Source: an uncultured bacterium
Lineage (GTDB): Bacteria; Patescibacteriota; Minisyncoccia; Phycocordibacterales; Phycocordibacteraceae
NCBI GenBank assembly: GCA_947085985.1
Contig: CAMTYL010000003.1
Coordinates: forward strand, 137,239 to 201,238
Length of the DNA stretch: 64,000 nucleotides
Reading direction: 5' to 3'
Under the pieces are notes generated by a model. The model worked only from the letters and a program-made list of their open reading frames with translations. It was not told the origin of the DNA and did not search any database. Positions 1 through 64,000 of the stretch are shown here, piece after piece. The translations under genes and the position numbers were made by a program. How positions within the stretch are numbered: position 1 is the first letter of the stretch; each line of letters opens with the position of its first letter.

Positions 1-379
1 CCGACTCATGAATGATAATTGGAATGCGCAGTAGGTGTGCGGCAAGTACTACCGGCACACTCGCATAGCTTCCCTTTGATATGACAACGTCCGGATAAAT
101 ACGAAAGAGCGTGAAGAGTGCTACAAAAAAACCGTGCAGCGTGACAAATAGGTCGGTGAAGTTCTTTACGGTGAAGTAGCGGCGCATGCGTCCCGCTGGA
201 ATACGCACAAAGGTCAGGTTGCTGGCAAAGAGTGTCTGCTCGTCGTTGGGCTGGTCTGAAAGATAAAACATCTGTGGAGACACGAGTCTGCGTTCAAGGA
301 CGATTTCCTCTAGGGCTTCAGCTATCGCGATAAGCGGATAGAAGTGCCCCCCTGCAGCCCCCGTGAATACAACTTTCAT
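1..379 (-). CDS. murG: MurG (undecaprenyl-PP-MurNAc-pentapeptide GlcNAc transferase), N-terminal part only; the gene runs off the window start
   Basis: The reverse translation from the ATG at 377-379 reads MKVVFTGAAGGHFYPLIAIAEAL...RIPIIIHES. This matches the MurG N-terminal G-loop and HE(Q)N region. It sits immediately downstream of ftsW, as in dcw clusters. Confidence 0.6.
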   Translation of the reverse strand, partial: MKVVFTGAAGGHFYPLIAIAEALEEIVLERRLVSPQMFYLSDQPNDEQTLFASNLTFVRIPAGRMRRYFTVKNFTDLFVTLHGFFVALFTLFRIYPDVVISKGSYASVPVVLAAHLLRIPIIIHES

Positions 380-410
380 AGCCTAAGTATTTGGTATTTT
401 ACCACACAAG

Positions 411-1526
411 CTAGGCGTGCGCTTTACGCTTTGGCCGATGCGCAGCTACGTTCAAAATGATGCCCACTGAGGCAAGTGCCGCTAGAAGGGCCGTTCCTCC
501 GTGAGACACAAATGGGAGCGGAAGGCCGGTGAGCGGCATGATGCCAAGCATGGCGCCAATGTTCATAAATGCTGACACGGTTATAAGGAGCGTGAGACCG
601 GTCGCGGCAAGTGAGCCGAAACTAGTAGCAGCACCCGCCGCAATAGCGAATCCGCGCGCAGCAAACCCTGTAAACAAAAGCACGAGAATCACGGTACCGA
701 TGAAGCCAAACTCCTCTGCGTATACGGCAAATACCGAGTCCCCCACCGGCTCTGGCAGGTAGTTAAACTTTTGCACGCTTTGCCCAAACCCGCGCCCCAT
801 CATGCCACCCGACCCGACCGCAATGAGAGACTGCTGAATCTGGTACCCCGTTGAAAGCGAGTTCAGTTCAGGATTAAAGAATGTCTGCACTCGATTCATC
901 AGGTACGGACGGGTAGCAACGAGCGCGCCTGCCCCAATAACTGCGATGCAGAGCAAAATCGCAAAGTCACGCAGCGGAGCACCTGCAACAAAGTAGAGTG
1001 CTGCCGCCGTAAATCCAATGACAAGGGTTGTGGAGGTGTTTGGCTGCGCCAAAAGTAACAGCGCAGGAACCCCTACAATCACGCAGAACCCAAGTAGGCC
1101 GTAGCGCATATCTGAGAGCTTCGTGCGCATCTTTGCCAGATACGCCGCCAACATGAGAATAGTTGCTATTTTCAGAAACTCCGCAGGCTGCACCGTGAAC
1201 GGGCCAATAGCTATCCAGCGCGAGGCGCCATTTGCATGGTGGCCAATGCCCGGAACAAACACCAGGACTGTCGCAAGGAGCGCAAGCACAAACACCGGCA
1301 CCACCGCCTTCTCAATCCACGCAGGGGGCGCAAAGCGGAGAAACACGAGCGCTAGTAAGCCAGGTACAAGACCGAGCGCTAGCTGGGTGAGCGCAATATG
1401 GCCAATAGAGCCTCCTTCTCGCGCAAGGAGTCCAAGAGCTGCTGAGAAAAATACGCTTGTACCCCCCACAACGAGAATCGCCACAATAAGGGCGAATATT
1501 CTATCTCCAAAAAATTTTGATGACAT
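411..1526 (-). CDS. ftsW: FtsW/RodA/SpoVE-family lipid II flippase / peptidoglycan glycosyltransferase
   Basis: 371 aa polytopic membrane protein with the SEDS-family C-terminal motif ...PLPFVSHGGTALLAALASVGIILNV. It lies between mraY and murG. Confidence 0.75.
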   Translation of the reverse strand: MSSKFFGDRIFALIVAILVVGGTSVFFSAALGLLAREGGSIGHIALTQLALGLVPGLLALVFLRFAPPAWIEKAVVPVFVLALLATVLVFVPGIGHHANGASRWIAIGPFTVQPAEFLKIATILMLAAYLAKMRTKLSDMRYGLLGFCVIVGVPALLLLAQPNTSTTLVIGFTAAALYFVAGAPLRDFAILLCIAVIGAGALVATRPYLMNRVQTFFNPELNSLSTGYQIQQSLIAVGSGGMMGRGFGQSVQKFNYLPEPVGDSVFAVYAEEFGFIGTVILVLLFTGFAARGFAIAAGAATSFGSLAATGLTLLITVSAFMNIGAMLGIMPLTGLPLPFVSHGGTALLAALASVGIILNVAAHRPKRKAHA

Positions 1527-1589
1527 GGTTCCCCTCTATTCTAGCGCACCAACCGCAGTTCCCTTCCCTTCTACGTATGGATTGTGTCT

Positions 1590-2651
1590 CTATTTCAAAA
1601 GAGCGATAGCAAGGCCCATAATTCCCGCGATGATGGTGATGACCCAGTAGCGCATAGTCACCTTGTAGGCAGGCCAGCCAATAGCTTCAAAATGATGGTG
1701 AATAGGTGCAATACGGAACAACTTCTTCTTGAACACTTTCTTAGACACTGTCTGCATAATGCTGGTAATCACCGTGACGGTGAGTGGAAGCGCAATAATA
1801 GGAAGTACGGCCACCCCTACCCCGTCGCCAAGTACGTCTGCGGAGAATGCGGTGACCGCGAGCGCCATCGTGAGCGCCATGGTGCCCGTTTCAGAGAGAT
1901 AGAAACGTGCAGGTGGAATATTGAACCAAAGGAAGGCAAAGAGTGCGCCCGCAACCGTTGCGGCGAAGGCAGCAAGCGCAATCTGGTTCTGTGCAAAGGC
2001 AATACCCGCGTACGTCATAAAAATGAACGCGAAGACACCCCCCGCCAGTCCATCAATGCCATCAATGACTCCGCCCGCGTAAAGAGCAAGTGCTACCAGT
2101 ATGAAAAAGGGAACAAAGAACCAGCCAAGCGCAATAGTTCCGACAAACGGAATGCCTACGGCGGCCACACCGAGCTTTGCGAAGAACCACCACCCTATAA
2201 ACCCGGAGAGAGTGGCAACCACTGCAAGGCGCCAGCGCAAGCGTAGGCCGCCCGAGCTCTTAGTAATTTCAAGCACGTCATCAATTGCACCGAAGAACGC
2301 ACCAACCATAAGTGCAAAAAGTGGCAGCCACGTTTGTCCACGATTCACAAAGTCAAACTGCGCCACGCTTTCACCAAAGACGCTGCCAAGAACAAGAAGC
2401 AGACCAGCCGTTATCGCCACCGAGCCCCACACGAGTATGCCGCCCATACGAGGGGTGGAGACTTCGCGCTCCTTATGAAGCTCGTCAAAAAGCGGAGTGC
2501 CTGCGTCGTCTCCCATTCCCTTCCCTTTCCCACCCTTCTTCTTCCATGCACGGAATGTGTAGAGGTGGTGCGCGAGTACCGGTGCTAGCCCGATACCAAT
2601 AACGAAGGCAATGACAGAGGGAATTAGGACTCGCGCGGCATCAAGAAGCAT
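1590..2651 (-). CDS. mraY: Phospho-N-acetylmuramoyl-pentapeptide transferase MraY
   Basis: 353 aa, multi-TM, with the PIHHHFE motif and the GIDGLAGG loop. Confidence 0.85.
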   Translation of the reverse strand: MLLDAARVLIPSVIAFVIGIGLAPVLAHHLYTFRAWKKKGGKGKGMGDDAGTPLFDELHKEREVSTPRMGGILVWGSVAITAGLLLVLGSVFGESVAQFDFVNRGQTWLPLFALMVGAFFGAIDDVLEITKSSGGLRLRWRLAVVATLSGFIGWWFFAKLGVAAVGIPFVGTIALGWFFVPFFILVALALYAGGVIDGIDGLAGGVFAFIFMTYAGIAFAQNQIALAAFAATVAGALFAFLWFNIPPARFYLSETGTMALTMALAVTAFSADVLGDGVGVAVLPIIALPLTVTVITSIMQTVSKKVFKKKLFRIAPIHHHFEAIGWPAYKVTMRYWVITIIAGIMGLAIALLK

Positions 2652-2657
2652 AAAGTA

Positions 2658-3644
2658 TTACGGGGCAGACGTGTAAGGAATGCCGGCAAAATGATTGCGA
2701 GTGAGCGAAAGCAGCTTTGAGACGTCGGAGAATCTGCCTTCCACAGAAGAACCAAGCACGACGATAGCCACTGGGTGACCAATGCCCGCGTCGTACACAA
2801 TGGCAAGGTTGCCCCCCGCCAGGTCTGTATAGCCTGTTTTTGATAGGAGTAAGTTTGGTACACGAGCGGCGCCCTGGTTAGTGTTCTTGAGCGTGTGGGT
2901 AACACCTGCCTTAGAAGATACGCTCACACTATGTTCTGCAGTAGCGCGCGCAATATCTGGAGCAACAGCAACGAGTGCGCCCGCCAACTGAGCCACATCG
3001 TATGCGGAGCCGTACCCCCCTGAGAGCGTCGTGTTTACATCAAGGCCAGTTCCATTTACTGCGTAGGTTTGAGGAAGACCCAGTGCAGAGGCCGCTGAAG
3101 CCATAAGGTTCTTCTTGCTTGTCGCTGCCTTTGCTTCCGCAGCTTCCGTAATAGCAGCAGCAGCGTCGTTAGACGAGGCAACGAGCGCGAGCTTTGCTGC
3201 GCTTGCGAGCGTGAACTGTTCGCCTATGGAAAACCCACTCTCACCCTCCACCGCTTCAGCTGATGCAGTGATAGTGACCGTGCCATCCTCTCCGAGTGTC
3301 GTGGCGCCAACATATGCAGTGAGCAGCTTAGTAAGTGACGCGAGGGGAAGCTGCGCTTTAGCGTTCTTTTGGAACAGCACTTCATTGGTGGAGAGGTCGT
3401 ACACAATCGCAGCCCTCCCTTCAATTCGTGTGGACCCGTACGCGTCCACAGGGGCTACTGTTACAACTTCAGGCTCAGTGACGGCAATCCCCTTTTCTTC
3501 CCTTGGTAGCAAGGGCGAGACGAGTACCAGCAGGCCGAGCACCGCTGAGCCCGCGATAATAACGCGTGCAGCCTGGCGCTCTTTGTTGCGCTTATCAAGC
3601 TTTTGTATGAGCACTTTTAAATCAGGATACTGAGCGGGCTTCAT
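2658..3644 (-). CDS. D-alanyl-D-alanine carboxypeptidase (S11 / PBP5-like serine peptidase)
   Basis: N-terminal TM anchor, SxxK (ASLTKLL), SxN (SSND) and KTG (SKTGYT) motifs. Confidence 0.65.
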   Translation of the reverse strand: MKPAQYPDLKVLIQKLDKRNKERQAARVIIAGSAVLGLLVLVSPLLPREEKGIAVTEPEVVTVAPVDAYGSTRIEGRAAIVYDLSTNEVLFQKNAKAQLPLASLTKLLTAYVGATTLGEDGTVTITASAEAVEGESGFSIGEQFTLASAAKLALVASSNDAAAAITEAAEAKAATSKKNLMASAASALGLPQTYAVNGTGLDVNTTLSGGYGSAYDVAQLAGALVAVAPDIARATAEHSVSVSSKAGVTHTLKNTNQGAARVPNLLLSKTGYTDLAGGNLAIVYDAGIGHPVAIVVLGSSVEGRFSDVSKLLSLTRNHFAGIPYTSAP

Positions 3645-4195
3645 ACGTCTGTTTCTGCTAACTCCTTACGTGCCTCCCCTTCGGCTATCGCTCCTGCAAG
3701 CTCACTGTAGCGCGGCAAATCCTCTCGGCGGCTCACGCCAAGGTGTGCGAGCGCGTCCACGGTAGCGCGGTAGCGTGCGCGTCGCTTGTCTGCCTCGTCT
3801 TCGCCGCGCTCAATGAGTCCACGAAGCAGAAGTGCACGAAGTGCGGCTGCAGAGTTAACCCCACGTACCCAATCAATGTCGGTGCGTGTTGCCGTGCCTC
3901 GGTACAAAATAATGGCGAGTGTTTCTAGGGACGCCTTTCCAAGGTCGCGTGAGAGCTCGCTCTCTCGTAGCTTCTTCACGATGTCTGCTGCCCACGGGCT
4001 GGTACGAAGCTCCAGCTCTGATTCTGTTTCAACGACGGCCAGACCGCGCGCTGCAAGCGAAACTACCAAATCATCCACGGCAAGCACGAGGGTGTGTGCA
4101 GAAAAATCCAGCAGAGCGCATATCTGCTTTTTGGTAAGCGGGCCCCCTTCTGCAAACAAGAGTGCTTCCAGCTGTGCCGAAGGAGAAAGTGTCAT
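3641..4195 (-). CDS. scpB: Segregation and condensation protein B (ScpB)
   Basis: SPSAQLEALLFAEGGPLTKKQICALL... is typical of the ScpB winged-helix N-terminus. It follows scpA. The start was trimmed to the internal Met to avoid overlap. Confidence 0.7.
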   Translation of the reverse strand: MTLSPSAQLEALLFAEGGPLTKKQICALLDFSAHTLVLAVDDLVVSLAARGLAVVETESELELRTSPWAADIVKKLRESELSRDLGKASLETLAIILYRGTATRTDIDWVRGVNSAAALRALLLRGLIERGEDEADKRRARYRATVDALAHLGVSRREDLPRYSELAGAIAEGEARKELAETDV

Positions 4196-4257
4196 AGGTA
4201 GATATAGAATACCGCACAGACCAAGGCTACGGAACCCGCCCACATGGGGACGCGGGG

Positions 4258-5025
4258 CTAGCCGTAGTGCGGCACAGAACTGCTCGTATTGGTAATACGT
4301 ATGTCAGAGAAGCTCTCGTGCTGAAGTGCGTCCACCGCGCCCTGCTTCACCAGTTCAAGAAGTGCGAGAAACGACACAATAACTTCAACACGTTCAACCT
4401 TGTCTCCAGAGAAATCCTTGAATGAAAGCGTCATTGCTTTCTGTACCCGCGTGAGTAGTGTATCCATCACTTCCTCAATAGAAATGAGAGTACGCACTTT
4501 TGCTTCAGGGAGTTTTTCCTGCGCCTTTTCAAGTGCTGCAAGTGCGGTAGCAAGCGCAAGCTCAAGACCAGGTACGGTGAGGTCGCGAGACGGAGCAAAG
4601 AACGGCTCGGGCACTCGCTCGCCAGCGGACACCATCACCTGCTTTCCAAAGAGTCTTGTAAGTTCGCGGGAGCATTCGCGCACACGCTCGTACTCTGCGA
4701 GTCGCTTCTTAAGGTCGTCCACATCCTCCTCTTCTTCTCCCGAGAGTTCAAGTTCTGGAATGAGTGACCTTGATTTAATAAGTAGGAGCGTGGCCGCTGT
4801 ACCAATAAAGTGCGCAGCTTCTTCCATGGGAAACTGCCCTTGCCCGCGCACAAACTGAATGTAGTCGTCGGTCACCTGTGCGAGCGACAACTCGTTCACT
4901 GAGAGCTTTCGCTTTTCAATCAAATCTAGAATCAATTCAAACGGACCTTCGTAGGTTGAGGTACGTATGGTGTAGCTCTGCTGTTGCTGAGAAGGAGGCA
5001 TATCTATCTTATGAGTATAGTACAA
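4258..5025 (-). CDS. scpA: Segregation and condensation protein A (ScpA kleisin)
   Basis: FEGPFELILDLIEKRKLSVNELSLAQVTDDYIQFV is the ScpA N-terminal signature. It is paired with scpB. Confidence 0.75.
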   Translation of the reverse strand: MYYTHKIDMPPSQQQQSYTIRTSTYEGPFELILDLIEKRKLSVNELSLAQVTDDYIQFVRGQGQFPMEEAAHFIGTAATLLLIKSRSLIPELELSGEEEEDVDDLKKRLAEYERVRECSRELTRLFGKQVMVSAGERVPEPFFAPSRDLTVPGLELALATALAALEKAQEKLPEAKVRTLISIEEVMDTLLTRVQKAMTLSFKDFSGDKVERVEVIVSFLALLELVKQGAVDALQHESFSDIRITNTSSSVPHYG

Positions 5026-5101
5026 AAAAACTGAGAGAAGGTGCGGATGAAGTGTTCTCTGAGTGCGTCAATCACTAGACCTCACGCACGAACTACCTTT
5101 T

Positions 5102-5147
5102 AAAGCAATCAAAACACTACCATATATGGTAGTGTTTTGATTGCTTT
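5102..5147. repeat. Perfect 46-nt palindrome (23-bp arms, no spacer) in the pepA-scpA intergenic region
   Basis: aaagcaatcaaaacactaccata|tatggtagtgttttgattgcttt is an exact inverted repeat. It has no clear U-tract on either strand. Confidence 0.8.
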
Positions 5148-5175
5148 AGTTTGCATAATTACACGCGAGGCTCGG

Positions 5176-6615
5176 CTACTTCTGCCACGATTCTATAAAT
5201 GTATATAGCAGTCGTACTGGTTCCCCAGCCGCACCCTTGGCAAGCTCGTCGCCAGGAGCGCTCGTCATGCGAGGAGCAATGTCCAAGTGTGCCCACGGAC
5301 ACCCAAGCTCCTTTGCAAACTGCCAGAGGAACATGCCGCCATTAGTAGCGCTCGCGTAGCGACCAGCTCCTCCTGATACGGAGTTAGCAACATCGGCAAC
5401 ACCACTTTTTACCGAATCCTCGTACACGTCCCACATAGGAAGACGCCAGAGGTAGTCCCCCGCTGTTTCAGAAAGTGTCAGAAGCTGATCGGCGAGTTTG
5501 TCGTCACGCGTCAACAGTCCGCTTGCGTACAGGCCAAGTGCTGAAAGCGAACCGCCGGTAAGCGTTGCCACATCAATCACTACAGAAGGAGCGAGACGCT
5601 TTGCATAGGTGAGTGCGTCAGCAAGTACGAGGCGCCCCTCTGCGTCGGTATTAATCACCTCAATAGTCTTGCCAGAAAGTGAGGTGAGAATGTCGTGCGG
5701 ACGTAGTGAATTGCCACCCGGCATATTCTCTGCAGCAGGGATAAGTCCGATGACGTGCTTCTCACTCTTCAGCTTAGCTGCAAGCGCAACAGCATGTATG
5801 ACAGAGGCAGCACCCGACATATCCATGTGCATTTCGTGCCCGTCGCCGTTCTTTAGGTTGATGCCTCCCGAGTCAAAGGTGATGCCTTTTCCAGCAAGCA
5901 CAATTGGCCCGCCTCGACTCGCCTTCTTCGGCGAGGCGGGCCGACCTGCCCCACCCTTGTACTCAAGAATGGTAAAAGTCGGCGCCTCTACCGAGCCCCG
6001 ACCCACCCCAAGAATTGCCCCCATACCGAGCTTTTTCATCTCGGGTACTCCCAGAGTGAGCACCGTCACGGGAAGGCCCGCTACGGCCAATTTAGCCGCC
6101 TTGGCGAGGCTTTTAGGGGTCATATCGCCGCCTGGCGTGTTCGCGAGCTCGCGGCAAGCATTTACTTCCTCACCTATCACCTGCCCCTTCTTAAACCCAC
6201 CCTGAACAGCCTTCGAAGTTGCTCCGCAGATGCATACGTCGGTGACTCCACGGAATCCGTCTTTGGGCTCCGTCTTGTACGTAGTGAACTCGTAGGTCGC
6301 CATTAGCAAGTTCTGCGCAATGAGCGAGGCGAGGTCGGGCGCCTCTATACTTTTCAGTTTTGGAAACACAGCGAGTGGAAAATCAAAAGCAATTTTCTTT
6401 ACGCGCTCCTTCTTTGCAGTTTGTGCAATAGAGCGCACGAGTGGCACAAAGGTGCGTAGTGCTATCTCGCTTCGCTTACCTGTTCCTATTTCCAAATATA
6501 CTTCACTCCCTTCGCGCACGAGGCGGCGCGTTCCCTTTTGGTCTTCGGTGAGTCGTACACGGGTGAATCCCTTCGGTGCTTTGGTAAGAGGCCCGCTCGT
6601 GAACGTGAACTTCAT
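5176..6615 (-). CDS. pepA: Leucyl aminopeptidase (M17 family)
   Basis: NTDAEGRLVLADAL active-site signature and M17 C-terminal domain; 479 aa. Confidence 0.85.
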   Translation of the reverse strand: MKFTFTSGPLTKAPKGFTRVRLTEDQKGTRRLVREGSEVYLEIGTGKRSEIALRTFVPLVRSIAQTAKKERVKKIAFDFPLAVFPKLKSIEAPDLASLIAQNLLMATYEFTTYKTEPKDGFRGVTDVCICGATSKAVQGGFKKGQVIGEEVNACRELANTPGGDMTPKSLAKAAKLAVAGLPVTVLTLGVPEMKKLGMGAILGVGRGSVEAPTFTILEYKGGAGRPASPKKASRGGPIVLAGKGITFDSGGINLKNGDGHEMHMDMSGAASVIHAVALAAKLKSEKHVIGLIPAAENMPGGNSLRPHDILTSLSGKTIEVINTDAEGRLVLADALTYAKRLAPSVVIDVATLTGGSLSALGLYASGLLTRDDKLADQLLTLSETAGDYLWRLPMWDVYEDSVKSGVADVANSVSGGAGRYASATNGGMFLWQFAKELGCPWAHLDIAPRMTSAPGDELAKGAAGEPVRLLYTFIESWQK

Positions 6616-6617
6616 AG

Positions 6618-7937
6618 TTATTCGGTTGGTGTGTCTGCTGATAGTCGGGTATCAATGCGGTTCATGTCGCGTGGGAATGCTGATGCTTCTTTGACGTTCG
6701 CGAGCTCGAGCATGCGTCCAGTGAGACGCTCAAGTCCGGTAGAGCAGCCTCCGTGCGGTGGTATGCCGTACTTGAAGGCCTGAAGGTAGAAGGAGAACTT
6801 CTTTGGATCCATGCCGCGATTTTCAATACGCGCGACCATTTCGTCGTAGTCGTGAATGCGCTGCGCACCACTGTTGATTTCCAGTCCGCGGAAGAGAAGG
6901 TCAAACCCGCGACTAAGTACAGGTCCGTCGCTCATGGTGTAAAAAGCACGAGACGCTACGGGGAATTTCGTTATGAATACAAAGTCGGAGCCGTGTTCTT
7001 TCTTTGCCCACTCGCAAATGTTGCGCTCGTGCTCTGGCTCCATGTCGTCTGCAGGTTCAACGCCAAGGATTTCATGCGCTTGCGCAAGTGTCAGCACCGG
7101 AAACTTTTCTCCAAGAAGCGGCACGCTTGTGCCAAGGCGTGGGAATACATCAGCATGCTTTTGCGCAACAGTATTTACGACATCGCGAATGACGGTCTCC
7201 AGTACTTCCATGACATCGTGTTCGTCCTTTACAAATCCCATCTCAAAGTCCATCTGCGTAAGTTCAGAGAGGTGTCGGGTGGTTGCACTCTTCTCCGCAC
7301 GGAAGATTTTTGCAATGGTGTAGGCGCGCTCAAAGGCGCCCACCATAATTTGCTTGTAGAGCTGGGGGCTGGTTGCAAGGTATGCGGTTTGGTCGTTGTA
7401 GTACTCCACCTTGAATACGGCTGAACCTCCCTCTGCATCACCCCCCACAAGTGCGGGCGCCTGGAAGTCCATGAAGCCTTGGCGTGCGAGCGAGTGCCGA
7501 TACGCCTCTACAATGGTTGCCTGCACGGTGAAGATATCGCGGTCGCGCTGGCTACGAAGCGTGTAGGGGCGGTAGTCAAAGCGAGTATCAATATTCAAAT
7601 CCGTATCCTTATCAAACGGAAGCTCAGCAGCCTTTGAAAGTATCTCAATACTAGTAACTTCAAGTTCAATGTTGCCGTTAACCTTGTCTGCTTGCACGTT
7701 TTTCTCCGGGCGCGCGTTCACGATTCCGGTGACGTTCACAACATACTCGTGACGCACGTCTTTGGCAGTTTCAAGCGCGGGAGAGTTCGGGAGCGTTACG
7801 CCCTGCACTACGCCCGAGCGGTCACGGAAATCAAAAAAGACCATTTTGCCCTGGTCGCGACGCACCTCAACAAAACCGCCAATAGTGACCGTTTCTCCAA
7901 TGTGTGCTCCAAGCTCCCCAATAAGTGTGCGTTCCAT
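6618..7937 (-). CDS. aspS: Aspartyl-tRNA synthetase, archaeal/non-discriminating type (class IIb)
   Basis: OB-fold N-terminus (GNIELEVTSIEIL). Class II motif 3 (...FKYGIPPHGGCSTGLERL). About 440 aa from the internal Met (MERTLIG). Confidence 0.7.
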   Translation of the reverse strand: MERTLIGELGAHIGETVTIGGFVEVRRDQGKMVFFDFRDRSGVVQGVTLPNSPALETAKDVRHEYVVNVTGIVNARPEKNVQADKVNGNIELEVTSIEILSKAAELPFDKDTDLNIDTRFDYRPYTLRSQRDRDIFTVQATIVEAYRHSLARQGFMDFQAPALVGGDAEGGSAVFKVEYYNDQTAYLATSPQLYKQIMVGAFERAYTIAKIFRAEKSATTRHLSELTQMDFEMGFVKDEHDVMEVLETVIRDVVNTVAQKHADVFPRLGTSVPLLGEKFPVLTLAQAHEILGVEPADDMEPEHERNICEWAKKEHGSDFVFITKFPVASRAFYTMSDGPVLSRGFDLLFRGLEINSGAQRIHDYDEMVARIENRGMDPKKFSFYLQAFKYGIPPHGGCSTGLERLTGRMLELANVKEASAFPRDMNRIDTRLSADTPTE

Positions 7938-8022
7938 ATAGCTATAAAATACCACGCCCCGCTGAGTTTTACCCAGCGGGGCGATTTGGGCGTTCTGCCC
8001 TGTTGTAAGATGGGCGCGACCT

Positions 8023-8349
8023 TCAGGCGGCTTCGGAAATAGCCGCACTTGCCGCAGCACCGGCGTCCTCCAGGAACTGGTCGGTGATGACCTTGAGCAG
8101 ACCGATCATGAGTAGTCGCTGGACCGGTTCTTCGTCGGCCATCTCTTGCACCAGTCTCACGGTGATCGTGAACAGCCCCGAGACGTCGAAGCTGTGGGTC
8201 AGCGTCTGGCGCTTGAACCCGAGTTCGTTGGTGAGGCAGATAATCAGCCCCTGCTGTTCGGCGAGTTTGAGCGGCCCGTTCTGAGCCGCCAAGTGTTCAA
8301 GGATGCGTTCGATGCTCGGCTCGTACGCGGCCTCAAGTTTTTCAGCCAT
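8023..8349 (-). CDS. Hypothetical small protein (108 aa) in a GC-elevated insert
   Basis: ORF with protein-like composition and local GC clearly above the flanks. No recognisable motif. Confidence 0.3.
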   Translation of the reverse strand: MAEKLEAAYEPSIERILEHLAAQNGPLKLAEQQGLIICLTNELGFKRQTLTHSFDVSGLFTITVRLVQEMADEEPVQRLLMIGLLKVITDQFLEDAGAAASAAISEAA

Positions 8350-8422
8350 TGGTGCCTCCCATTTCGTGTTGCCGGCGCGGCAACCCTGTGGCGATAGTAC
8401 AACCTTGTACTAATTGCGCAAT

Positions 8423-9376
8423 CTAGCGTACACCCACTGCCTTTCGTACCTGCTTCATTTTCTCTTCCGCTTTCTTGTTGGCCTTCTTACCCCCCTCGTT
8501 CAAAATCTTTAGAACCTTTTCTGGATTCTTCCCGAGTAGTTCATATCGCGCACGCATCGGTGCAATGAACGCGTCCAAATCTTCTACCAGCGCGTCTTTG
8601 AGCGCCTTGTAGCGTCCACGGTGCTCTTCATAGAGTGGCGCGAGTTGTTCCGCAGATTTCACCAGCTTGTGAATCGCGTACACGTTGGTTGGCACATCTC
8701 CGTCAGAGTCGGTGACAATACCCATAACTTTTTGAGTAATTTCTTCGCGGCTAGCGAACAGAGGAATGGTATTGCCGTAGCTCTTGCTCATCTTCTGCCC
8801 ATCTACTCCTGGCACAATAGCGACCTCGGGCACAATCATTTCTGCAGGAAGTCGGAACACTTCCTCATAGGTGCGGTTGAACTTCTCCGCAGCGTCACGC
8901 GCGTACTCTATGTGCTGCTTCTGGTCTTGCCCCACAGGCACCGTGGCCGTGTCGTAGAGCAGAATGTCGGCCGCCATCAGCATGGGGTAATTAAAGGTGC
9001 CCACGACAATTTCTTTATTCTTTGCTTCTGCGTCTTTAAAGGCGTGTGCGCGCATCAAGTACGGCATGGTGGTGATGGTGTCAAAAATCCACGCCAGTTC
9101 AGTGTGGGCAGAAACATCTGACTGCTTAAACATCACTGACTTCTTTGGGTCTATACCTATAGCCAAGAAGGTGCGAGCAAGCTCTAGCGTGAGTGCTCGC
9201 ATTTGCTCCCCATTCTGCACACTGTTGAGTGCGTGGTAGTCAGCAATCATAAAGAAGCACTCATGGGTGCCGCGATTCTGCATATCCACGAACTGCTTGA
9301 GTGCACCAAAATAGTTGCCAATGTGTGGCTCCCCTGTTGGCTTAATGCCAGAAAGTAGAATAGGCTTCTTGTTCAT
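8423..9376 (-). CDS. trpS: Tryptophanyl-tRNA synthetase (housekeeping copy)
   Basis: HIGH-region variant (KPTGEPHIGNYFGAL) and KMSKS; 317 aa class Ic. Confidence 0.85.
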   Translation of the reverse strand: MNKKPILLSGIKPTGEPHIGNYFGALKQFVDMQNRGTHECFFMIADYHALNSVQNGEQMRALTLELARTFLAIGIDPKKSVMFKQSDVSAHTELAWIFDTITTMPYLMRAHAFKDAEAKNKEIVVGTFNYPMLMAADILLYDTATVPVGQDQKQHIEYARDAAEKFNRTYEEVFRLPAEMIVPEVAIVPGVDGQKMSKSYGNTIPLFASREEITQKVMGIVTDSDGDVPTNVYAIHKLVKSAEQLAPLYEEHRGRYKALKDALVEDLDAFIAPMRARYELLGKNPEKVLKILNEGGKKANKKAEEKMKQVRKAVGVR

Positions 9377-9491
9377 GAAAATACGATAGCACGGCTCTGG
9401 TCAGGAATGTATGTGGGAACGCCGCCTCGCTTCTGCGGGGCGGCGCTTTCCTCATGTACTGCTTCGTCTGCAGCGATAGCCGCCAACTCGG

Positions 9492-10001
9492 CTACAGAAT
9501 CCTGATCAGCGTTACCTGCCGGACCTTGCCGTCGAGCTGAACGAGCTCTTTGGTGCCCGGTGCGGCCCCAAGAAACGCGATGGCGAACGGAAGCTCGTAG
9601 GAAACCCTACGAGGAACCGAATCGCAATCGCTGTCCTCGTATCCGGCGATCTCCACGACGCGTTGCACGCGACGGGATTTGCCTTTGCTGCGAGTCCAGT
9701 ATTGGAACACGCCGGCAAGTCCGATACGAAGCCGCGTACGCTCAGTCGGGACAGGCACAAGTTGCGCCTGTTTCCGAATGAGCGTGAGACGGTCGATGAG
9801 TCTGCGGTTCGACTCGTTCTCGCACGTGGCAGCGTCTTGCATACGCATTCCACCACCAGTGCTTCCTGAATCACGAGCCTGTCGGTCAGAGGATTCGCTC
9901 TGAAGCCGTTTCAGTCTCTTGGTCCAGTCCGCAATCTGTCGGTCGAGTCGATGTTGACCCGCTGCCGTAACAAACTTGTCCTTAAAGCATTGACACTGCA
10001 T
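9492..10001 (-). CDS. GreA/GreB C-terminal-domain protein (Rnk-like). The true start is probably an internal Met, giving about 120 aa.
   Basis: The C-terminus ...RRVSYELPFAIAFLGAAPGTKELVQLDGKVRQVTLIRIL fits the FKBP-like GreA C-terminal domain consensus (iS..SPlgrALlG..vGd.v.v..p.G...y.I..I). Lies in a high-GC region. Confidence 0.45.
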   Translation of the reverse strand: MQCQCFKDKFVTAAGQHRLDRQIADWTKRLKRLQSESSDRQARDSGSTGGGMRMQDAATCENESNRRLIDRLTLIRKQAQLVPVPTERTRLRIGLAGVFQYWTRSKGKSRRVQRVVEIAGYEDSDCDSVPRRVSYELPFAIAFLGAAPGTKELVQLDGKVRQVTLIRIL

Positions 10002-10205
10002 GTACTCCCCCTGTTGCTGGGTGGTTTCCTCGAGTAGTTTCTTGTTGGCCCAAATGTACAGAGCCTGGGTAGAAGCATACTCCTGTGAGTTTCAATAGCT
10101 AGAAGGACCTGTGTATAGAAATAGACACGCCGCGGACCCGGTGAAGGGTTCGCGGCGCTTGGAGCTTCTGCTCCAGTGACTCCACGCTTCAGCGTGTTGT
10201 CGGTA

Positions 10206-10766
10206 CTAGGCGGCCGCCACTTTCAGCGGCAGTTGACGTTGAGCGTCTTCCGCGTGGACTTCGTGGTCGGGCTCGGGGGTGTGCTCGATCGCGACGATGG
10301 TCGCGTCGTAGCTCTTGCCGCCGAGTTTGATCGTGAGATCGTCGCCGACGCGCTTGCCCACCAGGGCGGCGCCCAGAGGAGTTTCGTAGAAGATGACCCG
10401 TACACCCTGTTGGATGTAGAGTTGGGGCTCGTCTTCCCCGCCGACGACGTACTTCAGGGTTTTGGTTTCCCCCTCCTCGTCGTCGTACTCCAGCGTGACC
10501 ATGCGGTCCACGCAGGTCTTGTCGATCTCGGGCGAGACCATGGCCTGCACGTGCGAGGCGATGAACATGTTCAGGCGTGTCAGCGAAATGCTGCCCGTAG
10601 CCTCGGCGAGCAAGGTGTCATACAGTTCCCCCTTCTCGCCGTTTTTCACTGAGTTATTCCCCGTGCCGGTGAACGAGTTCATCGGCTCGCAGAGCGTGCT
10701 CTTCAGCAGGCTCCGCATGGTTTGGGCGGCCTTCATGCCGTTTCTTGTACAAACTTTCATGGACAC
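10206..10766 (-). CDS. greA: GreA-family transcript cleavage factor
   Basis: C-terminal ...LKYVVGGEDEPQLYIQQGVRVIFYETPLGAALVGKRVGDDLTIKLGGKSYDATIVAIEH matches the GreA C-terminal domain. The N-terminal coiled-coil-like half is more divergent. Confidence 0.6.
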   Translation of the reverse strand: MSMKVCTRNGMKAAQTMRSLLKSTLCEPMNSFTGTGNNSVKNGEKGELYDTLLAEATGSISLTRLNMFIASHVQAMVSPEIDKTCVDRMVTLEYDDEEGETKTLKYVVGGEDEPQLYIQQGVRVIFYETPLGAALVGKRVGDDLTIKLGGKSYDATIVAIEHTPEPDHEVHAEDAQRQLPLKVAAA

Positions 10767-10844
10767 TATATGTCCCCCTATTTCAATGATGAATGCGGCC
10801 GGTTGGCCGCATAAGTATCATACGACTAAAAATGTAAAACGCAA

Positions 10845-10871
10845 GGGCGAGCACGCTACACGTGCTCGCCC
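10845..10871 (-). terminator. Rho-independent terminator after the ClpX-ZBD gene
   Basis: gggcgagcacg-ctaca-cgtgctcgccc stem-loop. On the minus strand it is followed by ttgcgttttacattttt. Confidence 0.55.
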
Positions 10872-10880
10872 TGTGATGCC

Positions 10881-11462
10881 CTACTCGGCGTCGTCGCCTT
10901 TCGCTCTCAGCTGGGTCTCCACAGCCAGCTCCGGACCGGGGTCTTCACGCGGTTCGGGTGCAGGAAGCTCGGCCAGCTCGCCGCTCTTGGTGGTGGTGCC
11001 GAGGCGCAGAGCTTGAAGTTCGCTCTGTAGACCTTGGGTGTCCTCGTCAAACGCCCTTTGAACCGCGGTTCGTCGCTCTTCAATGAGAGTCTCGAGCTCC
11101 TTGATACGGGCGCGCACAGGAGCCGCGGTGTTGATGCGGTCCGAGGCGTTCGTCAGAATACTGCGCAAAAGCGCAGTGACGCTGACCGTTTCCCCGTCCG
11201 TAACGTACCCGCCCTCGGTCAGGATAGCCTCCACCGATTCCCCCTGCTCCTCGGCGAGCTTGTCCCAGATGTAGCCAGGAATCTTAGCGTTGAGGTCGAG
11301 AGTGCCAGTCGCCTGAATCTCTTCCTTGATGATTTCTTCGCAGAGGACGACGCACTCATCGCAGATGTTGACTGTGGGTCCGGCGATCAACTTGCGGACT
11401 TCGTGTTGGCTCTTACTGCAGAAAGAGCAGTACAAGGTAGTTCTGGCTTTGGCGTCGCTCAT
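10881..11462 (-). CDS. ClpX-type C4 zinc-binding domain protein with no AAA+ module
   Basis: N-terminus [37 protein letters not shown] is a near-consensus ClpX ZBD. The remaining ~140 aa is acidic/coiled-coil-like and has no Walker motifs. Confidence 0.6.
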
Positions 11463-11481
11463 GACGACATCCTCCATGACA

Positions 11482-13727
11482 TTACAATGAAACAAAAGGG
11501 CTCACCTTGTGTGAGCAACCAGTGGCAACCATACAAGCAGAATCGCTTAGTGTCTGCTGTCTAGCTTGGAGGGCTGCCAGTTGCGCGAGAAGTGCGGCAA
11601 GCTTAGCCTGCATGTCTGCCATAGATGGCGTAGGAGATACTGTCGCCACGGGCGTACCAGTCTGACCCTGATTCAGCAGTGCTCTGGTTTGTGGACCCGC
11701 TCTTCCGACTGACTGGAGTCCGCGCGCAGCCTGGAAAGCTGAAACAGCGCTTGCCGTGAGGGGGCCAAAGTAGCCTGTGATTGGCCCTGTATAAAATCCA
11801 AGAGAAGTGAGGGTGCGCTGTAACTCGGTCACGTCAGTTCCGGTGCTACCTACCGAAAGATCGCGAGCAAAGGTGTATGTCGCTGCACCAAGTACGCGCG
11901 GAGCCTCCTGTACCGCGGTAAGTGGTCGCGCAACAGATACAGGAGTCGTTGCACGGGTGATGGTTGAACTACCTCCCCCTCCACCACCACGAGACGATGA
12001 TGAACCTCCACCCCCGCCCCCTCCACCACCTCCCCCACTACTTACGACAGGTGCAGAGACTATAACGTTGCGCTCCGTTGTTGTTGCGATATTCCCCGCC
12101 GTGTCTGTCGCGTTATACAGGAGGGTGTATATGTTAGCAGCACTTGTATTCACATTACCTACTCCCATTATCGTGGTGGTCGCGTCTGTGTTATCGGTCA
12201 CGGTAGCGCCCGGGTCGGTGAACACGTCCCCGACGGTGAGATGCATGGGATTGCTACCAATGAGGGTGATGATGGGTGGTTCTGTGTCGGTGACTATTGG
12301 GGTGGTCGTTGCAACTACTGAGACAAGTGCATTGTATGCGTTGAGACGCTTTCCTGAGACGGTTTTTCCAGAAAGCGTTTCAAGCTCATCCCCGCTGTCC
12401 ATAAGTGCGGCTTTCACTTGTGCTGCACTGAGTGACGGATCATACGACCACAGCAGTGCCGCTACTCCCGAAACATAGGGGGCTGACATGGAAGTGCCAG
12501 TCTTATAGCTGTACCCGCCTAGCGGAATGGTGCTCCGGATGTTTGAGCCAGGAGCAGCTAAGTCCACACTCGTTGTTCCATAGTTGGAATAAGAGGTGAG
12601 GGAGTCAAAAGCGTCGGTCGCAGCAACACTTATGATGGCTGGCAAATCATAGCTTGCGGGGTACACCGGGTTTTCGGGGGCATCTAGATCTCTGCCGCCA
12701 TTACCCGCAGAAGCGACAAACAAGCCGCCCGAATTTTGGAATCGCTCTATAGCATCGTATTCAGCTTGCGAAAAACTGTCGCCTCCGAAGCTCGCGTTAA
12801 TAATCTTTGCGCCGTTTGCTATGGCAAAATCTATGGCTCGTATCTCGGTCACAGTATCAAGAGCAAAACGAAGCGCCATAATCTTTGCTCCATATGCAAT
12901 ACCAACCACACCCACGTCGTCATGCACTGCAGCAATAATGCCGGATACGTGTGTGCCGTGCGCGCTCGTGCTGTCGGTTGTGGTAGCGCGTGGGTCGCTG
13001 GTGCTGTATTCAAAGTCGTATCCGTGTATGCAGCTCCACGAAGTGGTGCCTGTCTCGCTCACGCAGGAACTTCCGTCCCACATGTTGTTCATGAGCTCTG
13101 GGTGCGTATAGTCAACGCCCGTATCAATCACAGCCACGGTTACGGCAGTCCCTGAAGCAATGTCCCATGCGGACAGTGCGTCAATATCAGCACCCAGGGT
13201 ACCCGTTATGCTGTTTACCGTCTGTCCTGTGTTGTAGAGTGCCCACGAGTTTGCAAGCTCCACACTCGTTGTCGCAAGCACCTCTACGGAGCGGATGTAG
13301 TTTGGCTCCGCATACTTCACTGCAGGGTTAGATTCAAGGTCAGCTATTGCTTGTGCCACTGATAACTGCGCAGTAGTTTTTACCACGGCCATGTTCATGC
13401 CGTGAATGATGTCAACAGTTTCCAAGGAAAGAGATTCCGTCACCGTTTCCGCCTTCTGCTGGTCTGCGTGGTCTGTCAGGTCTATACGGGATTCCTTGTA
13501 TTTTACAATCACCTCACCCTCCACATAGGTGCCAGAGAGCGGCTCTATCTTCTCAATAGGTTCGGTGGACGGTTCCAATACAATAGTCAGTATCTCTGTT
13601 GGGCTCGCAACTGGCTCAGTGGAAGTCTCTACAACGAGCGTTTGTTCGGGTGCCTCCTGAGCAACTGCGAAAGTTGGTGCGCTACTAAGTAGCACAATGA
13701 GCATGAGGGCGAAAGCGCGTCGCATAG
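11482..13727 (-). CDS. Secreted subtilisin-like serine protease (S8) with a poly-Gly linker and a C-terminal peptidoglycan-binding domain
   Basis: Signal peptide [25 protein letters not shown]. Catalytic D (VAVIDTGVD), H (HGTHVSG) and S ([11 protein letters not shown]). [24 protein letters not shown] linker. PG_binding_1-like ...[33 protein letters not shown]. Confidence 0.85.
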
Positions 13728-13790
13728 TATCTATAGTATAGCTGAGCTTGGGCGGGAAATGAAAAGACCCCTGACGGGGTTTTTCAGTTG

Positions 13791-13873
13791 TGCGCCGGGA
13801 AGGATTCGAACCTTCGTAGGCCGAAGCCGCGGGATTTACAGTCCCGTTCAATTGACCGCTCTGACACCGACGC
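13791..13873 (-). tRNA. tRNA-Tyr (anticodon GTA), type II with a long variable arm
   Basis: Reverse complement GCGTCGG-TG-TCAGAGCGGTCAATTGAAC-GGGACTGTAAATCCC-GCGGCTTCGGCCTACG-AAGGTTCGAATCCTT-CCCGGCGCA. It has a 7-bp acceptor stem (one G-U), anticodon loop CTGTAAA, long variable arm, and GTTCGAATC T-loop. Confidence 0.8.
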
Positions 13874-14648
13874 TTTCAATATGTCTATACCTCCGAAGGT
13901 GCTTTGTGTTGGCAGGTTCTATCTCCTGAAAGAACCTTTTAATGTCTGGTCTTCTTGTTAGATACACCCTCCACGAACCAACTTCGGATGGTGTGTATTG
14001 TAGCGTAAGTAGCATCCTCCGTAAAGAATGAAGTAAGGGTAAGGATTTATTTGTCAGGGAGACCTGTATACCGTGACGGATTCTATATATGGAACCGTCT
14101 GTGTCAAAAAATCCCCGCAGAAAAGCAGTCATATATTCCCTCTCCTTAAACACCCAGGAAGGCACGTCCACCTGCAGAGCAACCTTGTTTCGCACTAACC
14201 CTTCATTCTCGAGCCAAGAGGTTAGAGCTACTGAGCCAATGTAGACATCTCTGTACCCGTCCTGCCGTACAAGAATAGTTGCCTCTACACCAAACAAAGA
14301 CTGCATAAGCGAAGCAACATACTCAACGTACTCAAGCTCCTTTGTGCCAAGAGTAACGATAGTTTGAAAGCGTGATATGTGCCCGTCACCAAGCATAATT
14401 CCAAAGAACTCTGCCAAAGGTGCGGAGTACTCGGTGGGTATTCGAATGTCTCGCCTCATATTTCGGAAGCCTTTCTTTAGTTCGGGAGAGCTCTGAATGT
14501 TTAATCTTCTAAGTCGCAGAAAAACCGAACTCTGTGCTATGCCCAGAATATGTGCAACTTCAGAAATTGATTTATTTTCGCGCACGTACAAACGCTCAAG
14601 CTCAGTTCTGTACGTCTTCTCTTCTGCTGCGTTCCAGCGTCTGGCCAT
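13848..14648 (-). CDS. Free-standing LAGLIDADG-type homing endonuclease (two motifs) with an N-terminal sigma-70 region-4-like HTH
   Basis: Two LAGLIDADG motifs (GIMLGDGHI and GFFDTDGSI). N-terminal HTH ...KSISEVAHILGIAQSSVFLRLRRL. Its last ~8 codons overlap the 5' half of tRNA-Tyr. Confidence 0.65.
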   Translation of the reverse strand: MARRWNAAEEKTYRTELERLYVRENKSISEVAHILGIAQSSVFLRLRRLNIQSSPELKKGFRNMRRDIRIPTEYSAPLAEFFGIMLGDGHISRFQTIVTLGTKELEYVEYVASLMQSLFGVEATILVRQDGYRDVYIGSVALTSWLENEGLVRNKVALQVDVPSWVFKEREYMTAFLRGFFDTDGSIYRIRHGIQVSLTNKSLPLLHSLRRMLLTLQYTPSEVGSWRVYLTRRPDIKRFFQEIEPANTKHLRRYRHIESVGVRAVN

Positions 14649-14717
14649 TAGTACATTATACAGCTATTCTATGTTAACCACTTTTGTACTTGTGAATAAA
14701 TAATTCTCCCTGTACTT

Positions 14718-15977
14718 TTACTGCGCTCGTGAAAGAAGTGCAGTCTGCTTTCCCTTGCGTAGGAGTGCCACCCCGCCTGCAAACTGACTCTCCGAGAGCG
14801 TTGCTTCGGCCGAATCCACTGTTGTTCCACTTACGGATACCCCACCCCCCTCAATAAGCCGACGCGCATCTCCCTTTGACTTTGAAAGCCCCGACGCAAT
14901 GAGTGCATCAACGACGCTCATGCTCACGGATACCGTTGCACTCGGTACTTCCTTGCGAACAGTCGCTAATGTCGCAGCTGGCAGCTCAGCTAACGGTGTG
15001 GATCCGTACACTGCCTCTGATGCTGCCTCAACCCGTAGCGCGGTTTCAGTGCCGTGGACAATCTCTGTAACGAGGCGCGCAAGCATCTTCTGGGCCTCGC
15101 GCTTCCCTGGGTTTCTGCCGTGGAGTACCATCATGGTTTCAATTTCAAATGTAGACATGAACGTGAAGAACTTCAGGTACTTCTCCACCATCTCGTCCGG
15201 CTGATTGAGCCAGAATTGGTAGAACTGGTACGGGCTGGTCTTGGTAGCGTCCAACCACACCGCGTTCCCTTCAGACTTTCCAAACTTCTTTCCATTTGCC
15301 TCAGTCACGAGCGGACAGGTTATGGCAAATGCCTCCTTCCCTTCCTTGCGGCGGATAAGCTCCACGCCAGAGAGAATGTTGGTCCACTGGTCGCTTGCTC
15401 CAATTTGTAGGTCAACGCCGTACTTCTTATTGAGTACAAGATAGTCGTAGCCTTGGAGGAGTGAGTACGCGAACTCGGTGTATGAAATGCTGTCGTTGGG
15501 GTCCTCTATACGGCGCTTAATGATGTCGCGCTTGATAAGTTCGTTTACCGTGAAGTGTTTGCCAATGTCGCGTAGGAAATCCACGAGCGGCACCTTTAGG
15601 AGCCAATCGGCATTGTCCACCACGCGCACCTTTACGCCTACGATGCGTTGCATCTGTGCTTTGAGTGCTTTCTTGTTCTTCTCCACGAGCTTCTTGTCAG
15701 CAAGGGTGCGCTCACCGCTCTCACGAGGGTCTCCAATCATGCCCGTCCCTCCTCCAACAAGCAAAATGATGGTGTGACCCGCTTGTGCGAGACGACGCAT
15801 GAACAAGACCACGAGCAGGTTCCCTGCGTGCATAGAGTCTGCGGACGGGTCCACGCCCAAGTACACCGTACGCTTGGCGCCGAGAATCTTCTCAATATCT
15901 GCTGACGTGTGCTCTACGAGCCCGCGTGCCTGTAGGTCCTTTGCTAAATCCATGTGTGTGAGTATACCAGAGCTCAA
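14718..15977 (-). CDS. tyrS: Tyrosyl-tRNA synthetase with a C-terminal S4 domain
   Basis: GVDPSADSMHAGNLLV (HIGH region), KFGKS (KMSKS) and a C-terminal S4-like RNA-binding domain; 419 aa. Confidence 0.85.
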   Translation of the reverse strand: MSSGILTHMDLAKDLQARGLVEHTSADIEKILGAKRTVYLGVDPSADSMHAGNLLVVLFMRRLAQAGHTIILLVGGGTGMIGDPRESGERTLADKKLVEKNKKALKAQMQRIVGVKVRVVDNADWLLKVPLVDFLRDIGKHFTVNELIKRDIIKRRIEDPNDSISYTEFAYSLLQGYDYLVLNKKYGVDLQIGASDQWTNILSGVELIRRKEGKEAFAITCPLVTEANGKKFGKSEGNAVWLDATKTSPYQFYQFWLNQPDEMVEKYLKFFTFMSTFEIETMMVLHGRNPGKREAQKMLARLVTEIVHGTETALRVEAASEAVYGSTPLAELPAATLATVRKEVPSATVSVSMSVVDALIASGLSKSKGDARRLIEGGGVSVSGTTVDSAEATLSESQFAGGVALLRKGKQTALLSRAQ

Positions 15978-15983
15978 TTACAC

Positions 15984-16616
15984 CTACCCCAAGTGAGCGT
16001 GGTCATTCCAAGAAATTACTTGCCATGGTGCAGACCGCTCACGATCATATGTTAGTACGGTAACTCCGGTATTGCTTGCCACAAATACTTCTAGAATCGC
16101 GGTGCACTCTGGTCCGGTAAGGTTTCTGCCAAAGATAACACGCGCCAACAAATTTCGCAGGAATACTCCATGACTGACTACTATCAGTGAATCAGCGGAG
16201 TGACCCTCAAGAAAAAGAAGAGCCTCGTTAGTTCTTGCCTTTAAATCATCAAAGTTCTCTTCATCAGAATGACGGTACCCAGAGATTCCAGAGCTTTTCA
16301 TAATCTCTTGTTCCGCAGCTATGACCTCAGGACTGTCTTTCAAATTGTCTACCTGAATGGAAGGTCTCTTTCGTTCTACAAAAAGCGCAGACGTTTCAAT
16401 AGATAGTCCAGTCGCGTCAGCAATACAGCTCGCGGTTTGTTGCGCCCGCAATAGCGGGCTTGCGACAAGTGCTGACACATCAAGCTTCTGAGCTCTTTCT
16501 GCAATGAACTTTGCCTGCTGTAGTCCTCTTTCGGTCAGTGGTGCCGTGTCTCCCTGGTAACGAGCTCCGACGTTGCCCTCGCTTTCCCCGTGACGCACAA
16601 GGTAGATAGTCTTCAT
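15984..16616 (-). CDS. Histidine phosphatase family protein (phosphoglycerate mutase-like)
   Basis: IYLVRHGESEGN is the RHG catalytic signature; 210 aa. Confidence 0.7.
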   Translation of the reverse strand: MKTIYLVRHGESEGNVGARYQGDTAPLTERGLQQAKFIAERAQKLDVSALVASPLLRAQQTASCIADATGLSIETSALFVERKRPSIQVDNLKDSPEVIAAEQEIMKSSGISGYRHSDEENFDDLKARTNEALLFLEGHSADSLIVVSHGVFLRNLLARVIFGRNLTGPECTAILEVFVASNTGVTVLTYDRERSAPWQVISWNDHAHLG

Positions 16617-16635
16617 ACATAAACTATACCAAACA

Positions 16636-16664
16636 TTGACAAGTATGGCATAATATTATATATA
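16636..16664 (+). promoter_or_regulatory. Sigma-70-like promoter for the GNAT gene
   Basis: TTGACA (16636-16641), 17 nt, TATATA (16659-16664). AAGGAG RBS at 16704-16709, 7 nt before the GTG start at 16712. Confidence 0.4.
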
Positions 16665-16711
16665 GTTTCTGACTAGGACATTCACAGAACATTCAGATAA
16701 GGAGTCGATCA

Positions 16712-17371
16712 GTGACCGGTCAACCAGCCACGCACTACCCGGTTCACACGAGCCCCTGTGGCCGCGTGCAACTGGGCGCCATGAAGCGCGAGTACCTGGA
16801 CAAGTTCATCCCCTGGGCCAACAATCTCGAAACCACCGCCGGCCTGCGTCTCTCGGCGCCGATTACATACGAAGCCGAGGTGGAGTGGTATGAATCGCTC
16901 CCCAAGGCGCACAACCGGGAAGTCTTCGCCATCCTGGTGAAGGACGACCCGGTGGACAGTGAATATCAGTACGTGGGCCACACCGGCCTGCACAACATCC
17001 ACTTCCCCTCGGCACACGCGACCTCGGGCACCATCATTGGCGACCCGAAAGCGCGCGGACGTGGCATCGGCAAGATCGCAAAGCTTCTGCTGCTACAGCA
17101 TGCGTTCCGCTACACCGGTCTGCGTAAGGTGGTCTCGGACGTGAAGTCCTTCAACCTCGCCAGCATCGGTCACCTGGTCGCCTGTGGCTACAAGGTGGTG
17201 GGTGTGCAGAGGGATCACTTCTTCCACGAGGGAGCCTTTGTCGACAAAGTGCTTCTCGAAGTTCACCGCGCCGATTTCGAACCGATCTGGGAGAAGTACA
17301 AAAGGACCGGAAAGGTTCCGACGCTCTCCGACAAGCAGCGCAAGCGCATCGGCAAACTCCACCGCACGTAG
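16712..17371 (+). CDS. GNAT-family N-acetyltransferase (RimL/RimJ-like)
   Basis: Acetyl-CoA binding loop GDPKARGRGIGKIAKLLLLQHAFRYTGLRKV. High-GC (about 60%+) gene in a lower-GC context. Confidence 0.6.
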   Translation: MTGQPATHYPVHTSPCGRVQLGAMKREYLDKFIPWANNLETTAGLRLSAPITYEAEVEWYESLPKAHNREVFAILVKDDPVDSEYQYVGHTGLHNIHFPSAHATSGTIIGDPKARGRGIGKIAKLLLLQHAFRYTGLRKVVSDVKSFNLASIGHLVACGYKVVGVQRDHFFHEGAFVDKVLLEVHRADFEPIWEKYKRTGKVPTLSDKQRKRIGKLHRT

Positions 17372-17399
17372 CGCGAGCCTCGTGTGCGTTCAGAAACTC

Positions 17400-17428
17400 A
17401 GCCACCCCACCCGGGGTGGCTTTCTTCT
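17400..17428. terminator. Bidirectional rho-independent terminator between the convergent GNAT and histidine-kinase genes
   Basis: agccacccc-accc-ggggtggct perfect stem followed by ttcttct. It lies between the GNAT stop (17371) and the HK stop (17427). Confidence 0.55.
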
Positions 17429-19076
17429 ATACCGGAAGCTCCACGATGAAGCGACTGCCCTTACCTTCGCCTTCTGATTCAGCCCAAACTCGGCCCTTGT
17501 GGGCCTCAATGATATTCTTCACGATGTAGAGACCAAATCCGGTTGACTCCACGTTAATCTTCTGCGAATTCTTACCATGCCCTCCTTCGGTAAACAGGTT
17601 CTTCATATCGTCGGTACCAATTCCCACACCGGTGTCAGTAATTTCAAAACGCACTGCTTTGTCAGTCTTTGCGAGCGATACGTTCACACTTCCCTTCGGT
17701 GTGTACTTGATGGAATTATCAATCAAGTTCTTGAAAGCGTTCACAAGCTGCCCCTTGTCGCCTGTGAAGGTGACTTGTTCAAGGGTGCTCGTTAGCGCCA
17801 GCGACTTCTTGTCAGCGTGAGGCTTTAGATCCGCCACTATGCCCTCAATAAGCTCCTTCATATCAATTGGGGTCATGGTGTAAGCCACCTTTCCGCTCTT
17901 TATGTTGGCGGCGTTTAGAATCTCGGCAATAGTCTCCGCTCCCTTGGTGTCTGAACGGAATCCTTCCTCAACCATCGGTAGCATCTGCGGAGGCACTGGC
18001 CCGTACTCTCCCTCCTTAATCATGGCGAAGATATTGCGCGACTTCGCCACAAATCCCTTAATCTGGTGCGTAATGAAGTGAATAAGTATCACTTGCTGCC
18101 GGTTTGATTCCTCGAGTTCATTTGCAAGGCGCTGAGTTTGAATCCTTTGCTCAATCTCGCGCTGCACGCTTTTAATGAGTAGGTAGCCAAAGCCAATTGC
18201 AAGCACGAGCGTAATGGCGTTCAGCACTTTATTGATCGGGTTTCGAATAAAGAAGAACTGCGAGCCAATCAATATAACCAGAGCGACTACAAGAGCCTGG
18301 GCCGCGATTAGCTTAATGTTGAACGCTTTGTACTTGACGATGATATACGTGAGTACGGCAATGAATATGGTCATCCCGAAGTACCCGTACTGTTCAAGAT
18401 TAAATGTGTCCGGCTCACTTCCAAAGAAATTAGCAATACTTGCCACGTATGTGCTCGCAGAGAACGTGACTAGGAACGCAGTGATCCCGAAGGTTGAAAG
18501 AAGATTCTGCTTACTCCCCCCATTATTCTTGCTTGCAAGCGATGCTCTAATTCCCAGGAGAGCCGTAAGAACAAGAATCACAAAAGATAATCCGAATACA
18601 ATGTTAAGCACCCAGATTCCTTCAACTGCACTACAGTTATACAAGTCAAATGCAGTGAGGTTGTAATGTGAAGCTGATAAAAATAGCACACCCGTTAACA
18701 GAGCTACACCTAACGCTTTAAAGGGAAAGCTCACGTCTCGCTTTGAAATAAATGCGTACAGGAAGTATGCACTCAGTACATAGGTAGTTATGAACAGAAA
18801 TAGCCAGAATGACCACAAAAACATCACAACTCGAGCGTCAACTTGAGTCCAAAGAAGAATATCAAGCACAGAAAGTGCTGAGAATATAAGGGAAATTGTT
18901 ACAAGTATGCGCGCCGGAAGTGTACGGTTGTTGAGAATGATAAAGAAACTAAGTACGAGCGATACAACGAGCGCCGTAAGGTGCGAGTAGTACACAAGAA
19001 CGGGCACGCCTTCAGAAAAAAGACCGAACTGAAGTCCTTGGTAAATGGTCGTAGATAGTTCGTCGTAGCAGAACAT
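17427..19076 (-). CDS. Sensor histidine kinase with a multi-TM N-terminal sensor domain
   Basis: At least 6 TM helices. HisKA H-box (ILIHFITHQIKGF). HATPase_c G-boxes (DTGVGIG..., GTGFGLYIVKNIIEAHKGRVW). Confidence 0.75.
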   Translation of the reverse strand: MFCYDELSTTIYQGLQFGLFSEGVPVLVYYSHLTALVVSLVLSFFIILNNRTLPARILVTISLIFSALSVLDILLWTQVDARVVMFLWSFWLFLFITTYVLSAYFLYAFISKRDVSFPFKALGVALLTGVLFLSASHYNLTAFDLYNCSAVEGIWVLNIVFGLSFVILVLTALLGIRASLASKNNGGSKQNLLSTFGITAFLVTFSASTYVASIANFFGSEPDTFNLEQYGYFGMTIFIAVLTYIIVKYKAFNIKLIAAQALVVALVILIGSQFFFIRNPINKVLNAITLVLAIGFGYLLIKSVQREIEQRIQTQRLANELEESNRQQVILIHFITHQIKGFVAKSRNIFAMIKEGEYGPVPPQMLPMVEEGFRSDTKGAETIAEILNAANIKSGKVAYTMTPIDMKELIEGIVADLKPHADKKSLALTSTLEQVTFTGDKGQLVNAFKNLIDNSIKYTPKGSVNVSLAKTDKAVRFEITDTGVGIGTDDMKNLFTEGGHGKNSQKINVESTGFGLYIVKNIIEAHKGRVWAESEGEGKGSRFIVELPV

Positions 19077-19086
19077 AGTATGTGAA

Positions 19087-19623
19087 TTAATCAGCGTTAT
19101 TGCGGATCAAGTCCTCTACATATCGAGAGAAATACCCAGCATATTTTTCACGAATTTCCGGAAGCTTCCAATCAGAACCTGTTATGTTGCCTCGACACGA
19201 GGTAGTTCCGCATAAACATGGCATAGGTTCCCATAGCTCCTCTGCTCGCTCTACGTCAGTCATGGCGTAGTCAAAAGTAATTTGCTCCCCTGCAGCAATG
19301 TCACGCAGTGCAACCATCGATATCTGCCCACGGAAACCACAGGTTGGCTCACATGAGTGATTTACATTGAAAACGCCGTCCGCTATTTCACGCACAGGTT
19401 CTATTGGGCATATATATTGATTACGTTCAACTTGGAAACAGTGATACCCGTAGGGCTCGTATTGAGGCAGGTCTAATTCAGGTGACGCAAGAATGCGGCC
19501 TCCTTGTACAATAACCAGGTCATTCTTCGGTATTGGATCCTTGGTGAAGGTTCCAATACCGATTCCTGGAACGTCCCGGAATTCTAGTGAGGGGTGCACC
19601 CAAGAGTATGTAGTCATTTTCAT
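19087..19623 (-). CDS. SET-domain protein (putative lysine methyltransferase)
   Basis: NHSCEPTC (NHSCxPN), EQITFDYA (ELTFDY) and a post-SET Cys cluster (CLCGTTSCRG). Confidence 0.65.
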   Translation of the reverse strand: MKMTTYSWVHPSLEFRDVPGIGIGTFTKDPIPKNDLVIVQGGRILASPELDLPQYEPYGYHCFQVERNQYICPIEPVREIADGVFNVNHSCEPTCGFRGQISMVALRDIAAGEQITFDYAMTDVERAEELWEPMPCLCGTTSCRGNITGSDWKLPEIREKYAGYFSRYVEDLIRNNAD

Positions 19624-19633
19624 AAGCCAATAG

Positions 19634-20032
19634 TTATTCAGTAATCTCTTCAGCAGAGGGTTCGCTCGTCTCTGACATTGGCTCATAAACACAAATTTCT
19701 CCCTCTTCCAGGGTGTCTTCGGAACAGAGAGTTAGTACACAATCTGGCTCGTTTACCTCGCAGGTAAGAGCAGGACACTGATCCAGTAGGTAGTTAGGAC
19801 ACAGGGTAATATACGCTGCGCTCTTCTCAATTCGCTTGTAGGGCTCTGTGTCGCACTCAGCATCTATAGGGTCGCAGTCTTGCACAAAGCATGATTCTGC
19901 AGAAGGGTCGCATGGAACATGATCAGTGATTAAAAAATTCCGCTCTAAAAAGTACACGGAGTACTTCCACGCAACTGCACTTACAAGAAGCGCAATAAAC
20001 ACAAACAAAAGCCACTTAGAGTTCTTTTTCAC
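19634..20032 (-). CDS. Small membrane-anchored Cys-rich acidic protein (hypothetical)
   Basis: N-terminal TM/signal (KWLLFVFIALLVSAVAW). 14 Cys in about 100 residues, with an acidic tail. Confidence 0.35.
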   Translation of the reverse strand: MKKNSKWLLFVFIALLVSAVAWKYSVYFLERNFLITDHVPCDPSAESCFVQDCDPIDAECDTEPYKRIEKSAAYITLCPNYLLDQCPALTCEVNEPDCVLTLCSEDTLEEGEICVYEPMSETSEPSAEEITE

Positions 20033-20129
20033 GTACTACTATTGTAGCCCACGCCATGCGCCGATTTCTACACTACTCCACAGACGCAAAAAGGGCCGCT
20101 GGTGAATACCAGCGGCCCCGCCATGATGG

Positions 20130-20759
20130 CTAGAGAAAGGACGCGAGTTGCTGAAGCAGAGCTTCAAGCCACTCGATTGTGTGGACAACCCACTGCCACT
20201 CGGGCTGGGTGAGACAGGTCTCGCCAGCGCACCCAGCCAGACGCTCGAACCAGTGGGTTGCGTAGGTCAACGTGAGCCAGTACAGCGCAGTCCAGACACC
20301 CACCCCCCACAATACCGACGGAATCATCACGCGAAAGACGACCGACAGCCGCCCCTCACCCTTCTTGCGAAGGAATAGGGTGACGTAGTCACATTCCAGG
20401 TAAACGACACTGCCGATAAGCATCATGGTCCAGTACGAGTGGCTCAAGAAGCGCAGAAGCGCCTTGGTCGTCATGGTCATGATACGGCCGACCCAGGACC
20501 CCTTGCGGGAAGTGGGCTCGAACGCCCACTTCTTGAGGTCGTCCACGCCGGTGATGTCGAACCCGCGCTTTGACGTCTGCAGATGGAGTTCAAGTACCCC
20601 CAAACTGAAGACAAACGAGAGGCCGACGCCTACGGCGAAAGCGTGGAGCGGACCCCACTTAATGAGGCAGATGATGATGGCCGCATCAATGAGTTTGTCC
20701 AAAAAGGACAGAAAGCGCTCAACGGTGAGCGCGCTCGCAATTCGAGCTTCGTTTCGCAC
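20130..20759 (-). CDS. Hypothetical polytopic membrane protein (high-GC gene)
   Basis: About 5 predicted TM segments. GC is clearly higher than the flanks. No motif assignment. Confidence 0.35.
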   Translation of the reverse strand: MRNEARIASALTVERFLSFLDKLIDAAIIICLIKWGPLHAFAVGVGLSFVFSLGVLELHLQTSKRGFDITGVDDLKKWAFEPTSRKGSWVGRIMTMTTKALLRFLSHSYWTMMLIGSVVYLECDYVTLFLRKKGEGRLSVVFRVMIPSVLWGVGVWTALYWLTLTYATHWFERLAGCAGETCLTQPEWQWVVHTIEWLEALLQQLASFL

Positions 20760-20845
20760 CGGAGTCTCCTTTCCTTTCTATGGGAGCGCACAGAGCAACT
20801 ACCTGTATATATTATACAGGTACAGCGTAATTTGTCAAGTATTTA

Positions 20846-21940
20846 CTACCCTTTCGCAGAGCCGTATATGAAAACGTTCTCTTCAAGGAAGCTTGGAATA
20901 AACTCCTTTTTCTCTGTCACATTCTGGAGATGCTTCTTGAACAAGGGCATAAGCACGTCGTACGTAGTGATTAGTGGAGCCTTTGCCTTTGGTACTCCCG
21001 CCTGAGAGCTCATCCAGCCGTCTTCCTTGAGAATAGGCACCGCAAGACGCATAAGCTCGTCATAGAATGCCGAAAGTCGAGTGAGGGCCTTACCGCTTCC
21101 TACAGGTTCATCGGTGAGGTCTATGATGATGCCGTCAAACTTCATGCAACGGTCCTTTGCCATGCGTAGGTACTGCATCGCGTCGCCCACGGACACCATG
21201 ACGTTCGGGTTACCGAACAATTTGTTCTGGTCAAAGTAGGTGCGAGCGCAGTAGATAACTTCCAGATCAAGCTCGGCAATAGTGATGCGAGCATTCGGGT
21301 TCTTCTCTAGTACTTTAGCCGCAACAAATCCGTCTCCTCCACCGAGAATAAGAATCTCTTTATCAGTAGGACGAAGCTCTTTGGTAATCGCTTCATCATA
21401 GATGTGCGTGTCACTCACTGACACCTGGGTGATGCCGTCAATAAGCATGGTCTTTCCAAACTTCTCCAAATCAAGCACCTGAATTTCCTGGAACGGACTC
21501 TTAATCTCTGCAAGTTTACGATGGACTGTTACGGTCTGCTTGGTGTTGTCCTTGTAAATAGGAATAGTGATGGTCTTTAGTTCAGCATAGCCACGATCAA
21601 CATCGTGAATCTTCTTGCGGGTGTGAGCCAGATGCTTTACCACGTGCTCAACAGCTAGATAGGTTTGCGATTCATTGGAACAGCTAAATACGTCAAACGC
21701 GGCGTAGCCATACTCGGGCCATGTGTGTACAGAAATGTGGGAGGTAGAAAGGACCAATACTCCCGTTACGCCGTGGGGCTCAAATTTATGGAAATGCGAG
21801 TGGAGAATCTCCATTTTGGCAGCATGCGCTGCACCCTCTAGAAGCTTCTTAAGCTCCGCCGCGTCGTCTAGGTCGTGGTAGTCACACCCGTATAGGTCAA
21901 ACAAATAGTGTTTTCCCTTGATTTTCTTAACTTTAATCAT
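20846..21940 (-). CDS. Fusion of S-adenosylmethionine decarboxylase proenzyme (SpeH-type) and spermidine synthase (SpeE)
   Basis: N-terminal GKHYLFDLYGC...GVTGVLVLSTSHISVHTWPEYGYAAFDVFSC is AdoMetDC with the self-cleavage Ser. The C-terminus has the spermidine synthase fold (ILILGGGDGF, ...ITIAELD...). Confidence 0.7.
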   Translation of the reverse strand: MIKVKKIKGKHYLFDLYGCDYHDLDDAAELKKLLEGAAHAAKMEILHSHFHKFEPHGVTGVLVLSTSHISVHTWPEYGYAAFDVFSCSNESQTYLAVEHVVKHLAHTRKKIHDVDRGYAELKTITIPIYKDNTKQTVTVHRKLAEIKSPFQEIQVLDLEKFGKTMLIDGITQVSVSDTHIYDEAITKELRPTDKEILILGGGDGFVAAKVLEKNPNARITIAELDLEVIYCARTYFDQNKLFGNPNVMVSVGDAMQYLRMAKDRCMKFDGIIIDLTDEPVGSGKALTRLSAFYDELMRLAVPILKEDGWMSSQAGVPKAKAPLITTYDVLMPLFKKHLQNVTEKKEFIPSFLEENVFIYGSAKG

Positions 21941-22109
21941 GAAAGTTGTATGTGGTTTAAGTATACCACGTATTTCTAGACTGACAAGCTATCGTGAACT
22001 CCCGCTTGCTAACGGGTTCCCTTCTTCACTCCCCTTTCCGCCTGGCACCGCACAGGTCTTTGGAAAGATAATAGCACCCCTTTCCCTGTTGCTGACGCTT
22101 CCTTACTGA

Positions 22110-22190
22110 TTAAAGGGTTTCGTCCGCGAGGAACGAACCAGCCTGGATGCTCCAGAGTTTGTGGTAGAGGCCGCCCTCTTGTTTCAGTAA
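22110..22190 (-). pseudogene. Orphan 3' fragment (about 26 codons) of an MsbA-like ABC exporter gene; repeat copy a
   Basis: It encodes ...GLLKQEGGLYHKLWSIQAGSFLADETL*, matching the C-terminus of the intact ABC gene (…DDLLKQEGGLYHKLWSIQAGSFIKDSEE*). About 50 of 57 nt are identical by eye to 37259-37315. Confidence 0.6.
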
Positions 22191-22194
22191 GCCT

Positions 22195-22223
22195 TTGACA
22201 AACACTAAATAAGTCTGTATTTT
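22195..22223 (+). promoter_or_regulatory. Promoter-like element upstream of trpS2
   Basis: TTGACA, 17 nt, TATTTT. AAGGAG lies 6 nt before the ATG at 22257. The element sits immediately after repeat copy a. Confidence 0.35.
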
Positions 22224-22256
22224 GCACTCAGACACCAATTCTTTAAGGAGAGCATT

Positions 22257-23255
22257 ATGCTCGAACAAACGGTTCTGTCGGGCATTCGGGCAACCGGGCG
22301 CCTTCACTTCGGAAACTACATTGGCGCGGTGCTCCAGTTTCAGAGACTGCAGCGTGTGAACAATCTGTCGATGTACTTCATCGCGGACTGGCATACACTC
22401 ACCACGCTTCGGAATCCAGATGAACTGCGCGGGAATGTGATCGAGATTGTGAAGGACTATCTGGCCGCTGGCCTTAACCCTGAGCTCTCGACCATCTACG
22501 CTCAGTCAAGTGTGCCCGAAATCGCTGAGCTGTCGCTGTACCTTTCAATGTTTCAGCCACTCGGTGAGCTCGAGCGCGTCCCAACGTTCAAGGATCTGGT
22601 TCGCAAGAACCCCGACAACGTTACGTTGGGACTGGTTACCTATCCAGTTCTGATGGCGGCCGACATCTTGGGCGTGCAAGCTACACTTGTCCCTGTCGGC
22701 GAGGATCAGATACCAAATGTAGAGCTTGCTCGGAATTTGGCTCAACGTTTCAATCATCAGTTCGGAGAGACGTTCACCTTGCCCGAAATGCTGAGTGAAA
22801 TGGTCAAGGTGCCTGGTCTCGATGGCGACAAGATGGGAAAATCGGACGCCAACAACGCGGTCGACATAAACTCCCCTATTAGCGAAATACGAGAGCGGTA
22901 TCTGAAGCGAGGAGCCAGCGACCCTGCGCGAAAACTGCGGACCGATCCCGGGAATCCGTACACCAAATGCCCGGCCATCTATCCGTTGCACGAGATCGTT
23001 ACTGATGGTGAGACGCAGACACGAGAAATCGCGAAACTCTGCCAAACTGCCGGCATCGGTTGTCAAGACTGCAAGAATCGGTTAGTGGACAGTATCGCTA
23101 CGGTCCTTGAGCCATTTCAGGAACGTCGTCGTGAGTTGACCGATAAAGACGACTACGCCAAGGAAGTCCTGCACGAGGGAGGGAAAAAAGCTAGGGCGCG
23201 AGTTGCCGAAACTCTTGCTCTCGTGCGCGATAAAGTTGGCATCATCATCTACTAG
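22257..23255 (+). CDS. Second tryptophanyl-tRNA synthetase paralog
   Basis: GIRATGRLHFGNYIGAV (HIGH-type) and KMGKS; 332 aa. It has clearly higher GC and lower identity to the first trpS. It lies in the accessory block. Confidence 0.8.
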   Translation: MLEQTVLSGIRATGRLHFGNYIGAVLQFQRLQRVNNLSMYFIADWHTLTTLRNPDELRGNVIEIVKDYLAAGLNPELSTIYAQSSVPEIAELSLYLSMFQPLGELERVPTFKDLVRKNPDNVTLGLVTYPVLMAADILGVQATLVPVGEDQIPNVELARNLAQRFNHQFGETFTLPEMLSEMVKVPGLDGDKMGKSDANNAVDINSPISEIRERYLKRGASDPARKLRTDPGNPYTKCPAIYPLHEIVTDGETQTREIAKLCQTAGIGCQDCKNRLVDSIATVLEPFQERRRELTDKDDYAKEVLHEGGKKARARVAETLALVRDKVGIIIY

Positions 23256-23311
23256 ATGCTGGAATCAAATTGGGGCCCGGTCATCTTGACCGGGCCCCTC
23301 TTGCTGATTGT

Positions 23312-24271
23312 CTACGCGCTCAGCTCACTTATTGCTCTTAGTGAGTCACGTTGCTCCGTGGGGAGTACGTTGCCAAGCACGTTGTTAAGAAGTGTAATTA
23401 CCCCTTGTGGAGGTTCAAGTGGATCGATGCACAGTACATATCCTTTTGGGCACCGGGCGATTTGTATCGATTTGGCCCGTTCGGAACCAAAAGCCCAGGT
23501 GACCATTTCGCGAAAGTTTTTTTCCACAAACCAGTGTGAGAGGAAGAAACCGTCACGGTTTGGATCTTGTCCTACAACCCTGATTGCACCAGTGCTATCA
23601 CTCGCGAGACAGGTGCCGAGAACCTTCTGAACCGTCTCCTGCCACAGCGGAGAAGGATGTGTGTGGAGAACAGCTCCAACACCAAGGTCGCGATACGTTC
23701 CAGCATTTAGGCTAACGGCGTCAAAGTTGAACTGCGACCCCAGCACCTTTCCATTCTTGAGATACTCATCGATACCGCTACCGTTGTGTCCATCCTCCTC
23801 GTATCGGCTTATAAGTGCTTGCGCACGGTATACGCCAATAATGACCCGGCGTGGTGCCTTAGGAATAAGCGAGACAGCTTGGAGGATCGATCCAGAAATC
23901 ACGTCGACTTCCACCCCTTGTTTCTGATAGTGGCTGAGCGAGAATTCCTTCGCGTACTGTGTCATAACCTTCGAGAGATCATTGAAGATCACGCGCTCAA
24001 CCGAGCGCCCCTCTGCGTGTAGAACATCAGTAACTACGCGTGGATCACGACAACCGTTAGCGCCACCAAGCGTGATAACGTCCCGAGCGACATAACCAGA
24101 GGCTGCGTAATTCTTGCAGAACTCTGTGACGGCATTGAGTTCGCCCTGATTGTCCTTTGTCATTGGCGCCTTCTGATATCCGGGCGCTTGTCTGTCCCAA
24201 AATACTACCTGACCCTCTGTGGTAAGGGTAGGAATAGGGAGCCAGCCTGAGTCGTTTTGGTTCTGCGTCAT
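23312..24271 (-). CDS. Hypothetical protein, possibly a Rossmann-fold SAM-dependent methyltransferase
   Basis: VITLGGANGCRD (motif I-like) followed by ERVIFNDLS (acidic post-I). Weak; 319 aa. Confidence 0.3.
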   Translation of the reverse strand: MTQNQNDSGWLPIPTLTTEGQVVFWDRQAPGYQKAPMTKDNQGELNAVTEFCKNYAASGYVARDVITLGGANGCRDPRVVTDVLHAEGRSVERVIFNDLSKVMTQYAKEFSLSHYQKQGVEVDVISGSILQAVSLIPKAPRRVIIGVYRAQALISRYEEDGHNGSGIDEYLKNGKVLGSQFNFDAVSLNAGTYRDLGVGAVLHTHPSPLWQETVQKVLGTCLASDSTGAIRVVGQDPNRDGFFLSHWFVEKNFREMVTWAFGSERAKSIQIARCPKGYVLCIDPLEPPQGVITLLNNVLGNVLPTEQRDSLRAISELSA

Positions 24272-24385
24272 CGAATGTATCCCTTTAATTACCGAGCTCG
24301 AATGAGCTGTTCTGCAGGGATCATACCTGTATTATACATTCCCGCAAGGTAAGTTGTCCCGCTAAGAAGTGAGCACACTAAGCTC

Positions 24386-25390
24386 CTATACTCTGCGCTC
24401 TATTACTGGAAGCGAGAGAAACATTGCTTCCTCGAGCAGGCTAGTCTTGCTCACTGGGTTAGTCATCATAATCGGGTGTGTATCGAATGGCGCAAGAATA
24501 GGATCGAGGCCAATACTGCTGATACCGAGCGGCGTGCCTTTCCTGACAAGTTGGAAATCTCTAACTTCTTCTGGGTCCGGGATTTTATACGACATATCTG
24601 GAAAAAGAATAGATCCTTCTATGAAGTACTCTTTGTACGTTCTTTCGGTTCTATTGGGAGCTCCTGCAATCATGCCCAAGTTTTGGAGCACCACAGTAGC
24701 CGTATCGATGGCGCACTTGAAAGACTCAGGTCTTTTATGAGAACCTGCTTCGATAGCAAAAACATCCGCGTCCTTGTCTGGTGAACCGTAAAAGGCGAAT
24801 GCTGGCTTTCCAACCTGCGCATTCTCAATATTGAGCAGTATGGTTTCGATGGGAATTCCGTGCAGAAGTTCGTCAGGCAATCCATCGCTGCGAGAGATAA
24901 TCATCGGAGACATTTCAGTAAGCGTGCTGTGCACATCTAGGGCGTGCGTAAACTCCTCCCACACTGACTGAAGTTCCTTGGCTCTACGGACCTCGCTTCG
25001 GGTATCGTCGCTAAGAGAGAGAACATTGGGCGGCAGTCTGTTCATGTTTACATCGACAAACCTTGCAAGTCGTTCTTCTGTTTCAGATTGAGCGCCCATA
25101 TACCTATCAGTCGCATCTATGTTGTTTAGAACCAAAAAAAGCTTTCCTTTTAAAAGTTGACTACCCTCGCTCAATCTATCAAAAAGGTTGTGGATTACAG
25201 CTAGGCCGCTTGGTTCATTTCCGTGCGTACAGGCAGTAATACCCAAGACAGGGCCAGAAACTCCACTCTCAATGCAGTAGACTCCTGGCACATTACGATA
25301 GTAAGAGCTTCTTATGCGCGTGAAAGTTTCAAGAAGCTCCCCATGAGATGGAACCTCATCAATAGTAGCTATCATAAGATTTAAGTACAC
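24386..25390 (-). CDS. Succinylglutamate desuccinylase / aspartoacylase (AstE/AspA) family zinc deacylase
   Basis: GITACTHGNEPSG (the family's H-G-N-E zinc-binding signature); 334 aa. Confidence 0.55.
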   Translation of the reverse strand: MYLNLMIATIDEVPSHGELLETFTRIRSSYYRNVPGVYCIESGVSGPVLGITACTHGNEPSGLAVIHNLFDRLSEGSQLLKGKLFLVLNNIDATDRYMGAQSETEERLARFVDVNMNRLPPNVLSLSDDTRSEVRRAKELQSVWEEFTHALDVHSTLTEMSPMIISRSDGLPDELLHGIPIETILLNIENAQVGKPAFAFYGSPDKDADVFAIEAGSHKRPESFKCAIDTATVVLQNLGMIAGAPNRTERTYKEYFIEGSILFPDMSYKIPDPEEVRDFQLVRKGTPLGISSIGLDPILAPFDTHPIMMTNPVSKTSLLEEAMFLSLPVIERRV

Positions 25391-25458
25391 TATACCTTAG
25401 AAAAATTTGGAATTAAAAGCGGGGGCTTGTGGCCCCCGCTCTCAAACAACAACTGTCC

Positions 25459-26166
25459 TCAGAATTTTCCAACAAAGAGGAAACCGTCGTTTGATTGACC
25501 ATCCTTGATATTGAGCTGATGCTCAAACCAGGAGGAAATGGCAGTGTCGGCGCACGAGGGTATTCTCTCGTACAAACACTGCCTGTACAGACCTTTACTC
25601 ACTCCAGTCACTGGATCGAATACTCCTTCCCTTTCGCTCATAAGCCTCGCGGCCTGACCACGAAGTTGCTCTGGAATACCCTCGAGTGGATTAGGCCAAA
25701 GTGACGAGGAAAAGCTTTTTGCGAGGCAGTACATCACCGGATTCTGGGTGGTGAAGGCTACTGTGTCCAGGGAACTTCTCTCACGAAGTGCTCCGACTAG
25801 GCGTGCGGCGGCCCGTTGCCCTTTGACTTTTGGCGACAAGGCTATTCCGTGAAGGTACATATAGCCCTCTCTCGGAAATAGACCAGACGCAAAGCCCAGA
25901 GCTTCTTCGTCAGTATGAAGGATCGCCAGAGCTGAGGCTCCGCTCAGATGCTGTTTCGTTCCGTCCCCAGAATCTTCATTCAAAGGGGTCCCGAAACTAT
26001 CAGCAGTGAGCTGTGTCAGATGGCTGATGAGTAGCTGTACACAGCTTTCATTCTCGTCGAGAGATACCGGGCTGTCCGTGGTGCCAAGAATGGATACTTG
26101 GAGCCCGGCGCTTTGCCCACACCGCTCGGCGTCTTGTAGCTTAAGGAAGTCCGCGAGGTAGGTCAT
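25459..26166 (-). CDS. Putative GNAT-like acyltransferase
   Basis: YMYLHGIALSPKVKGQRAAARLVGAL resembles the GNAT motif A acetyl-CoA loop. Weak. Confidence 0.35.
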   Translation of the reverse strand: MTYLADFLKLQDAERCGQSAGLQVSILGTTDSPVSLDENESCVQLLISHLTQLTADSFGTPLNEDSGDGTKQHLSGASALAILHTDEEALGFASGLFPREGYMYLHGIALSPKVKGQRAAARLVGALRERSSLDTVAFTTQNPVMYCLAKSFSSSLWPNPLEGIPEQLRGQAARLMSEREGVFDPVTGVSKGLYRQCLYERIPSCADTAISSWFEHQLNIKDGQSNDGFLFVGKF

Positions 26167-26298
26167 GCAAGGCCCCTTTCGTGGCTGTGCTGGTTCAGTC
26201 TGGAACAAGAGTACCAGGTACCCCAATCCTGTCAAACGTATACACAAAGCAGCGCCGCTTAGGAATAGCTTCCCAAGCGGCGCAATCTCCTCGTGTTC

Positions 26299-26736
26299 TT
26301 AGTAGATCATCCCGGTTATTTCAGCGATGCATTCAACCGTTCGCCAAGGCTTGTCGCAATCTGTTTCCTCGAGCAGTCCAGCAAATTTTCCTCTCTTAAG
26401 CCAAACTGTCTTCGCGCCGCACTGATTACCAAAGCGGATTTCCTCGTGCAGATAGTCGCCGATAACATACACAGAGTTGTGTCCCTCTCCTGTGCGCTCA
26501 ACTAACTCCGCGAACATCTCTCTAGTCTTCTCCTCTACAAACGAAACAGAGGAAAAGAAGCTCAAGATACCGTGGGATTCAAGGATGTGTTCACGACCCG
26601 GTTCCTTGCGAGAGACAAGGTGCATTTCAGCACCGGACCCTCTTAGCCAGGTGAGCATCTCTAGGACGCCGGGAAGGAGACTGTTTGTGTCGGGGTCGTA
26701 CAAGGTACGGTTAAGATCAAATATCACACAAGTCAT
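26299..26736 (-). CDS. HAD-superfamily hydrolase
   Basis: N-terminal DxN nucleophile motif (CVIFDLNRTL) and C-terminal VIGDxxxxD motif (VYVIGDYLHEEI). Confidence 0.55.
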   Translation of the reverse strand: MTCVIFDLNRTLYDPDTNSLLPGVLEMLTWLRGSGAEMHLVSRKEPGREHILESHGILSFFSSVSFVEEKTREMFAELVERTGEGHNSVYVIGDYLHEEIRFGNQCGAKTVWLKRGKFAGLLEETDCDKPWRTVECIAEITGMIY

Positions 26737-26809
26737 TCTTCTCGCCCTTTTGTTGCTCTCGTCTAAGCCTACGATATCTGTGCTCTTACGCAACTAGGTA
26801 GATAAGATT

Positions 26810-26849
26810 CGTCGGTAAGGAACGAACCAGCCTGGATGCTCCAAAACCT
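26810..26849. repeat. Repeat copy b: ABC-exporter 3'-end-derived direct repeat
   Basis: tcgtcggtaaggaacgaaccagcctggatgctccaaaac. Read on the minus strand it gives WSIQAGSFLTDE, the ABC C-terminal motif. It is in the same orientation as copies a, c and d. Confidence 0.6.
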
Positions 26850-26867
26850 ATAGCTTTTCTTACATAT

Positions 26868-26896
26868 TTGACAAAAATTGGAGCTACAGTATCATA
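26868..26896 (+). promoter_or_regulatory. Promoter-like element after repeat b, upstream of the GCS2 gene
   Basis: TTGACA, 16-17 nt, TATCAT. Followed by a GC hairpin (agccccctc-tcatgt-gagggggct at about 26995-27025) and AAGGAG 7 nt before the ATG at 27071. Confidence 0.3.
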
Positions 26897-27070
26897 TTTA
26901 TATGTACGCGTATTTCGGCCAGCATCATCACATCAATGCACTCTCGTTGAGAGAGGATTGCTTTGATGTTGCGTAGGCTTAGATACCCGCTCCCCCACCA
27001 AAGTAGCCCCCTCTCATGTGAGGGGGCTTTTGCGTTGCAAAAGTACGGTTCTTTAACAAGGAGCACGCAC

Positions 27071-27961
27071 ATGCGTGAAGAACTTCGTTCGTACTTCACT
27101 GATGGACTGCGTCGTCGCGCAGGACATACGGTTGGAGTTGAAGCGGAAACGTCATTTCTCGATGGCGATTCTCAACTTCCCATTTCGCTTGCCACGTCTC
27201 AGAACATGTTCTCTGAGCTTGCGCAACGTAACTGGCATATCGAAAGTACTCGCGGGGGATTGATTACTAGCCTGCGAAGTGAGCGTGGAGATATGCTCAA
27301 CTACGAGCTCGGCAGACAGAATCTTGAGATATCGGCGGCGCCTGGCATTGATGGAGCGTCGGGAATCATGAGTGCGCAAGTGGCGCTCTCTGAACTGTAT
27401 GAGGTAGCACGGCTCTTTGGTGCCGCCCCCTCGTTCTCTCCCATGCTTAGTACTAAAGAGGACTTGCTGGTGATTCCTGACGAGCGTGATGCTATTTGGC
27501 TTCAACTTGATGGGCGTGAGGCTCTTATGCCTCTCGCCACAATCTCTTCGGTCCAGTTCACTGTTGAGGTTTCGCTTGAAAACGCCATTCCTGCTATCAA
27601 CCGCTTGAATGAGGTGTTGCCGGATTTCCTCCGCGAGTATCCTCAAGAGAAGGTGTGGCGAGAGTACATAGCGCAATCGAAAGCTGGGTACGAGGAATCG
27701 CGCTACGGCGGCCCCCGTTACTTCAAGTCGCTTGATGACTACATTGAGCAGCTTGGAAAGTACAGGGTCGTCGCAGGCGCCTGTCTTACTCGGCAAGTTC
27801 CGATTGAGAATGTCTCTCTCTTCATTCGTTCAGTCTGGTGGTACTTCCGACTTCGCCGGTACGGCGACCGCATGTGCATCGAGGTGCGCCCGATTGCTCG
27901 GGTGCATGATGCTGATATCGCGGATAAGCTCGAAATGGTGTTGAACATCATTCACTCGTGA
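27071..27961 (+). CDS. Carboxylate-amine ligase, glutamate-cysteine ligase family 2 (GCS2/YbdK-like)
   Basis: N-terminal GHTVGVEAETSFLD resembles the GCS2 TVGVEEE motif. About 300 aa, the typical size. Paired with a GGCT gene. Confidence 0.45.
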   Translation: MREELRSYFTDGLRRRAGHTVGVEAETSFLDGDSQLPISLATSQNMFSELAQRNWHIESTRGGLITSLRSERGDMLNYELGRQNLEISAAPGIDGASGIMSAQVALSELYEVARLFGAAPSFSPMLSTKEDLLVIPDERDAIWLQLDGREALMPLATISSVQFTVEVSLENAIPAINRLNEVLPDFLREYPQEKVWREYIAQSKAGYEESRYGGPRYFKSLDDYIEQLGKYRVVAGACLTRQVPIENVSLFIRSVWWYFRLRRYGDRMCIEVRPIARVHDADIADKLEMVLNIIHS

Positions 27962-28048
27962 TACCTGAGGGGAGTGCGCTCCCCTCTTTCATCGAGCATT
28001 TCAGGTTCACTGAAATGTTCGACAAAAGATTACTAAGTATCAAAGTGT

Positions 28049-28528
28049 ATGAACAAAAGTGTACTAGTGTTTGGGTACGGTTCCCTCATGAATCCTAGAA
28101 GCCTAGCGCTGACCTTGCCAGGAAAACGCACAGTGACCCCCGCAGTTCTGCAGGGTTACCGACGAGTGTGCAACGTCCCAGTAAATGGTTACGCCTATCT
28201 TAATCTTGAGGCATGTGAAGGGTTTAGTGTAGAGGGTGTGCTTGTTCAGGTGTGGCAAGACGAACTGCCTGCACTGTTTAAGCGCGAGGAGGGATACGAG
28301 TTTGTAAATGTAACTTCTGCGATAGAAGGCATTGTGAGCAAGACGTTTGCCTTTATTGCAAAGTCCGGATGTAGAGAAGATCTCGCTGTCCCAAGAAGTT
28401 ACCTACAAACATGCTTTGCCAAAATGGAGCCCACAAAAAACGAACAGACTTTCCTGGAATTAAGAATGCCCGGAGGAGTATATGAAGACCTAGATAATCC
28501 CGTTTATCAGAACTATGTTCTGGACTAA
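28049..28528 (+). CDS. Gamma-glutamyl cyclotransferase (GGCT/AIG2-like)
   Basis: VLVFGYGSLMNP is the YGSL signature with a catalytic Glu further on; 159 aa. Confidence 0.65.
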   Translation: MNKSVLVFGYGSLMNPRSLALTLPGKRTVTPAVLQGYRRVCNVPVNGYAYLNLEACEGFSVEGVLVQVWQDELPALFKREEGYEFVNVTSAIEGIVSKTFAFIAKSGCREDLAVPRSYLQTCFAKMEPTKNEQTFLELRMPGGVYEDLDNPVYQNYVLD

Positions 28529-28530
28529 AC

Positions 28531-28568
28531 CTCTTCGTCGGTAAGGAAGGAGCCAGCCTGGATGCTCA
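28531..28568. repeat. Repeat copy c: ABC-exporter 3'-end-derived direct repeat
   Basis: tcgtcggtaaggaaggagccagcctggatgctcaaaag begins 3 nt after the GGCT stop. It encodes (minus strand) LSIQAGSFLTDEE. Confidence 0.6.
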
Positions 28569-28821
28569 AAAGTTGTTAAGGTTTTGCGCGAGTTTGATAA
28601 ATTAGAGAGTCGCAGTATGAAATAAGTATGTTCGCGTAGTTTGCAAGTGCTCGGTACCGTTTACCTTAAGGCGCCAAGATAGAACCACTCCCCTCCTGCC
28701 TTGACGTAAGTCTTGGGGAATAGAATGACCCCCTCTCTATAGTGTAAGAGTATGTACTGCAGTAACCGCAAGCGTCCCCGCACGTAGTTAGTGCCCCTCA
28801 GATAGTGCTATCCTGTGATAT

Positions 28822-29685
28822 ATGAAAAAGCGTCTTTCAATCAATTTGCTTACTTCCAGAGTCTTTTGGGAAAGTATGCCACTGATCATCGCCGAAATAG
28901 CGGAAAGAGAGCATTATCTTTCCATATTCGACGACAGACATATGCCTACCCTTGAGGGTTTGTTCGATTGTGATGTTCTCATCGACATGAGTGCAATTAC
29001 TGATGTGGAGTTCTACGAGAAATTGAAGACTGAATCTCTACGGAGAAAGATGGCTGGACAGAAAATTCCTCTCATGGTCGACAGTCCTGAGGCAGTAATG
29101 AATTCCATGGATAAAAGAAAAACACATGCGCTTATGCCGGATCTGGTTCCAGAATCCTATGACTTAGATGGTGTTAATAACGAGAGTATGATTGCCAAAT
29201 TCTTTGATGACGAATACCTTCTTATAAAAGACCCCTTCGGATGGCAAGCGAGGGGAATAGACCGACTATCACCAAAAGCAGCACTCGAAAAGTACCGAGT
29301 CTCAAAGGGGCTAATCGCTCAAAAATATATTCCATTCACGGACGGTGTAGGAAGAGTCCTTACCTTGAATCATGCTTCTGATTTTGAGATCATGTGCGCC
29401 TATTTACGAATACCGGACTCGTGGAGAACTGGTGAAGGTACTGAATCTCAATACAAATTGGTAGAAATTGACGAAAAACTCCGAGACTTTGCGAAAACTG
29501 CCGCAATACGGTCTGGGCTTTATTTAAACGGTATCGATTACATTTACAAAGATGGACAGTATGTTCTTTTAGAAGTGAACGCCGCGGCAGGACTCCGCGA
29601 TCCTTATGATGAGTTCAAAATAGATACTCCAAAGATTTTTCTTGATCACATCGAAAGAAACTCCAGAGTCGCTCTTGGTGATTAG
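28822..29685 (+). CDS. ATP-grasp ligase (RimK-like small amino-acid ligase)
   Basis: C-terminal ...YVLLEVNAAAGL (E-x-N catalytic loop) and a central nucleotide-binding region; 287 aa. Low-GC gene. Confidence 0.6.
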   Translation: MKKRLSINLLTSRVFWESMPLIIAEIAEREHYLSIFDDRHMPTLEGLFDCDVLIDMSAITDVEFYEKLKTESLRRKMAGQKIPLMVDSPEAVMNSMDKRKTHALMPDLVPESYDLDGVNNESMIAKFFDDEYLLIKDPFGWQARGIDRLSPKAALEKYRVSKGLIAQKYIPFTDGVGRVLTLNHASDFEIMCAYLRIPDSWRTGEGTESQYKLVEIDEKLRDFAKTAAIRSGLYLNGIDYIYKDGQYVLLEVNAAAGLRDPYDEFKIDTPKIFLDHIERNSRVALGD

Positions 29686-30497
29686 TAGGTTCTTAAAGTA
29701 GATTTCTGAAACAGCGTATACCTGGTTTTGCCGTAAAAGTCGTAAAACGGAAAATACTCTGCGAGAACTGCACTGGCCCCAAAGTCCAGTAGCTGTTGGC
29801 CAAAATTTGAACCTGTTTCCATATACATTATTAAGTTCACCTCGTTTTCGATTGCCAAACTGAATACTACATCCGCAGTGTTCGACACAAAGATCATTCC
29901 TGTTGCAATAATGTACTGAGCCGACTTGATACGTTCTGTTATGTCGGACCCTGCTCCGTGTTCAATAGTCTTGCTACTAATCTGCAAGCCTATTTTTTGA
30001 GGTTCCAAATCGAGCACGGACAAATCGATATCTCGCGCAGCAGCCTCTTCTATGATTTCAGTTGCTGCACCAATTAACAGCACACTAGAGCCTGATGGAA
30101 TTTGATCCATTAACTTGCTAGCTCGCTGGCGTGCTTTTTCTCGCAGATTACCTACTAAGAAAGAGGGTACGTGTTCGATATCTTCTTCATTAAGGAGGCA
30201 GTACATGGCATCAGCAAGTGCTACGCGCATGTAAAGAGGAATGTCTTCTTTCAGAATATCTGGAATTTCATTATTAACAAATTTGCTTAAGCCATAATCG
30301 ATTTCCTCTTGGAAATATGAAAATCCATACGCATTCTCAAGAAGCACGAGACAGAAATTCATGTCAGTGAAAACTGAATCGCAATTCTTAATAGTATACA
30401 GTGACTTACCAAGAATGATGTTGTCGATACGGAGGTTCTCGGTTTTCTGGGCCAAGGAATGAGTCCCCTTGCTGAGCAGAGTTTCGAGTATGCTCAT
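29682..30497 (-). CDS. Hypothetical Rossmann-like protein (DUF364-like?)
   Basis: Central SSVLLIGAATEIIEEAAARDIDLSVLDLEP beta-alpha-beta signature. Translationally coupled with the upstream ATP-grasp gene (4-nt overlap). Confidence 0.3.
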   Translation of the reverse strand: MSILETLLSKGTHSLAQKTENLRIDNIILGKSLYTIKNCDSVFTDMNFCLVLLENAYGFSYFQEEIDYGLSKFVNNEIPDILKEDIPLYMRVALADAMYCLLNEEDIEHVPSFLVGNLREKARQRASKLMDQIPSGSSVLLIGAATEIIEEAAARDIDLSVLDLEPQKIGLQISSKTIEHGAGSDITERIKSAQYIIATGMIFVSNTADVVFSLAIENEVNLIMYMETGSNFGQQLLDFGASAVLAEYFPFYDFYGKTRYTLFQKSTLRTY

Positions 30498-31873
30498 ACG
30501 GAAGTTAGTGCGTGATTTCGTACACTGGCAATTAGTTCTCCGGCCCAGGGTTCAATTTCATACTTTTCTCTTGCGATAATCGTCTTCTTCAGAATAATTC
30601 TTGCTACAATTCCTCCTGGGGGTAGTTCGCGACCAGTGTGCGCACTGTAGGTTACTAATATTTCTCCGTCCTTCAAGTCTTTAACTCGAAGCAAGAAATT
30701 TACTTTTCTGAACGCATCGTTTTCTAGATGGTAGATTCCAGGCTCTAGGTATCCAGCAACAGTAACTGTGGAATGCGAATTATTATAGACGATGACTTGC
30801 GCATAATCATGTTCAGACAAGTCTATCTCTCCGTTAAGAAACTCCAGTCCATCTACATAATCTAGCACAGAAAATTCTTCGAGATGCTTTATTATGTCGG
30901 GGAGCAGACCTTGGTCTTTCTGCATACCAGTCAGCAAGCGCGTTAGACCCACAAGTCTGGTATTTAATTCTTGAACATATACGATGTTAGTTTCTTTGTC
31001 CCAGAGAAAGTCAACCCCGAGTATGCCCCTGTAACCCTTGCCTCTCGCGTGCTCCGCTATTTTCTCGCACATACTCCGCACGGTTTTCACGAGTGAGGCA
31101 CTGAACAAGCTCTGGTTGGTGTCATTTCCTGCAAACTTGAAAGGCATTGATGTCAGCTCAGGAAATCCTACTAGTTGTAAAAAAGGACCCCGAATTAGTG
31201 TTTTTTCTTCAAGCACGGTTAGATGAACAGAAATTGGTATGTTATTTCTCAAATACTTTGTTGCCTTAAATACACCCCGCAGGCCCTGTGCCTTTTCAAA
31301 AATATCTTCGATTGAACCAACTAAGAATGTGTCTTCACCAGAAACACCCAAGGAGCCTTGCAGGATGAAGGGCACCCCCAAGCCCTCTTTACATTCTTCA
31401 AATGCCATTTCGAGATCTGTCGACACGTCTTTGAAGACCAGGGAGGAGTTACATGGCAAAGCCAGTTCTTGGCAAATAGAGGGCAGATTCAGTTTATCGC
31501 CAAGAACTTCTTGGAGCCGATATGGTGCAAGCGACATTTGAATCTCCGCTGTGTGGAGAAGCTCGTCGATATTGTGGTTCATAAAGAAAAAAAGCACCGT
31601 AGAATTGACTCTATCGGGAAGCGCACGGGACAGAAATTCCTGATCAGCAAGCATAATCTCAACGGCTTTGTCACTATCGATGTCCTTTGCCAAGTCCTTA
31701 TTAAGGTACGAGTCAATATTCCATGCTTGCCTCAAGTGCCGGTATAAAGAATCGTCATCATAGGTGACTATCTTAAAATTCTGCAGCAAGTCCAAAAGTT
31801 CTACCGACATAAATGGAGTTTTCTCAAAAAAGATAACTTGGCAATCTGGCGAACTGGACCCCTCCGTGTTCAT
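30494..31873 (-). CDS. Large ATP-grasp domain protein
   Basis: GILGVDFLWDKETNIVYVQELNTRL (ATP-grasp E-x-N Mg-binding loop); 459 aa with N-terminal pre-ATP-grasp region. Confidence 0.5.
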   Translation of the reverse strand: MNTEGSSSPDCQVIFFEKTPFMSVELLDLLQNFKIVTYDDDSLYRHLRQAWNIDSYLNKDLAKDIDSDKAVEIMLADQEFLSRALPDRVNSTVLFFFMNHNIDELLHTAEIQMSLAPYRLQEVLGDKLNLPSICQELALPCNSSLVFKDVSTDLEMAFEECKEGLGVPFILQGSLGVSGEDTFLVGSIEDIFEKAQGLRGVFKATKYLRNNIPISVHLTVLEEKTLIRGPFLQLVGFPELTSMPFKFAGNDTNQSLFSASLVKTVRSMCEKIAEHARGKGYRGILGVDFLWDKETNIVYVQELNTRLVGLTRLLTGMQKDQGLLPDIIKHLEEFSVLDYVDGLEFLNGEIDLSEHDYAQVIVYNNSHSTVTVAGYLEPGIYHLENDAFRKVNFLLRVKDLKDGEILVTYSAHTGRELPPGGIVARIILKKTIIAREKYEIEPWAGELIASVRNHALTSV

Positions 31874-33330
31874 GGACGTGGGCGCATAAGTGGAAAAATC
31901 TGGGCTTCACGAATGCTTTTTCCAGCAAGGAAGCTGAATAAACGCTCGGAAACACCGAAACCAAACGTTGGTGGCATACCATACTCCATGGCTTCGACAT
32001 ACTCAAAGTCAGCCATCTGCGCTTCTTCGTCCCCAGCATCTCGCAGTGTTTGCTGGTCCTCAAATCGCTTGCGCTGGTCAGCGGGATCGTTTAATTCGTT
32101 GAATGCTTTTCCGAGTTCGCTACCCCCAATCAAAATTTGAAAGCGGTCAACGACACGAGAGTCGCCCATGGACTTTTTTGCTAAAGGTTCAAGGTACACA
32201 GGCATGCCGGTCATTATCGCTGGGCCACCGATAGTCTTACGAATCTTCTTCCATAAAAGGTCTATACCACGACCTGTATCAATGTTTGACTCATAAGGAA
32301 TACCATGTTCTTGCAAAAGAGAAACTACATTTTCGAGCTCAACGTCCCTCGGATCGATTCTGTACTCTTTCTGCATAAGCTCGTTAAAATCATACCTTTT
32401 CCATTCGGAGTTCAGATCAACATCGAAATCATTAATCTGGAAACGGGACGTACCAAACGTGGACTCCGCGACAGTTCGGTAAAGCTCGATAAGCATTGGT
32501 ACACCTGCGCGTGCATCCTGATACGCTTCGTAAAACTCGAACGAAGTATAGTCATTGGCGTGCTCGTACGACATGCCTTCATTTCTAAATATGCGGCCTA
32601 TTTCAAAGGTCTTTGGAAGTCCACCAATCATCAGCTTCTTTTGCCATAACTCTCCTACTGATATGCGAAGGAAAACATCAATGTCTAATGAGTTGTGATG
32701 GGTAACAAACGGCCGCGCCTCAGCTCCACCGGTCATGGTTTCAAGAACTGGGGTCTCGACTTCAATAAAATCCCTCTCAAGCATAAAGGTTCTGACTGCA
32801 TTCCAAAAGACCGAGCGCTTCTTAATAAGTTCAGTCACATCGGAATCTAGCAGCATGTCGATGTAACGTTTTCGGTAGCGTTCATCCTCATCCTTTAGCC
32901 CAAACCATTCGTCCGGAATAGGCCTTAAACTTTTTGCAAGCATGCGCCACTCGGCTACCATGAGAGAATTCACCCCACGTTTCGTAGTGAAAGCAGTTCC
33001 AGAGACTTCAATAAAATCACCATTGTCTACAACATCCATAAAAAGACCCGTACTCTCATTACCGAGCGCATCCTTTTTAATAAGCACTTGAACACGCCCA
33101 CTGCCGTCAAATATGTCAAGAAAGATAATTCCTCCTTGATTTCTGAGGGCCATAATTCGACCAGCAATTGTTACGTGCTCTTCGGAAGAAACGAGCAAGC
33201 TGAAGGACTCCAAAAATTTAGCATTATCATGCGTACGTTTTGACTCGGCCGGATACGGGTCAATTCCTTGCTGCCTAAGCAAGTCGAGTTTCTTGAACCG
33301 TTCGGCCCGGACATCGTCTAGAAAAGCCAT
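31870..33330 (-). CDS. lysS: Lysyl-tRNA synthetase, class II
   Basis: OB anticodon-binding N-terminus. Motif 2 (FEIGRIFRNEG), motif 3 (EYGMPPTFGFGVSERL); 486 aa. Low-GC (about 40%) gene. Confidence 0.85.
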   Translation of the reverse strand: MAFLDDVRAERFKKLDLLRQQGIDPYPAESKRTHDNAKFLESFSLLVSSEEHVTIAGRIMALRNQGGIIFLDIFDGSGRVQVLIKKDALGNESTGLFMDVVDNGDFIEVSGTAFTTKRGVNSLMVAEWRMLAKSLRPIPDEWFGLKDEDERYRKRYIDMLLDSDVTELIKKRSVFWNAVRTFMLERDFIEVETPVLETMTGGAEARPFVTHHNSLDIDVFLRISVGELWQKKLMIGGLPKTFEIGRIFRNEGMSYEHANDYTSFEFYEAYQDARAGVPMLIELYRTVAESTFGTSRFQINDFDVDLNSEWKRYDFNELMQKEYRIDPRDVELENVVSLLQEHGIPYESNIDTGRGIDLLWKKIRKTIGGPAIMTGMPVYLEPLAKKSMGDSRVVDRFQILIGGSELGKAFNELNDPADQRKRFEDQQTLRDAGDEEAQMADFEYVEAMEYGMPPTFGFGVSERLFSFLAGKSIREAQIFPLMRPRP

Positions 33331-33450
33331 ATACTAGTATTGTTTATTATACCAGAAACTGAATGTTTATCTAATTTAACCTGCTCGTCTTGTAGGCCTA
33401 GACATCGAGTCGTGTATCATTACTCGTGAATACTTTTTACTCAATCCCCT

Positions 33451-34698
33451 ATGAATACTAAAAGAATACCTTTTTCGCTCGACCAAATCCAGGCACTCGC
33501 GCGCGAGCACGCAACACCATTTTATGTATACGATGAAGCTGGAATTAGAAGTTCCGTCCGAACGCTGTTTAAGCTCTTTTCGTGGAATGCGGGCTTTAGA
33601 GAGTATTTTCCGATAAAGGCAACGCCAAACCCTGCGATTCTGAAGATTCTGGCAGAGGAGGGTTGTGCCGCTGATTGCTGCTCAGTGCCGGAGCTCCTGA
33701 TTGCCGAACAAGTCGGACTAATAGGAGAGTCAGTCATACTTACATCAAACTTTACCGGGCCAGAAGAGTTCAAGAAAGCTAGAGAAATGGAAGCGATAAT
33801 AAACCTTGATGATCCAAATCACCTGCCCTATCTCGACGACTTGGCGGGTCTGCCAGAGGTATTGTGCCTCCGATACAATCCCGGACCGTTTGGCCAAGGC
33901 GGCTCAGAGACATGGGCACATCTGACTGAAGACAAATTCGGTATGAAAAAAGATCAGTTGTTTGAAACGTATATTCGTGCGAGAGAGAATGGAATCCGTC
34001 GATTCGGACTGCACATGATGATCATGTCCAACGATCTTGATGGCGAGCATTTAGTAGAGACTGCCCGAATTTGTTTCGAGACTGCTGTGGAATTGCGACG
34101 AATCTTCGGAATCAATCTTGATTTTATTGACTTGGGAGGCGGTGTCGGGATACCGTATCGACCCGACCAGGAAGCAATCGATATGGCGACCGTCGTTGAG
34201 AGAATTCGTACCATGTATGAAGAACACCTATATAGTGGAAATTTAGAACCTTTGCGACTTTTCACGGAATTTGGTCGATTTGTGGTCGGACAGCATGGCT
34301 ATCTTGTCGCCACTGTTAGGCACATAAAAGAAAGTTATAAACATTTTGCTGGATTAAACGCGACCATGGCAGACCTTATGCGACCTGGAATGTACGGCTC
34401 GTATCACCACATCAGCATTCTAAATAAATTGGGAGAGAAATCAGAAGTAATGTATGACGTGGTGGGTTCGTTGTGCGAAAATAACGATAAATTTGCGATT
34501 GATCGTCAACTCCCACGGCTTGATCCGGGTGATGTGGTAGTTATTCACGACGCTGGGGCGTACGGTCGCGGAAAAGGCTTTAATTTCAATGGAAAATTAC
34601 GTCCAGCTGAATTTTTATTTGAGAAAGACGGTGTATCCTTCAAAAAAATCCGCCGAGCTGAGACGTCCGAAGACTATTTGTCGACTCTTCGAGTGTGA
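33451..34698 (+). CDS. PLP-dependent fold-III decarboxylase (Orn/DAP/Arg decarboxylase family; LysA- or carboxynorspermidine-decarboxylase-like)
   Basis: FYVYDEAGIR...PIKATPNPAILKILAEEGCAADCCSVPEL (PLP-Lys region), GGGVGIPY, EFGRFVVG; 415 aa. Confidence 0.7.
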   Translation: MNTKRIPFSLDQIQALAREHATPFYVYDEAGIRSSVRTLFKLFSWNAGFREYFPIKATPNPAILKILAEEGCAADCCSVPELLIAEQVGLIGESVILTSNFTGPEEFKKAREMEAIINLDDPNHLPYLDDLAGLPEVLCLRYNPGPFGQGGSETWAHLTEDKFGMKKDQLFETYIRARENGIRRFGLHMMIMSNDLDGEHLVETARICFETAVELRRIFGINLDFIDLGGGVGIPYRPDQEAIDMATVVERIRTMYEEHLYSGNLEPLRLFTEFGRFVVGQHGYLVATVRHIKESYKHFAGLNATMADLMRPGMYGSYHHISILNKLGEKSEVMYDVVGSLCENNDKFAIDRQLPRLDPGDVVVIHDAGAYGRGKGFNFNGKLRPAEFLFEKDGVSFKKIRRAETSEDYLSTLRV

Positions 34699-34890
34699 CT
34701 ACAGGCTATATAATTGTCTGACTTAATAGCGCGGTTAAGATAAGAAATTAGTCTCTAGGGATGATTTCAAAGTCCGAGATTTTGAAATATGTTACGTTTT
34801 GAAAATCTCAAAAACTATACAAAAAATGCTAGTAGTCGGGTTCGTAAGTTAACATACTTGCATATACTCTCAATAATGATGGCAGATGAA

Positions 34891-36039
34891 CTAAAAAAAT
34901 CTTGCTAGCTTAAATCCGTCTATGTCGATAGTGCTGATACCATCAATTACGAGTTCAGCAAGTATCTCACCGACTGCTGCAGAGTGCTTGAAGCCATGAC
35001 CGGAACATGGAGATGCAAGAATTACTGAAGGGTGTTCCGGGTGTTGATCGATCACAAAGTCATGATCAGGTGTGAGAGTGTAGAGACATGGAACCGCCCT
35101 TACGCAGCGACTGCTCAATCCTCTAATGTTTGGAGCTATGAAAGTGTCATAGGCGGATTGTTTCTCTTCCTCACTGACATCTCGACTAGTCTCGTCAACA
35201 GACGAGACTAGTTCGTCATCCGCACACGCTATTTTTAGCCCGCCGTGCGGACCGTCCAAGGCCGGGAATCCATTCAAGTGCCAGATAAAGATTGGGAATT
35301 TGTCAGGAAGAAAACTTTCTACCGGTCCGTCAATATCAAACCAGTACATCACCTGACGGTGTACAGTAAAAAGCTTTTGATATTTCTCCTCGAGAAGTCG
35401 CGAGAGCCAAGGGCCAGCGCTGATTATAAGCCTATCAGCAGTGTACTCTCCCAAATTCGTCTTTACTGTTACTCCGTCACGGCCTTCTGAAAAACTCACC
35501 ACTCTCTCATTCATGTTTATTTGAGCGGCATATTTTGCAGCAAGAGAAAGTTGAGCAGTCAGACATTCTTCAGCACGGAGAAACCCAGCATTAGGCTCAT
35601 AATAACCAATATCGCCGTCTCGTATAATAAATTGTGGAAATCGTTCTCGAAGCTCCATTGTGTCTAGTATTTCATGGTCAATCTGATATTTCTTCGCCGC
35701 CGCTACTGTTGCACTGAAGAAATTATTTACTGCGTCCTTCTCCTGCTTACCTATGTTTGAAATAATAATTCCACCCGTAATTGACAATATTTTTTTTCCA
35801 GTCTCCTTCTCTATCTCTTCCCACAACTTATAAGAACGAAGCGACAGTGGAGTATAGTGCTCACCTTCCCCGATTGCTTGACGTGTGATGCGAGTGTCTC
35901 CGTGTGATGATCCGTAGGCGTGTGGGGTCGAAAATTGCTCGATGCCCAATACTCTATTACCTTTCTTTGCTAATTGATACAAAGCTGCGGACCCAGTAGC
36001 TCCTAGACCTACGACAATGGTATTAAACTTAGTAGTCAT
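34891..36039 (-). CDS. FAD-dependent amine oxidase of the monomeric sarcosine oxidase / N-methyltryptophan oxidase (MSOX/MTOX) family
   Basis: VVGLGATGSAALYQL (GxGxxG). HGYGSSHGDTRITRQA (MSOX signature). C-terminal CSGHGFKHS (covalent-FAD Cys region). Confidence 0.65.
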   Translation of the reverse strand: MTTKFNTIVVGLGATGSAALYQLAKKGNRVLGIEQFSTPHAYGSSHGDTRITRQAIGEGEHYTPLSLRSYKLWEEIEKETGKKILSITGGIIISNIGKQEKDAVNNFFSATVAAAKKYQIDHEILDTMELRERFPQFIIRDGDIGYYEPNAGFLRAEECLTAQLSLAAKYAAQINMNERVVSFSEGRDGVTVKTNLGEYTADRLIISAGPWLSRLLEEKYQKLFTVHRQVMYWFDIDGPVESFLPDKFPIFIWHLNGFPALDGPHGGLKIACADDELVSSVDETSRDVSEEEKQSAYDTFIAPNIRGLSSRCVRAVPCLYTLTPDHDFVIDQHPEHPSVILASPCSGHGFKHSAAVGEILAELVIDGISTIDIDGFKLARFF

Positions 36040-36052
36040 ACATGAAGCAGCG

Positions 36053-37099
36053 TCAGGCGAGTGGGTCAGGATACATGCTGTGAACATCGTCAATTTCGGC
36101 AAGTACTTCTGGGGAAAGTACTAAGTCAGTAGCCGCAATATTTGCACGCAAATGTAAACTGCTGGTTGCTCCAACAATCGTACTTGTAACGAATGGGCGT
36201 GAGAGGACAAAAGCAATTGCCATGGTTGCCGGATCGAGATCGTGCTTTTTGGCAATCTGCACGTAGCGTAATACAGCTGCCTGGGCGGCTACAGGATTAT
36301 ACCTATCGCGATTGCGAGCAAAGAGTGAGAAGCGGGCTCCGGGTGGAAGTGCGCCGTCCAAATATTTACCTGTCAGAACACCCATAGAAAGGGGCGCGTA
36401 AGCGAGGAGACCTATTTTCTCCCGTGCTGCAAATTCGCCCAATCCTATTTCAAATGTTCTATTTATAAGCGAGTATTGATTCTGGATCGTTGATATGTGC
36501 GCGAGACCTTTCTCACGTGATGCCCGAAGATACTCTGAAACACCCCACGGAGTTTCGTTGGATATTCCAATGAGTCGTGTTTTCCCCTCTCTTATTAATT
36601 CAGTAAGCGCATCAAGCGTCTCTTCAATTGAAGTCGATACATCTTCGGGATTGTGTGCATATCCACGAGCCCCAAAAAAGTTAGCTTCACGCTCTGGCCA
36701 GTGAATTTGGTAGAGGTCAAGATAATCAGTGCCAAGACGGAGAAGCGTTCCGTTTATCGCTTCGCGTATGCTTGTACGATCCAAATGCGATTGCCCGTCA
36801 GCTGAAGGCGCGCGCGTACGCATAATTGATGAGGGAGCTACCTTACTTGCAAGAACAAGAGTGTCGCGTCGCCCATGCCGCTTAAGCCAAGAACCAATGT
36901 ATTCTTCAGTCAATCCCTGTTTCTTGTGCTCTGGCGGAACAGGGTATATTTCTGCAGTATCTATAAAATTAACTCCTTTGGAAATAGCATAGTCAAGTTG
37001 TTCGTGTGCTTCGTTCTCTGTATTCTGCTGACCCCAATTCATTGAGCCGAGACAAATAGCCGATACACGCACGTCGCTATTAGGAATCATCTTGTACAT
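36053..37099 (-). CDS. Aldo/keto reductase (AKR superfamily, Tas-like)
   Basis: ICLGSMNWGQQNTENEAHEQLDYAISKGVNFIDTAEIYP with catalytic D/Y/K/H context; about 349 aa. Confidence 0.7.
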   Translation of the reverse strand: MYKMIPNSDVRVSAICLGSMNWGQQNTENEAHEQLDYAISKGVNFIDTAEIYPVPPEHKKQGLTEEYIGSWLKRHGRRDTLVLASKVAPSSIMRTRAPSADGQSHLDRTSIREAINGTLLRLGTDYLDLYQIHWPEREANFFGARGYAHNPEDVSTSIEETLDALTELIREGKTRLIGISNETPWGVSEYLRASREKGLAHISTIQNQYSLINRTFEIGLGEFAAREKIGLLAYAPLSMGVLTGKYLDGALPPGARFSLFARNRDRYNPVAAQAAVLRYVQIAKKHDLDPATMAIAFVLSRPFVTSTIVGATSSLHLRANIAATDLVLSPEVLAEIDDVHSMYPDPLA

Positions 37100-37236
37100 C
37101 ATAGACAAGCGAATAGTACAATGAAAAAGAAACACATTCTAGCCAATCGACACGCCCGTAGCGACGTCTTGTGTCTTAATGATTGGAGGAAGTCCGTACG
37201 CACCTTCTATAGTTTGCAGGAGTTCTGGGTCCATGG

Positions 37237-39030
37237 CTATTCTTCTGAATCCTTTATAAACGAACCAGCCTGAATGCTCCAGAGTTTGTGGTAAAGGCCG
37301 CCTTCCTGCTTCAAGAGGTCGTCGTGGGTGCCGTCCGCAGCAATCTTTCCGTCTTCAATCACAATGATGCGGTCCATCTTCATGATGGTTGAGAGTCGGT
37401 GCGCAATTACGATAACCGTCTTCCCTTCCATAAGCGTCTTCAGCGCGTCTTGAATGAGCGACTCGCTCTCGGAGTCTAGTGCTGAGGTGGCTTCGTCCAG
37501 CACTAGGATAGGCGCGTTCTTTAGAATGGCACGTGCGATAGCAACGCGCTGGCGCTCACCACCAGAGAGTTTTACGCCGCGCTCACCCACGTGGGTGTCG
37601 TACCCTTCTGCAAGCTTAGAAATAAACTCGTGGCAGTGAGCCTTCTTTGCCGCTTCCATAATCTCCTCGTCTGTCGCGTCCGGCTTGCCGTACGCGATGT
37701 TTTCTTTCAGCGAACGGTGGAATAGTGTGGACTCCTGCGGAACAAAGGCAATGGCACGGCGTAGGCTTTGCTGTGTGACTGTCTTGATATCGGTACCATC
37801 AATAGTGATGCTGCCGCTGGTGACGTCGTGAAGGCGAAGCAAAAGCTTAGTGATAGTAGTCTTACCTGCTCCTGAGGGACCTACAAGCGCAACACGTTGC
37901 CCTGGCTGTATGGCAAGGTTGAAGTCACTGAGAACCTCACTTTTGTCTGCAAAAGCAAAGCCAACATTGTTAAAGGAAATGGTGCCCCTAGAGACAGAAA
38001 GCTCTGACGCCCCCTGGATATCCTGAATTGCATGCGGCTCCTCCATAACTTCAATCATCTCGTGGGCTTCAGAAAGTGCGTCAAATAATTGGCGCAGATT
38101 CCCGCTGACGCTTCCTATTTGGTCTATAAGGGATATGGCATATATTTGAATCAAGACAAGAGATCCTACAGTGATACTCCCCTGCCACCAGAGGTAAAAT
38201 CCTACTAAGAGAAGTGCTACCTGTGCAAAGCGGGTAAGAAAACCTTGAATGCCATATACGAGAACATCAGAATTCCAAGAGCGAGTGGTGGCTTGATACC
38301 AGTCGTACACCACGCTTGCGAAGTGTTTTGACTCGCCTACTTCTGCCGCAAACAGTGTGACTGCAGAATGATTCCCTACTGTATCTGAGAGCACACCAGT
38401 TAGACGACTGTCCTGTGCTGCGCGCGCAAGTTTATACTTGTAGCGCCATACGGTTAGAAAGTACATCAAGAGTACAAATAATATGGTCCACGTCAGCAGC
38501 CCAACTCCCAGATAGATGTTTTGAGTAAAGAGCACCACAATGACTCCAGTAGTAAACAGGAAGGTTGGAACCATGCCCTCCATGACACTATTGAAGATTT
38601 GTTGGTATGCGTGAGAGTATCTGCTTACACGACGCGTCAAAGTACCGGCGAAGTTATTTATGAAGAAATCATGACCGTGTCCAATGAGATAGCTAAATCC
38701 GCGAGTGAAAAGGTCGCGCGCAACACGGGCCTCTAGCTGCGTGACAGTCCACATTTGAATACGGACGCCAATCCAGTTCCCGGTCACTGCTAATGTGTAG
38801 AGGCCAAGCGCAAGAAGCATTACATGCAAATACTGCTGATCAACGCCGATGGTCGTCACCAGGTCAATAAAGTGTTTGAGAAAAAGCGGAGCAGCGATGC
38901 TGGTGCCAACGGTAGTAGCAATGCCAAGAAGTACACCAAGAAAGAACCACGGATACTTTGCCGTAGCGCGAGCATAATCTTTCAGCACTGACCACGCGTG
39001 GCCAGTCTTTTTGCCCTTAGCCTTCTTCAT
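37237..39030 (-). CDS. MsbA-like ABC exporter (fused permease and ATPase)
   Basis: 6-TM N-terminal domain. Walker A (GPSGAGKTT), LSGGERQRVAIARA, Walker B ILVLDEATSALD; 597 aa. Its last about 20 codons form repeat copy d (37259-37315). Confidence 0.85.
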   Translation of the reverse strand: MKKAKGKKTGHAWSVLKDYARATAKYPWFFLGVLLGIATTVGTSIAAPLFLKHFIDLVTTIGVDQQYLHVMLLALGLYTLAVTGNWIGVRIQMWTVTQLEARVARDLFTRGFSYLIGHGHDFFINNFAGTLTRRVSRYSHAYQQIFNSVMEGMVPTFLFTTGVIVVLFTQNIYLGVGLLTWTILFVLLMYFLTVWRYKYKLARAAQDSRLTGVLSDTVGNHSAVTLFAAEVGESKHFASVVYDWYQATTRSWNSDVLVYGIQGFLTRFAQVALLLVGFYLWWQGSITVGSLVLIQIYAISLIDQIGSVSGNLRQLFDALSEAHEMIEVMEEPHAIQDIQGASELSVSRGTISFNNVGFAFADKSEVLSDFNLAIQPGQRVALVGPSGAGKTTITKLLLRLHDVTSGSITIDGTDIKTVTQQSLRRAIAFVPQESTLFHRSLKENIAYGKPDATDEEIMEAAKKAHCHEFISKLAEGYDTHVGERGVKLSGGERQRVAIARAILKNAPILVLDEATSALDSESESLIQDALKTLMEGKTVIVIAHRLSTIMKMDRIIVIEDGKIAADGTHDDLLKQEGGLYHKLWSIQAGSFIKDSEE

Positions 39031-39086
39031 GAATGACTACTATACCACAGACGCTTGACGCGGCCCAAAAATGTTATGAAGCGTAC

Positions 39087-39590
39087 CTAGCGAATGAGTA
39101 CAAAAAATGCGACAAGCGGCGCAATAAGCCAGTAGAACAAGAACTGTTCTGGCACTACATAGGCTGCAATGGGAGGCGTTGCTGGGAGAATCCTGGCGAG
39201 GTTTAGGAAGTGATAGGAGACGGCTAGCAGTGCCCCTGCAGAAAGTCCCGAGAGCACAAAGAGCGGGAGCGGATGGATACTCATAAGTCCCATAGTGTTT
39301 ACACGACGAAGCACCAGGAACGGAAGTGCTGAGAGGAGTGCGTAGAGCAAAAGTGCTACCACTGCCTTGGTCATGCCATCGCCCACCATGAGATGCTCCT
39401 TCCAAGGGAATACGGTAAAGAGTCCAAAGCCAATATAGAACGAAAGCACGAGTGAGATGAAGGCGGGCCGTCCTGCACGAAGCGCAAACACAAACAGCAC
39501 TGCCGTAAGCACAATAAGTGCGAGGAAGTTCATAAGTATCGGAACCACTCCTGAGGCTCCGGTGTTTGCGAGTGCGGTCACTTGATCCAT
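39087..39590 (-). CDS. Hypothetical polytopic membrane protein
   Basis: 167 aa with 5-6 hydrophobic helices and no motif. Confidence 0.4.
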   Translation of the reverse strand: MDQVTALANTGASGVVPILMNFLALIVLTAVLFVFALRAGRPAFISLVLSFYIGFGLFTVFPWKEHLMVGDGMTKAVVALLLYALLSALPFLVLRRVNTMGLMSIHPLPLFVLSGLSAGALLAVSYHFLNLARILPATPPIAAYVVPEQFLFYWLIAPLVAFFVLIR

Positions 39591-39606
39591 GTGTACCTAG
39601 TATAAG

Positions 39607-39637
39607 CGAACGCGCGCCCGTTTCGGGCGCGCGTTCG
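39607..39637. terminator. GC-rich hairpin downstream of dnaJ
   Basis: gaacgcgcgcccg-ttt-cgggcgcgcgttc perfect 13-bp stem. The U-tract is weak. Confidence 0.4.
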
Positions 39638-39650
39638 TTGCATCTGTGTA

Positions 39651-40721
39651 CTACAGACCCTCGCTCTTCAACTCTTCAATCAGTTTCTTAGTCTTACCAG
39701 AGAGTTTCTTCGGCATAGTGATGGAAAGCTTGATGAGCAGGTCACCACTATGTCCCTCCATCTGCACACCTTTACCGCGCAGACGTATGGTTTCCTCTGG
39801 TGCGGTCATTGGTGGAATCTTTACTTCCAGTTTCTTGCCATCAATAGTCTCTATGGTCACGGTGGTACCGACAAGTGCATCGGTGAGCTTCATCGGCATG
39901 CTCATCACGAGGTTCACCCCATCCTTGCGGTACACTGCGTGCGGCTTTACGTGCACTTTGATATAGAGGTCGCCTGAAGCGCCACCCTTGATTGCTTCGC
40001 CTTGTCCTGGCATGCGAAGCATCTCCCCGCCATCTATTCCTGCTGGTACCGGAATGGTGATCTCTTGCTCGCGCTTTAGTACGCCGTGACCAGAACAGGT
40101 AGCGCACTTCTCTTTTGGAATCTGGCCGGTGCCGTCGCACGCAGAACACGGCCTGACACTTGAGAACGCACCGAGCGGTGAATTGCGCGTCTCGTGCACA
40201 CGACCCTGGCCGTTACAGGTGCTACAGGTCTTCATCTCGGTGTTTGGCTTTGCACCCGAGCCATGACAAACGTCACACTTTGCTACCTTCGTGATGAGCA
40301 CCTGACGGCGGGTACCCTCTACGGACTCCTTGAATGAGATCTCAACGTCCATGGAGATGTCCCGGCCGCGCTTTGTGCGTGTTCGTCCGCCACCAGCGCC
40401 ACTGAACAAATCGCCAAACAAGTCGGAGAAATCAAACTCTACTCCTCCGTTGCCAAAGCCGCTGAACTGCGACGGGTCAAAGCCATTGAAGCCGCCGGCA
40501 CCTGCGCCTCCTCCATTGAAACTCTGTCCGTACGCATCGTACTCCCGGCGCTTCTTGTCGTCGGAAAGGATGCTGTACGCTTCAGTGATTTCCTTAAACT
40601 TCGCTTCCTCGCCCCCCTTGTCTGGGTGGTGCTTCTGCGCAAGCTTTCGGAACGCCTTCTTTATGTCGTCTGAGGTGGCCTTCTTATCCACCCCGAGTGT
40701 TTCGTAGTAGTTTTTAGCCAT
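39651..40721 (-). CDS. dnaJ: Chaperone DnaJ
   Basis: J domain ([31 protein letters not shown]), G/F-rich region, four CxxCxGxG zinc-finger repeats. Confidence 0.9.
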
Positions 40722-40801
40722 GTATTAAAACACTATACACCACTCAGTTTTTGTATCAAAAGCGAAGGGGCGGCCGTATGTTTACGTGCCGCCCCCGTGT
40801 G

Positions 40802-41044
40802 TTACGCCGTCCTGCTGATGACAAGACGGAGTGTAGGCTGCCGGCACCGTTTCAGGTGCGGGTGCGATTCCTGCAAATCGTGGATGCAGGACCGCACTGT
40901 GGTCAACTTCGGAAAATGGACACCCCGAACTCGTCCGGCTGCGACGACGCGGTCGCTGTAGACCGCGCACGCAACTTGGAAGGGGTTGAAGGTCCTGTGA
41001 GGACTCGCCCGAAAGACAGCGAGAATCTCTTCCTTGAGCGCCAT
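40802..41044 (-). CDS. Hypothetical small protein (80 aa) in a GC-rich insert between dnaK and dnaJ
   Basis: An ORF from MALKEEILAVF... The surrounding ~350 bp are markedly GC-rich relative to the flanks. A longer ORF version overlaps the dnaK 3' end and is rejected. Confidence 0.2.
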   Translation of the reverse strand: MALKEEILAVFRASPHRTFNPFQVACAVYSDRVVAAGRVRGVHFPKLTTVRSCIHDLQESHPHLKRCRQPTLRLVISRTA

Positions 41045-41119
41045 GTGGTGTTCCTCCCTAAACGGCGAACCCGAGGTCAGCTTACCCCCAATTTTTAGAC
41101 TGTCTAGAGGATGCTGTGC

Positions 41120-41155
41120 AAAACAAAGCGCGGCCTGGTGGCCGCGCGTTGTTTT
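41120..41155 (-). terminator. Rho-independent terminator of dnaK
   Basis: aaaacaaagcgcggcc-tggt-ggccgcgcgttgtttt. On the minus strand the stem is followed by a tttgtttt U-tract. Confidence 0.55.
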
Positions 41156-41174
41156 CCTCTCGTATAATTTCTGC

Positions 41175-43061
41175 TTACTCAGCTGGCTTCTCGGTGAACT
41201 CAGCGTCGGTAGCGCCAGCTTCAGGGGCTGCTCCTTCTGCGGGAGCACCTTCCGCCTGCTTCTTTTGCATAGCCTCACCAATCTTTTGCATAGATGCGCT
41301 CAGCGCTTCACTTGCGGCCGTGATAGCTGCCATGTCGTCACCCTCGCGCGCGGTCTTTAGAGCGGCAATCTTCTCGTTGACTTCCGCGACGACTTCCTCG
41401 CCTGCAGCTTCGCCGTTGTCCTTCACGGCTTTCTCTGCGGTGTAGACAAGCTGCTCAGCAATGTTCTTTGCATCAATCAGCTCCTTCTTCTTTGCGTCCT
41501 CTGCAGCGTGCACATCCGCGTCAGCCTTCATCTTCTCAATATCCTCCTTGGAAAGTCCGGTGGAGCCTTCAATGCGAATGCTTTGCTCCTTGCCGCTGGT
41601 CTTCTCTACGGCCTTTACGGTGAGAATACCGTTTGAGTCCACATCAAAGGATACTTCTACCTGTGGCATGCCACGCGGTGCTGGAGGGATACCCTCTAAC
41701 ATGAAGCGACCGAGTGACTTGTTATCGGCGCTCATCGCGCGCTCTCCCTGGGTGATGTGAATGTCCACGCCGGTCTGGTTATCCGAGGCAGTGGAGAACG
41801 TCTGCGAGCGAGAGGTTGGAATGGCGGTGTTGCGCTCAATAAGCTTGGTAGCAACACCCCCCATAGTCTCAATAGAGAGTGAGAGCGGGATAACGTCCAC
41901 AAGAAGAATATCCTTTACGTCGCCCTGAAGAATTCCGGCCTGAATAGCAGCGCCAATGGCTACCACTTCGTCCGGGTTCACGGTGAGGTTTGGCTCTCTT
42001 CCAAATAGCTTCTTCACCTCTTCCTGAATCTTGGGCATGCGTGTCTGACCACCGACGAGGATTACCTCGTTGATATCGGACGGCTTTAGGTTCGCCGCTT
42101 CAAGTGCGCGCTTGGTGATATCGAGTGCGCGGGTGACAAACTCATCAGAAAGCGACTCAAGGGTAGCGCGTGAGAGCTTCACCAACAGGTGCTGCGGCGC
42201 GCTGTCTGCTCCTACAGTGATGAATGGAATGTTCACCTCAGTTTCAGAAGAGCTTGAGAGCTCGTGCTTTGCCTTCTCTGCTCCCTCGTCGAGGCGCTGA
42301 AGTGCGAGAGGGTCCTTTGTTACATCAATACCCGTCTCTTTCTTAAACTCATCCGCAAGGTAGCGAACAATCTTCTGGTCGATATCGCGACCACCCATGT
42401 GTGCGTCTCCGTCGGTACTCTTTACCTCAACCACATCGTCACCTACTTCAAGGATAGACACGTCAAAGGTTCCTCCGCCGAAGTCAAACACTGCAATCTT
42501 CTCTTCCTTCTTCTTGTTGAAACCGTATGCGAGTGCTGCTGCGGTTGGCTCGTTGATGATGCGCATCACCTTAAGTCCTGCTACTTCTCCTGCTGCCTTG
42601 GTAGCGGCGCGCTGTGAGTCGTCAAAGTATGCTGGCACGGTGATGACCGCTTCAGTGATTTTCTCTCCAAGCTTTGCCTCTGCGTCGGTCTTGAGCTTTG
42701 TAAGAATCATTGCTGACACTTCCTCTGGGCGGTAGTCCTTGTCTCCAAGGTGCACCTCGACGCCACCGGTTGCTCCAGCCTTAATTTCGTACGGCACGAC
42801 GGTCTTGTCGTTCTGCACATCCTTGTCACTAAAACTGTGACCCATGAAGCGCTTGATACCGTAGATGGTGTTCTTTGGGTTGGTCACTGCCTGGCGCTTT
42901 GCAAGCGTTCCCACAAGGCGCTCACCGTTCTTGGCAATTGCCACTACTGACGGCGTGGTGCGCTGTCCTTCTGCGTTTTCTAGCACGCGTGGCTCGCCTC
43001 CCTCCATGATAGCCATGGCGGAGTTTGTGGTGCCGAGGTCAATACCGAGAATTTTTGCCAT
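41175..43061 (-). CDS. dnaK: Chaperone DnaK (Hsp70)
   Basis: [17 protein letters not shown], Hsp70 signatures throughout; 628 aa. Confidence 0.95.
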
Positions 43062-43172
43062 AGTGTTTGCAATTACTACTGTAATAAAAGTGGATGTATA
43101 TCCATTCTGTTCGCCCCGATTCGCCCAAGTACTACCAGTTTACACCCGCCCGTTTTTAGGTTCAAGTAGGGG

Positions 43173-43724
43173 CTAGCTTGCCGAGCCAACGCGCACCTTT
43201 GCTGCGCGAATGACAGTGTCGCCTGCCTTCCAACCTTGCTCCAGTACGGCGGTGACGGTGTCGTCGAGTAGTATGTCGGCAACGACGTCCTGTCCAAGTG
43301 CCTCGTGCTGCTCTGGGTTGAATGCCTCGCCTACTTCTCCAAAAGGCGCCAAGCCGAGTGACGTCGCTGCAGCATGTATCTGCTTTGCAATGGCCTGGAA
43401 TGCCTCTGGAACCTCTCCTGCGGCCTCTGCGCGCGTGAGAGAGTCCAACACACCAATGAAAGCCTTTGCTGCCTTTACGGTGCCCTTACCCTCGGCCTGC
43501 TTCTTCTCGTCCTCTGTGCGGGTGAGCACGTTTACATAGTCGGCTTTAGCGCGCTGCCAGCCGTCCATGTACTCTTGGCGCTCTGCCTTGCAGGCCTCAA
43601 GCTCTTTTTTAATCTTTGCTACCTTTGCGCCCTCGCGAGATTCGGTTGCTTCAAGCTCTTCTTCGCTCATACCAATCTCTTCTGCTCCATCTGCCTCAAT
43701 GTTGATGTCATCGTGGTCGTTCAT
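43173..43724 (-). CDS. grpE: Nucleotide exchange factor GrpE
   Basis: Acidic N-terminus, long helix (…RAKADYVNVLTRTEDEK…) and C-terminal beta-domain. Position upstream of dnaK. Confidence 0.75.
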   Translation of the reverse strand: MNDHDDINIEADGAEEIGMSEEELEATESREGAKVAKIKKELEACKAERQEYMDGWQRAKADYVNVLTRTEDEKKQAEGKGTVKAAKAFIGVLDSLTRAEAAGEVPEAFQAIAKQIHAAATSLGLAPFGEVGEAFNPEQHEALGQDVVADILLDDTVTAVLEQGWKAGDTVIRAAKVRVGSAS

Positions 43725-43776
43725 GTATAGAATATGCCTGAACTTTTGACCCGCGTCAAAATGTCCGTACCCTGCG

Positions 43777-44253
43777 CTATGAGATGAGTTCGTAGTTCGT
43801 TATCTGCCAGCCGTCCGGTCCCTGAGCCACGGTCAGCATAACGGGAAACCAAGTAGTAGGGGCCGTCGGACTGTAATCCTTCTCCTTCGTAATTACCCAG
43901 GCCTCTACCAAGTATGTGCCGTCTGACTGCTTGTCAATTTTCTGAATCTCCATACGGTCAGGCCACACGTCTTCTGTTCTGCCTGGAGCTGTTGCTGGGT
44001 TTGCCTTCCACGCATCGAGCAGGTCGGGGCGCACGTACAGCGCGTAACGAGCATCAATATTTTTTGCAATATTCTCCTTCGTGTCGTTGAGGCGAACCTG
44101 ACTAAGTTCATCACCGAAGTAGGTCACCACTGCTCTTACCTGCACATCATTTGAATATACTTTGGCGGGTGGGTTAAGAAAGAAATACAGTACGAGACCA
44201 ACAATGATGAGTCCTACTGCTGCTGCTGCGATATAGAGTGGGCGTTTTTTCAT
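43777..44253 (-). CDS. Hypothetical membrane-anchored periplasmic protein
   Basis: N-terminal TM (LYIAAAAVGLIIVGLVLYFF), 158 aa. Confidence 0.35.
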   Translation of the reverse strand: MKKRPLYIAAAAVGLIIVGLVLYFFLNPPAKVYSNDVQVRAVVTYFGDELSQVRLNDTKENIAKNIDARYALYVRPDLLDAWKANPATAPGRTEDVWPDRMEIQKIDKQSDGTYLVEAWVITKEKDYSPTAPTTWFPVMLTVAQGPDGWQITNYELIS

Positions 44254-44278
44254 ATATCTCTATAGTACCAAATATCTA

Positions 44279-44854
44279 CTAACTCCGTACGAATAGGGAC
44301 GCCACCCAGTTCCTGATTGAGGTCCACATACGAGCAAAGAATCCGGGATTCTCTTGTTCTGTTTCAGTAACAATCTGCTGGGGTATGGCACTAGGGCTTT
44401 CCACCGGAGCTTCTGAAGTCACTACTGGCGCAGGCGCAGGCGGTTTTGTGGGCGAAGCTGCGGCGTACTCTGTGCAGTATCCAGCTGCTGGCTCGTTCAT
44501 GCAGGCTCTCAAGGTACACATGGACTGGCCCTGCGAGTTTCTGCTACAGCTATTACAGCCATCAAACCAGGCAACGCACGTCGCTGGCGGTACGTACGGC
44601 TGCGTTTGTGGCTTCACCGGTCCGGATTCTGTCGCTGTGCACTCTCCATCGTGAATAAAAGTGCCCTTTTCAACCCCAAGGACGCAGGAGTTTCCATACG
44701 TATGGTATACGGGGTAGCACGGCGCACTTACGCACTGTACGGGCTTAGCGCCACATACAGGCTGGTACTGCATGGTGCACATAGTAGTTTCCGCCGCCTG
44801 CACAGACAGTGGTGAAAGTAGAACGGTAATGGCAAGCACAAGGTATATGGGCAT
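44279..44854 (-). CDS. Secreted Cys-rich protein with a Kazal-like protease-inhibitor module
   Basis: Signal peptide. C-x-QPVCGA-x-C-x-TYGNSCVL-x-C spacing resembles Kazal (…PVCG…TY.N.C…C). A second Cys-rich module and a Pro/Ala-rich tail follow. Confidence 0.4.
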   Translation of the reverse strand: MPIYLVLAITVLLSPLSVQAAETTMCTMQYQPVCGAKPVQCVSAPCYPVYHTYGNSCVLGVEKGTFIHDGECTATESGPVKPQTQPYVPPATCVAWFDGCNSCSRNSQGQSMCTLRACMNEPAAGYCTEYAAASPTKPPAPAPVVTSEAPVESPSAIPQQIVTETEQENPGFFARMWTSIRNWVASLFVRS

Positions 44855-44938
44855 GGATTGTACAGGTACAGACGGTGGTGAGGGGCTTCTATTACAAGAA
44901 GCGGCCCCGTACGGGGCCGCTTCTCATTTCTTTGAAAA

Positions 44939-45343
44939 CTAACGCTTAGACCACTGTGGAGCCTTGCGAGCCTTGCGAAGTCCTGGCTTCTTACGCTCCT
45001 TGGCGCGAGGGTCGCGAGTAAGAAGACCTGCCTTCTTTAGTGCACCGCGCTGGTTCTCCTCTGCCTTGATAAGTGCGCGCGCGATAGCGTGACGGACAGC
45101 ACCAGCCTGAGCTGCGATACCTCCTCCTGCTACCTTTGCGAGGATCTCGTAGTCCTGCTTCGCCTCTACCGTCTTAAACACGTCGCCGGTGACAGCTTCA
45201 CGCTGTGCTGTCTTGAAGTACTCAAGTGCGCTCATGCCGTTTACAGTCACGGTTGTCTTTGCAGCCGGAGTCATCTTCACGCGTGCAGACGCAGTCTTGC
45301 GACGGCCTACAGCAACTACGAAATTATCTTTGGTCTCTGGCAT
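44939..45343 (-). CDS. rpsI: 30S ribosomal protein S9
   Basis: GRRKTASARV... and C-terminal ...PQWSKR. Confidence 0.9.
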   Translation of the reverse strand: MPETKDNFVVAVGRRKTASARVKMTPAAKTTVTVNGMSALEYFKTAQREAVTGDVFKTVEAKQDYEILAKVAGGGIAAQAGAVRHAIARALIKAEENQRGALKKAGLLTRDPRAKERKKPGLRKARKAPQWSKR

Positions 45344-45348
45344 ACAAA

Positions 45349-45726
45349 TTAATCAGTGATAGTAAGACGCTTCATGCGCTCCTTGCGGAGCTTGTTGCGT
45401 GGAATCATGCCGTCCACAGCCTTCTCAACTGCAGCACGAACACCCTTGTTCTCAATAAGGCGTGCAAGCGGTGTGATACGAAGACCACCTGGGTAGCCAG
45501 TGTAGCGTGCGTACTCCTTGCCCTTGATGCGCTTCTCAGTCATAAGAAGCTGGTTTGCGTTCTCAATGGTGACTTCAACCTCAGATACCTCGTTCTTCAT
45601 GAACTGAGCTGAGTGCTTGCCAAGAAGGCGAGATGCAGCCTCTGAAGCAACACGACCAAGTGACTGGCCTGCCGCATCAATAGCGTAGTGTGTGCGATCT
45701 CCCTTCTGTGTCTTAGTGATATTCAT
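45349..45726 (-). CDS. rplM: 50S ribosomal protein L13
   Basis: L13 fold signature (…GRLASEVAS..LLGKH…), directly upstream of rpsI. Confidence 0.9.
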   Translation of the reverse strand: MNITKTQKGDRTHYAIDAAGQSLGRVASEAASRLLGKHSAQFMKNEVSEVEVTIENANQLLMTEKRIKGKEYARYTGYPGGLRITPLARLIENKGVRAAVEKAVDGMIPRNKLRKERMKRLTITD

Positions 45727-45737
45727 GGTCGGCAGGA

Positions 45738-46088
45738 TTATACGAATGCGATGTAGGCGTTCTTCTTGCCGTCCACGCTGATAGCACGCTTCACGATGCG
45801 GGTGTAGCCACCTGGGCGCTCGGTGTAGCGAGGAGCAATAGCGGTGAAGAGCTTCGCGGTAGCCTCGTCATCGTTTCCAAGACGAGCTGCTACTAGACGG
45901 CGGTTAGCTACATTGTCTACGCGAGCGTGAGACACGAGCTTCTCAATCACAGGGCGGAGTTCCTTAGCCTTAGCCTCGGTCGTCGAAATACGCTCATGAA
46001 TGATGAGCGAACGCATGAGGCCACGCAAGAGCGCTACGCGCTGGTCGTGCGTGCGGCCGAAAGTCCTACCTTTGTGATGATGACGCAT
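45738..46088 (-). CDS. rplQ: 50S ribosomal protein L17
   Basis: MRHHHKGRTFGRTHDQRVALLRGL... is the L17 N-terminus. Follows rpoA. Confidence 0.9.
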   Translation of the reverse strand: MRHHHKGRTFGRTHDQRVALLRGLMRSLIIHERISTTEAKAKELRPVIEKLVSHARVDNVANRRLVAARLGNDDEATAKLFTAIAPRYTERPGGYTRIVKRAISVDGKKNAYIAFV

Positions 46089-46124
46089 ATATCTGTTTTA
46101 ACACGAATTCCTAATCCCGTCTAT

Positions 46125-47078
46125 TTACTCGCCTTTTAGCTCGAGTCCAAGCTTATCAAGAGCCTCAGAGATCTCTGCGACTGCCTTGTCTCCAACGCCA
46201 TCAAGCTCAAGAAGTGCTGATGCAGTCTTCTTTACAAGTCCTGCAACGGTCTTGATACCAGCGTCAGTAAGAGCGGTGGTAACGCGAGCGCCAAGCTCTA
46301 GCTCCTCAATCTTCATCTTTGAAGCGTCCTTTCCGGCTGCTGCCTTTGGGGCTGCTTCAAAGCCAGTAGTCTCTCCGTCCATTTCAGACTCCTCCTGGAA
46401 TCCAACGATAGCCTTGAGCTGGTGAATCATCACTTCAATAGAGCGCTCAAGAGCCTCGCGAGGAGTGATAGTGCCGTTGGTCTCAATCAAAATACGTAGA
46501 CGGTTGAAGTCGGTGCGGTCTCCAACGCGCATGTTCTCTACTTCGTAGTTCACACGGCGAATTGGGGTGAAGGTTGCGTCTAGTGCAATGGTACCAATGT
46601 CTACCTTCTCCTTGGTAAGCATCTCGCGGGGCACGTAGCCAAGTCCGCGCTCAATAGTAGCTTCTATCTCAAGCCCCGCCTTCCCTGCGATGTCAGCAAT
46701 GTGCATCTCTGGGTTTGCAATCTGAACCTGTGAAGGAAGCTGGAAGTCTGCAGCAGACACCTGCTTTGGGCCCTTTACCGAAAGACGAATAGTCTGAGCC
46801 TCCTCTCCATGAAGCACAAAGTGCACACGCTTTAGGTTAAGGAGAATCTCCATAACGCTCTCGTGAACGCCCTCAATAGTAGCGAACTCGTGAGAAACGC
46901 CATCAATCTTTACGCTCGTGACGGTAGCGCCAGGAAGTGAAGCGTGAATAATACGGCGAAGTGAGTTGCCGAGTGTGTGGCCGTAGCCTGGGTATAGAGA
47001 ATCAATCTCGTATACGCCCTGTACGCCCTCCTCAGAAACGATGCGAGGCTTAGACGGTAGTGTGATGTGGTATTCCAT
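46125..47078 (-). CDS. rpoA: DNA-directed RNA polymerase alpha subunit
   Basis: N-terminal dimerisation domain and C-terminal alphaCTD (…VEELELGARVTTALTDAGIKTVAGLV…); 317 aa. Confidence 0.9.
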   Translation of the reverse strand: MEYHITLPSKPRIVSEEGVQGVYEIDSLYPGYGHTLGNSLRRIIHASLPGATVTSVKIDGVSHEFATIEGVHESVMEILLNLKRVHFVLHGEEAQTIRLSVKGPKQVSAADFQLPSQVQIANPEMHIADIAGKAGLEIEATIERGLGYVPREMLTKEKVDIGTIALDATFTPIRRVNYEVENMRVGDRTDFNRLRILIETNGTITPREALERSIEVMIHQLKAIVGFQEESEMDGETTGFEAAPKAAAGKDASKMKIEELELGARVTTALTDAGIKTVAGLVKKTASALLELDGVGDKAVAEISEALDKLGLELKGE

Positions 47079-47111
47079 AACTCAATCAATTAACCAACAG
47101 TAATAATGAAA

Positions 47112-47726
47112 CTAGCGGCTGTAGAACGAGAGCACGGACACGAGGTCGCCCGCAGTGTCTGCGGTCTCGTCGGTCGGTAGCTCAAGCACGCCTCCCTCCA
47201 TAGTCTTCGCGTTCCATGTAAGCCAACGTGGAAGCGGAGTCTCAGCAAACTTCTCTGCAAAGCCCTCGAACAGACGAGCGTCCTTGCTACCAGGGCGTAC
47301 CCCGATAACGTCGCCAATGCGCATTGCGCGAGAAGGAATCGTCGTCTTCACACCGTTAATAACGATGTGTCCGTGCGATACCATCTGGCGAGCTGCGCGG
47401 CGGCTCGGTGCGAGACCGAGTCGGTAGATGATGTTATCAAGACGCATTTCAAGCTGGCGGTGGAGCATGTCTACAGGACGAGCGCCGTGGGTAGAAGTGG
47501 CTACACTCACGTACTTTGCGAACTGGCGCTCAGAGAGGCCGTAGGTAAGGCGAACCTTCTGCTTCTCAAGAAGCTGGCGACCGAACTCGGTCTGCTGGTT
47601 GCGACGTCCACTCTTCTTGGTGCGCGCTGAGCGCTCCTGGGCAAGCGCAAACTTTGCAGTCTGGGTCTTTGGGAAGACTGAAGCGCCGAGACGCTTCGCA
47701 ATCTTGTACTTAGGGCCGATGATCAT
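47112..47726 (-). CDS. rpsD: 30S ribosomal protein S4
   Basis: S4 domain (…RLDNIIYRLGLAPSRRAARQMVSHGHIVINGVKT…). Start trimmed to the internal Met (MIIGPKYK). Confidence 0.85.
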   Translation of the reverse strand: MIIGPKYKIAKRLGASVFPKTQTAKFALAQERSARTKKSGRRNQQTEFGRQLLEKQKVRLTYGLSERQFAKYVSVATSTHGARPVDMLHRQLEMRLDNIIYRLGLAPSRRAARQMVSHGHIVINGVKTTIPSRAMRIGDVIGVRPGSKDARLFEGFAEKFAETPLPRWLTWNAKTMEGGVLELPTDETADTAGDLVSVLSFYSR

Positions 47727-47745
47727 ACGTAGTAAAGAAGAAGGA

Positions 47746-48180
47746 TTAAACGCGACGAGGCTTAGGTGGACGCGGGCCGTTGTGCGGCACCGGCGTTGCA
47801 TCCTTAATAGCGCTGATAGTGATGCCCTTGCCGGCGAATGAGCGAAGTGCAGACTCGCGACCAGCACCAATACCACGGATAACTACCGCAGCCTCCTTTA
47901 GGCCGATAGCAAGTGCCTTGTCGCCAAGAAGCTCACCCACCTTTGCAGCTGCGTAGGGGGTAGACTTGCGAGCGCCAGAGAATCCAAGTGCGCCTGCAGA
48001 AGAGGAGATAACCGCGTTGCCTTTCTCGTCAGTGAGTACTGCCTTGGTGTTGTTGAAGGTGGCCTCAACGTGTAGCACGCCGCGTTCAATGCGCTTCTTA
48101 GCAATCTTTGCGAGTGCACGCTCCTTGCGACCCTGGTCGAGTCCGCGTCCGCTCTTCTTGATGATTCGTTTCTTACCCAT
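47746..48180 (-). CDS. rpsK: 30S ribosomal protein S11
   Basis: …HVEATFNNTKAVLTDEKGNAV… and a C-terminal …RPPKPRRV. Confidence 0.9.
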   Translation of the reverse strand: MGKKRIIKKSGRGLDQGRKERALAKIAKKRIERGVLHVEATFNNTKAVLTDEKGNAVISSSAGALGFSGARKSTPYAAAKVGELLGDKALAIGLKEAAVVIRGIGAGRESALRSFAGKGITISAIKDATPVPHNGPRPPKPRRV

Positions 48181-48207
48181 AGGAAATTAAAGTGGTTAGC
48201 GCAAGGA

Positions 48208-48588
48208 TTATGTCTTCTCAAGCGTACGACGACCGCTACCCATCGTCTTACGAGTGTTGCCACGCACGGTACGTGAATTTGTCTTGGTGCGCTGCCCCTT
48301 AACAGGTAGACGGCGCTCGTGACGAATACCGCGGTATGAGCGGATATCCTTCAAGCGCTTTACGTTCTGACCGATCTCGCGCTTAAGCTCTCCCTCAATA
48401 GTGAAGGCCTCAGCAAGAAGACGAATCTTCTGCTCGTCCTCAGGAGTGATGTCCTGGGCCTTGGTGGTGTATGCAATACCTGCTTCGTCCAAAATCTTAC
48501 GCGCACGCGTAGGACCGATACCAAAGATAAGCGGCAGCGCGTATGCGAGCTGCTTGTCGTCTGGAAGTGTTACACCGGCGATACGCAT
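48208..48588 (-). CDS. rpsM: 30S ribosomal protein S13
   Basis: MRIAGVTLPDDKQLAYALPLIFGIGPTRARKIL... Confidence 0.9.
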   Translation of the reverse strand: MRIAGVTLPDDKQLAYALPLIFGIGPTRARKILDEAGIAYTTKAQDITPEDEQKIRLLAEAFTIEGELKREIGQNVKRLKDIRSYRGIRHERRLPVKGQRTKTNSRTVRGNTRKTMGSGRRTLEKT

Positions 48589-48634
48589 GACAGTAGTGGT
48601 TACAAGAGGTTAATGACGAAACGAATGAAAAATT

Positions 48635-48751
48635 CTAGCCCTGGCGAGCCTTGCGGCGAGGATTGCGCTTGTTAATACGGTACAGGCGTCCACGACGGCG
48701 GACGATGATGTCCCCCGGTTCCTGAACCTTGATTGATGCGCGTACTTTCAT
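48635..48751 (-). CDS. rpmJ: 50S ribosomal protein L36
   Basis: Not in the ORF track because it is under 60 aa. The reverse translation is [38 protein letters not shown], sitting between rpsM and infA. Confidence 0.85.
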
Positions 48752-48810
48752 GAAAATTAATTAAGATACCCTTTTGGTAAGCTAGCTCGGAGTCGCTGTG
48801 CTTCTCCTAT

Positions 48811-49029
48811 CTAGCTAAGTCTCCTCACAACGCGTGCTCGACCCCCGTATGGATCAAGAACCAGCTCAACGCGGTCCCCCACCAATACACGGATACGATG
48901 CAATCGCATCTTGCCTGCAAGGTACGCAAGAAGAAGATTACCATCTGGCATCCTCACCCGAAATAACGAGTTAGGAAGCACCTCTTCTACGGTGCCAGTG
49001 GTTGGATCCCCTTCTGTACTTTCCTCCAT
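48811..49029 (-). CDS. infA: Translation initiation factor IF-1
   Basis: S1-like OB fold (…GTVEEVLPNSLFRVRMPDGNLLLAYLAGKMRLHRIRVLVGDRVELVLDPY…). Confidence 0.85.
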   Translation of the reverse strand: MEESTEGDPTTGTVEEVLPNSLFRVRMPDGNLLLAYLAGKMRLHRIRVLVGDRVELVLDPYGGRARVVRRLS

Positions 49030-49084
49030 GTGAAGCTTCCCTATCTTAACAGGGTAGTGTTAGAGCGTCAAATGGGTACTGGGA

Positions 49085-50383
49085 CTAAGTCTTGGAACTA
49101 GGCTCCAAAACGACCACTTCAATCTTGCTTGGGTCTGACGGGAAGGAAGAGCTCCAGAATGGGCGGATCAGAATGTGCACTTTTTCTACCTCTGGGAAGC
49201 CCGTAAGAGCGGTTTCAGCAGACTCGCGATTCTTGCCCGCAACGGCGCCCGCAATGCGATCCCCCTCTACTACCCACAAAATAGAAGCATTTCCCTCCAA
49301 GGTAAACGCGAATTCTTGGTCAGTAGCTGACGGCGCTGCGCCTGTCTTTGCGGTTACCTTTAGACCGCTCTCCTTTTTAAGGGTTACCGCCTGGCCATTG
49401 TAGGTGCCATCGTTTGCGTACGCGATAGCTGAAGCAATCGCCTGGCGAGGGAAGACCACTGCAGTAGCACTTGCCTTTTGACTAAGCGAAACTGCGCCGC
49501 CCGCTGCTGGAGCATCTGGCTCGCTTACATAGGTTACGAAGCTTGCTCCTGGGAGTAGCACGTAGCCCTCAGGAACTTTTGCCTGTATGGCCGCATCTAT
49601 CCCGTCAGTGAGTTCTTGCTTCAGTGTGGCATAGGTCTTGTCCTTGGTTGCTTGGGACACTGTTGGGCGGACACCCGAGAAGCCGCCAGTCATGGGCCCC
49701 TCTGACTTAGCGGTCACCTGCTCAAACGCCTTACTTCCCTTCAGTCCTGGTAGGGTGAATGTGGTTGCAGGAATGTTGAAGGATTCACCCGTTGCGTCAG
49801 CGTAGACCGTCACCGTGAGCGTTCCAGGGCCTCCCTGGCTGGCCGGAACCGTGATTGAGTCTCGGATACGATAAATTTTACCGTCCGGGGTCTCAAAACG
49901 TGTGTTTTTTATGAGTTGCTGGGGGACGGCTTGGGTGTTTGAGATAACAATGCTGCCCTGCGCCGCCTGCTGCACGTTCTCTGTGCCCTCGCTCTTCACC
50001 TCCGCAGTCGCTACCTTTTCCACCGACACCACTGCAAATGGAAGTGTTCCGCCACCTGCGGTTGCGAGCATGTCGCCTGCCATCATGATGTCCTTTTGCA
50101 TAGGAGTGATCGTGACCTTTGCTTTTGAAAATGCGAAGAGTGCTCCTGCTGAAGCCGCAATAACAATGAGCGCCACCACGGCAGTCCCTACGGGAAATTT
50201 ACCGCCAGTGCGCGGCACGCGCTGCTGCCTTGCTGGTTTCGGTGGCTTTGGTGCCCGGCCGTACTGTGTGGGGAGCGGTGGAGTTACCGGCGGAGTGTAC
50301 GGTACTCCCTCTGTGCCGAGCATTGCCCTGCGACGTGACGGCGGAATGATATCGTTTAAGTTTCTGTCCATACGTAAAGGCAC
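49085..50383 (-). CDS. Hypothetical bitopic membrane protein (Pro-rich cytoplasmic N-terminus, one TM, large periplasmic domain); possibly a PilN/PilO-like partner of the upstream actin-like ATPase
   Basis: The Pro-rich N-terminus is followed by a TM (VVALIVIAASAGALFAF) and about 330 aa of periplasmic region. Operon position after the PilM/FtsA-like gene. Confidence 0.3.
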   Translation of the reverse strand: MPLRMDRNLNDIIPPSRRRAMLGTEGVPYTPPVTPPLPTQYGRAPKPPKPARQQRVPRTGGKFPVGTAVVALIVIAASAGALFAFSKAKVTITPMQKDIMMAGDMLATAGGGTLPFAVVSVEKVATAEVKSEGTENVQQAAQGSIVISNTQAVPQQLIKNTRFETPDGKIYRIRDSITVPASQGGPGTLTVTVYADATGESFNIPATTFTLPGLKGSKAFEQVTAKSEGPMTGGFSGVRPTVSQATKDKTYATLKQELTDGIDAAIQAKVPEGYVLLPGASFVTYVSEPDAPAAGGAVSLSQKASATAVVFPRQAIASAIAYANDGTYNGQAVTLKKESGLKVTAKTGAAPSATDQEFAFTLEGNASILWVVEGDRIAGAVAGKNRESAETALTGFPEVEKVHILIRPFWSSSFPSDPSKIEVVVLEPSSKT

Positions 50384-50458
50384 TCCATTGCGCTTACCGA
50401 ATATGGGGTAAGTATAGCAGTACGGAGGCCCTCCACCAGCCCCTTGGTGGATAGAAAT

Positions 50459-51580
50459 CTAGCCTTTACGTAAGCGGTCTTGGTAAAAGAGAGCCAGTAT
50501 GGAGAGAAATATGTCGCCCTCTGCCAGACCGCGGGCTCGCACTACGCTTGTGGTGTGTTCTGGAGCAAGCGCTATGACTGACAGCGGTTCTTCCGATAGC
50601 CAGAGGGTTCGCAGGGTGCTCTCATCTATCAGGCGCTTCAAGAATGGGCGCACACCTTCGTCCGCCAACAGAAACACGGTATGGGGAAGTGGGTGCTCGC
50701 CTGCAAACGTAGCAAGCATTCCTTTTACTCCTTCTAACCAGGCGGCCTCGGCCGCAGCAACCTTTGGGCCAAACGTTGCGTTACGATTAGGGTCAATTGC
50801 TCCGAGACCTGCGCCGCCTCGCGCAGCACCTCTCCCAGCCGCTAGTAGATCATGGACCCCTTGCGAAAGTGTCGTGACGCCAGCCAGCACACCCTTCTTC
50901 ACGATAAGTGCGCCTGTAGCAGAACCAGAGACGTCAAGCAGTATGTACTCCTTTTGTAGTGGGTAGAGGTTGGACAGAACCGCGTACGCCACCGGCGCGA
51001 AGGCAACCATTTCAATGCTGTGTGAGTGAAATGCTTTGCGCAGCTCGGTGTTTATGGTCTTTGCCACGCTCTTTTCCAGAGTACTTGTGAGCACGGTGAG
51101 CTCTGCTTTATGAGCGCGCTTACCCCAGGGCTCTGCTGTCTCGTAGCCATTAAGGACGGTGGAGATGACGGAAGTATCAGAAACGATGCGGTCTGGTGAC
51201 GGTGACGTTGCCGTCACTGCCTTTTGCATAAGTGCACGAGTAAACACAAAGGAGTGCTCTTCAGCAAGCGTGACGGTCTGAATGGATGTCTCTTGCCACG
51301 GTGCTGCCACAGAAACGAGCACCATATCAATACGCCCGTCTCCTGCCTCGCGACTATACGCTGGCGCACCTTCCCGTACTAGTTGTATGCAAACGGCTTC
51401 AAGCGTGCGAAGCATGCCCTGCTCAACGGTCTCGCCGTCTCTAGACTCAACGTCTATGCGTGTTGAATAGCATATGATGGGCGCATCCCCTTTCTTCTGA
51501 AACATCCACGCTCCAGCAACTGAGGCCGAGCCTATATCAACAAGAATCACTCCTTTGGAAGTGGTGCCGAAAAGTCCCAT
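50459..51580 (-). CDS. Actin-like ATPase of the FtsA/PilM family
   Basis: Two phosphate-binding-like loops (ILVDIGSASVAGA and YILLDVSGSATGALIVKKG) at the expected spacing of the actin/Hsp70 fold. Confidence 0.4.
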   Translation of the reverse strand: MGLFGTTSKGVILVDIGSASVAGAWMFQKKGDAPIICYSTRIDVESRDGETVEQGMLRTLEAVCIQLVREGAPAYSREAGDGRIDMVLVSVAAPWQETSIQTVTLAEEHSFVFTRALMQKAVTATSPSPDRIVSDTSVISTVLNGYETAEPWGKRAHKAELTVLTSTLEKSVAKTINTELRKAFHSHSIEMVAFAPVAYAVLSNLYPLQKEYILLDVSGSATGALIVKKGVLAGVTTLSQGVHDLLAAGRGAARGGAGLGAIDPNRNATFGPKVAAAEAAWLEGVKGMLATFAGEHPLPHTVFLLADEGVRPFLKRLIDESTLRTLWLSEEPLSVIALAPEHTTSVVRARGLAEGDIFLSILALFYQDRLRKG

Positions 51581-51628
51581 AGATACACTCAGTATACACG
51601 CACTCTTGCGTGCTGGACGTGGAGTTAT

Positions 51629-53542
51629 CTACGCGATAACTGCTTTGATGCGACGAATGCCTGAAGCGACCGCTTCTTCCTTCTGAATCTTAAACGTTCC
51701 AGCTGCGGCAATCTCGCTGGTGTTTGCAACGTGTGGCCCGCCACAGAATTCAAGTGAGAACGCGTGTGCAATGTCTGGAGCGTCCTGTGTTGCGTGAATC
51801 GGTCCTACTGAGTACACCGACACCATATCAGGGTACTTCACTCCAAATTCCATTTCGGCGCCCAGCTTCTCTGCTTCCTCGCGTGGCATGACGGTGCGGG
51901 TGACAGGAAGGTTCTGCGAAACTACGTCGTTCACAATTCGCTCTACCTCCGCCTTCTGCTCGTCGGTCATTTTGCCCGGGGATGAGAAGTCTATGCGTAG
52001 GCGCTCACTCGTGATGTTGCTTCCCCGCTGTTTTACCTCGGGCCCCAGCACCATTTGGAGGGCCTTCAGGAGGATGTGATGGGTTGTGTGGTAACGCACG
52101 GTTGCTTCTGCATGGTCAGCGAGACCTCCAGCAAAGCGCTGCGCGCCCCCGGCACGAGAGGTGTCCTGGTGCTCCTTCATGCGTGCTGCAACAGCGTCCT
52201 GGTCAAGCGTAATACCGCGCTCCTTTGCAAGTTCTTCGGTTAGCTCCACTGGGAATCCATAGGTGGTAAAGAGAATGAACGCGTCCTCTGCGCTCACTTC
52301 GCGCTTTGCAGCAAGCTTTTCAAACTCTTTGAGTCCTTGTTCAAGTGTTTTGCGGAATTTCTCTTCCTCTTTCGCAAGCTCGTCCGCAATCTTTGTAGCC
52401 GCAGCTTGTACGTGCGGATAGTGATCCTCGTAAGTACGCGCATAGCTCTCCGCTACTGCTGGCAAAATGGCCTCCTTCACCCCAAGGCGGTCTGCCTCGC
52501 GAATGGCGCGGCGGATAAGGCGGCGCAGGACGTAGCCAGCTTCAGAGTTTGCAGGCACAACGCCCTCAGCAAGCATAAAGCTCGCTGCGCGCATGTGGTC
52601 CAAGATGATACGGAACGCGCGGGTTACCTCCTCGCTCTCGCCATATCTCTTGCCAGAACGTTCTTCGAGTACAGCACGAGGCCCTTCAAACACATCAATG
52701 TCAAAAACATCGGAGCTGTTGATGGTGGTTGCTACAAAACGCTCCAAACCGCCACCAAAGTCTACGTTCTGCTTTGGAAGGTTGGAGAATGAGCCGTCAG
52801 CATTCTTTACGTACTGCATGAACACTGAGTTGCAAATCTCAACAAAACGTCCGCAATCACAATTTACGTGACACTCCTTGCCCCACTTCGGGTCATGGGG
52901 CGTTCCGAAGTCATAAAACATCTCCGCATCAGGTCCTCCAGGCTCTCCTGGCGGCATATTTCCGGGCACTCCAGAGCGGCTCCACCAATTTTTCTTGGAG
53001 CCATAGGCAAAAATCCTGCCACCCTGCATTCCCTGCTCGTAGCCATTCTCTTCTGTATCAAGCACAACCAATTTGGCATCAATTCCTTTGGTGGCAAAAA
53101 GTGCCTTCCAAATATCAACCGCCTCTGTGTCTAGCTCCATGCCAGCTTCTTCATCACCAGAATATACGGTTACGTAGATTCGGTTTGGATCAAATCCAAG
53201 ACCTGTCTCGGCACTAGTCATAAACTCAAAAATCCACGGAAGCTGCTCCTTCTTGAAATAGTCGCCAAGCGACCAGTTCCCAAGCATTTCAAAGAAGGTG
53301 GTGTGGCGGTTGTCGCCCACTTCTTCAATGTCGCCCGCACGGAAACTCATTTGTGAATTTGCAACGCGCACTCCTTCCGGGTGCTCCTGTCCAAGTAGGT
53401 ACGGCACCAAGGGCTGCATTCCTGAGGAGGTAAAGAGCGTGGTGGGATCGTTCCCCGGCACAATAGGCGCGGACGGAATAATGGCGTGGCCACGGGCCTT
53501 ATAAAACGCGAGGAAGCGGCTGCGTACTTCAGAGACTGTCAT
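51629..53542 (-). CDS. alaS: Alanyl-tRNA synthetase lacking the C-terminal C-Ala domain
   Basis: N-terminal catalytic core (FLAFYKARGHAIIPSAPIVPGNDPTTLFTSSGMQPL…TTFFEMLGNWSLGDYFK). Editing-domain end (…CGGPHVANTSEIAAAGTFKI…RIKAVIA). Length about 640 aa versus about 870 for canonical AlaRS. Confidence 0.85.
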   Translation of the reverse strand: MTVSEVRSRFLAFYKARGHAIIPSAPIVPGNDPTTLFTSSGMQPLVPYLLGQEHPEGVRVANSQMSFRAGDIEEVGDNRHTTFFEMLGNWSLGDYFKKEQLPWIFEFMTSAETGLGFDPNRIYVTVYSGDEEAGMELDTEAVDIWKALFATKGIDAKLVVLDTEENGYEQGMQGGRIFAYGSKKNWWSRSGVPGNMPPGEPGGPDAEMFYDFGTPHDPKWGKECHVNCDCGRFVEICNSVFMQYVKNADGSFSNLPKQNVDFGGGLERFVATTINSSDVFDIDVFEGPRAVLEERSGKRYGESEEVTRAFRIILDHMRAASFMLAEGVVPANSEAGYVLRRLIRRAIREADRLGVKEAILPAVAESYARTYEDHYPHVQAAATKIADELAKEEEKFRKTLEQGLKEFEKLAAKREVSAEDAFILFTTYGFPVELTEELAKERGITLDQDAVAARMKEHQDTSRAGGAQRFAGGLADHAEATVRYHTTHHILLKALQMVLGPEVKQRGSNITSERLRIDFSSPGKMTDEQKAEVERIVNDVVSQNLPVTRTVMPREEAEKLGAEMEFGVKYPDMVSVYSVGPIHATQDAPDIAHAFSLEFCGGPHVANTSEIAAAGTFKIQKEEAVASGIRRIKAVIA

Positions 53543-53573
53543 AAGATTGAAGATAGCATTATACTGCCCGTAT

Positions 53574-55541
53574 ATGAAGCCTAAACACTGGGGTTTTGAC
53601 GTGAACGACTTGGAGCCAAGCATTCGCCCGCAAGATGATTTTTTTCATCATGTGAACAAGCGCTGGATGGACACTAACGAGATTCCAGATAACGAGGCGC
53701 GTTGGGGCAGCTTTATGAAATTGCGTCACGATAGTGACCAAAAATTGCATGCCATTTTGAAGGAGCTGGAAACAAAGCGGAACCTTCCTGTCGGCTCCCC
53801 CGAGCGACTCATTCGCAATTTCTACCGCTCTGGTATGGACATGAAGCGTAGGAATGCGCTTGGCCTTACTCCCCTTGCTCCCTTTCGCGAGCTCATTGCA
53901 AAGATTGATTCAACCGAGCGCCTGCTTGCGGTCATTGCAAAACTACATCGCGTTGGGGTCGGCGTTGCCTTTGGCGTTGGTATGGACCAGGACGCCAAGA
54001 AGAGTACGCGCTACCTACTCCACGTTCATCAAGATGGCATTGGTATGCCCGACCGCGACTATTATTTGAACGACGATGCTGAGTCTGTGCGCGTACGCAC
54101 TGCGTATGTCACACACGTCACCAAGCTGTTTGAACTCATGGGTCGTACTAAGAAGGAAGCCGTAGAGGATGCTGAAGTCGTGCTTGCGCTTGAAACGAAG
54201 CTTGCGAAAGCAATGATGAAGAAGGAGGACTCGCGCGACATGGAGAAGACCTATCATAAGATGACGCTTGCATCGCTGAAGCGCGAGGCAGTGAATATTG
54301 ATTGGGACCAGTACTTGAAACTCTCCTCCGCAAAGGAGGTGAGGGAACTTATTGTCATGCAACCCAAGTTCCTGCAGGCAGTAGACCGCATGCTCTCCTC
54401 GGTTCCCCTTTCTGATTGGAAGACGTATATGGAGTATCACGTAGTGAATGATTTCTCTGCGGCACTATCTGACACGTTCATAAAGCATAGTTTTGTGTTC
54501 TATGGGACCGTCCTTTCGGGAACGAAAGTGATGAAACCACTGTGGAGGCGCGTGCTTGGCGTGGTAAATGGTCAGGTGGGCGAGTTGCTGGGTCGCATCT
54601 ATGTAAAAAAGCACTTCACGCCTGAAGCAAAGAAGAAGATGAACATCCTGGTGGATGATTTGTTTACCGCGTATGAAGCAAGGCTGAAGTCGCTTGAGTG
54701 GATGACGCCCGCAACTAAAAAGAAGGCGCTGCGTAAACTGTACGCCATTAATCGGAAGATTGGCTACCCAGACAAGTGGAAGAGCTATGCGGGGCTTGAG
54801 ATAGAGAGCGACGACTACGTGGGCAACATCATCCGCGCAAACGAGCACGAGCACATGCGCACCATGAAGAAGTTGCGCGGGCCCGTTGATCGCGGCGAGT
54901 GGTTCATGTATCCGCAGACGGTGAATGCGTACTTCAGTGGCAGTCTAAACGACATCGCCTTCCCTGCCGCTATTCTGCAGCCACCCTTCTTTAGCCTTAC
55001 CGCGGACGACGCAGTGAACTATGGCTGTATTGGCGCCGTGATTGGACACGAGATTACGCACGGCTTTGACGACCAGGGTTCCAAGATGGATCACAATGGC
55101 AATTTGGTAAGTTGGTGGACGAAAGAGGATAAGAAGCGGTTTGACGCAAAAGCAAAGAAGGTGGAGAAGCAGTTTAACCAGTACGAAGTAGCTGACGGCT
55201 TGAAAGTAAATGGAAAGCTTACCTTGGGTGAGAATATCGCCGACCTTGGCGGTCTCTCTATTGCGTTTGACGCGTACCAGATGGCACTTCTACGCACGGG
55301 CCGAAAAGATATTGATGGGATGACTCCTGAACAGCGATTCTTTGCAGCGTTTGCAGTGTTTGAGCGCGAAAATGTGCGCCCTGAGTTTGAAAAAATGCAG
55401 GTGTTGAACGACCCGCACTCGCCAGGCAAGTTCCGTATCAATGGCCCGGTATCAAACTACGATGAGTTCTACAAAGCATACGGAGTGGTTAAAACGGACA
55501 AGCTCTACCGCGCACCAAAGGACAGAGAGATGGTGTGGTAA
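53574..55541 (+). CDS. pepO: M13-family zinc metalloendopeptidase (PepO/neprilysin-like)
   Basis: HExxH (VIGHEITHGF), ENIADLGG, C-terminal …YRAPKDREMVW. Start trimmed to avoid the alaS 5' end. Confidence 0.8.
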   Translation: MKPKHWGFDVNDLEPSIRPQDDFFHHVNKRWMDTNEIPDNEARWGSFMKLRHDSDQKLHAILKELETKRNLPVGSPERLIRNFYRSGMDMKRRNALGLTPLAPFRELIAKIDSTERLLAVIAKLHRVGVGVAFGVGMDQDAKKSTRYLLHVHQDGIGMPDRDYYLNDDAESVRVRTAYVTHVTKLFELMGRTKKEAVEDAEVVLALETKLAKAMMKKEDSRDMEKTYHKMTLASLKREAVNIDWDQYLKLSSAKEVRELIVMQPKFLQAVDRMLSSVPLSDWKTYMEYHVVNDFSAALSDTFIKHSFVFYGTVLSGTKVMKPLWRRVLGVVNGQVGELLGRIYVKKHFTPEAKKKMNILVDDLFTAYEARLKSLEWMTPATKKKALRKLYAINRKIGYPDKWKSYAGLEIESDDYVGNIIRANEHEHMRTMKKLRGPVDRGEWFMYPQTVNAYFSGSLNDIAFPAAILQPPFFSLTADDAVNYGCIGAVIGHEITHGFDDQGSKMDHNGNLVSWWTKEDKKRFDAKAKKVEKQFNQYEVADGLKVNGKLTLGENIADLGGLSIAFDAYQMALLRTGRKDIDGMTPEQRFFAAFAVFERENVRPEFEKMQVLNDPHSPGKFRINGPVSNYDEFYKAYGVVKTDKLYRAPKDREMVW

Positions 55542-55567
55542 GGCGAGTAGTCCCTCAAGATCTCCTT

Positions 55568-56182
55568 CTACTCAGTCGATTTGCGAGCAAGCACGCTAAT
55601 CGTGTGCCAGTGCTTGTGAGAGTCTGGCTCTTCCGCTGTGCCGCTATCGCTCTCGCGCTCCTCAAGCGATATAAGATCAAAGTCATCAAGCAGGTCGCGA
55701 ACAAACGAGCTATTCTGAGTATATTTACCGTGTGTGCCGTCCCAGTCATCGTTAGGACCGAGGAATTGAGCTGAAAAAACTCCTCCTGACTTGAGTGCGT
55801 TATGAATCCTGGCGACAAGTGCGGAGAGGTCAGTAGTTGGTACAAAGAATAGCGAGAACTGAGCGCTTACTAAGTTATAGCTATTTGGTTCGAGTGGAAC
55901 ATCCTGCATGTCTCCAATCCGAATCTCAAGACGCGCGTCTCCTATCTGTAGCGCTCTCTCTTTCACTGACGGTGCTGAATCTACAGCGACAACCCGAGCG
56001 AATCCTTGTTCAAGCAAGAAGCGAGCGTCGTTTAGAGCGCCTGCACCTAAGTCGACCACTGCCTCGCGTTCGGGAGTAAGCTCCAGTGCAGAAACAAGAC
56101 CTGGTCGCGGGCCGTAGCCTTCAGTCTTCTTGTAGTAAGCGTCCCAATCAGGTCCTCTCCGTCGATTTGGTATCCTTTCCAT
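55568..56182 (-). CDS. Class I SAM-dependent methyltransferase
   Basis: Motif I VVDLGAGALNDARFL, motif post-I RVVAVD; 204 aa. Confidence 0.6.
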   Translation of the reverse strand: MERIPNRRRGPDWDAYYKKTEGYGPRPGLVSALELTPEREAVVDLGAGALNDARFLLEQGFARVVAVDSAPSVKERALQIGDARLEIRIGDMQDVPLEPNSYNLVSAQFSLFFVPTTDLSALVARIHNALKSGGVFSAQFLGPNDDWDGTHGKYTQNSSFVRDLLDDFDLISLEERESDSGTAEEPDSHKHWHTISVLARKSTE

Positions 56183-56188
56183 ACTGTA

Positions 56189-56863
56189 TTAGCTCCAGTC
56201 TAACTCACCCAAACCGCACTTCATTAAATACTCATTCGTCTTACTAAACGGCTTACTTCCGAAAAAGCCAGAGTGAGCGGAAAATGGTGAGGGGTGCGGG
56301 GACTCAATCACCAAATGCTTTGAGCGGTCTATATGTGCACCCTTTGCCTTTGCATAGTTGCCCCACAGGACAAACACCAGGTGCTCGCGCTTATCAGAGA
56401 GTGCTTTGATAGCTGCGTCGGTAAACTGCTCCCACCCTTTTCCTTGATGCGAGCCTGGCGTGTTTGCTCGCACGGTGAGTGTTGCGTTTAAGAGTAGTAC
56501 GCCCTGCTTTGCCCAACGGGTTAAGTCTCCACTCTTGGTATCAACTGGTATGCCCAAATCACTCTCTAGTTCCTTGTAGATATTCTGCAGTGATGGTGGA
56601 TTACGCACACCCTCTACTACAGAAAAGGAGAGTCCGTGCGCCTGCCCTACTCCGTGGTACGGGTCCTGGCCAAGTATCACTACGCGCACATCATTAAACG
56701 GCGTGAGCTCAAACGCAGTAAAAATGCTCTTGGGGTGCGGATAGACAGTGCCTGTCTCGTACTCGCTTCTCACAAACGTCGTAAGCTCCTTGAAGTACGA
56801 CTCCTCAAACTCGTCTTTAAGCACTTCCTTCCACGATTCCTCAATCCGCACGTCCATACTCAT
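56189..56863 (-). CDS. ung: Uracil-DNA glycosylase (family 1)
   Basis: GQDPYHG, water-activating loop, LLLNATLTV, HPSPFSA leucine-intercalation loop. Confidence 0.85.
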   Translation of the reverse strand: MSMDVRIEESWKEVLKDEFEESYFKELTTFVRSEYETGTVYPHPKSIFTAFELTPFNDVRVVILGQDPYHGVGQAHGLSFSVVEGVRNPPSLQNIYKELESDLGIPVDTKSGDLTRWAKQGVLLLNATLTVRANTPGSHQGKGWEQFTDAAIKALSDKREHLVFVLWGNYAKAKGAHIDRSKHLVIESPHPSPFSAHSGFFGSKPFSKTNEYLMKCGLGELDWS

Positions 56864-57123
56864 ATAGCTACTCCCTCAGCGCGCAAGAGTGCGCGCTTCT
56901 TTTCCGGTCCGCCTCGGTTGTACTCACCAATCTTGCCACCTGCGCACACCACACGGTGGCAGGGCACGGTAGGGTCGTAGTTATCGCGCATAATAGTGCC
57001 CACGGCGCGTGCGGCACCCGGGTGCCCAATAGCTGCCGCCACTTCTCCGTAGGTGCGTGTCTCGCCCTTTGGAATCTGGCGCACTGCTTCTCGCACATGC
57101 TCTGCGAACACTTTGCTCTGCAT
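56860..57123 (-). CDS. ogt: Methylated-DNA-protein-cysteine methyltransferase, C-terminal catalytic domain only
   Basis: …TYGEVAAAIGHPGAARAVGTIMRDNYDPTVPCHRVV… with the PCHRV active-site Cys. There is no N-terminal domain. Confidence 0.7.
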   Translation of the reverse strand: MQSKVFAEHVREAVRQIPKGETRTYGEVAAAIGHPGAARAVGTIMRDNYDPTVPCHRVVCAGGKIGEYNRGGPEKKRALLRAEGVAI

Positions 57124-57124
57124 A

Positions 57125-57910
57125 CTATTTCTTATTCGCTCGGTGCATTGCAAGTAGCTTCTTTCCGGAGGCTTCGCGGTAGGTACAGAAATCACAGTTC
57201 TTGCCTACAGGCGGTATCGCATCGCTTTCAAGGGTCTTCTTTATTTCAGGAAGCACATCGTCAATCCACTGTGATTCCCCCTCGCACGGGACCACCGTCA
57301 CCTCAAACTCAAGCTTTGCATCAAAGGCTTCCTTGTCGTCGTGAGCGTTCGCGTACACGAGGTAGCCAAGCGAGGACACCTCAAATCCGTTATTACGAAG
57401 GAGCCACTGGTACACACCCATCTGGCGCTGGTACTGTGCGTCCCACGAAGAGTCGCCAAGCTTGGTGATGCTGCCAGGCTTGCTGGTTGATTTGTAATCA
57501 ACAACAGTGAGCTCCCCTTTTGGGTTCACCCAAATATCGTCTACCGCTCCTGATATCGTGAATCCTGTTTCTTTGTGCTTGAACTCAACACCTTCAAAAT
57601 TTTCGCGCCAGGTATCAATCTGTGGGTGTGAGAAGGGTACGGCGTCTATTCCGTATGTTGTCATAAGGGGATGCGGTGACCCGTCTTTTCGATGCATATC
57701 AAACTCCTTCTTAAACAGTTGGTCCACCGCCTTGTTTAGATTGAATTCAGGACCACGCGGACGCGCTGTGCCTAGTTTGTTGTCCAAATAGAAACAACGC
57801 GGGCACTCCACAAACAATTCAATTTTGGAGCGTGATAGACGCCATTTTGCACCACCGTAATTCCAGTCGGTGCTTCGGTTCGGGTTATATCGTTTTACGA
57901 AGTCAGCCAT
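57125..57910 (-). CDS. PD-(D/E)xK nuclease of the Cas4/RecB-like family with a 4-Cys cluster
   Basis: N-terminal CPRCFY, D…ExK (DDIWVNPKGELTVVDYKS), QxxxY (QYQRQMGVYQWL), C-terminal CDFCTY. No cas genes or CRISPR array in the window. Confidence 0.5.
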   Translation of the reverse strand: MADFVKRYNPNRSTDWNYGGAKWRLSRSKIELFVECPRCFYLDNKLGTARPRGPEFNLNKAVDQLFKKEFDMHRKDGSPHPLMTTYGIDAVPFSHPQIDTWRENFEGVEFKHKETGFTISGAVDDIWVNPKGELTVVDYKSTSKPGSITKLGDSSWDAQYQRQMGVYQWLLRNNGFEVSSLGYLVYANAHDDKEAFDAKLEFEVTVVPCEGESQWIDDVLPEIKKTLESDAIPPVGKNCDFCTYREASGKKLLAMHRANKK

Positions 57911-57913
57911 AGA

Positions 57914-58780
57914 CTATTTCTGTACTGAGCCCGCTTCTCCATAGCTGTCGCGAGGCGAGCACAGAGTGCCTGCTTCTGCGAGAATGGCTCCAATACGATC
58001 GGGTGGAATACCAAGCTGGCGCAGAGCTTCGCGGTGTGCACGAATCTGTGCACAGGTGACGATTCCCTCATCAATAAGGAGTCGCTTCTCTGATTTCTTA
58101 AGAAGCGTGAGTGCCGTGACTGGATACAGGCCCGCTGCCACTATGCGGTCGTACAGGTTCCCCTCGTTGGGGTACGTCCACCCAAGAAGCCCGAGCCCAG
58201 AGCAGGTAGCGTACTGAATAGCATCGCGCGTGAACTTAGTGTTCGTAATCAAAAAGCCGGTTCCTACTTCACACACACCTTTTGCCTTTGGATCGCAGCC
58301 CCAAATATCATCAAAACGTGCCTTCACGTAGAGTGAGACCTTTACATCCGTCTTATAGCCCGGGTCATTGTGATACTTAAGCTCCGCAGCAAGTGTCTCG
58401 CCGTTTCTTGTGGCGTAGACGTCCACCTCGTGGGTGACGCACTTACCCGGAATGAGCTTTCGGTCTTCCACCGTCCAACCCTCAGCGCGAAAAAGTTCTG
58501 TAACAAAGTCTTCAAACGGGTGTCCTGAAGGACCAAGTTCAAAGAGTGCGCGGCGAAGGCTATAGCGAGCAGCTGATGGACGGCTGTCTTGGCGTAGCAT
58601 TTGAAACGCACGGCGATAGATTTCTGTTGATTGCGTGGACGGGCCCATGGAGGACTGAATGGTAAGACGGATGCGCTCAGCGGTGCGCTCAGTAGCCCCG
58701 GCGCGCATAAGCGACATCTCAAGCTTAGAGCCATCAAAGGGCTCTACCGTACCGTCTGCTTTTATAATCTCGGGAGTCAT
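57914..58780 (-). CDS. ATP-cone domain protein fused to a restriction-endonuclease-like (Mrr_cat) domain
   Basis: N-terminal ATP-cone (IIKADGTVEPFDGSKLEMSLMRAG…). Central Mrr-like core with D/E…K residues (…THEVDVYATRNGETLAAELKY…). Confidence 0.45.
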   Translation of the reverse strand: MTPEIIKADGTVEPFDGSKLEMSLMRAGATERTAERIRLTIQSSMGPSTQSTEIYRRAFQMLRQDSRPSAARYSLRRALFELGPSGHPFEDFVTELFRAEGWTVEDRKLIPGKCVTHEVDVYATRNGETLAAELKYHNDPGYKTDVKVSLYVKARFDDIWGCDPKAKGVCEVGTGFLITNTKFTRDAIQYATCSGLGLLGWTYPNEGNLYDRIVAAGLYPVTALTLLKKSEKRLLIDEGIVTCAQIRAHREALRQLGIPPDRIGAILAEAGTLCSPRDSYGEAGSVQK

Positions 58781-59818
58781 TTATGCAATGATACCACCCC
58801 CAAGCACCTGCTCTCCTCGGTAGATAACAAGCGACTGCCCCGCGGCAAGCGCCTCCTGGAACGACTGTGTGGGCGTAAAGAGCGAGCGGCTGGTATCAAT
58901 AGTGCCTTCAACGCTTGGTCCATGGTAGCGATACTGCGCCACTACCCTTTCATGAGCCGCAACATCCTCCAACCAGTTTGTCTCCGACAATGAAACAGGT
59001 CCAGCACTATTCCTGGTATGCGGCGTATGCGACACCGTGAGTATGTTGCTCGCCATGTCCTTCTTTACGACATACCAAGGCCCTGGGTGCTTGCCGATAA
59101 TGGCGACACGTTCTCCTAGGGTCGCTAACACCGCACCCTCGTGTATACCAACTTCATCGCCCCTTTCATCCACTGCGGCCCCGGGAGTTGAGCCCAGCTC
59201 ACTTCGCAAGAAGTCGTCCACTGAAATGGAACCGAGGAAGCAAATGCCTTGACTGTCGCGCTTGGTAGCCTGAGGAACACCAAACTCTAGAGCCAGCTCT
59301 CGTGTGCGCTCCTTTGGCATACTACCGACAGGAAACAGCGTGCGTGCAATTGCCTCTTTAGGCACAGCCCACAAGAAGTAGCTCTGATCCTTTGCCGTGT
59401 CTACTCCACGAGAAAGTACTCCACCCTCCTGCCTAGCATAGTGACCAGTGGCAATGAAGTCTGCTCCGTTTTTGTTTGCAAATCTCCAGAAGGCGCCAAA
59501 CTTCACCTCACGATTACACATCACGTCGGGATTCGGCGTTCTGCCTGCAGCATACTCTCTCAACAAGTAATCAATGACGCCTTGTTTGTATTCGGTTGAA
59601 GCGTCCAGCGTGTAGAACGGAATGCGCAGGTGGGCAGCTGCACGCATGGCGTCAGCTCGGTCCTCGCTCCATGTGCAGGGCATGCCGGGCGGATACCAGC
59701 CTTTTATAAATACGCCCGTGACGTCAGCCCCTTCCTGTTGGAGTAGTGCGGCAGAAACAGCTGAGTCAACGCCGCCAGACAATCCTACAAATACACGCTT
59801 GCCGCGTAGGTTTTCCAT
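58781..59818 (-). CDS. mnmA: tRNA-specific 2-thiouridylase MnmA
   Basis: PP-loop (VFVGLSGGVDSAVSAALL), catalytic Cys residues; 345 aa. Confidence 0.85.
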   Translation of the reverse strand: MENLRGKRVFVGLSGGVDSAVSAALLQQEGADVTGVFIKGWYPPGMPCTWSEDRADAMRAAAHLRIPFYTLDASTEYKQGVIDYLLREYAAGRTPNPDVMCNREVKFGAFWRFANKNGADFIATGHYARQEGGVLSRGVDTAKDQSYFLWAVPKEAIARTLFPVGSMPKERTRELALEFGVPQATKRDSQGICFLGSISVDDFLRSELGSTPGAAVDERGDEVGIHEGAVLATLGERVAIIGKHPGPWYVVKKDMASNILTVSHTPHTRNSAGPVSLSETNWLEDVAAHERVVAQYRYHGPSVEGTIDTSRSLFTPTQSFQEALAAGQSLVIYRGEQVLGGGIIA

Positions 59819-59864
59819 ACACTAAGATATAGCACCAAGCCTGAACGCTGGCGAGGACTGCAGA

Positions 59865-61259
59865 CTACGTAGGCAGATTGGACGGTGCAGCCGAAGTCGC
59901 AGAAGGAATACGCGGGAGTCCTGGCGTGGTAATACCTCCCGTAGGTACATGGAAGATGGTGGCGAGTTCCTCGGTGCTCATGGTCATCCAATCACCCTCG
60001 TACGGAGGATGATAGAACGCACGCCTACGATAGAAATCCAGTGCCTGGTGCATAACGTGCGCATGGTGATGTCCATGACGGTCTTCCCATGGATAATCAT
60101 TGAATCCTACATGCCAGCGGGTCCACTTAATTCCATTTAATGCTTCAGAGTTAAACGGATACCACAGTCCGCCTAGTAGGCCGGGCATTGAGCCGTGAAA
60201 ATGTCCCTCCTCGGCCATATATATGCCACGCATACCAACATCAAAGGGAAGTTTTGACACGTTACGCTCAATGGCATTAATGACCTCTTGTTCACCCTTG
60301 GTTGGATTCGGGAATCCGTCTTCTTCGTACGGAATACCGGTTTCCTTATTCATCTTTTTCACCTTACGCACCGCGCTCTCGCGAATCTTCTCAATCTCCT
60401 CTTTCGCTTCGTCGCGCCAGGTAAACGGCTTACCACCAGCATTCATGCGGCCCGCATACTTCTCACCCTTTGAAACGCGGATGATTATCTGCACCCACAT
60501 TTGTTCGTGAGGGCCAATAGACGCCATCGTTTCAAGCACTTGCGCAAACGGGTCCATTTGCTCCTCGGGCTTTGGCATTGGCTGTTTATCAAGTCCAAAA
60601 TCAACGTACGTTTTAATAGGATACGCATCAGGCTTACTGTGTCTGAATTCGCAGGCAAAGCCCGACCACGGTGCGTGCCCTGGCTCTGTTAGAAGACTGT
60701 AGTCCACTGCTTCAACAATCTCAACACCCGGGTACTGCGAGTAAAACGAGGACTCTAGAAGTCGACGATACACTTCACGCGTCCAAATGTAGAAGTGGAT
60801 ACGACCCCCAAGCGAGACTATTTCAAACGACCACCACGGCCGTACACTTCCGTTCCAAAACAGCTTGAACCAGTTTGACTCTCCCGGAGCGTGGTGCAGG
60901 TTCGCAAAGATGCCCTCCATAGAAAGGGGCGACTTGCGCGTGTCGCGTGGCATGCGTATCTCAAGGAGAATATACTTCTGCTTCGCATTGAACGCTCGGC
61001 GACGGTACTGCACCCACCGCACCCACGAAAACTTCAACAGTGTAATGGGCACCCAGAGTGGGGAGAGGTACACAAGTAGCTCAAAGTTTCTAAGACTTTG
61101 TGCCGGACTTGTGATGAAAAAAGCAATGAGTGCCGTACCAAACGCAATTAAAAGCGCTCGCTCGGTAATACTGGCACCACCCTTTTCCCACGAACTGTGT
61201 AGCATTCCCTCTATGGCTGCTAGACCAGGCAGACCGCCTCCATGACCAGATGATGACAT
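59865..61259 (-). CDS. Hypothetical membrane protein (464 aa)
   Basis: Two N-terminal TM helices and a large soluble domain rich in W/Y/H. No motif recognised. Confidence 0.35.
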   Translation of the reverse strand: MSSSGHGGGLPGLAAIEGMLHSSWEKGGASITERALLIAFGTALIAFFITSPAQSLRNFELLVYLSPLWVPITLLKFSWVRWVQYRRRAFNAKQKYILLEIRMPRDTRKSPLSMEGIFANLHHAPGESNWFKLFWNGSVRPWWSFEIVSLGGRIHFYIWTREVYRRLLESSFYSQYPGVEIVEAVDYSLLTEPGHAPWSGFACEFRHSKPDAYPIKTYVDFGLDKQPMPKPEEQMDPFAQVLETMASIGPHEQMWVQIIIRVSKGEKYAGRMNAGGKPFTWRDEAKEEIEKIRESAVRKVKKMNKETGIPYEEDGFPNPTKGEQEVINAIERNVSKLPFDVGMRGIYMAEEGHFHGSMPGLLGGLWYPFNSEALNGIKWTRWHVGFNDYPWEDRHGHHHAHVMHQALDFYRRRAFYHPPYEGDWMTMSTEELATIFHVPTGGITTPGLPRIPSATSAAPSNLPT

Positions 61260-61340
61260 GTAAACAGTATAGCAAGCACAACGAGAGCGCAGGCCACATT
61301 GACCTGCGCTCTCGTGTATAGAGTCCCTGTCTCTCGTTTG

Positions 61341-62414
61341 TTAGGCAACCGTGTAGGTGCCGTCCTTTGCGCGCTTGAAGTAGCGAGTGTCGCCAAGGTT
61401 TACCAAAATGGTGTTGTCCTTTACGTAGCGCACCTTCTTCACTGCAGCGATTACCTCCTCGCGCGTAAGTGGCTTCTTTGCGAGCGCCTCCTTGATAACG
61501 TCGCGCACAACGCCTGGCTGGAAGCCCCACTCAGACAAAGCGTAGAGTCCGCGACCTACGAGCACAAAGCGAGAATCCTTGATGAGCTCGTTATGCGTGG
61601 TTGCAACGTGCGCCTTCTTGCCAAATAGCGACACGATAGACTTTGCAACGTCAGCAAAGTGCATTGGCTCACCCTTCTGCTTGATAACAAGGTATGCGTA
61701 GTCACGAATACCCTTGGTGCGAATAGCAGGAGTGTCCACACGTCCCCATTCTGAAAGAGGGTTCTTGGAAATAGTCTTTGAAATAGAGAGCCAGCGCTTC
61801 AAAATCTCCTCGTTTTGGTATGCGGCGTTCACACCCTTCAACTCATCAAGGAAACGATTGATGATGTCTCCTTCGGAGAGCACCTCAGCATCGTCGAGCG
61901 TGCTGTACAGGCGAGAGAGTGCACCATGCACAAGTTCTGCGGTCTTCTGGTCTACGTGCCAGCGGGCATAAAAGTCATCGGTCTCGCGCTCACGGAAGAA
62001 CTCGCTACCAACCACCAACAGGAAGCGGAAACGATTGCGCGACTTCTCATCAGTTGCAAGTCCAGAAAGGAGTACGTCCTCTGGTACTACACCACCAAGT
62101 GATTCAATGTGTGCAGCAAGTTCGCTGAACGCAGCACCAGAGGTTTTGAACGCAGCACCAGCGCGAACTGCCTCAATTCCAGAAGCCTCAATCTGACGGA
62201 CACGCTCACGGGTGATACCCCAGCGCTCGCCAATAGCCTCAAGGGTCTGGCGCTCACTTGAAGTGCCAAGCCCGAAACGAAGTGAGAGCACCTCACGAGC
62301 GCGCTCAGGCACCTCAGCAAGGAGTTTCTTTACCAGAACCGCAGAGTCAAAGGAAAGAGCTGCGACAGATTTCGCAGGAGCTTTCTTTGCTGATTTCGCC
62401 ACAGATTTAGCCAT
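61341..62414 (-). CDS. Protein with an N-terminal sigma-70 region-4 HTH and a C-terminal domain of unknown function
   Basis: …REVLSLRFGLGTSSERQTLEAIGERWGITRERVRQIEASGIEAVR… is a near-consensus sigma70_r4. No region 2 (-10 recognition) is detectable; 357 aa. Confidence 0.45.
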   Translation of the reverse strand: MAKSVAKSAKKAPAKSVAALSFDSAVLVKKLLAEVPERAREVLSLRFGLGTSSERQTLEAIGERWGITRERVRQIEASGIEAVRAGAAFKTSGAAFSELAAHIESLGGVVPEDVLLSGLATDEKSRNRFRFLLVVGSEFFRERETDDFYARWHVDQKTAELVHGALSRLYSTLDDAEVLSEGDIINRFLDELKGVNAAYQNEEILKRWLSISKTISKNPLSEWGRVDTPAIRTKGIRDYAYLVIKQKGEPMHFADVAKSIVSLFGKKAHVATTHNELIKDSRFVLVGRGLYALSEWGFQPGVVRDVIKEALAKKPLTREEVIAAVKKVRYVKDNTILVNLGDTRYFKRAKDGTYTVA

Positions 62415-62467
62415 ATGTTTTGTTGTATTCTTATACCAGATACCTGCAAATGAGTCAACTATTCCCT

Positions 62468-64000
62468 TTACACACCCCCTGCCGTGTTATCTGCTACCAG
62501 GTTTAGTATACGGCCTGGTACATAGATGACGCGGGCTGGAGGCTGATTACCGAGCGCTGCTTCTACTGCCGGAACGGCCCTAGCAGCAAGCACCGCTGCC
62601 TCCTCCTCAGCCTCCGGCGAGACCGTGATTTCACCACGTTTCTTACCGTTTACTTGCACTCCTATGGTCACTTCGGTCACCACCTCTTCAACCACTTCGG
62701 GCCACGGAGCTTGGTGCACGCTACCCGCACCACCCTGTTCCTGCCACAAGTGATCGCTCAAGTGAGGAGCGTAGGGCGCCAGGATAACGAGGAACTGCTT
62801 AAACGCAGTACGCGGCACCACCGCAAGCCCCTCAAGTTCACGTACCAACACCATAAGTGCCGCTACGGCCGTGTTCATTTTGAAGCGTTCAGTGTCCTCG
62901 GTCACCTTGTTTGTGGCTCGTACGAGAGCACGTGCAAGCTCTGCTGATACTTCTGCTTCACCCACCTTCTCTCGGAGCTGATACACGCGGTCCAAGAATT
63001 TGCGCGTACCTTGCACACCATCCAACTTCCACGGATAGTTCCCTGGTTCGTTGTATGGGCCAATGAAGGCCAAGTACATGCGCACGGCGTCAGCTCCAAA
63101 CTTCTCAACCATTTCGTCTGGGTTCACCACATTCCCCCAGCGCTTACTCATCTTCTGGCCATCTGTTCCAAGAATAAGTCCGCGATTGAATCGTTCCACG
63201 TACGGCTCTGCGGTTGGCACGAGCGCCAGGTCGTGAAGCGCTTTGTAGAAGAAGCGTGAGTAGAGCAAGTGCACGGTGGTGTGTTCGGCACCGCCCGAGT
63301 AGCGGTCTACCGGAAGCCACTTCTTCATAAGGGCTGGGTCTGAGAACGCTGTCTCGCTATTGGGGCTCAGGTAGCGCGTGAAGTACCAGGAAGAATCAAC
63401 AAACACGTCCAGGGTATCGTACTCTGGCGTCCATCCCTCACCAAAAATACGTGTTACGCGGTCCCGCAGCTCATCTGAACCTGCAAGCGGCGATTGTCCG
63501 TCAGCTCGTGTCCCACTGGTGACATCCGTTGGTAGAAGCCACGGCAAATGTTCAGGTGGGACGGGGTGTGCAACACCCTCTGGGTCGTAGACGATAGGAA
63601 TTGGGCAGCCCCAATAGCGCTGGCGAGACACAAGCCAGTCGCGGATACGATAATTAGTAACCATCTCACCTCCTGCAAAGGCGACAATGTCTTCAAGTGC
63701 TTCGCGGTTGCCGCGGCCAGAGAACTCACCTGAATTCACCAGCACACCGTCCTCGGTCATTGCCGTCTCGCCCTTGAAGAGACGCTCAAGAATGAGGTCC
63801 ATTTCTGCATGCTGCAGTCCGTCGTTGCGTATCTCGTCAGCAGTTCGCCACACGAGTGTGTGCAAGGCATTCTCTTCTTCTGTAAGTGGCTCCTGGGTGT
63901 CATTTAGAAGCTCAAACAGCACCGTCGTTGCATGATTGTAACGATTAACACCCTTGTGTGCTGCGTAGAACTCGGACTGCGTAGGGCCACCAAGTATCCG
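62468..64000 (-). CDS. leuS: Leucyl-tRNA synthetase, C-terminal roughly 510 codons; the gene continues beyond the window end
   Basis: KMSKRWGNVVNP (KMSKS) and the anticodon-binding/C-terminal domains. The reading frame is open to position 64000. Confidence 0.8.
   Translation of the reverse strand, partial: RILGGPTQSEFYAAHKGVNRYNHATTVLFELLNDTQEPLTEEENALHTLVWRTADEIRNDGLQHAEMDLILERLFKGETAMTEDGVLVNSGEFSGRGNREALEDIVAFAGGEMVTNYRIRDWLVSRQRYWGCPIPIVYDPEGVAHPVPPEHLPWLLPTDVTSGTRADGQSPLAGSDELRDRVTRIFGEGWTPEYDTLDVFVDSSWYFTRYLSPNSETAFSDPALMKKWLPVDRYSGGAEHTTVHLLYSRFFYKALHDLALVPTAEPYVERFNRGLILGTDGQKMSKRWGNVVNPDEMVEKFGADAVRMYLAFIGPYNEPGNYPWKLDGVQGTRKFLDRVYQLREKVGEAEVSAELARALVRATNKVTEDTERFKMNTAVAALMVLVRELEGLAVVPRTAFKQFLVILAPYAPHLSDHLWQEQGGAGSVHQAPWPEVVEEVVTEVTIGVQVNGKKRGEITVSPEAEEEAAVLAARAVPAVEAALGNQPPARVIYVPGRILNLVADNTAGGV

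Follow-up and report, generated by a model that had tools for sequence, protein, structure and literature searches.

The window analysed here is a 64-kb stretch of DNA from a tiny-celled Patescibacteria bacterium. In its relatives the conserved backbone order is …dnaK-dnaJ-p167-ABC / TyrRS-tRNA-Tyr / TrpRS-AspRS…, which is broken by two variable loci (Table 1). Backbone and hot-spot synteny was compared with the related loci L004–L009, L089–L092 and L173–L181. In the GTDB relatives L004 and L005, TyrRS comes immediately after the p167 gene, while in L008 and L009 only the ABC gene(s) are found between p167 and TyrRS.

Table 1. Genes, relics and cassettes in the two variable loci and the single-gene slots of the window
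Feature	Position	Strand	Remarks
108-aa gene	8023..8349	-	TrpRS-to-AspRS slot; GC3 0.752, z +3.7
169-aa GreA/Rnk-like paralogue	9492..10001	-	GC3 0.624, z +1.4, not a significant outlier
184-aa GreA/GreB C-terminal-domain protein	10206..10760	-	GC3 0.824, z +6.4; Pfam PF01272, 1.9e-09
193-aa ClpX-type zinc-finger protein	10881..11462	-	GC3 0.707, z +3.7; Pfam PF06689, 3.9e-18
tRNA-Tyr	13790..13873	-	head of variable TyrRS/TrpRS slot; ARAGORN, Rfam RF00005 54.4 bits
Free-standing LAGLIDADG endonuclease ORF	13848..14648	-	Pfam PF14528, 2e-21; GC3 0.457, z -3.0
21-kb variable locus, TyrRS to ABC transporter	15984..37236		gene content differs in every relative examined
219-aa GNAT (RimJ/RimL-like) acetyltransferase	16712..17371	+	GC3 0.795, z +6.1; Pfam
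209-aa multi-pass membrane protein	20130..20759	-	GC3 0.757, z +5.0; hairpin at 20092-20119
Relic 1, ABC transporter 3' end	22119..22186	-	about 26 codons in frame to stop; repeat families D1 and D2, alignment, motif scan
Cassette A	22187..26807		TrpRS-2, 319-aa unknown, AstE-like, GNAT-like, HAD; between relics 1 and 2
TrpRS-2	22257..23255	+	GC3 0.619, z +1.7, no outlier
Relic 2, ABC 3' end	26808..26845	-	about 38 nt; repeats, alignment, motif scan
Cassette B	26846..28533		332-aa unknown (+), GGACT-like protein (+); between relics 2 and 3; Pfam
Relic 3, ABC 3' end	28534..28601	-	core 28534-28571, 92% identical to relic 2
Cassette C, AT-rich block	28572..37236		GC 0.445, GC3 0.39-0.45; RimK-like ligase, 271-aa unknown, 459-aa ATP-grasp, LysRS, LysA-like decarboxylase, SolA-like oxidase, Tas-like aldo-keto reductase; adjoins intact ABC gene
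Relic of AstE-like gene 3' end	28667..28738	-	in frame to stop; tblastn with L173 and L174 AstE; blastn
ABC transporter	37237..39030	-	Pfam; 3' end 37246-37313 is the repeated unit
80-aa gene between dnaK and dnaJ	40802..41044	-	GC3 0.704, z +2.4; conserved

The compositional background comprises 35 backbone genes with syntenic orthologues in relatives, all taken from the window (GC 0.53; GC3 mean 0.560, SD 0.036, pooled 0.564, range 0.47–0.64). As scored over 63 ORFs with z-scores that include both binomial noise and over-dispersion, five short genes (encoding the 108-aa, 184-aa GreA-like, ClpX zinc-finger, GNAT and membrane proteins) are strong outliers with GC3 of 0.71–0.82 and z of +3.7 to +6.4, while seven genes of the AT-rich block reach z of -3.7 to -5.5. 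The sequence-only reading of a compositional mosaic is thus upheld for these five genes and for the block, but TrpRS-2 and a small plus-strand ORF between dnaK and dnaJ, which it had also called GC-rich, lie within the gene-to-gene spread, and within the segment 9480–11500 the 169-aa gene does not stand out from the backbone as its two neighbours do. That ORF (40751–41098; GC3 0.612, z +1.0) was rejected as a gene, being the antisense shadow of the minus-strand 80-aa gene. Tetranucleotide usage, normalised for base composition and correlated with the backbone, gives r of 0.54 for the five GC-rich genes, 0.54 for cassette C and 0.50 for the segment containing TrpRS-2, which is therefore atypical in this respect, whereas backbone chunks of the same length give 0.76–0.89 and none of 400 reached such low values. 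None of the candidate donors compared by tetranucleotide signature matched. Contigs from five other sequencing runs are 100% identical to the window over 37651–42721 and 5984–26616, a span that takes in the GC-rich genes as well as the junction at the first ABC relic, and the mosaic is therefore no assembly artefact. A hairpin scan identified terminators 3' of the 108-aa gene, the ClpX zinc-finger gene, GNAT, the membrane-protein gene and TrpRS-2, as had been proposed from the sequence. Each GC-rich gene forms a transcription unit of its own, and these genes are hypervariable across species.

Three relic copies of the ABC gene 3' end split the 21-kb locus into cassettes, and this locus is a cassette array in which every cassette ends in such a short relic. 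Two of the relics begin at one and the same nucleotide, a coincidence that a site-specific process would explain more readily than illegitimate joining at random. The stretch 15.9–37.2 kb yielded no integrase, transposase or other recombinase, so that the mechanism of insertion is one that we infer. The orthologue of relic 1 in the closest relative, L177 (8553–8628), flanks other cargo (NUDIX, ThyA and Tmk), and this shared relic is the oldest of the three. The ABC gene is 87.5% identical to that of L174 and 69% to that of L089, while the neighbouring p167 gene is 70% and 87% identical, respectively; the identity patterns of these adjacent genes disagree. The gene string of cassette A recurs in L175, where TrpRS-2 shares 91.6% of its amino acids and TyrRS 78.7%, and in part in L090.

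The AT-rich block, previously placed at 28.6–36.0 kb, is longer, as nine consecutive genes (28049–37135) have GC3 of 0.39–0.45 and z of -2.8 to -5.5, with the GGACT-like gene of cassette B at 0.444. The region 28802–34694 shares 91.2% DNA identity with L173 and 87.9% with L181, and 34891–37148 about 77%; the 5.9-kb core is thus 91% identical, against 68–74% for the backbone. LysRS is 96.7% identical in protein sequence to that of L173, whereas the flanking ABC and p167 proteins are 57% and 72% identical, and dS to L173 is 0.18 for LysRS, 0.15 for the ATP-grasp gene and 0.15–0.6 over the block, with the backbone saturated. In L173 and L181 the block has GC3 of 0.39–0.47, near that of their flanking backbone genes (0.50–0.51 in L173; background estimate 0.49–0.50), and its composition matches the background in these lower-GC relatives. 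Neither the block nor the TrpRS-2 segment is present at this locus in the closest relatives L177 and L089, and cassette C is absent there from L175 as well. These comparisons show that the block was transferred recently within the phylum, in exchange with lower-GC relatives; less strongly than for the block, they support the TrpRS-2 segment as a cassette bounded by relics. The earlier proposal of repeated acquisition is supported, though mainly for these two cassettes, which it had not emphasised, and with donors other than the higher-GC ones it had invoked.

The LAGLIDADG ORF as listed overlaps tRNA-Tyr and is missing from L180, where tRNA-Tyr comes 28 nt after TyrRS. No partial tRNA copies were found near tRNA-Tyr. 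Further AT-rich outliers are the genes for a His-phosphatase (15984–16616, z -3.6), a SET protein (19087–19692, z -3.4) and the AstE-like protein (24386–25390, z -3.5); these three and the LAGLIDADG ORF had been overlooked in the sequence-only reading.

Between TrpRS and AspRS, the 108-aa gene has a GGGAGG ribosome-binding site ahead of its ATG and a 13-bp hairpin at 7955–7983. It has no match in Pfam, PHROG or PADLOC and only three small relatives (40–52% identity) among 1.84 billion representative proteins, none of which was located in the loci of related genomes; the equivalent slot of L180 holds unrelated GC3-rich ORFs (0.74 and 0.80). The 169-aa protein, a GreA/GreB family factor according to IMG, is placed in the GreA-like family by jackhmmer and is just 31% identical to the protein at the same position in L180. 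The 184-aa GreA-like gene is the strongest GC3 outlier of the window. Its family is syntenic in L180, L181, L093, L004 and L009 and keeps GC3 of 0.68–0.82 whatever the host, across loci with GC of 0.459–0.651 and backbone GC3 of 0.50–0.89, remaining at about 0.7–0.8 even where the backbone is at 0.81–0.89. Its closest allele is that of L181 (42%), against 29% for the nearer sister species L180, and in the word-indexed protein collection it matched itself alone. The ClpX zinc-finger protein, whose gene is followed by a hairpin at 10844–10872, matches phrog_6797 (1.4e-18) and belongs to a 90% cluster with a single member; the gene occurs in no relative's locus examined, and L180 lacks it between the subtilase and GreA-like genes. 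The GreA-like genes have long occupied their present positions.

The same is true of GNAT, which adjoins TyrRS at the equivalent position in at least seven related genomes, including L089, L090, L091, L092, L093 and L175. In seven closer relatives its GC3 is 0.65–0.80 against backgrounds of 0.43–0.82, while distant homologues track their hosts (0.50 in L175, 0.38 in L100). The offset above background is nearly constant, about +0.23–0.26, in four genomes with differing backgrounds, which by our calculation corresponds to roughly 1.0–1.1 on the logit scale. At 4-fold sites, whether one orthologue has a strong or a weak base is statistically independent of the state in another, yet GC4 is still 0.68–0.85; by our calculation, neutral decay at backbone-like turnover could give this only from an ancestral GC4 above 1. 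Since synonymous turnover is complete and GC3 is still high, the model of one acquisition with later amelioration is rejected for GNAT. The family is narrow (32 proteins in the word-indexed collection, where the sole organism named is a Parcubacteria bacterium), the genomic contexts of its homologues are Patescibacteria-like, and its tree shows no clear conflict with species relationships.

The membrane protein is 95% identical in L177, with dS of 0.11 against 0.6–1.5 for the backbone, while the same slot of L089 holds an unrelated membrane protein whose gene is also GC3-rich (0.705). The HK, SET and membrane-protein genes have dS of 0.08–0.11 to L177 and the gene between them 2.06, a pattern of fine-scale exchange with this closest relative. 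The 80-aa gene has a GGGAGG ribosome-binding site and two flanking hairpins, read by eye in the spacer sequence. Its homologues at the equivalent position are 57–58% (L177) and 56% (L089) identical in amino acids; to L177 its flanks are 96–98% identical, and dN is 0.31, against 0.015–0.024 for dnaK and dnaJ.

The patchy base composition is genuine and marks two gene-exchange hot spots. At a probability of about 0.6, we propose that a conserved Patescibacteria (Parcubacteria-type) backbone is broken up at two recombination hot spots, the first from the ABC transporter to TyrRS and the second after tRNA-Tyr, from TyrRS to TrpRS, along with small single-gene slots between housekeeping genes, and that clade-wide exchange yields the mosaic. 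Related lineages of the clade, whose loci range in GC from about 0.40 to 0.65, would swap DNA at the hot spots, and given this spread the imported or replaced pieces would look AT- or GC-rich against the 0.53 backbone. Insertion may rely on homology to the conserved 3' end of the ABC gene, with a circular fragment integrating in Campbell fashion or with homology-anchored illegitimate recombination following DNA uptake. GC-rich alleles may circulate through a clade-wide pool, which would prevent equilibration to a single host and hold GC3 near 0.7–0.8. In line with the proposed exchange, the third-position base profile of the GC-rich genes is like that seen in the backbone of higher-GC relatives such as L005. 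Most of the short GC-rich genes are long-standing, fast-changing residents rather than fresh foreign high-GC inserts.

As no higher-GC donor with close homologues and no clear GNAT tree conflict were found, and as the proposed pool holds very divergent alleles, a force specific to these genes that keeps synonymous GC high without transfer, such as GC-biased gene conversion at recombination hot spots or selection on mRNA or codon choice, keeps a place as a candidate, although we consider it unlikely. It would account for the stable GNAT offset despite turned-over synonymous states, and the GC-rich genes sit where there is direct evidence of frequent recombination; one published study reports raised GC3 in recombining bacterial genes (PMC4450053). 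However, the GreA-like and GNAT genes are at 0.68–0.75 where backbone GC3 is 0.81–0.89, opposite to the expected push, the recently recombined HK and SET genes (dS about 0.1) have GC3 of only 0.53 and 0.43, and the distant GNAT orthologues of L090, L094, L100 and L175 lack the offset. An offset of about 0.25 also far exceeds the reported effects of biased gene conversion in bacteria.

It is improbable that the short GC-rich genes arrived one by one, fairly recently, from a higher-GC donor outside the lineage and are now slowly drifting to host composition, as the sequence-only reading had suggested. These genes stand out strongly in both GC3 and tetranucleotide usage, each with its own terminator; the ClpX zinc-finger and 108-aa genes, missing at the L180 positions, could be true insertions, and the zinc-finger domain of the ClpX-type protein has matches among phage protein families. 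However, no higher-GC donor with close homologues was found, protein-collection and phage searches revealed no non-Patescibacteria donor for the GNAT, GreA-like or 108-aa genes, and a scan of two of the genes gave no viral relatives. The turnover at GNAT 4-fold sites refutes such an origin for that gene, and clade-wide synteny and host-independent GC3 contradict it for the GreA-like genes; in GC-rich hosts both families fall below host GC3. Normal scatter between genes, or a chimeric assembly, which would suit TrpRS-2, the 169-aa gene and the plus-strand dnaK/dnaJ ORF, is refuted for the main segments by their z-scores, the tetranucleotide controls, the identical contigs and the matching gene orders of relatives, and is extremely improbable overall.

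In aquifer Patescibacteria, most detected gene transfers run between Patescibacteria (PMC12455944). The overall picture at the present locus is one of ordinary genomic-island biology plus one twist.

The window is best read as a conserved backbone with recombination hot spots where DNA passes between related lineages that differ widely in GC, a reading that directly explains its AT-rich block. Its 64 kb have a GC content of 0.514, and nearly all genes lie on the minus strand. The gene content, with ribosomal proteins, rpoA, grpE-dnaK-dnaJ, many aminoacyl-tRNA synthetases, FtsW, ScpAB and a short AlaRS, suggests a Patescibacteria/CPR genome, as confirmed by a TyrRS scan of species-representative genomes, where the best matches are Parcubacteria or Patescibacteria metagenome-assembled genomes (60-72% identity). 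Positions 5984-26616 and 37651-42721 recur with 100% identity in contigs of five other sequencing runs, thus the junctions there are not assembly artefacts.

The sequence-only reading had described several short GC-rich inserts and one AT-rich block at 28.6-36.0 kb. As compared with 35 ORFs having syntenic orthologues in relatives (the backbone set; GC3 mean 0.560, SD 0.036), five short genes are indeed GC3-rich outliers (z +3.7 to +6.4; see the table), and the AT-rich block is confirmed as well, while the ORF 9492-10001, the second TrpRS gene (TrpRS-2) and the plus-strand ORF 40751-41098 between dnaK and dnaJ, all in stretches listed in the same reading, stay within z +1.0 to +1.7. Four AT-rich outliers were absent from that list, namely the LAGLIDADG, His-phosphatase, SET and AstE-like genes. 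As nine consecutive genes (28049-37135) have a GC3 of 0.39-0.45, the AT-rich block ends at 37.2 kb and not at 36.0 kb. Tetranucleotide usage, normalised for composition and correlated with the backbone, is atypical in the five GC-rich genes, the AT block, the TrpRS-2 segment and the subtilase gene (r 0.45-0.54, against 0.76-0.89 in 400 backbone chunks of the same length); 0.3% of the control chunks reach the level of the subtilase gene, and none is as low as the others. A scan places strong hairpins 3' of the TrpRS-2 gene and of the 108-aa, ClpX zinc-finger, GNAT and membrane-protein genes, and reading by eye adds hairpin-like sequences 3' of the remaining small genes. The tRNA is the sole match in an Rfam search. 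The ORF 47898-48263 (minus strand), with its aberrant codon usage (log-likelihood z -4.0) and its overlap with adjacent ORFs for ribosomal proteins, was probably called in the wrong frame within the rpsK region.

Features of the window and of relatives' loci discussed in the text (window positions unless a locus is named)
Feature	Position	Strand	Remarks
AspRS, non-discriminating type	6618-8060	-	GC3 0.568, no compositional signal
108-aa gene	8023-8349		GC3 0.752
GreA184 (184-aa GreA-like gene)	10206-10760		GC3 0.824
ClpX zinc-finger gene	10881-11462		GC3 0.707
tRNA-Tyr	13790-13873
LAGLIDADG endonuclease ORF, free-standing	13848-14648	-	between TyrRS and tRNA-Tyr; GC3 0.457
TyrRS	14718-15977
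GNAT	16712-17371		GC3 0.795
Membrane protein	20130-20759		GC3 0.757
AdoMetDC (S-adenosylmethionine decarboxylase)/spermidine synthase fusion	20846-21940	-	364 aa
ABC relics 1-3	22119-22186, 26808-26845, 28534-28601		in frame, ending in stop codons
Cassette A	22187-26807		TrpRS-2, 319-aa unknown, AstE-like, GNAT-like, HAD
Cassette B	26846-28533
Cassette C (AT-rich block)	28572-37236
AstE-like 3'-end relic	28667-28738	-	last 23 codons including stop, in frame; 65 nt from ABC relic 3
Block C genes	28822-37135		LysRS, LysA-like decarboxylase, ATP-grasp ligases (RimK-like, PRK06524-like), 271-aa unknown, SolA-like amine oxidase, Tas-like aldo-keto reductase (AKR)
Intact ABC 3' end	37246-37313
80-aa gene between dnaK and dnaJ	40802-41044	-	own ribosome-binding site, hairpin/terminator on each side
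Relatives' GC3-rich small genes	L173 3457-4410, 7122-7730, 17547-18173; L181 19657-20265; L174 3034-3642

Relatives' loci (designated L plus a number) share the order rpsM…rpoA-rplQ-rplM-rpsI-grpE-dnaK-dnaJ-p167-(ABC)-TyrRS-[variable]-TrpRS-AspRS-PepA-ScpA-ScpB, where ABC is an ABC transporter gene and p167 its neighbour toward dnaJ. The window has two variable loci, one of 21 kb (15984-37236) from the ABC transporter to TyrRS and one of 5.3 kb from TyrRS/tRNA-Tyr to TrpRS, and the content of both is unlike in each of the closer relatives reached via homologues and 90% clusters (L089, L090, L091, L092, L173, L174, L175, L177, L180 and L181). At the second locus, integration at tRNA-Tyr was rejected, as there are no partial tRNA copies around 7.5-17.5 kb. 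The LAGLIDADG ORF, which as listed overlaps tRNA-Tyr by 26 nt, is missing from L180, the closest relative on this side, where the tRNA lies 28 nt after TyrRS. AspRS shares only 61-62% identity with its L180 counterpart, where the flanking TrpRS and PepA share 90-92%, but 75-76% with that of the more distant L005 (37% with L004), and looks like a xenologous replacement of a synthetase.

The closest relative is L177 (DnaK 98%, DnaJ 95.5%, ABC 94%), and dS between the two changes from gene to gene. Along 17427-20759 (L177 10001-13348) it is 0.11 for HK, 0.08 for SET, 2.06 for the 132-aa gene and 0.11 for the membrane gene, against 0.6-1.5 in the backbone; the neighbouring AdoMetDC/spermidine synthase fusion, 94-98% identical in L089 and L177 (its position in L092, L175 and L181 holds only a 128-aa AdoMet decarboxylase), has a dS of 0.97. 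This fine-scale mosaic points to very short recombination tracts. The membrane gene, whose product is 95% identical in L177 and whose neighbours HK and SET are likewise near 0.1 apart from the divergent gene in between, shows a recent exchange with a close relative. Its slot in L089 is occupied by a multi-pass membrane protein (GC3 0.705) with no similarity to it.

A direct-repeat family derived from the terminal 13-26 codons of the ABC transporter gene organises the first locus, and its three relics split the locus into an older part (15984-22118) and cassettes A, B and C. The relics are of unequal length (about 75 nt vs about 38 nt), and two of them start at the same nucleotide. The oldest has an orthologue in L177, whose cargo up to ABC comprises NUDIX, a 177-aa protein, ThyA and Tmk, while L089, L092, L173, L174, L175 and L181 have their own ABC end and no relics. 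ABC and p167 are discordant, as ABC shares 87.5% identity with L174 and 69% with L089, and p167 shares 70% and 87%, respectively, which suggests that ABC and its downstream cargo may be swapped as one unit. In L173, L174 and L181 an intact AstE lies directly upstream of the AKR gene, which in the window now follows ABC; together with the AstE-like relic, this order hints at a circularly permuted intermediate. Pfam and NCBIfam searches of the ORFs in 15.9-37.2 kb, even with E up to 5 for unknown proteins, yielded no integrase, recombinase or other mobility gene, and the window ORFs scanned gave no recombinase domain. Insertion at the ABC end would be a Campbell-type integration of circular fragments via the conserved 3' end, or alternatively homology-anchored illegitimate recombination or the work of a recombinase acting in trans. 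In cassette A, TrpRS-2 is 32-35% identical to relatives' orthologues of the backbone TrpRS, is always paired with a convergent 319-aa protein of no family match (window 22257-24271; L090 4211-6280; L175 10001-12015) and is usually accompanied by an AstE/AspA-like gene; this group could be an aminoacyl-tRNA-dependent side pathway.

Block C has a GC of 0.445 (backbone 0.53), GC3 z-scores of -3.7 to -5.5 and a tetranucleotide r of 0.54 (controls 0.885 +/- 0.025). Like a genomic island, it is unlike its host in composition, absent from the locus of the closest relatives (L177 and L089 carry other or no cargo from ABC to the AdoMetDC gene), bounded by direct repeats of its target gene (the intact ABC 3' end and relic 3) and closer to a distant lineage, L173, than its flanks are; a mobility gene, the remaining mark of such islands, was not found by Pfam or NCBIfam in the 15.9-37.2 kb ORFs. 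The order AKR-SolA-LysA-LysRS-ATP-grasp-271aa-RimK, which may represent a lysine-related pathway, recurs downstream of ABC in L173, L174 and L181 (loci GC 0.46-0.48). Protein identity to L173 is 96.7% for LysRS, 92.5% for LysA and 91.7% for ATP-grasp, against 57% for ABC and 72% for p167. DNA identity over 28802-34694 is 91.2% to L173 (5.9 kb) and 87.9% to L181, and falls to about 77% over 34891-37148, with 68-77% in the backbone. Compared with L173, the ATP-grasp gene and LysRS have a dS of 0.15-0.18 (LysRS 0.18), LysA, RimK and the 271-aa gene reach 0.4-0.6, and AKR and SolA 1.1-1.25, with saturation in the backbone, including ABC and p167. The block is thus a recent import from a relative and, given the identity step inside it, recombinant in its own right. 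Because its GC3 in L173 and L181 (0.37-0.47) is at or slightly under the host background (about 0.49-0.50), and because it is absent at this locus from the window's closest relatives, the transfer was most likely into the window lineage. The SolA-like oxidase was tried as a donor tracer and discarded, as two matches of 78-79% in relatives are followed by matches of about 62% from mixed phyla (Rokubacteria, Patescibacteria, Micropepsaceae), so that no donor phylum can be named. Repeated acquisition, as proposed from the sequence alone, therefore holds for the cassettes including the AT-rich block, but with other donors than the higher-GC ones envisaged, as the partners found are relatives within the phylum and no outside donor was seen among them.

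For the short GC-rich genes, recent single insertion from an outside high-GC donor is contradicted in the case of GNAT and the GreA-like genes. The GNAT family is narrow (32 proteins in a protein collection search, where the one named organism is a Parcubacteria bacterium), and the gene is present at the same position in relatives: L089, L090, L091, L092, L093 and L175 all have it beside either TyrRS or the His-phosphatase gene. Its GC3 is far above the background in the window (0.795/0.56), L089 (0.786/0.55), L091 (0.695/0.43) and L092 (0.714/0.48), close to it in L090 (0.65/0.61) and L094 (0.68/0.70) and below it in L093 (0.69/0.81), and more distant homologues match their hosts (L175 0.50/0.47, L100 0.38/0.36). 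Between the window and L089, 37% of the 4-fold sites differ in GNAT and 55-65% in backbone genes. Among the window allele, L089, L091 and L092, strong/weak states at shared 4-fold sites are statistically independent (differences observed 0.32-0.42, expected 0.34-0.42), GC4 stays at 0.68-0.85, and no decay of synonymous composition toward the host is seen. As calculated from the 4-fold counts, a neutral decaying relic with backbone-like turnover would require an ancestral GC4 above 1, and a single acquisition followed by amelioration is therefore ruled out for GNAT.

In the window, L180, L181, L093, L004 and L009, the slot from TyrRS to TrpRS contains GreA/Rnk-like genes that make up one syntenic family. 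Their GC is 0.58-0.62 and their GC3 0.68-0.82, at loci of GC 0.459-0.651 and backbone GC3 0.50-0.89; where the host is GC-rich, these genes fall short of the background. Divergence within the family is extreme. It was recovered only by iterative search among the relatives' loci compared here, and in a word-indexed protein collection the gene matches only itself. GreA184 shares 42% identity with the L181 allele (TyrRS 77%) and 29% with that of the sister species L180 (TyrRS 92.6%), an allele similarity in conflict with the species relationships. The 80-aa gene, which is the real gene in place of the small ORF previously read at about 40750-41100, keeps its position in L177 and L089 with just 56-58% identity, while its flanks in L177 are 96-98% identical; its dN to L177 is 0.31 against 0.015-0.024 in the neighbours, i.e. 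about 15 times faster protein change. In public annotations the opposite strand has a 106-aa ORF instead. A set of 1.84 billion representatives contains just three relatives of the 108-aa gene, all small, and its slot in L180 contains unrelated GC3-rich ORFs; the ClpX zinc-finger gene was found in none of the relatives' loci examined. Of the GC-rich genes, these two alone may have come from an outside donor of high GC in one recent step. Relatives have GC3-rich small genes of their own against lower-GC backgrounds of 0.45-0.50, namely a 202-aa GNAT (0.73-0.77), an SH3/CsgG-like protein (0.69) and a 208-aa membrane protein (0.67), in L173, L181 and L174, thus the phenomenon is not special to the window genome. 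A regression of accessory-gene on backbone GC3 over 17 loci gives a slope of 0.57, a crude value that was set aside for the noise from ORF calling and short loci.

We favour the explanation that the GC-rich genes are divergent alleles circulating in a pool shared across the clade, with a GC of about 0.6, because their GC3 is independent of the host, one allele relationship is incongruent, slot occupants are replaced by unrelated genes, dS is locally reduced and the third-position profile resembles that of relatives with a higher GC, L005 for example. Instead, a force specific to these genes may favour GC, which would fit the constant GNAT offset seen across four genomes. It is at odds with values under the background where hosts are GC-rich, and with the normal GC3 that HK and SET have after their recent recombination. 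For one form of it, a hot spot of GC-biased gene conversion, the indirect indications point both ways. Phage origin (the ClpX zinc-finger and GreA-like proteins drew a blank in scans of viral contigs, and PHROGs matched the zinc-finger domain only), defence-system origin (nothing from PADLOC for the GC-rich genes) and the use of tetranucleotide signatures to identify a donor (correlation equally poor for every candidate genome, r 0.4-0.63) were discarded.

Beyond the exchange reading, a broader proposal is tentative, with a probability of roughly three in ten: a class of small, fast-evolving Patescibacteria genes, comprising GreA/Rnk-like proteins, RimJ-like GNAT, small membrane proteins and the 80-aa dnaK/dnaJ spacer gene, may keep a synonymous GC of about 0.7-0.8 whatever the host, in fixed slots between housekeeping genes and over backbone GC3 values of 0.43-0.89. 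If true, it would imply either a cross-lineage allele pool that outpaces amelioration or an unrecognised gene-specific synonymous constraint in minimal genomes. Apart from this proposal, the results illustrate how ultra-small host-dependent bacteria gain and swap genes, including aminoacyl-tRNA synthetases, without visible mobile-element machinery, at fixed sites that are few in number and anchored by the ends of conserved genes. In a clade spanning GC 0.40-0.65, swaps among relatives yield AT-rich and GC-rich patches alike. Composition-based detection of transfer thus calls for caution, since the clearest GC outliers (GNAT, GreA-like) are old residents, and a clear xenologous replacement (AspRS) and the transferable TrpRS-2 segment have no GC signal.

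Tandem islands that duplicate the 3' end of their target are already a known kind, and the window array lacks the integrase that defines typical ones. It resembles the islands that build up in series at tRNA or protein-gene 3' ends in that the repeats copy the target 3' end and leave the gene intact, close relatives have different cargo at one and the same site (window vs L177), the composition is atypical and the cassettes are serial. It differs in having no integrase or excisionase in or beside the array, relics of about 75 vs about 38 nt, a second-gene relic (AstE-like) and a metabolic or housekeeping-like cargo (LysRS, TrpRS-2, ligases) instead of mobility genes. Homology-facilitated illegitimate recombination, or allele replacement after natural transformation, uses a conserved-gene anchor and no element-encoded recombinase. 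The window likewise has a conserved anchor gene, a fine-scale dS mosaic and related lineages as donors, with putative DNA uptake and recombination; unlike random illegitimate joins, two of its relics begin at the same nucleotide. An integron cassette array, which is similar in its serial short gene cassettes parted by a recurring short sequence, was rejected, as Pfam and NCBIfam gave no IntI-type recombinase among those window ORFs that were scanned, the recurring unit is an in-frame ABC C-terminus relic with a stop codon and not an imperfect-palindrome attC, a cassette can have as many as seven genes, with both orientations represented, and the hairpins 3' of the window genes are by eye unlike each other and by scan terminator-like.

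In the amelioration model of Lawrence and Ochman, atypical GC3 is reportedly a mark of foreign origin. The AT-rich block fits it, its composition still being that of lower-GC relatives, but GNAT and the GreA-like genes hold their GC3 despite complete synonymous turnover and lie below the host value in GC-rich hosts; this host-independent GC3 of small slot genes is the one feature that we could not place in any known kind. The contigs of two relatives' loci (L178 and L179) are named 'Hain_', which we take to denote a groundwater site. For aquifer Patescibacteria, excerpts of a published study report genomic islands, transfers mostly between Patescibacteria and an enrichment of translation genes among those transferred (PMC12455944). 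The same excerpts do not describe the window's locus, the ABC 3'-end relic array or the host-independent GC3 of small genes, and the study, as excerpted, concerns the same phylum and probably the same type of habitat as the window.

Follow-up and report, generated by a model that had tools for sequence, protein, structure and literature searches.

A stand-alone ClpX-type zinc-binding domain and two Gre-like genes in an inherited, variable gene slot of Parcubacteria

Three minus-strand genes lie side by side in a GC-rich stretch of about 2 kb within the 64 kb of bacterial DNA analysed here (the window). [quoted passage not shown] This arrangement raises three questions: whether the third gene is genuine or a remnant of clpX, whether the stretch is the "high-GC insert" that an earlier note took it for, and what a ZBD on its own could do in such company. 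The three minus-strand ORFs are confirmed (9492-10001, 10206-10760/10766 and 10881-11462/11495), and the features of the locus are as follows.

8023..8349, minus strand: 108-aa ORF between trpS and aspS, outside the flagged stretch
9420..9445, minus strand: GC-rich hairpin 3' of Gre-like B
9492..10001, minus strand: Gre-like B (P0124), 169 aa
10120..10205, minus strand: three consecutive GC-rich hairpins 3' of Gre-like A
10206..10760, minus strand: Gre-like A (P0121), 184 aa (10206-10766 for the longer ORF)
10209..10280, minus strand: C-terminal extension of Gre-like A, residues 161-184
10844..10872, minus strand: intrinsic-terminator-like hairpin directly 3' of the ZBD gene (13-bp stem, 9 GC pairs, then UGCGUUUU)
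10881..11462, minus strand: gene of the stand-alone ClpX-type ZBD protein (P0001), 193 aa, stop codon included in the coordinates
10884-11000, minus strand: disordered Pro/Glu-rich tail of the ZBD-only protein, residues 155-193, 3' of the helix
11001..11123, minus strand: long alpha-helix of the ZBD-only protein predicted by AlphaFold, residues 114-154
11310..11438, minus strand: ZBD, residues 9-51, motif CSFC-x18-CDEC
13790..13873, minus strand: tRNA-Tyr (GTA), found by ARAGORN and Rfam

The ZBD-only gene probably starts at the ATG at 11462, which has a GGAGG 8 nt 5' of it; the ORF lister carries the ORF on to a TTG at 11495. Gene callers on five public contigs predict this very 193-aa product. 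The ClpX C4 domain claimed for its N-terminus is there, as is the peptide then quoted: Pfam PF06689 matches residues 22-58 of the long ORF (E=3.9e-18, 65.5 bits; cut-off 27), and the E. coli ClpX ZBD structures (PDB 1OVX, 2DS5-2DS8), which belong to the same C4 zinc-finger sequence family, match residues 9-51 only (E about 7e-18 to 1e-17). The window copy is ~80% identical to E. coli ClpX over 41 residues, with the four Cys and the hydrophobic core retained, and the ZBD core reaches up to ~95% identity with alphaproteobacterial ClpX ZBDs. All four Cys are invariant in the family alignments (A1/A2). At one position the window copy has Asn (TVNICDEC), whereas Tyr or Phe stands there in ClpX and in the rest of the family (TV[YF]ICDEC), a change that could alter peptide binding.

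Beyond the ZBD, the protein departs from ClpX: where the AAA+ ATPase would be, it has an acidic, helical region that is specific to the family and unrelated to ClpX, and then a tail rich in Pro. The acidic tail described earlier was recovered (residues 53-193, pI 4.4), with one long helix in it; AlphaFold, run on nine sequences, gives a pLDDT of 60 overall and of 84-89 across this helix. The C-terminal two-thirds gave no Pfam, PDB or ClpX-AAA+ match, and the model there is of low confidence. The lack of an ATPase was likewise borne out, since a tblastn search of all frames of the 64 kb with ClpX AAA+ found no such module 3' of the ZBD gene or elsewhere. The sole other match of that search, at ~37.8 kb, falls on an ABC transporter and its Walker A.

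With its ZBD-only homologs the protein forms a small conserved family, and its gene is not a broken clpX. It comprises ~9 clusters with a shared length of ~195 aa; the ~9 full-length members are 31-42% identical, their Cys and core are invariant, and length and non-ZBD motifs are kept across lineages. Judged by its sequence, the ZBD-only gene is thus genuine, intact, conserved and ATPase-free. Short ORFs that encode a ClpX-type ZBD but lack a Walker A, named "ClpX C4-type zinc finger protein", are also found in bacteria, phages and prophages. Among the best 80 viral loci in IMG/VR, 47 of 60 ZBD ORFs are stand-alone in this sense (60-183 aa), and others occur in 35 GenBank phage records and in named NCBI/UniRef entries. 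Such ORFs are frequent in phages and bacteria, annotated and uncharacterised. Their flanks differ and are unrelated, with the ZBD at either terminus, whereas in the ~195-aa Parcubacteria family the C-terminal region is conserved and peculiar to it, and the gene keeps to one place on the chromosome; none of the viral ORFs matched the window protein beyond its ZBD.

Gre-like A is a full-length protein with the two-domain fold of GreA, GreB and Gfh1 (PDB 1GRJ, 2P4V, 2ETN/2F23/3AOI), in which a coiled coil is joined to a globular domain at the C-terminus. Its family profile matches Gfh1 (3e-9), GreA (2e-8) and GreB (2e-6) over their full length, the Pfam GreA_GreB C-terminal domain scores 37.8 bits (cut-off 26.9), and Foldseek pairs its AlphaFold model (pLDDT 86.6) with GreA, Gfh1 and GreB at probability 1.0 and TM 0.67-0.73. 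The coiled coil (residues 6-24/40-69) is followed by a beta domain (70-160); Pfam GreA_GreB_N was undetected in the protein. Compared with the known factors, the first helix is ~12 residues shorter, the canonical tip is replaced by a conserved, remodelled 15-residue loop (…FTGxGxNS…), Cys4, Cys24 and His70 are conserved, and a disordered tail with an "-AA" end is added. The family is rare (26 matches in 1.84 billion cluster representatives).

Gre-like B is divergent, full-length and paralogous to Gre-like A (hhalign of alignment A6 against A5: probability 99%, E=4e-18, 154 columns). The presence of two Gre-family paralogs, as first proposed, is therefore upheld by family profile, Foldseek and hhalign, but the description of this product as Rnk-like is not. 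The window copy matches Pfam GreA_C weakly (E=0.24), its L006 ortholog matches GreA_C at 1.9e-5 and GreA_N at 0.049, and the PDB match, itself weak, is to a Gre/Gfh1 chimera over the full length (E=0.018). With Rnk (regulator of nucleoside diphosphate kinase; PDB 3BMB), the likeness is confined to the C-terminal part, where both have a domain of GreA type (E=9e-4). The coiled coil of Rnk is much shorter, whereas the N-terminal regions of Gre-like A and B have ~70-80 residues and align over their full length with Gre/Gfh1. A short, Rnk-like form was consequently rejected. The window copy of Gre-like B has no "-AA" tail.

The tail of Gre-like A (PEPD ... QLPLKVAAA) is disordered and of low pLDDT. 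Among 22 family representatives, 16 end in AA (P ~1e-28 against composition) and 19 in A, where composition predicts 0.9%; the PEPD linker motif is conserved, and the extension ends L-x-x-A-A-COOH. This ending is a new observation and, at the level of sequence, resembles ssrA/RseA-type ClpX degrons. In the window, only two of 70 ORFs have an "-AA" C-terminus, both in this neighbourhood, and every "-AA" ORF seen in related loci falls in the same slot, between tyrS-tRNA-Tyr and trpS-aspS. L006 Gre-B and L091_194 end in "-KAA", and the 108-aa ORF, whose GC3 (0.75) is likewise high, ends in …SEAA, with orthologs L006_117 (…RACAA) and L103_118 (…ELAAA).

The C-termini of ssrA ("LAA") and RseA(1-108) ("VAA") are ClpX degrons. 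Gre-like A likewise has an exposed tail on which a hydrophobic residue precedes the terminal Ala-Ala-COOH (…LKVAAA, …LSVAA), but this tail is encoded in the gene, whereas ssrA is added by tmRNA and the RseA end is exposed by cleavage. There is also a likeness to the Spx-YjbH-ClpXP circuit, in that the tail sits on a predicted RNAP-binding regulator: Spx is an RNAP-binding regulator, and the ClpX ZBD is needed for its turnover by ClpXP. However, ssrA-type "-AA" ends are read by the pore of ClpX and not by its ZBD, so that the tail and the ZBD have no direct link in known biochemistry.

The three genes are separately terminated, each with a strong hairpin at its end. The one after the ZBD gene reaches -28.2 kcal/mol (z=-5.7) with a T-run, the trio after Gre-like A -45 kcal/mol (z=-6.4), and the one after Gre-like B -20.2 kcal/mol (z=-4.7) without a T-run. 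The first and last of these, which had been described as bounding the stretch, are real, but that description errs in detail: the hairpin given at 10845-10871 is no boundary and lies inside it, between the ZBD gene and the Gre-like A gene.

The surroundings are shared with related Parcubacteria. The gene order in L006 is that of the window (tyrS / tRNA-Tyr / ZBD / Gre-A / Gre-B / trpS / small ORF / aspS), tRNA-Tyr also follows tyrS in L006, L091 and L001 and forms the upstream edge of the variable part in all related loci, and variant orders occur in L091, L098/L094, L100/L101 and L103. Orthologs of the ZBD and Gre-like genes, at 30-42% amino-acid identity, occupy the same position. The stretch is part of an inherited, lineage-specific variable gene slot, from tyrS-tRNA-Tyr to trpS-aspS, in Parcubacteria (Patescibacteria/CPR). 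The host, a Parcubacteria bacterium, has a tiny genome; among named AspRS sequences, its best matches are from Patescibacteria/Parcubacteria. Within the slot, Gre-A occurs without an adjoining ZBD gene in L103, L102 and L100/L101, the ZBD gene is accompanied only by a 72-aa GreA_C-like ORF in L098/L094, and the ZBD family is absent at this site in the close relatives L095, L096 and L097. The ZBD gene and Gre-like A are loosely coupled, and their adjacency may be plain inherited synteny.

A recent island acquired horizontally beside tRNA-Tyr is very improbable against this background and, as a recent event, largely refuted. The slot does adjoin a tRNA and vary in content, a LAGLIDADG gene is close by, the ZBD is closest to proteobacterial ClpX, and the higher GC that suggested an insert is real (58.0% against 51.4% for the window; the highest 2-kb stretch, top 0.7%, z=1.9). 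The formal compositional test did not bear out an insert, as the tetranucleotide distance is unexceptional (z=1.6; equalled by 9% of windows of this length); there are no att-like direct repeats at the flanks, and there is no integrase. Same-slot orthologs at only 30-42% identity share the elevated GC and GC3 in L006 and L100 (Gre-A GC3 there and in the window, 0.80-0.82), which makes the GC3 excess a conserved property of the genes and not a fading foreign signature. In our preferred reading, the ZBD module has the look of a proteobacterial-type clpX 5' end that was captured, anciently and not of late. That the gene is a non-functional, decaying clpX fragment is extremely improbable, although many database "ZBD-only" matches are truncated or frameshifted clpX (e.g., P0021, P0010, P0003) and "LTEGGYV" in the window copy locally recalls ClpX "LTEAGYVGED". 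The "GYV" likeness is not common to the family (hhalign probability 0.07%), the intact ORF has an RBS and a terminator, its length and non-ZBD motifs are conserved, and AAA+ remnants in another frame, the finding that the earlier note named as refuting, were looked for and are absent from every frame of the 64 kb.

The remaining alternatives concern function. In a split ClpX, the clade's ATPase would lack its N-domain and receive the ZBD in trans, with the helical region docking on the AAA+ ring. An intact, strongly conserved ZBD followed by linker-like and helical regions fits circumstantially, but an AAA+ partner gene lies near none of the loci, the C-terminal region has no similarity to ClpX, and so rare and patchy a family would be an odd part of an essential protease; we regard this as quite improbable. 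It is somewhat unlikely, though deserving of more weight, that the ZBD was exapted for a role apart from ClpXP, as a dimeric zinc-finger module for interactions in general. The protein would be a scaffold or regulator binding partners through the ZBD or the helical region, and candidates are the flexible "-AA" C-termini of its neighbours, the Gre-like proteins and the 108-aa protein. Consistent with this are the conserved length and confident long helix of the C-terminal region, the several small neighbours with exposed tails, the many different partner regions of phage stand-alone ZBD ORFs, and the lack of ClpX (and ClpP) in the window and in 221 kb of clade sequence, a small and locus-biased sample. 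By contrast, the high identity of the core to ClpX argues for a retained ClpX-type binding surface, and several loci have Gre-A without an adjoining ZBD.

Our preferred reading, a tentative one, combines an inherited slot, Gre-like modulators, proteolysis set by the tail and a ZBD-only protein acting as decoy or anti-adaptor. The Gre-like factors would bind the RNAP secondary channel. Given the remodelled tip of the coiled coil, they would more likely modulate canonical Gre or compete with it than serve as classical cleavage factors. AAA+ proteolysis that acts on the ssrA/RseA-like tail may determine how much Gre-like A is present. The decoy part is plausible by analogy with E. coli, in which the isolated ZBD dimerises, competes in trans with ClpX for adaptors and inhibits RssB-mediated sigma-S degradation, and in which ClpX without its ZBD still degrades ssrA-tagged substrates (PMC7226468). 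Several points weigh against this reading: neither ClpX nor ClpP was seen in the small, locus-biased sample searched, so that the target of a decoy is putative; the two genes are loosely coupled; "-AA" ends are read by the ClpX pore; the window ZBD has the Asn noted above; and the C-terminal two-thirds of the protein has no recognisable homolog. The proposed outcome, a block of adaptor-mediated delivery to ClpXP, is that of the E. coli anti-adaptors IraD, IraM and IraP; however, these share no sequence or fold kinship with the ZBD-only protein and bind the adaptor RssB, whereas the latter would mimic the docking domain of the protease. The ZBD-only protein would be a soluble, dimerising mimic of the ClpX N-domain that captures the short peptide motifs with which adaptors or substrates normally dock on ClpX, and this capture may titrate or redirect ClpX-dependent delivery.

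The stretch at 9480-11500 encodes a ClpX-type docking domain that stands alone, a pair of proteins with the Gre fold and a conserved degron-like tail, and the co-location of these genes is inherited.

Genes and predicted hairpins of the stretch (z, folding energy against shuffled sequence)
9420-9445, reverse strand: hairpin after the Gre-like B gene (-20 kcal/mol, z=-4.7)
9492-10001, reverse strand: Gre-like B (Gre-B), 169 aa
10120-10205, reverse strand: three consecutive hairpins after the Gre-like A gene (-45 kcal/mol, z=-6.4)
10206-10760, reverse strand: Gre-like A (Gre-A), 184 aa, or 186 aa from a GTG upstream
10844-10872, reverse strand: hairpin after the ZBD-only gene (13-bp stem, T-run, -28 kcal/mol, z=-5.7)
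10881-11462, reverse strand: ZBD-only protein (zinc-binding domain), 193 aa; the mechanical ORF extends to a TTG at 11495

The ZBD-only gene starts at an ATG with GGAGG upstream, and exactly this 193-aa product has been called by gene callers on five public contigs. All three hairpin sites are GC-rich and fold far better than shuffled sequence. Because such a hairpin lies 3' of each gene, the three genes appear to be transcribed separately. The hairpin at 10845-10871, which the earlier note had placed at a boundary of the stretch, is in fact internal to it. The triple hairpin holds more structure than a simple terminator requires and has no match among Rfam families.

Residues 9-51 of the ZBD-only protein form a ClpX C4 zinc finger with a CxxC-x18-CxxC pattern (Pfam PF06689, 65.5 bits, cut-off 27), and PF06689 is the sole known domain in this protein and its family members in precomputed Pfam annotation. 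The domain is identical to that of E. coli ClpX at 33 of 41 residues and matches PDB entries 1OVX and 2DS5-8 at E ~1e-17 (1OVX, E=7e-18). Residues 53-193 are acidic (pI 4.4), in line with the acidic tail of the earlier note, and match nothing in Pfam or the PDB. In an AlphaFold monomer model built on a nine-sequence family alignment, overall confidence is low (pLDDT 60); a single long helix at 114-154 is predicted with confidence (pLDDT 84-89), followed by a disordered Pro/Glu-rich tail. A fold search with this low-confidence model returned only the ClpX ZBD (E=0.02), the remainder being noise. Within the ZBD of the window copy (11310-11438, reverse strand), residue 16 is Ser (CSFC[G->S]K) and residue 32 is Asn (TV[F/Y->N]ICDEC), positions at which ClpX and every other family member have Gly and Phe/Tyr, respectively.

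A search of 5.8 billion proteins yielded about nine clusters with the full architecture (~195 aa), whose members share 31-42% identity and keep the Cys residues and the core of the ZBD invariant; the remaining matches were ClpX or unrelated ZBD-only ORFs. Judged from these sequences, the ZBD-only family is small and real. A contig profile search with the family alignment, using patterns derived from the ZBD, retrieved mostly alphaproteobacterial clpX and no family loci. The ZBD is closest to proteobacterial ClpX, above all alphaproteobacterial: the top ClpX matches are 70-80% identical, identity to the alphaproteobacterial consensus reaches ~95%, and the DNA is 75-80% identical over ~110-135 nt. 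It is plausible that the 5' end of a clpX gene was captured in an ancient event.

Stand-alone ZBDs also occur elsewhere. Among the best 80 viral loci in IMG/VR, 47 of 60 ZBD ORFs have no Walker A motif (60-183 aa), and 35 GenBank phage records contain a stand-alone ZBD ORF, mostly labelled 'hypothetical' or mis-annotated. The name 'ClpX C4-type zinc finger protein' is in use at NCBI and UniRef, and no functional study of a stand-alone ZBD was found in the literature searched. The ZBD-only architecture is therefore of a known, uncharacterised kind; what is new is a family in Parcubacteria that has a C-terminal region of its own and keeps to one place on the chromosome.

Gre-like A contains the Pfam GreA_GreB C-terminal domain (PF01272, 37.8 bits, cut-off 26.9), and GreA_GreB_N was not detected in it. 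A word-indexed homolog search returned only the query itself, and exhaustive HMMER searching of 1.84 billion cluster representatives gave 26 relatives. Over its whole length, the family profile matches Gfh1 (3e-9), GreA (2e-8), and GreB (2e-6). In the AlphaFold model, which is confident (pLDDT 86.6), a coiled coil (6-24 and 40-69) is followed by a beta domain (70-160) and then by a disordered tail, and Foldseek aligns it with GreA, GreB, and RNAP-bound Gfh1 (probability 1.0, TM 0.67-0.73). Model, profile, and fold comparison all point to the presence of the N-terminal antiparallel coiled coil with which Gre factors enter the RNAP secondary channel. Gre-like B scores below Pfam thresholds (GreA_C, 11.8 bits), and its ortholog in the related locus L006 gives a faint GreA_GreB_N signal (0.049). 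Its full-length hhalign match to the Gre-like A family (probability 99%, E=4e-18) identifies it as a second full-length paralog. The two Gre-family paralogs announced in the earlier note are thereby upheld, the first by PF01272 and the second by its alignment with the first. The 'Rnk-like' description of one of them, as a protein with a GreA C-terminal domain, is not: both align full length with Gre/Gfh1 proteins of 155-158 aa, whereas Rnk, a GreA_C domain with a short coiled coil (~40 residues), matches only the C-terminal part of Gre-like A. Two-sequence profiles of Gre-like A and B gave nothing useful against the PDB, and a metagenome scan for Gre-like A loci with a seven-sequence alignment gave no confirmed locus.

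In canonical Gre factors, acidic tip residues (D41/E44 in E. coli GreA) are required for transcript cleavage. By comparison, Gre-like A has a short helix 1, and in place of the usual tip stands a conserved loop of 15 residues (…FTGxGxNS…, then [S/G][E/D]xxE). Across the family, [S/G]-[E/D]-x-x-E starts helix 2 beside the conserved G-x-N-S loop, in a remodelled tip modelled at pLDDT 57-69. Cys4, Cys24, and His70 are also conserved across the family; together with the loop and motif of the tip (residues 25-45), they could mean that the protein has a site for metal binding or redox chemistry and a remodelled tip that is either catalytic or inhibitory.

Gre-like A ends in …PEPD…QLPLKVAAA, a tail predicted to be disordered by AlphaFold. 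AA ends are found in 16 of 22 family representatives, against 0.9% expected from composition alone, and 19 of 22 have a final A; the usual pattern is L-x-x-A-A. The classic ClpX degrons, the ssrA tag and RseA(1-108), are characterised by an exposed non-polar-Ala-Ala-COOH end, which is read by the ClpX pore, not by the ZBD. The RNAP-binding regulator Spx is also a ClpXP substrate, and the ZBD is needed for its turnover. The tail of Gre-like A is consistent with ssrA-like C-motif 1, an accessible end of this kind. New, too, is the rare Gre/Gfh1-like family itself, in which the tip is remodelled and the '-AA' tail conserved. Of the 70 ORFs in the window, just two have an AA end, namely Gre-like A and a 108-aa ORF (8023-8349); the '-AA' ORFs seen in related loci all belong to the same neighbourhood (L006 Gre-A, Gre-B, and a 117-aa ORF; a 194-aa ORF in L091; L100 Gre-A; a 118-aa ORF in L103). 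The small ORF between trpS and aspS (108-118 aa, no Pfam match) lies at 8023-8349 (reverse strand) in the window, at 11079-11432 in L006, and at 3348-3704 in L103, ending in …SEAA, …RACAA, and …ELAAA, respectively, with a GC3 of 0.75 in the window. It may represent a second '-AA'-tailed family of this neighbourhood.

AspRS homologs place the window in the Patescibacteria/Parcubacteria. Relatives share a conserved order, tyrS, tRNA-Tyr, a variable slot, trpS, a small ORF, aspS, pepA, and scpA.

Content of the slot in the window and in related loci (L numbers)
Window: LAGLIDADG gene, tRNA-Tyr, S8 subtilase, ZBD, Gre-A, Gre-B
L006: ZBD, Gre-A, Gre-B
L091: ZBD, subtilase, 194-aa Gre-like ORF
L098/L094: ZBD, 72-aa GreA_C-like ORF
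L100/L101: subtilase, Gre-A, Gre-B
L103: 206-aa ORF, Gre-A
L095: HTH/LAGLIDADG-like gene, subtilase, 112-aa GreA_C-like ORF
L096/L097: HIT protein only

Since slot orthologs are merely 30-42% identical, the arrangement is old. Other occupants of the slot were also recorded. A free-standing LAGLIDADG-domain gene (266 aa, 13848-14648, reverse strand) is wedged between tyrS and tRNA-Tyr (13790-13873, reverse strand), its last 26 nt overlapping the tRNA gene in its 5' part; L006 and L091 have no such gene at this site, and a 214-aa gene with an HTH occupies the equivalent place in L095. A secreted S8 subtilase with a fervidolysin-like prodomain, an Ig-like domain, a poly-Gly/Ser linker, and a C-terminal peptidoglycan-binding domain recurs in the slot (window 11482-13725, reverse strand; L091 8350-10314; L095 5974-8196; L101 1-1398), before the ZBD gene in the window and after it in L091. 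Just upstream of trpS, the tiny ORFs of L098 (972-1190, 72 aa) and L095 (8289-8627, 112 aa) resemble bare GreA C-terminal domains (hhalign E ~3e-4, probability ~38-39%); if real, they would be the shortest Gre-derived proteins seen in these loci.

Alternative explanations for these genes concern, on the one hand, a split ClpX, decay or recent arrival. A split ClpX, for which the ZBD-only protein would supply the N-domain in trans, we consider quite unlikely. NCBIfam clpX models match residues 18-63 only (49-52 bits, cut-offs 359-371), and the AAA+ module (Walker A/B, GYVG pore loop, IGF loop for ClpP) is absent from the ORF, as the earlier note had claimed. That note had named AAA+ remnants downstream as the sign of a disrupted clpX; tblastn with the ClpX AAA+ sequence found none in the ORF, downstream, or elsewhere in the 64 kb in any frame, and a disrupted clpX was rejected on this ground. 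In a BLASTP comparison with an odd ClpX fragment (P0023), a local 'LTEGGYV' lined up with 'LTEAGYVGED' of the ClpX pore-loop region. A degenerate AAA+ remnant in the C-terminal region was nevertheless rejected, since this is a chance match in one copy and the C-terminal family profile was negative (hhalign probability 0.07% against ClpX, no PDB chain matched). By these comparisons the protein is not a decayed ATPase, and a dead remnant is very improbable. As for arrival, the earlier note had read the stretch as a high-GC insert of deviating composition. Its GC is indeed the maximum of the window (58.0% versus 51.4%; top 0.7% of equal-length windows, z=1.9), while its tetranucleotide distance is ordinary (z=1.6). 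In the window copy and orthologs alike, GC3 is 0.80-0.82 in Gre-A, 0.66-0.72 in ZBD, and 0.62-0.70 in Gre-B (flanks, ~0.55); the genes thus inherit their high GC, which is no fresh foreign signature. No att-like direct repeats were found around the slot and no integrase is present. With the same genes and the same bias at the same site in diverged relatives, we reject the 'insert' on these sequence data, and regard a recent island as quite unlikely. GC3 varies gene by gene in this genome, and very high values (0.76-0.80) also occur in a GNAT acetyltransferase (16712-17371, forward strand) and a 209-aa ORF without Pfam match (20130-20759, reverse strand). The window also encodes a SET-domain protein (19087-19692, reverse strand) and a fused S-adenosylmethionine decarboxylase/spermidine synthase (20846-21940, reverse strand), both unusual for a small CPR genome.

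On the other hand, the explanations concern function. Tentatively, we propose that a decoy of the ClpX N-domain and degron-tailed Gre paralogs would together act on the RNAP secondary channel as a switch gated by proteolysis. The Gre-like proteins would work in this channel, Gre-like A would be held unstable via its tail, and the ZBD-only protein would act as a soluble mimic of the ClpX N-domain, titrating or redirecting adaptor or substrate docking. For the latter protein, the anti-adaptor role suggested in the earlier note is a good hypothesis. The decoy step has direct precedent: on its own, the E. coli ZBD forms dimers and, acting in trans, inhibits the degradation of sigma-S mediated by RssB; ClpX without its ZBD still degrades ssrA substrates (PMC7226468). 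However, the proposal has weak points. ClpX and ClpP were seen neither in the window nor in 221 kb of locus-biased clade sequence; as this sample comes from one chromosomal neighbourhood, their absence there is uninformative for the genome, and the literature searched contained nothing relevant on ClpX or ClpP in Parcubacteria or CPR. In addition, '-AA' ends are read by the pore rather than the ZBD, the coupling between the ZBD gene and Gre-A is not strict from locus to locus, and where TV[YF]ICDEC has Tyr or Phe, the window copy carries Asn. Alternatively, the ZBD-only protein may be an interaction module independent of ClpX, which we find only slightly less likely. Finally, a life on other cells is assumed for Parcubacteria, and the ZBD is near-identical to the alphaproteobacterial ClpX N-domain, from which a host-directed mimic can be conceived, with the symbiont jamming the adaptor hierarchy of its proteobacterial host's ClpXP; this seems highly improbable.

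More generally, many bacteria and phages encode stand-alone ClpX zinc-finger proteins, which have no assigned function, and this compact, conserved chromosomal example offers a tractable entry point because candidate partners come with the ZBD gene. Given the comparative evidence and the loose link between ZBD and Gre, its value therefore lies in a clearly testable hypothesis rather than a demonstrated system. If the ZBD-only protein is a docking-domain decoy, it would represent a new class of protease regulator, which mimics the protease instead of binding the adaptor. To our knowledge, control of secondary-channel factors by regulated proteolysis has not been described for Gre-family proteins; the '-AA'-tailed Gre/Gfh1-like family suggests that such control may operate in ultra-small CPR bacteria.

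Follow-up and report, generated by a model that had tools for sequence, protein, structure and literature searches.

Background

The Seg and Mob families of phage T4 are free-standing homing endonucleases which move by intronless homing: a double-strand break is made in the allele that lacks the homing endonuclease gene (HEG), the flanks are co-converted, and differences in the target sequence protect the donor. SegB, one of these enzymes, is located in a tRNA gene cluster. The LAGLIDADG scaffold also occurs in WhiA, a protein conserved across whole phyla in which it is combined with a C-terminal helix-turn-helix (HTH) domain and has lost its catalytic residues, and in the archaeal, intron- or intein-encoded enzymes I-DmoI, I-Tsp061I, PI-PfuI and Tli VMA, whose pseudo-dimeric core contains two motifs, each with one acidic residue. 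Phage and island integrases, which are tyrosine or serine recombinases, usually use the 3' end of tRNA genes; the element brings a partial tRNA copy that restores the gene, and the displaced part forms an identical direct repeat. In CPR bacteria, I-ShaI-type LAGLIDADG endonucleases are known from rRNA insertion sequences; most of these enzymes are homodimers with a single domain, and their genes lie within intron-like insertions that are excised from the rRNA (PMC11270868). Finally, mORFs with a foreign gene end have been described from fungal mitochondria, in atp6 of Allomyces macrogynus and in atp6, atp9, cox2 and nad3 of Glomus; there, a LAGLIDADG or GIY-YIG open reading frame (ORF) adjoins a duplicated piece of the target gene, the expressed copy is foreign or divergent, and the native remnant left behind matches close relatives (PMC3630166).

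The locus analysed here lies in a 64-kb stretch of DNA (the window) from a bacterium of the Patescibacteria and has mORF-type anatomy, with an ORF flanked by a displaced partial copy of tRNA-Tyr upstream and by the full functional tRNA gene downstream. While the adjoining LAGLIDADG ORF, the divergent expressed copy and the native-like remnant are all shared with the mORFs, the setting here is a bacterial chromosome and the target a tRNA, rather than a mitochondrial protein gene, and it is the 5' end that is duplicated, not the 3' end (PMC3630166). A further difference is that the ORF here reads into an RNA gene, and that the remnant appears to be reused as a promoter element. As with Seg and Mob, the HEG lies outside any intron or intein, between or beside conserved genes, whereas the T4 enzymes are of the GIY-YIG or HNH type, reside in phage genomes and neither duplicate nor overlap their target. 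The I-ShaI-type enzymes have the same phylum-level hosts, belong to the same enzyme superfamily and likewise target a highly conserved structural RNA gene (PMC11270868), but here the enzyme is double-domain with an extra HTH, there is no intron, and the site is in a tRNA. The two-motif core with its acidic residues is shared with the four archaeal enzymes at 17-20% identity, none of which has an N-terminal HTH. In contrast to the structurally similar WhiA, the gene is patchily distributed, and its product has an N-terminal HTH and retains the catalytic residues. With the tRNA-gene integrases the element shares the partial tRNA copy by which the gene is kept whole and the displaced part left as a direct repeat, but the end concerned is the 5' end and the repeats are divergent. 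No published description of a HEG running into tRNA-Tyr was found in full-text literature searches.

Results

Organisation of the tRNA-Tyr locus

The first-pass annotation of the window reported a 266-aa ORF with two LAGLIDADG motifs between tRNA-Tyr(GTA) and tyrS, of which the last eight or so codons overlap the 5' half of an intact, intron-less tRNA, and all of this was borne out. ORF calling placed the HEG at 13848-14648 on the minus strand, from an ATG startcodon to a TGA stop codon, with tyrS from 14718; the overlap with the tRNA is 26 nt, i.e. eight codons and the stop, and the tRNA itself is intact according to both ARAGORN and Rfam (tRNA, 54.4 bits, E 3e-10). The coordinate 13791, originally given for the start of the feature, marks the end of the tRNA and not that of the ORF, which extends from 13848. 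The features of the locus are as follows, all coordinates being those of the window:

14718-15953 (alternatively to 15977), minus strand: tyrS (tyrosyl-tRNA synthetase), upstream neighbour, from ORF calling
14672-14682, minus strand: putative degenerate remnant of the tRNA-Tyr 5' part, AGTGGTTAACA (compare the D-loop of the native-type tRNA, AGTGGTCAATTG)
14655-14671, minus strand: promoter-like -10 elements, TAGAAT at 14666-14671 and TATAAT at 14655-14660
13848-14648, minus strand: HEG with N-terminal HTH and two-motif LAGLIDADG core, no stop codon ahead of the tRNA
14505-14630, minus strand: three-helix HTH domain, residues 7-48 (AlphaFold helices 7-23, 28-35 and 39-48)
14382-14408, minus strand: LAGLIDADG motif 1, FFGIMLGDG, with catalytic D88 (G83, G87, D88 and G89 invariant in A1)
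14091-14123, minus strand: LAGLIDADG motif 2, FLRGFFDTDGS, with catalytic D184 (G179 to S186 invariant in A1)
13848-13873, minus strand: ORF tail ...SVGVRAVN and stop codon, over tRNA positions 1-26
13790-13873, minus strand: functional tRNA-Tyr(GTA), D-stem pair 10-26 T-A (G-C in the common native type)
13757-13780, minus strand: hairpin ACCCCGTCAGGGGT resembling an intrinsic terminator, with a T run after it, at the close of the HEG-tRNA unit

In identical contigs tyrS is called as a 411-aa gene with Pfam tRNA-synt_1b/SYY_C-terminal; it is a neighbour of the element and lies outside the element itself. There is no second copy of the HEG within the 64-kb window. None of the Rfam intron models matched between 13000 and 16500, where the uninterrupted tRNA was the sole match, and this rules out the residual group I intron near ORF or tRNA which had been raised as a possibility in the first-pass annotation. 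The ORF has its own startcodon and no extein, and is thus not of the intron- or intein-encoded type.

Fold, motifs and selection

Pfam LAGLIDADG_3 matches the ORF in two stretches (E 2e-21), and the aspartates D88 and D184, one in each motif, are invariant across 27 homologues, with 60 further alignment columns invariant besides the catalytic residues. The AlphaFold model (pLDDT 88.9) has an N-terminal three-helix domain and a double alpha-beta-beta-alpha-beta-beta-alpha core, for which the top Foldseek matches in the PDB were the Tli VMA intein endonuclease, I-Tsp061I and I-DmoI (probability 1.00 each), with E values from 8e-11 to 1e-6 for I-DmoI, I-Tsp061I and the intein-type enzymes PI-PfuI and Tli VMA, while on sequence the PDB entry 7qsu matched at E 1e-7. 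WhiA was also among the structural matches, ranked behind the intein and intron endonucleases, and the Pfam LAGLIDADG_WhiA score of 23.1 bits falls below the cut-off of 23.2. The ORF further departs from WhiA-type regulators in its retained catalytic aspartates, its N-terminal HTH (residues 7-48) and its lack of lineage-wide conservation. Judged from sequence and predicted fold, it is an intact, free-standing two-motif LAGLIDADG gene of the homing endonuclease type. Some database entries of the family have been automatically named WhiA.

With regard to the N-terminal domain, the first-pass annotation had proposed an HTH of the sigma-70 region 4 type. An HTH fold is indeed present in the AlphaFold model, but the sigma-70 type could not be established, and assignment to a specific HTH class was dropped, since matches in Pfam and NCBIfam were all sub-threshold (E 0.007-0.15) and those in the PDB were weak too. 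The domain is common to family 2, a single-motif relative (hhalign probability 82%). The dN/dS of the HEG is 0.07-0.19, and 0.10-0.14 between the window copy and its close relatives L213 and L212, while its evolutionary rate is about that of tyrS; the HEG in the window remains under purifying selection.

Linkage to tRNA-Tyr and patchy distribution

The HEG family contains at least 736 proteins, from Patescibacteria, so that the view of such genes as unusual in bacteria holds in general but not within the Patescibacteria, where the family is common. The first loci checked all have tRNA-Tyr at the end of the ORF (8/8), as do 77 of the 78 informative metagenome loci; in the one other locus (L204) the tRNA-Tyr gene is interrupted by a group I intron which is separate from the HEG, and hence 78/78 are at tRNA-Tyr. 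Because the same arrangement recurs in all 78, the adjacency is far beyond chance. The ORF also abuts or enters tRNA-Tyr in 7/7 distinct family-1 loci (the first loci and three carriers from the genome scan, with duplicates removed). The gene upstream of the HEG varies (ClpB, tyrS and others) and is ClpB in most relatives, which rules out tyrS as functional partner: the conserved partner is tRNA-Tyr, and the adjacency of tyrS is incidental.

A species-level genome scan found the HEG at three of 83 Patescibacteria-type tRNA-Tyr loci among the matches listed, and absent from the other 80, so the presence/absence polymorphism at orthologous loci that the first-pass annotation had considered does exist. 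The empty-site sample was picked by a tRNA 3'-end pattern and covers the matches listed; the first genome-wide pattern also caught tRNA-Arg, tRNA-Leu, tRNA-Met and tRNA-Gly of other phyla, which were filtered out. At empty sites the gene ahead of tRNA-Tyr is either ClpB or tyrS, the latter at a distance of about 28 nt (27-29 nt in L042, L044, L065, L092 and L106), and some hosts with 85-93% ClpB identity have a site without the HEG. A flank search gave no strain-level pairs of filled and empty sites with identical flanks, the closest having about 79% DNA identity (nothing above about 80%), and tblastn (E up to 10) detected no decayed HEG copies at the empty sites among the 83 loci listed. Viral contigs, searched for phage carriage, contained only distant LAGLIDADG relatives (at most 30% identity) and no family member.

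The same tRNA-Tyr site is occupied by family 2 in at least eight loci, and by a GIY-YIG ORF in at least three. Family 2 sits at tRNA position +1, and no upstream tRNA stub was found at its loci; likewise, there was no tRNA-Leu stub around the 186-aa LAGLIDADG gene adjoining tRNA-Leu in L006.

Evolution of the HEG and of its hosts

Among close hosts, divergence of the HEG goes along with that of ClpB or tyrS. In hosts with ClpB 85-88% identical the HEGs are only 52-63% identical, or there is a nuclease of another family, or none; the Spearman correlation is 0.27. In no pair did the similarity of the HEGs greatly exceed that of the host genes, so the sample contains no recent transfer between lineages. 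In two pairs the dS of the HEG is lower than that of the adjacent tyrS (0.26 vs 0.61, and 1.34 vs 2.34), a hint that the HEG was exchanged more recently. The element in the window appears to be old and vertically inherited, because its stub is degenerate and the divergence of the HEG tracks that of tyrS.

Overlap with the tRNA, upstream stub and predicted promoter

In relatives the tail of the ORF is the 5' end of the tRNA read in any of the three frames, with overlaps of 6, 10, 15, 22, 31, 37 and 38 nt, and this variation in frame and length rules out an overlap conserved as coding sequence. A general internal tRNA promoter in the 3' end of the ORF was also considered and dropped, since a -10-like hexamer 12-18 nt ahead of the tRNA is present in the window and in L012 only, and is missing at other loci.

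Many loci contain a truncated tRNA-Tyr copy (positions ~8-28) about 30 nt upstream of the startcodon, the best case being L163, where the stub retains positions 1-28 intact. Of 79 loci, 32 have a GAGTGGTCAATTGCA-like motif (up to three mismatches) in the 80 nt upstream, vs 0.0027 expected per 80 nt, most often at 30 nt from the ATG. Compared with the tRNA of close relatives lacking the HEG, the stubs show 80-95% identity, whereas the tRNA downstream in their own locus is a poor match; the stubs end at about raw position 28, the junction of D-arm and anticodon stem. The stub of the window is degenerate, spans 11 nt and is not convincing by itself; the closest members of its subfamily (L136, L151, L212 and L213) have GAGTGGTCAATGTTAGAATAG or AGAGTGGTTA...TAGAAT at the stub position. 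The target-site duplication which the first-pass annotation had suggested looking for is therefore present, as an upstream remnant of the tRNA 5' part.

The TATAAT box of the window is located exactly 6 nt before the ATG, and the HEG mRNA is therefore predicted to be leaderless. Among the 51 family loci with a canonical startcodon, 38 have a TAnnnT hexamer exactly 6 nt before it, and only one has a Shine-Dalgarno-like motif. TTGCAA is found 17 nt upstream of the -10 box, and we infer that the stub provides this -35 box of the predicted HEG promoter.

Divergence of the tRNA 5' part

The working tRNA of HEG loci is divergent, chiefly in the D-arm, and tracks the HEG lineage rather than the host (native-type tRNA-Tyr gene: GCGTCGGTGGCAGAGTGGTCAATTGCAACAGACTGTAAATCTGT...). 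At a ClpB identity of about 87%, the median identity of the tRNA 5' part is 0.96 for pairs of empty sites vs 0.70 for pairs of a HEG site and an empty site (Mann-Whitney p 1e-9, with pairs that are not independent). Six positions (G9, G13, T19, T23, C26 and A27) are kept in 85-93% of the empty-site tRNAs among the listed matches, but in no more than 19-42% of those linked to a HEG. D-arm type, T-loop type and HEG clade co-vary, and in a Kaiserbacteria-like group three HEG-bearing relatives represent three tRNA types, while the empty relatives have the common type. Variant D-arm tRNAs occur without the HEG too. Little beyond a single D-stem base pair separates the tRNA of the window from the common native type, so that cleavage resistance is weakly supported for this copy.

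Discussion

The reading that we favour, and consider probable, is that of a free-standing LAGLIDADG HEG which inserted in the tRNA-Tyr gene of Patescibacteria together with a replacement, presumably cleavage-resistant, 5' part. The replacement front end of the tRNA most likely came with the HEG, because a stub of the original front end persists upstream, and this gives the gene the look of a natural, selfish 'cut-and-rescue' element more than that of a domesticated regulator. The enzyme would cut native-type tRNA-Tyr genes near the junction of D-arm and anticodon stem, a position suggested by the stub breakpoint alone, and repair from a HEG-bearing copy would then install both the HEG and the replacement 5' part, which would keep the essential tRNA working while no longer making a good target. 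The stub may persist because it supplies the -35 box for the leaderless HEG mRNA, and probably doubles as left homology arm, and the same promoter would drive the tRNA by read-through. More speculatively, as the ORF runs gapless into the tRNA, RNase P processing would take off the stop codon of the HEG, and a nonsense mutation in the ORF could have polar effects on the tRNA. Taken further, this could represent a natural 'home-and-rescue' gene drive, which would kill the common allele of a single-copy essential tRNA and spread with a recoded, cleavage-resistant 5' half, with the stub recycled as promoter and homology arm and at least three nuclease families (the two-motif LAGLIDADG, its single-motif relative and the GIY-YIG ORF) competing for the tRNA-Tyr site and so driving unusually fast evolution of the D-arm in Patescibacteria; we put this forward tentatively, as somewhat less likely than not.

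Among the points against a homing model, the co-divergence and tyrS-like slowness of the HEG would also fit a host-beneficial gene, and a classic homing cycle predicts some decayed copies, of which none was seen at the 83 listed loci. One rival reading is that the HEG was mobile in the past and has become trapped, the tRNA-Tyr promoter having moved beyond the ORF so that the host depends on the ORF for expression of its single-copy tRNA. Deleting or truncating the ORF would then cost tRNA expression, via promoter loss or nonsense polarity, with no need for ongoing homing. The promoter geometry upstream of the ORF with its predicted leaderless mRNA, the gapless entry of the ORF into the tRNA at every locus, the vertical inheritance in close hosts and the lack of decayed copies among listed loci all agree with this scenario, which is partly compatible with our favoured one. 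However, polarity would keep a reading frame and not the catalytic residues and 60 other invariant columns, a dN/dS of about 0.1 holds for the whole protein, and the HEG has a lower dS than the adjacent tyrS in two pairs, and we consider trapping on its own unlikely. The same slow, tyrS-like evolution under strong purifying selection, with co-divergence in close relatives and no pseudogenised copies among the listed loci, could be expected of a domesticated HTH-LAGLIDADG protein, be it a WhiA-like transcription factor for the tRNA-Tyr unit or an RNA chaperone or maturase for an unusual tRNA-Tyr, and the conserved HTH, the structural match to WhiA and the odd D-arms of HEG-linked tRNAs can be added in its favour. 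Such a regulator or maturase was what the first-pass annotation had suggested, but the evidence from the family does not sustain it: the catalytic aspartates of both motifs are invariant, the gene is missing from most related genomes (including, among the listed loci, hosts with ClpB 85-93% identical), and two other families of nuclease-type ORFs hold the same spot in other genomes. In addition, the same variant tRNA types are found without the gene, there is no intron to mature, the HTH is N-terminal instead of C-terminal, active intein and intron endonucleases outrank WhiA as structural matches, and the anatomy of the locus is that of an insertion bringing a foreign copy of the 5' part of its target. 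Domestication thus seems quite improbable.

A last alternative concerns the direction of the replacement, as a direct repeat alone cannot tell which of its copies is the new one. The HEG could have inserted just upstream of tRNA position +1, where the stub-less family 2 sits, with the stub as its own 5' end (a promoter or binding site picked up once) and the downstream tRNA as the host's own, the odd D-arm reflecting host phylogeny; vertical descent would also give the co-variation of D-arm, T-loop and HEG clade. This is very hard to reconcile with the tRNAs themselves, since at matched host distance the HEG-linked tRNAs are far more divergent than HEG-free relatives are among themselves, the three HEG-bearing Kaiserbacteria-like relatives have three tRNA types where the empty relatives share the common one, and the stub resembles the native tRNA of relatives; we give it very little credence.

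Conclusions

If insertion with replacement is correct, HEGs do not need an intron to settle in an essential tRNA gene of bacteria, because they can bring along a replacement for the part that they disrupt. This principle of self-replacement was documented earlier for fungal mitochondrial protein genes, and synthetic gene drives of the rescue type have re-invented it. It would also explain the highly variable D-arms of tRNA-Tyr in some Patescibacteria, as well as the hundreds of 'LAGLIDADG' or 'WhiA-like' annotations beside tRNA-Tyr, and for biochemical work the family would be a source of compact, monomeric nucleases whose target, about 20 bp long, is conserved and predictable. This adds to the view that CPR bacteria have an unusual wealth of endonuclease-driven elements in their rRNA and tRNA genes.

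Organisation of the tRNA-Tyr locus

The homing endonuclease gene (HEG) of the window lies in a locus which is read, in transcription order, as follows:

14718-15953/15977, minus strand: tyrS
between tyrS and the HEG, minus strand: spacer of 69 nt
14648 down to 13848, minus strand: HEG ORF, 266 aa, ATG to TGA
13873 down to 13790, minus strand: tRNA-Tyr(GTA)
after tRNA-Tyr, minus strand: hairpin, then a T run

The HEG ORF and tRNA-Tyr have 26 nt in common, the ORF tail SVGVRAVN* being one reading frame of the tRNA 5' end, and there is no intron, as the tRNA is the sole Rfam match in 13000-16500. Beyond the tRNA terminator lies a gene (11482 to about 13725, minus strand) for a large secreted subtilase-like protein with an HGTHVSG motif and a poly-Gly/Ser linker, the automatic ORF call of which extends across the tRNA since there is a TTG further upstream; its position is taken by trpS in relatives L003 and L212. 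Judged from translation only, the 204-aa ORF at 10881-11495 (minus strand) has a ClpX-type zinc-ribbon-like N-terminus, and is far shorter than ClpX.

The HEG product matches Pfam LAGLIDADG_3 in two stretches (E 2e-21), while HTH families give weak scores only. An AlphaFold model (pLDDT 88.9, built on 27 homologues) predicts an N-terminal three-helix domain, followed by a flexible linker and then the double LAGLIDADG core. In the PDB it most resembles the Tli VMA intein endonuclease, I-Tsp061I and I-DmoI, with WhiA and maturases ranked below these. The first-pass annotation was thus correct in its description of the ORF between tRNA-Tyr and tyrS, its overlap, its two LAGLIDADG stretches and the uninterrupted tRNA, and the N-terminal HTH it proposed agrees with the modelled domain but scores weakly against known families.

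The HEG family is linked to tRNA-Tyr

A homologue search with the window protein gave 736 proteins at E<=1e-3; the 120 top-scoring ones have identities of 55-93% and lengths of about 260-270 aa, and belong to Paceibacterota, Kaiserbacteria and Parcubacteria. When 1.84 billion cluster representatives (50% identity) were searched with a profile, 271 matched at E<=1e-30, and some 20 of these clusters have the full HTH-plus-core architecture. The same search listed a far more numerous group of proteins of 320-350 aa (P0151-P0270), which have the LAGLIDADG core (query residues ~55-260) in common with the window family and an N-terminal region of about 120 aa unlike it.

In each of the loci examined first, ClpB or tyrS is upstream and tRNA-Tyr(GTA) begins inside or at the ORF end. 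Among 80 more loci from metagenomes, sufficient downstream sequence was available for 78, and 77 of these have tRNA-Tyr at the ORF end; the stop codon lies at -21 to +39 relative to the tRNA start in 76 of the 77, the outlier being L187, whose ORF extends 156 nt past the start of the tRNA. In the exception, L204, tRNA-Tyr was overlooked by the tRNA finder, a group I intron (Rfam 62 bits, 3803-3997) lying within it. At this locus (3778-4060) the interrupted tRNA follows the family member that has diverged furthest (44% identity), with the intron after CTGT of the anticodon loop and an ARAGORN miscall as permuted tmRNA; one tRNA gene therefore hosts both HEG cassette and intron. Across relatives the overlap varies widely in length and falls in any of the three frames: the ORF simply has no stop codon ahead of the tRNA. 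The gene orders indicate that the family is tied to tRNA-Tyr rather than to tyrS. Separately, L006, L007 and L008 contain a 186-aa two-motif LAGLIDADG_3 ORF without HTH, 18 nt downstream of tRNA-Leu and overlapping the miaA start (in L006 at 8384-8944, minus strand, beside tRNA-Leu(CAA) at 8963-9047), around which no tRNA-Leu stub was detected.

Occupied and empty tRNA-Tyr sites

One genome per species was scanned for the 3' end of the window's tRNA-Tyr, giving at least 83 Patescibacteria-type loci. Among the matches listed, the window family is present at 3/83, a presence/absence polymorphism, and the rest are mostly empty, with tRNA-Tyr directly after ClpB or shortly after tyrS. At empty tyrS-type sites the tRNA begins 27-29 nt after the tyrS stop, this gap holds a TTGAAA-17-TATAGT promoter, and trpS comes next. 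Hosts with 85-93% identical ClpB may have a window-family gene, a different one or none.

A second family of 200-220-aa ORFs reads into tRNA-Tyr, ending at or in it, in eight sampled loci: L009, L022 (ORF 1712-2317), L034, L059, L067, L076, L079 and L111 (ORF 3041-3694). These proteins have an N-terminal HTH, the motifs LYWAEGYK and DFANSDP (LYWAEG and DFANSDP being invariant), and no Pfam nuclease match. As a profile comparison pairs their HTH and LYWAEG with the window family's HTH and its first LAGLIDADG motif (probability 82%, E 1e-5), they are probably single-motif relatives of that family. They have no upstream tRNA stub, and the adjacent tRNA-Tyr is of the common type, like those of empty sites. 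In three further loci (L029, L125, L127) a GIY-YIG ORF (79-96 aa, Pfam E 2e-16) is directly upstream of tRNA-Tyr; in L029 the ORF (about 5205-5447) precedes the tRNA at 5454 and is itself preceded by the tRNA-like stub GGGTGGTCAATTGCG. Combining the three types, roughly every sixth tRNA-Tyr gene among the matches listed is preceded by a nuclease-type ORF.

A native tRNA stub and a divergent working tRNA

In many loci a sequence like GAGTGGTCAATTGCA, the D-loop plus D-stem found in common-type tRNA-Tyr, is present about 30 nt before the HEG start codon. Allowing up to 3 mismatches within 80 nt upstream, this stub motif was found in 32/79 distinct loci (0.0027 expected), ending 29-31 nt from the ATG in 20 of them. 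The best-kept stub (L163) matches tRNA positions 1-28 exactly; most cover about positions 8-28, broken where the D-arm meets the anticodon stem. The motif is absent upstream of HEG-free tRNA-Tyr genes, bar one locus with a GIY-YIG ORF in the HEG position. The window stub is degenerate (AGTGGTTAACA, 14672-14682), with intermediate forms in relatives of its subfamily; of the target-site duplication and residual intron that the first-pass annotation proposed to look for, the former is present as this stub and the latter was not seen.

The stubs share 80-95% identity with the tRNA 5' part in closely related genomes that lack the HEG, and are a poor match to the tRNA behind their own HEG. For hosts at matched distance (ClpB about 87% identical; pairs not independent), median identity of the tRNA 5' part is 96% between empty sites vs 70% between HEG-linked and empty sites, and that of the 3' part 85% vs 76%. 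Each of G9, G13, T19, T23, C26 and A27 is kept in 85-93% of empty-site tRNAs vs 19-42% of HEG-linked ones. The tRNA type tracks the HEG clade: in one Kaiserbacteria-like group, three HEG-bearing relatives have three tRNA types, and empty relatives have the common type. These comparisons indicate that the stub is native and the working tRNA is not. Eleven HEG-free tRNA-Tyr genes (L035, L063, L074, L092, L101, L110, L051, L081, L103, L113, L114) have D-arm types TACTCAAG... and TCGNATAG... typical of HEG-linked tRNAs, and may be resistant alleles after HEG loss or conversion without HEG gain, or natural variants.

Expression signals

Of 51 loci with a canonical MARRW start, 38 have a TAnnnT hexamer (consensus TG.TATaAT) at a distance of exactly 6 nt ahead of the start codon, with TTGCAA of the stub 17 nt further upstream, and only 1/51 has a Shine-Dalgarno-like motif; in the window TATAAT is at 14655-14660. 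We infer a leaderless HEG mRNA running on into the tRNA and ending at the terminator. It is speculation only that the RNase P cut would remove the stop codon, and equally that nonsense mutations in the HEG might be polar on the tRNA.

Evolution and proposed mechanism

The homologue alignment shows no variation at the two catalytic Asp residues or at about 60 further columns, and HEG dN/dS is 0.07-0.19. In the window's clade HEG and tyrS amino-acid identities are in step (93/93, 80/80 and 65/68%), with HEG dS below that of adjacent tyrS in two genome pairs from the window, L212 and L213 (0.26 vs 0.61 and 1.34 vs 2.34, small samples), which could mean more recent HEG exchange or sequence constraints. 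Where the HEG is linked to ClpB, HEGs and close hosts diverge together (ClpB >=0.90, HEG 0.77-0.90), HEG identity is down to 0.52-0.63 for hosts at ClpB 0.85-0.88, and the overall Spearman correlation is 0.27. This pattern is consistent with an HEG long resident in its hosts and now and then replaced, gained or lost. The identity comparisons with ClpB and tyrS gave no sign of recent transfer, no decayed HEG copies were found at the sampled tRNA-Tyr loci among the matches listed, and no phage-borne copies of the family were found.

An insertion into tRNA-Tyr with 5' duplication, leaving a native stub and an HEG-linked tRNA, is well supported by the sequence comparisons. It is the mirror image of the arrangement in fungal mitochondria, where a mobile ORF brings a foreign C-terminus and leaves a native C* remnant (PMC3630166). 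Full-text searching found no description of an HEG-in-tRNA-Tyr arrangement; the matches concerned tRNA group I introns and rRNA-insertion endonucleases in Patescibacteria. The HEG protein would cut native-type tRNA-Tyr near positions 26-30, homing would bring a resistant replacement tRNA 5' part along with the HEG, and the stub would be reused as promoter and homology arm. The idea of the first-pass annotation that the gene was domesticated as a regulator or maturase-like factor is not supported, but, given the housekeeping-like evolutionary rate of the HEG, there may be a host-benefit or 'trapped element' component to its persistence.
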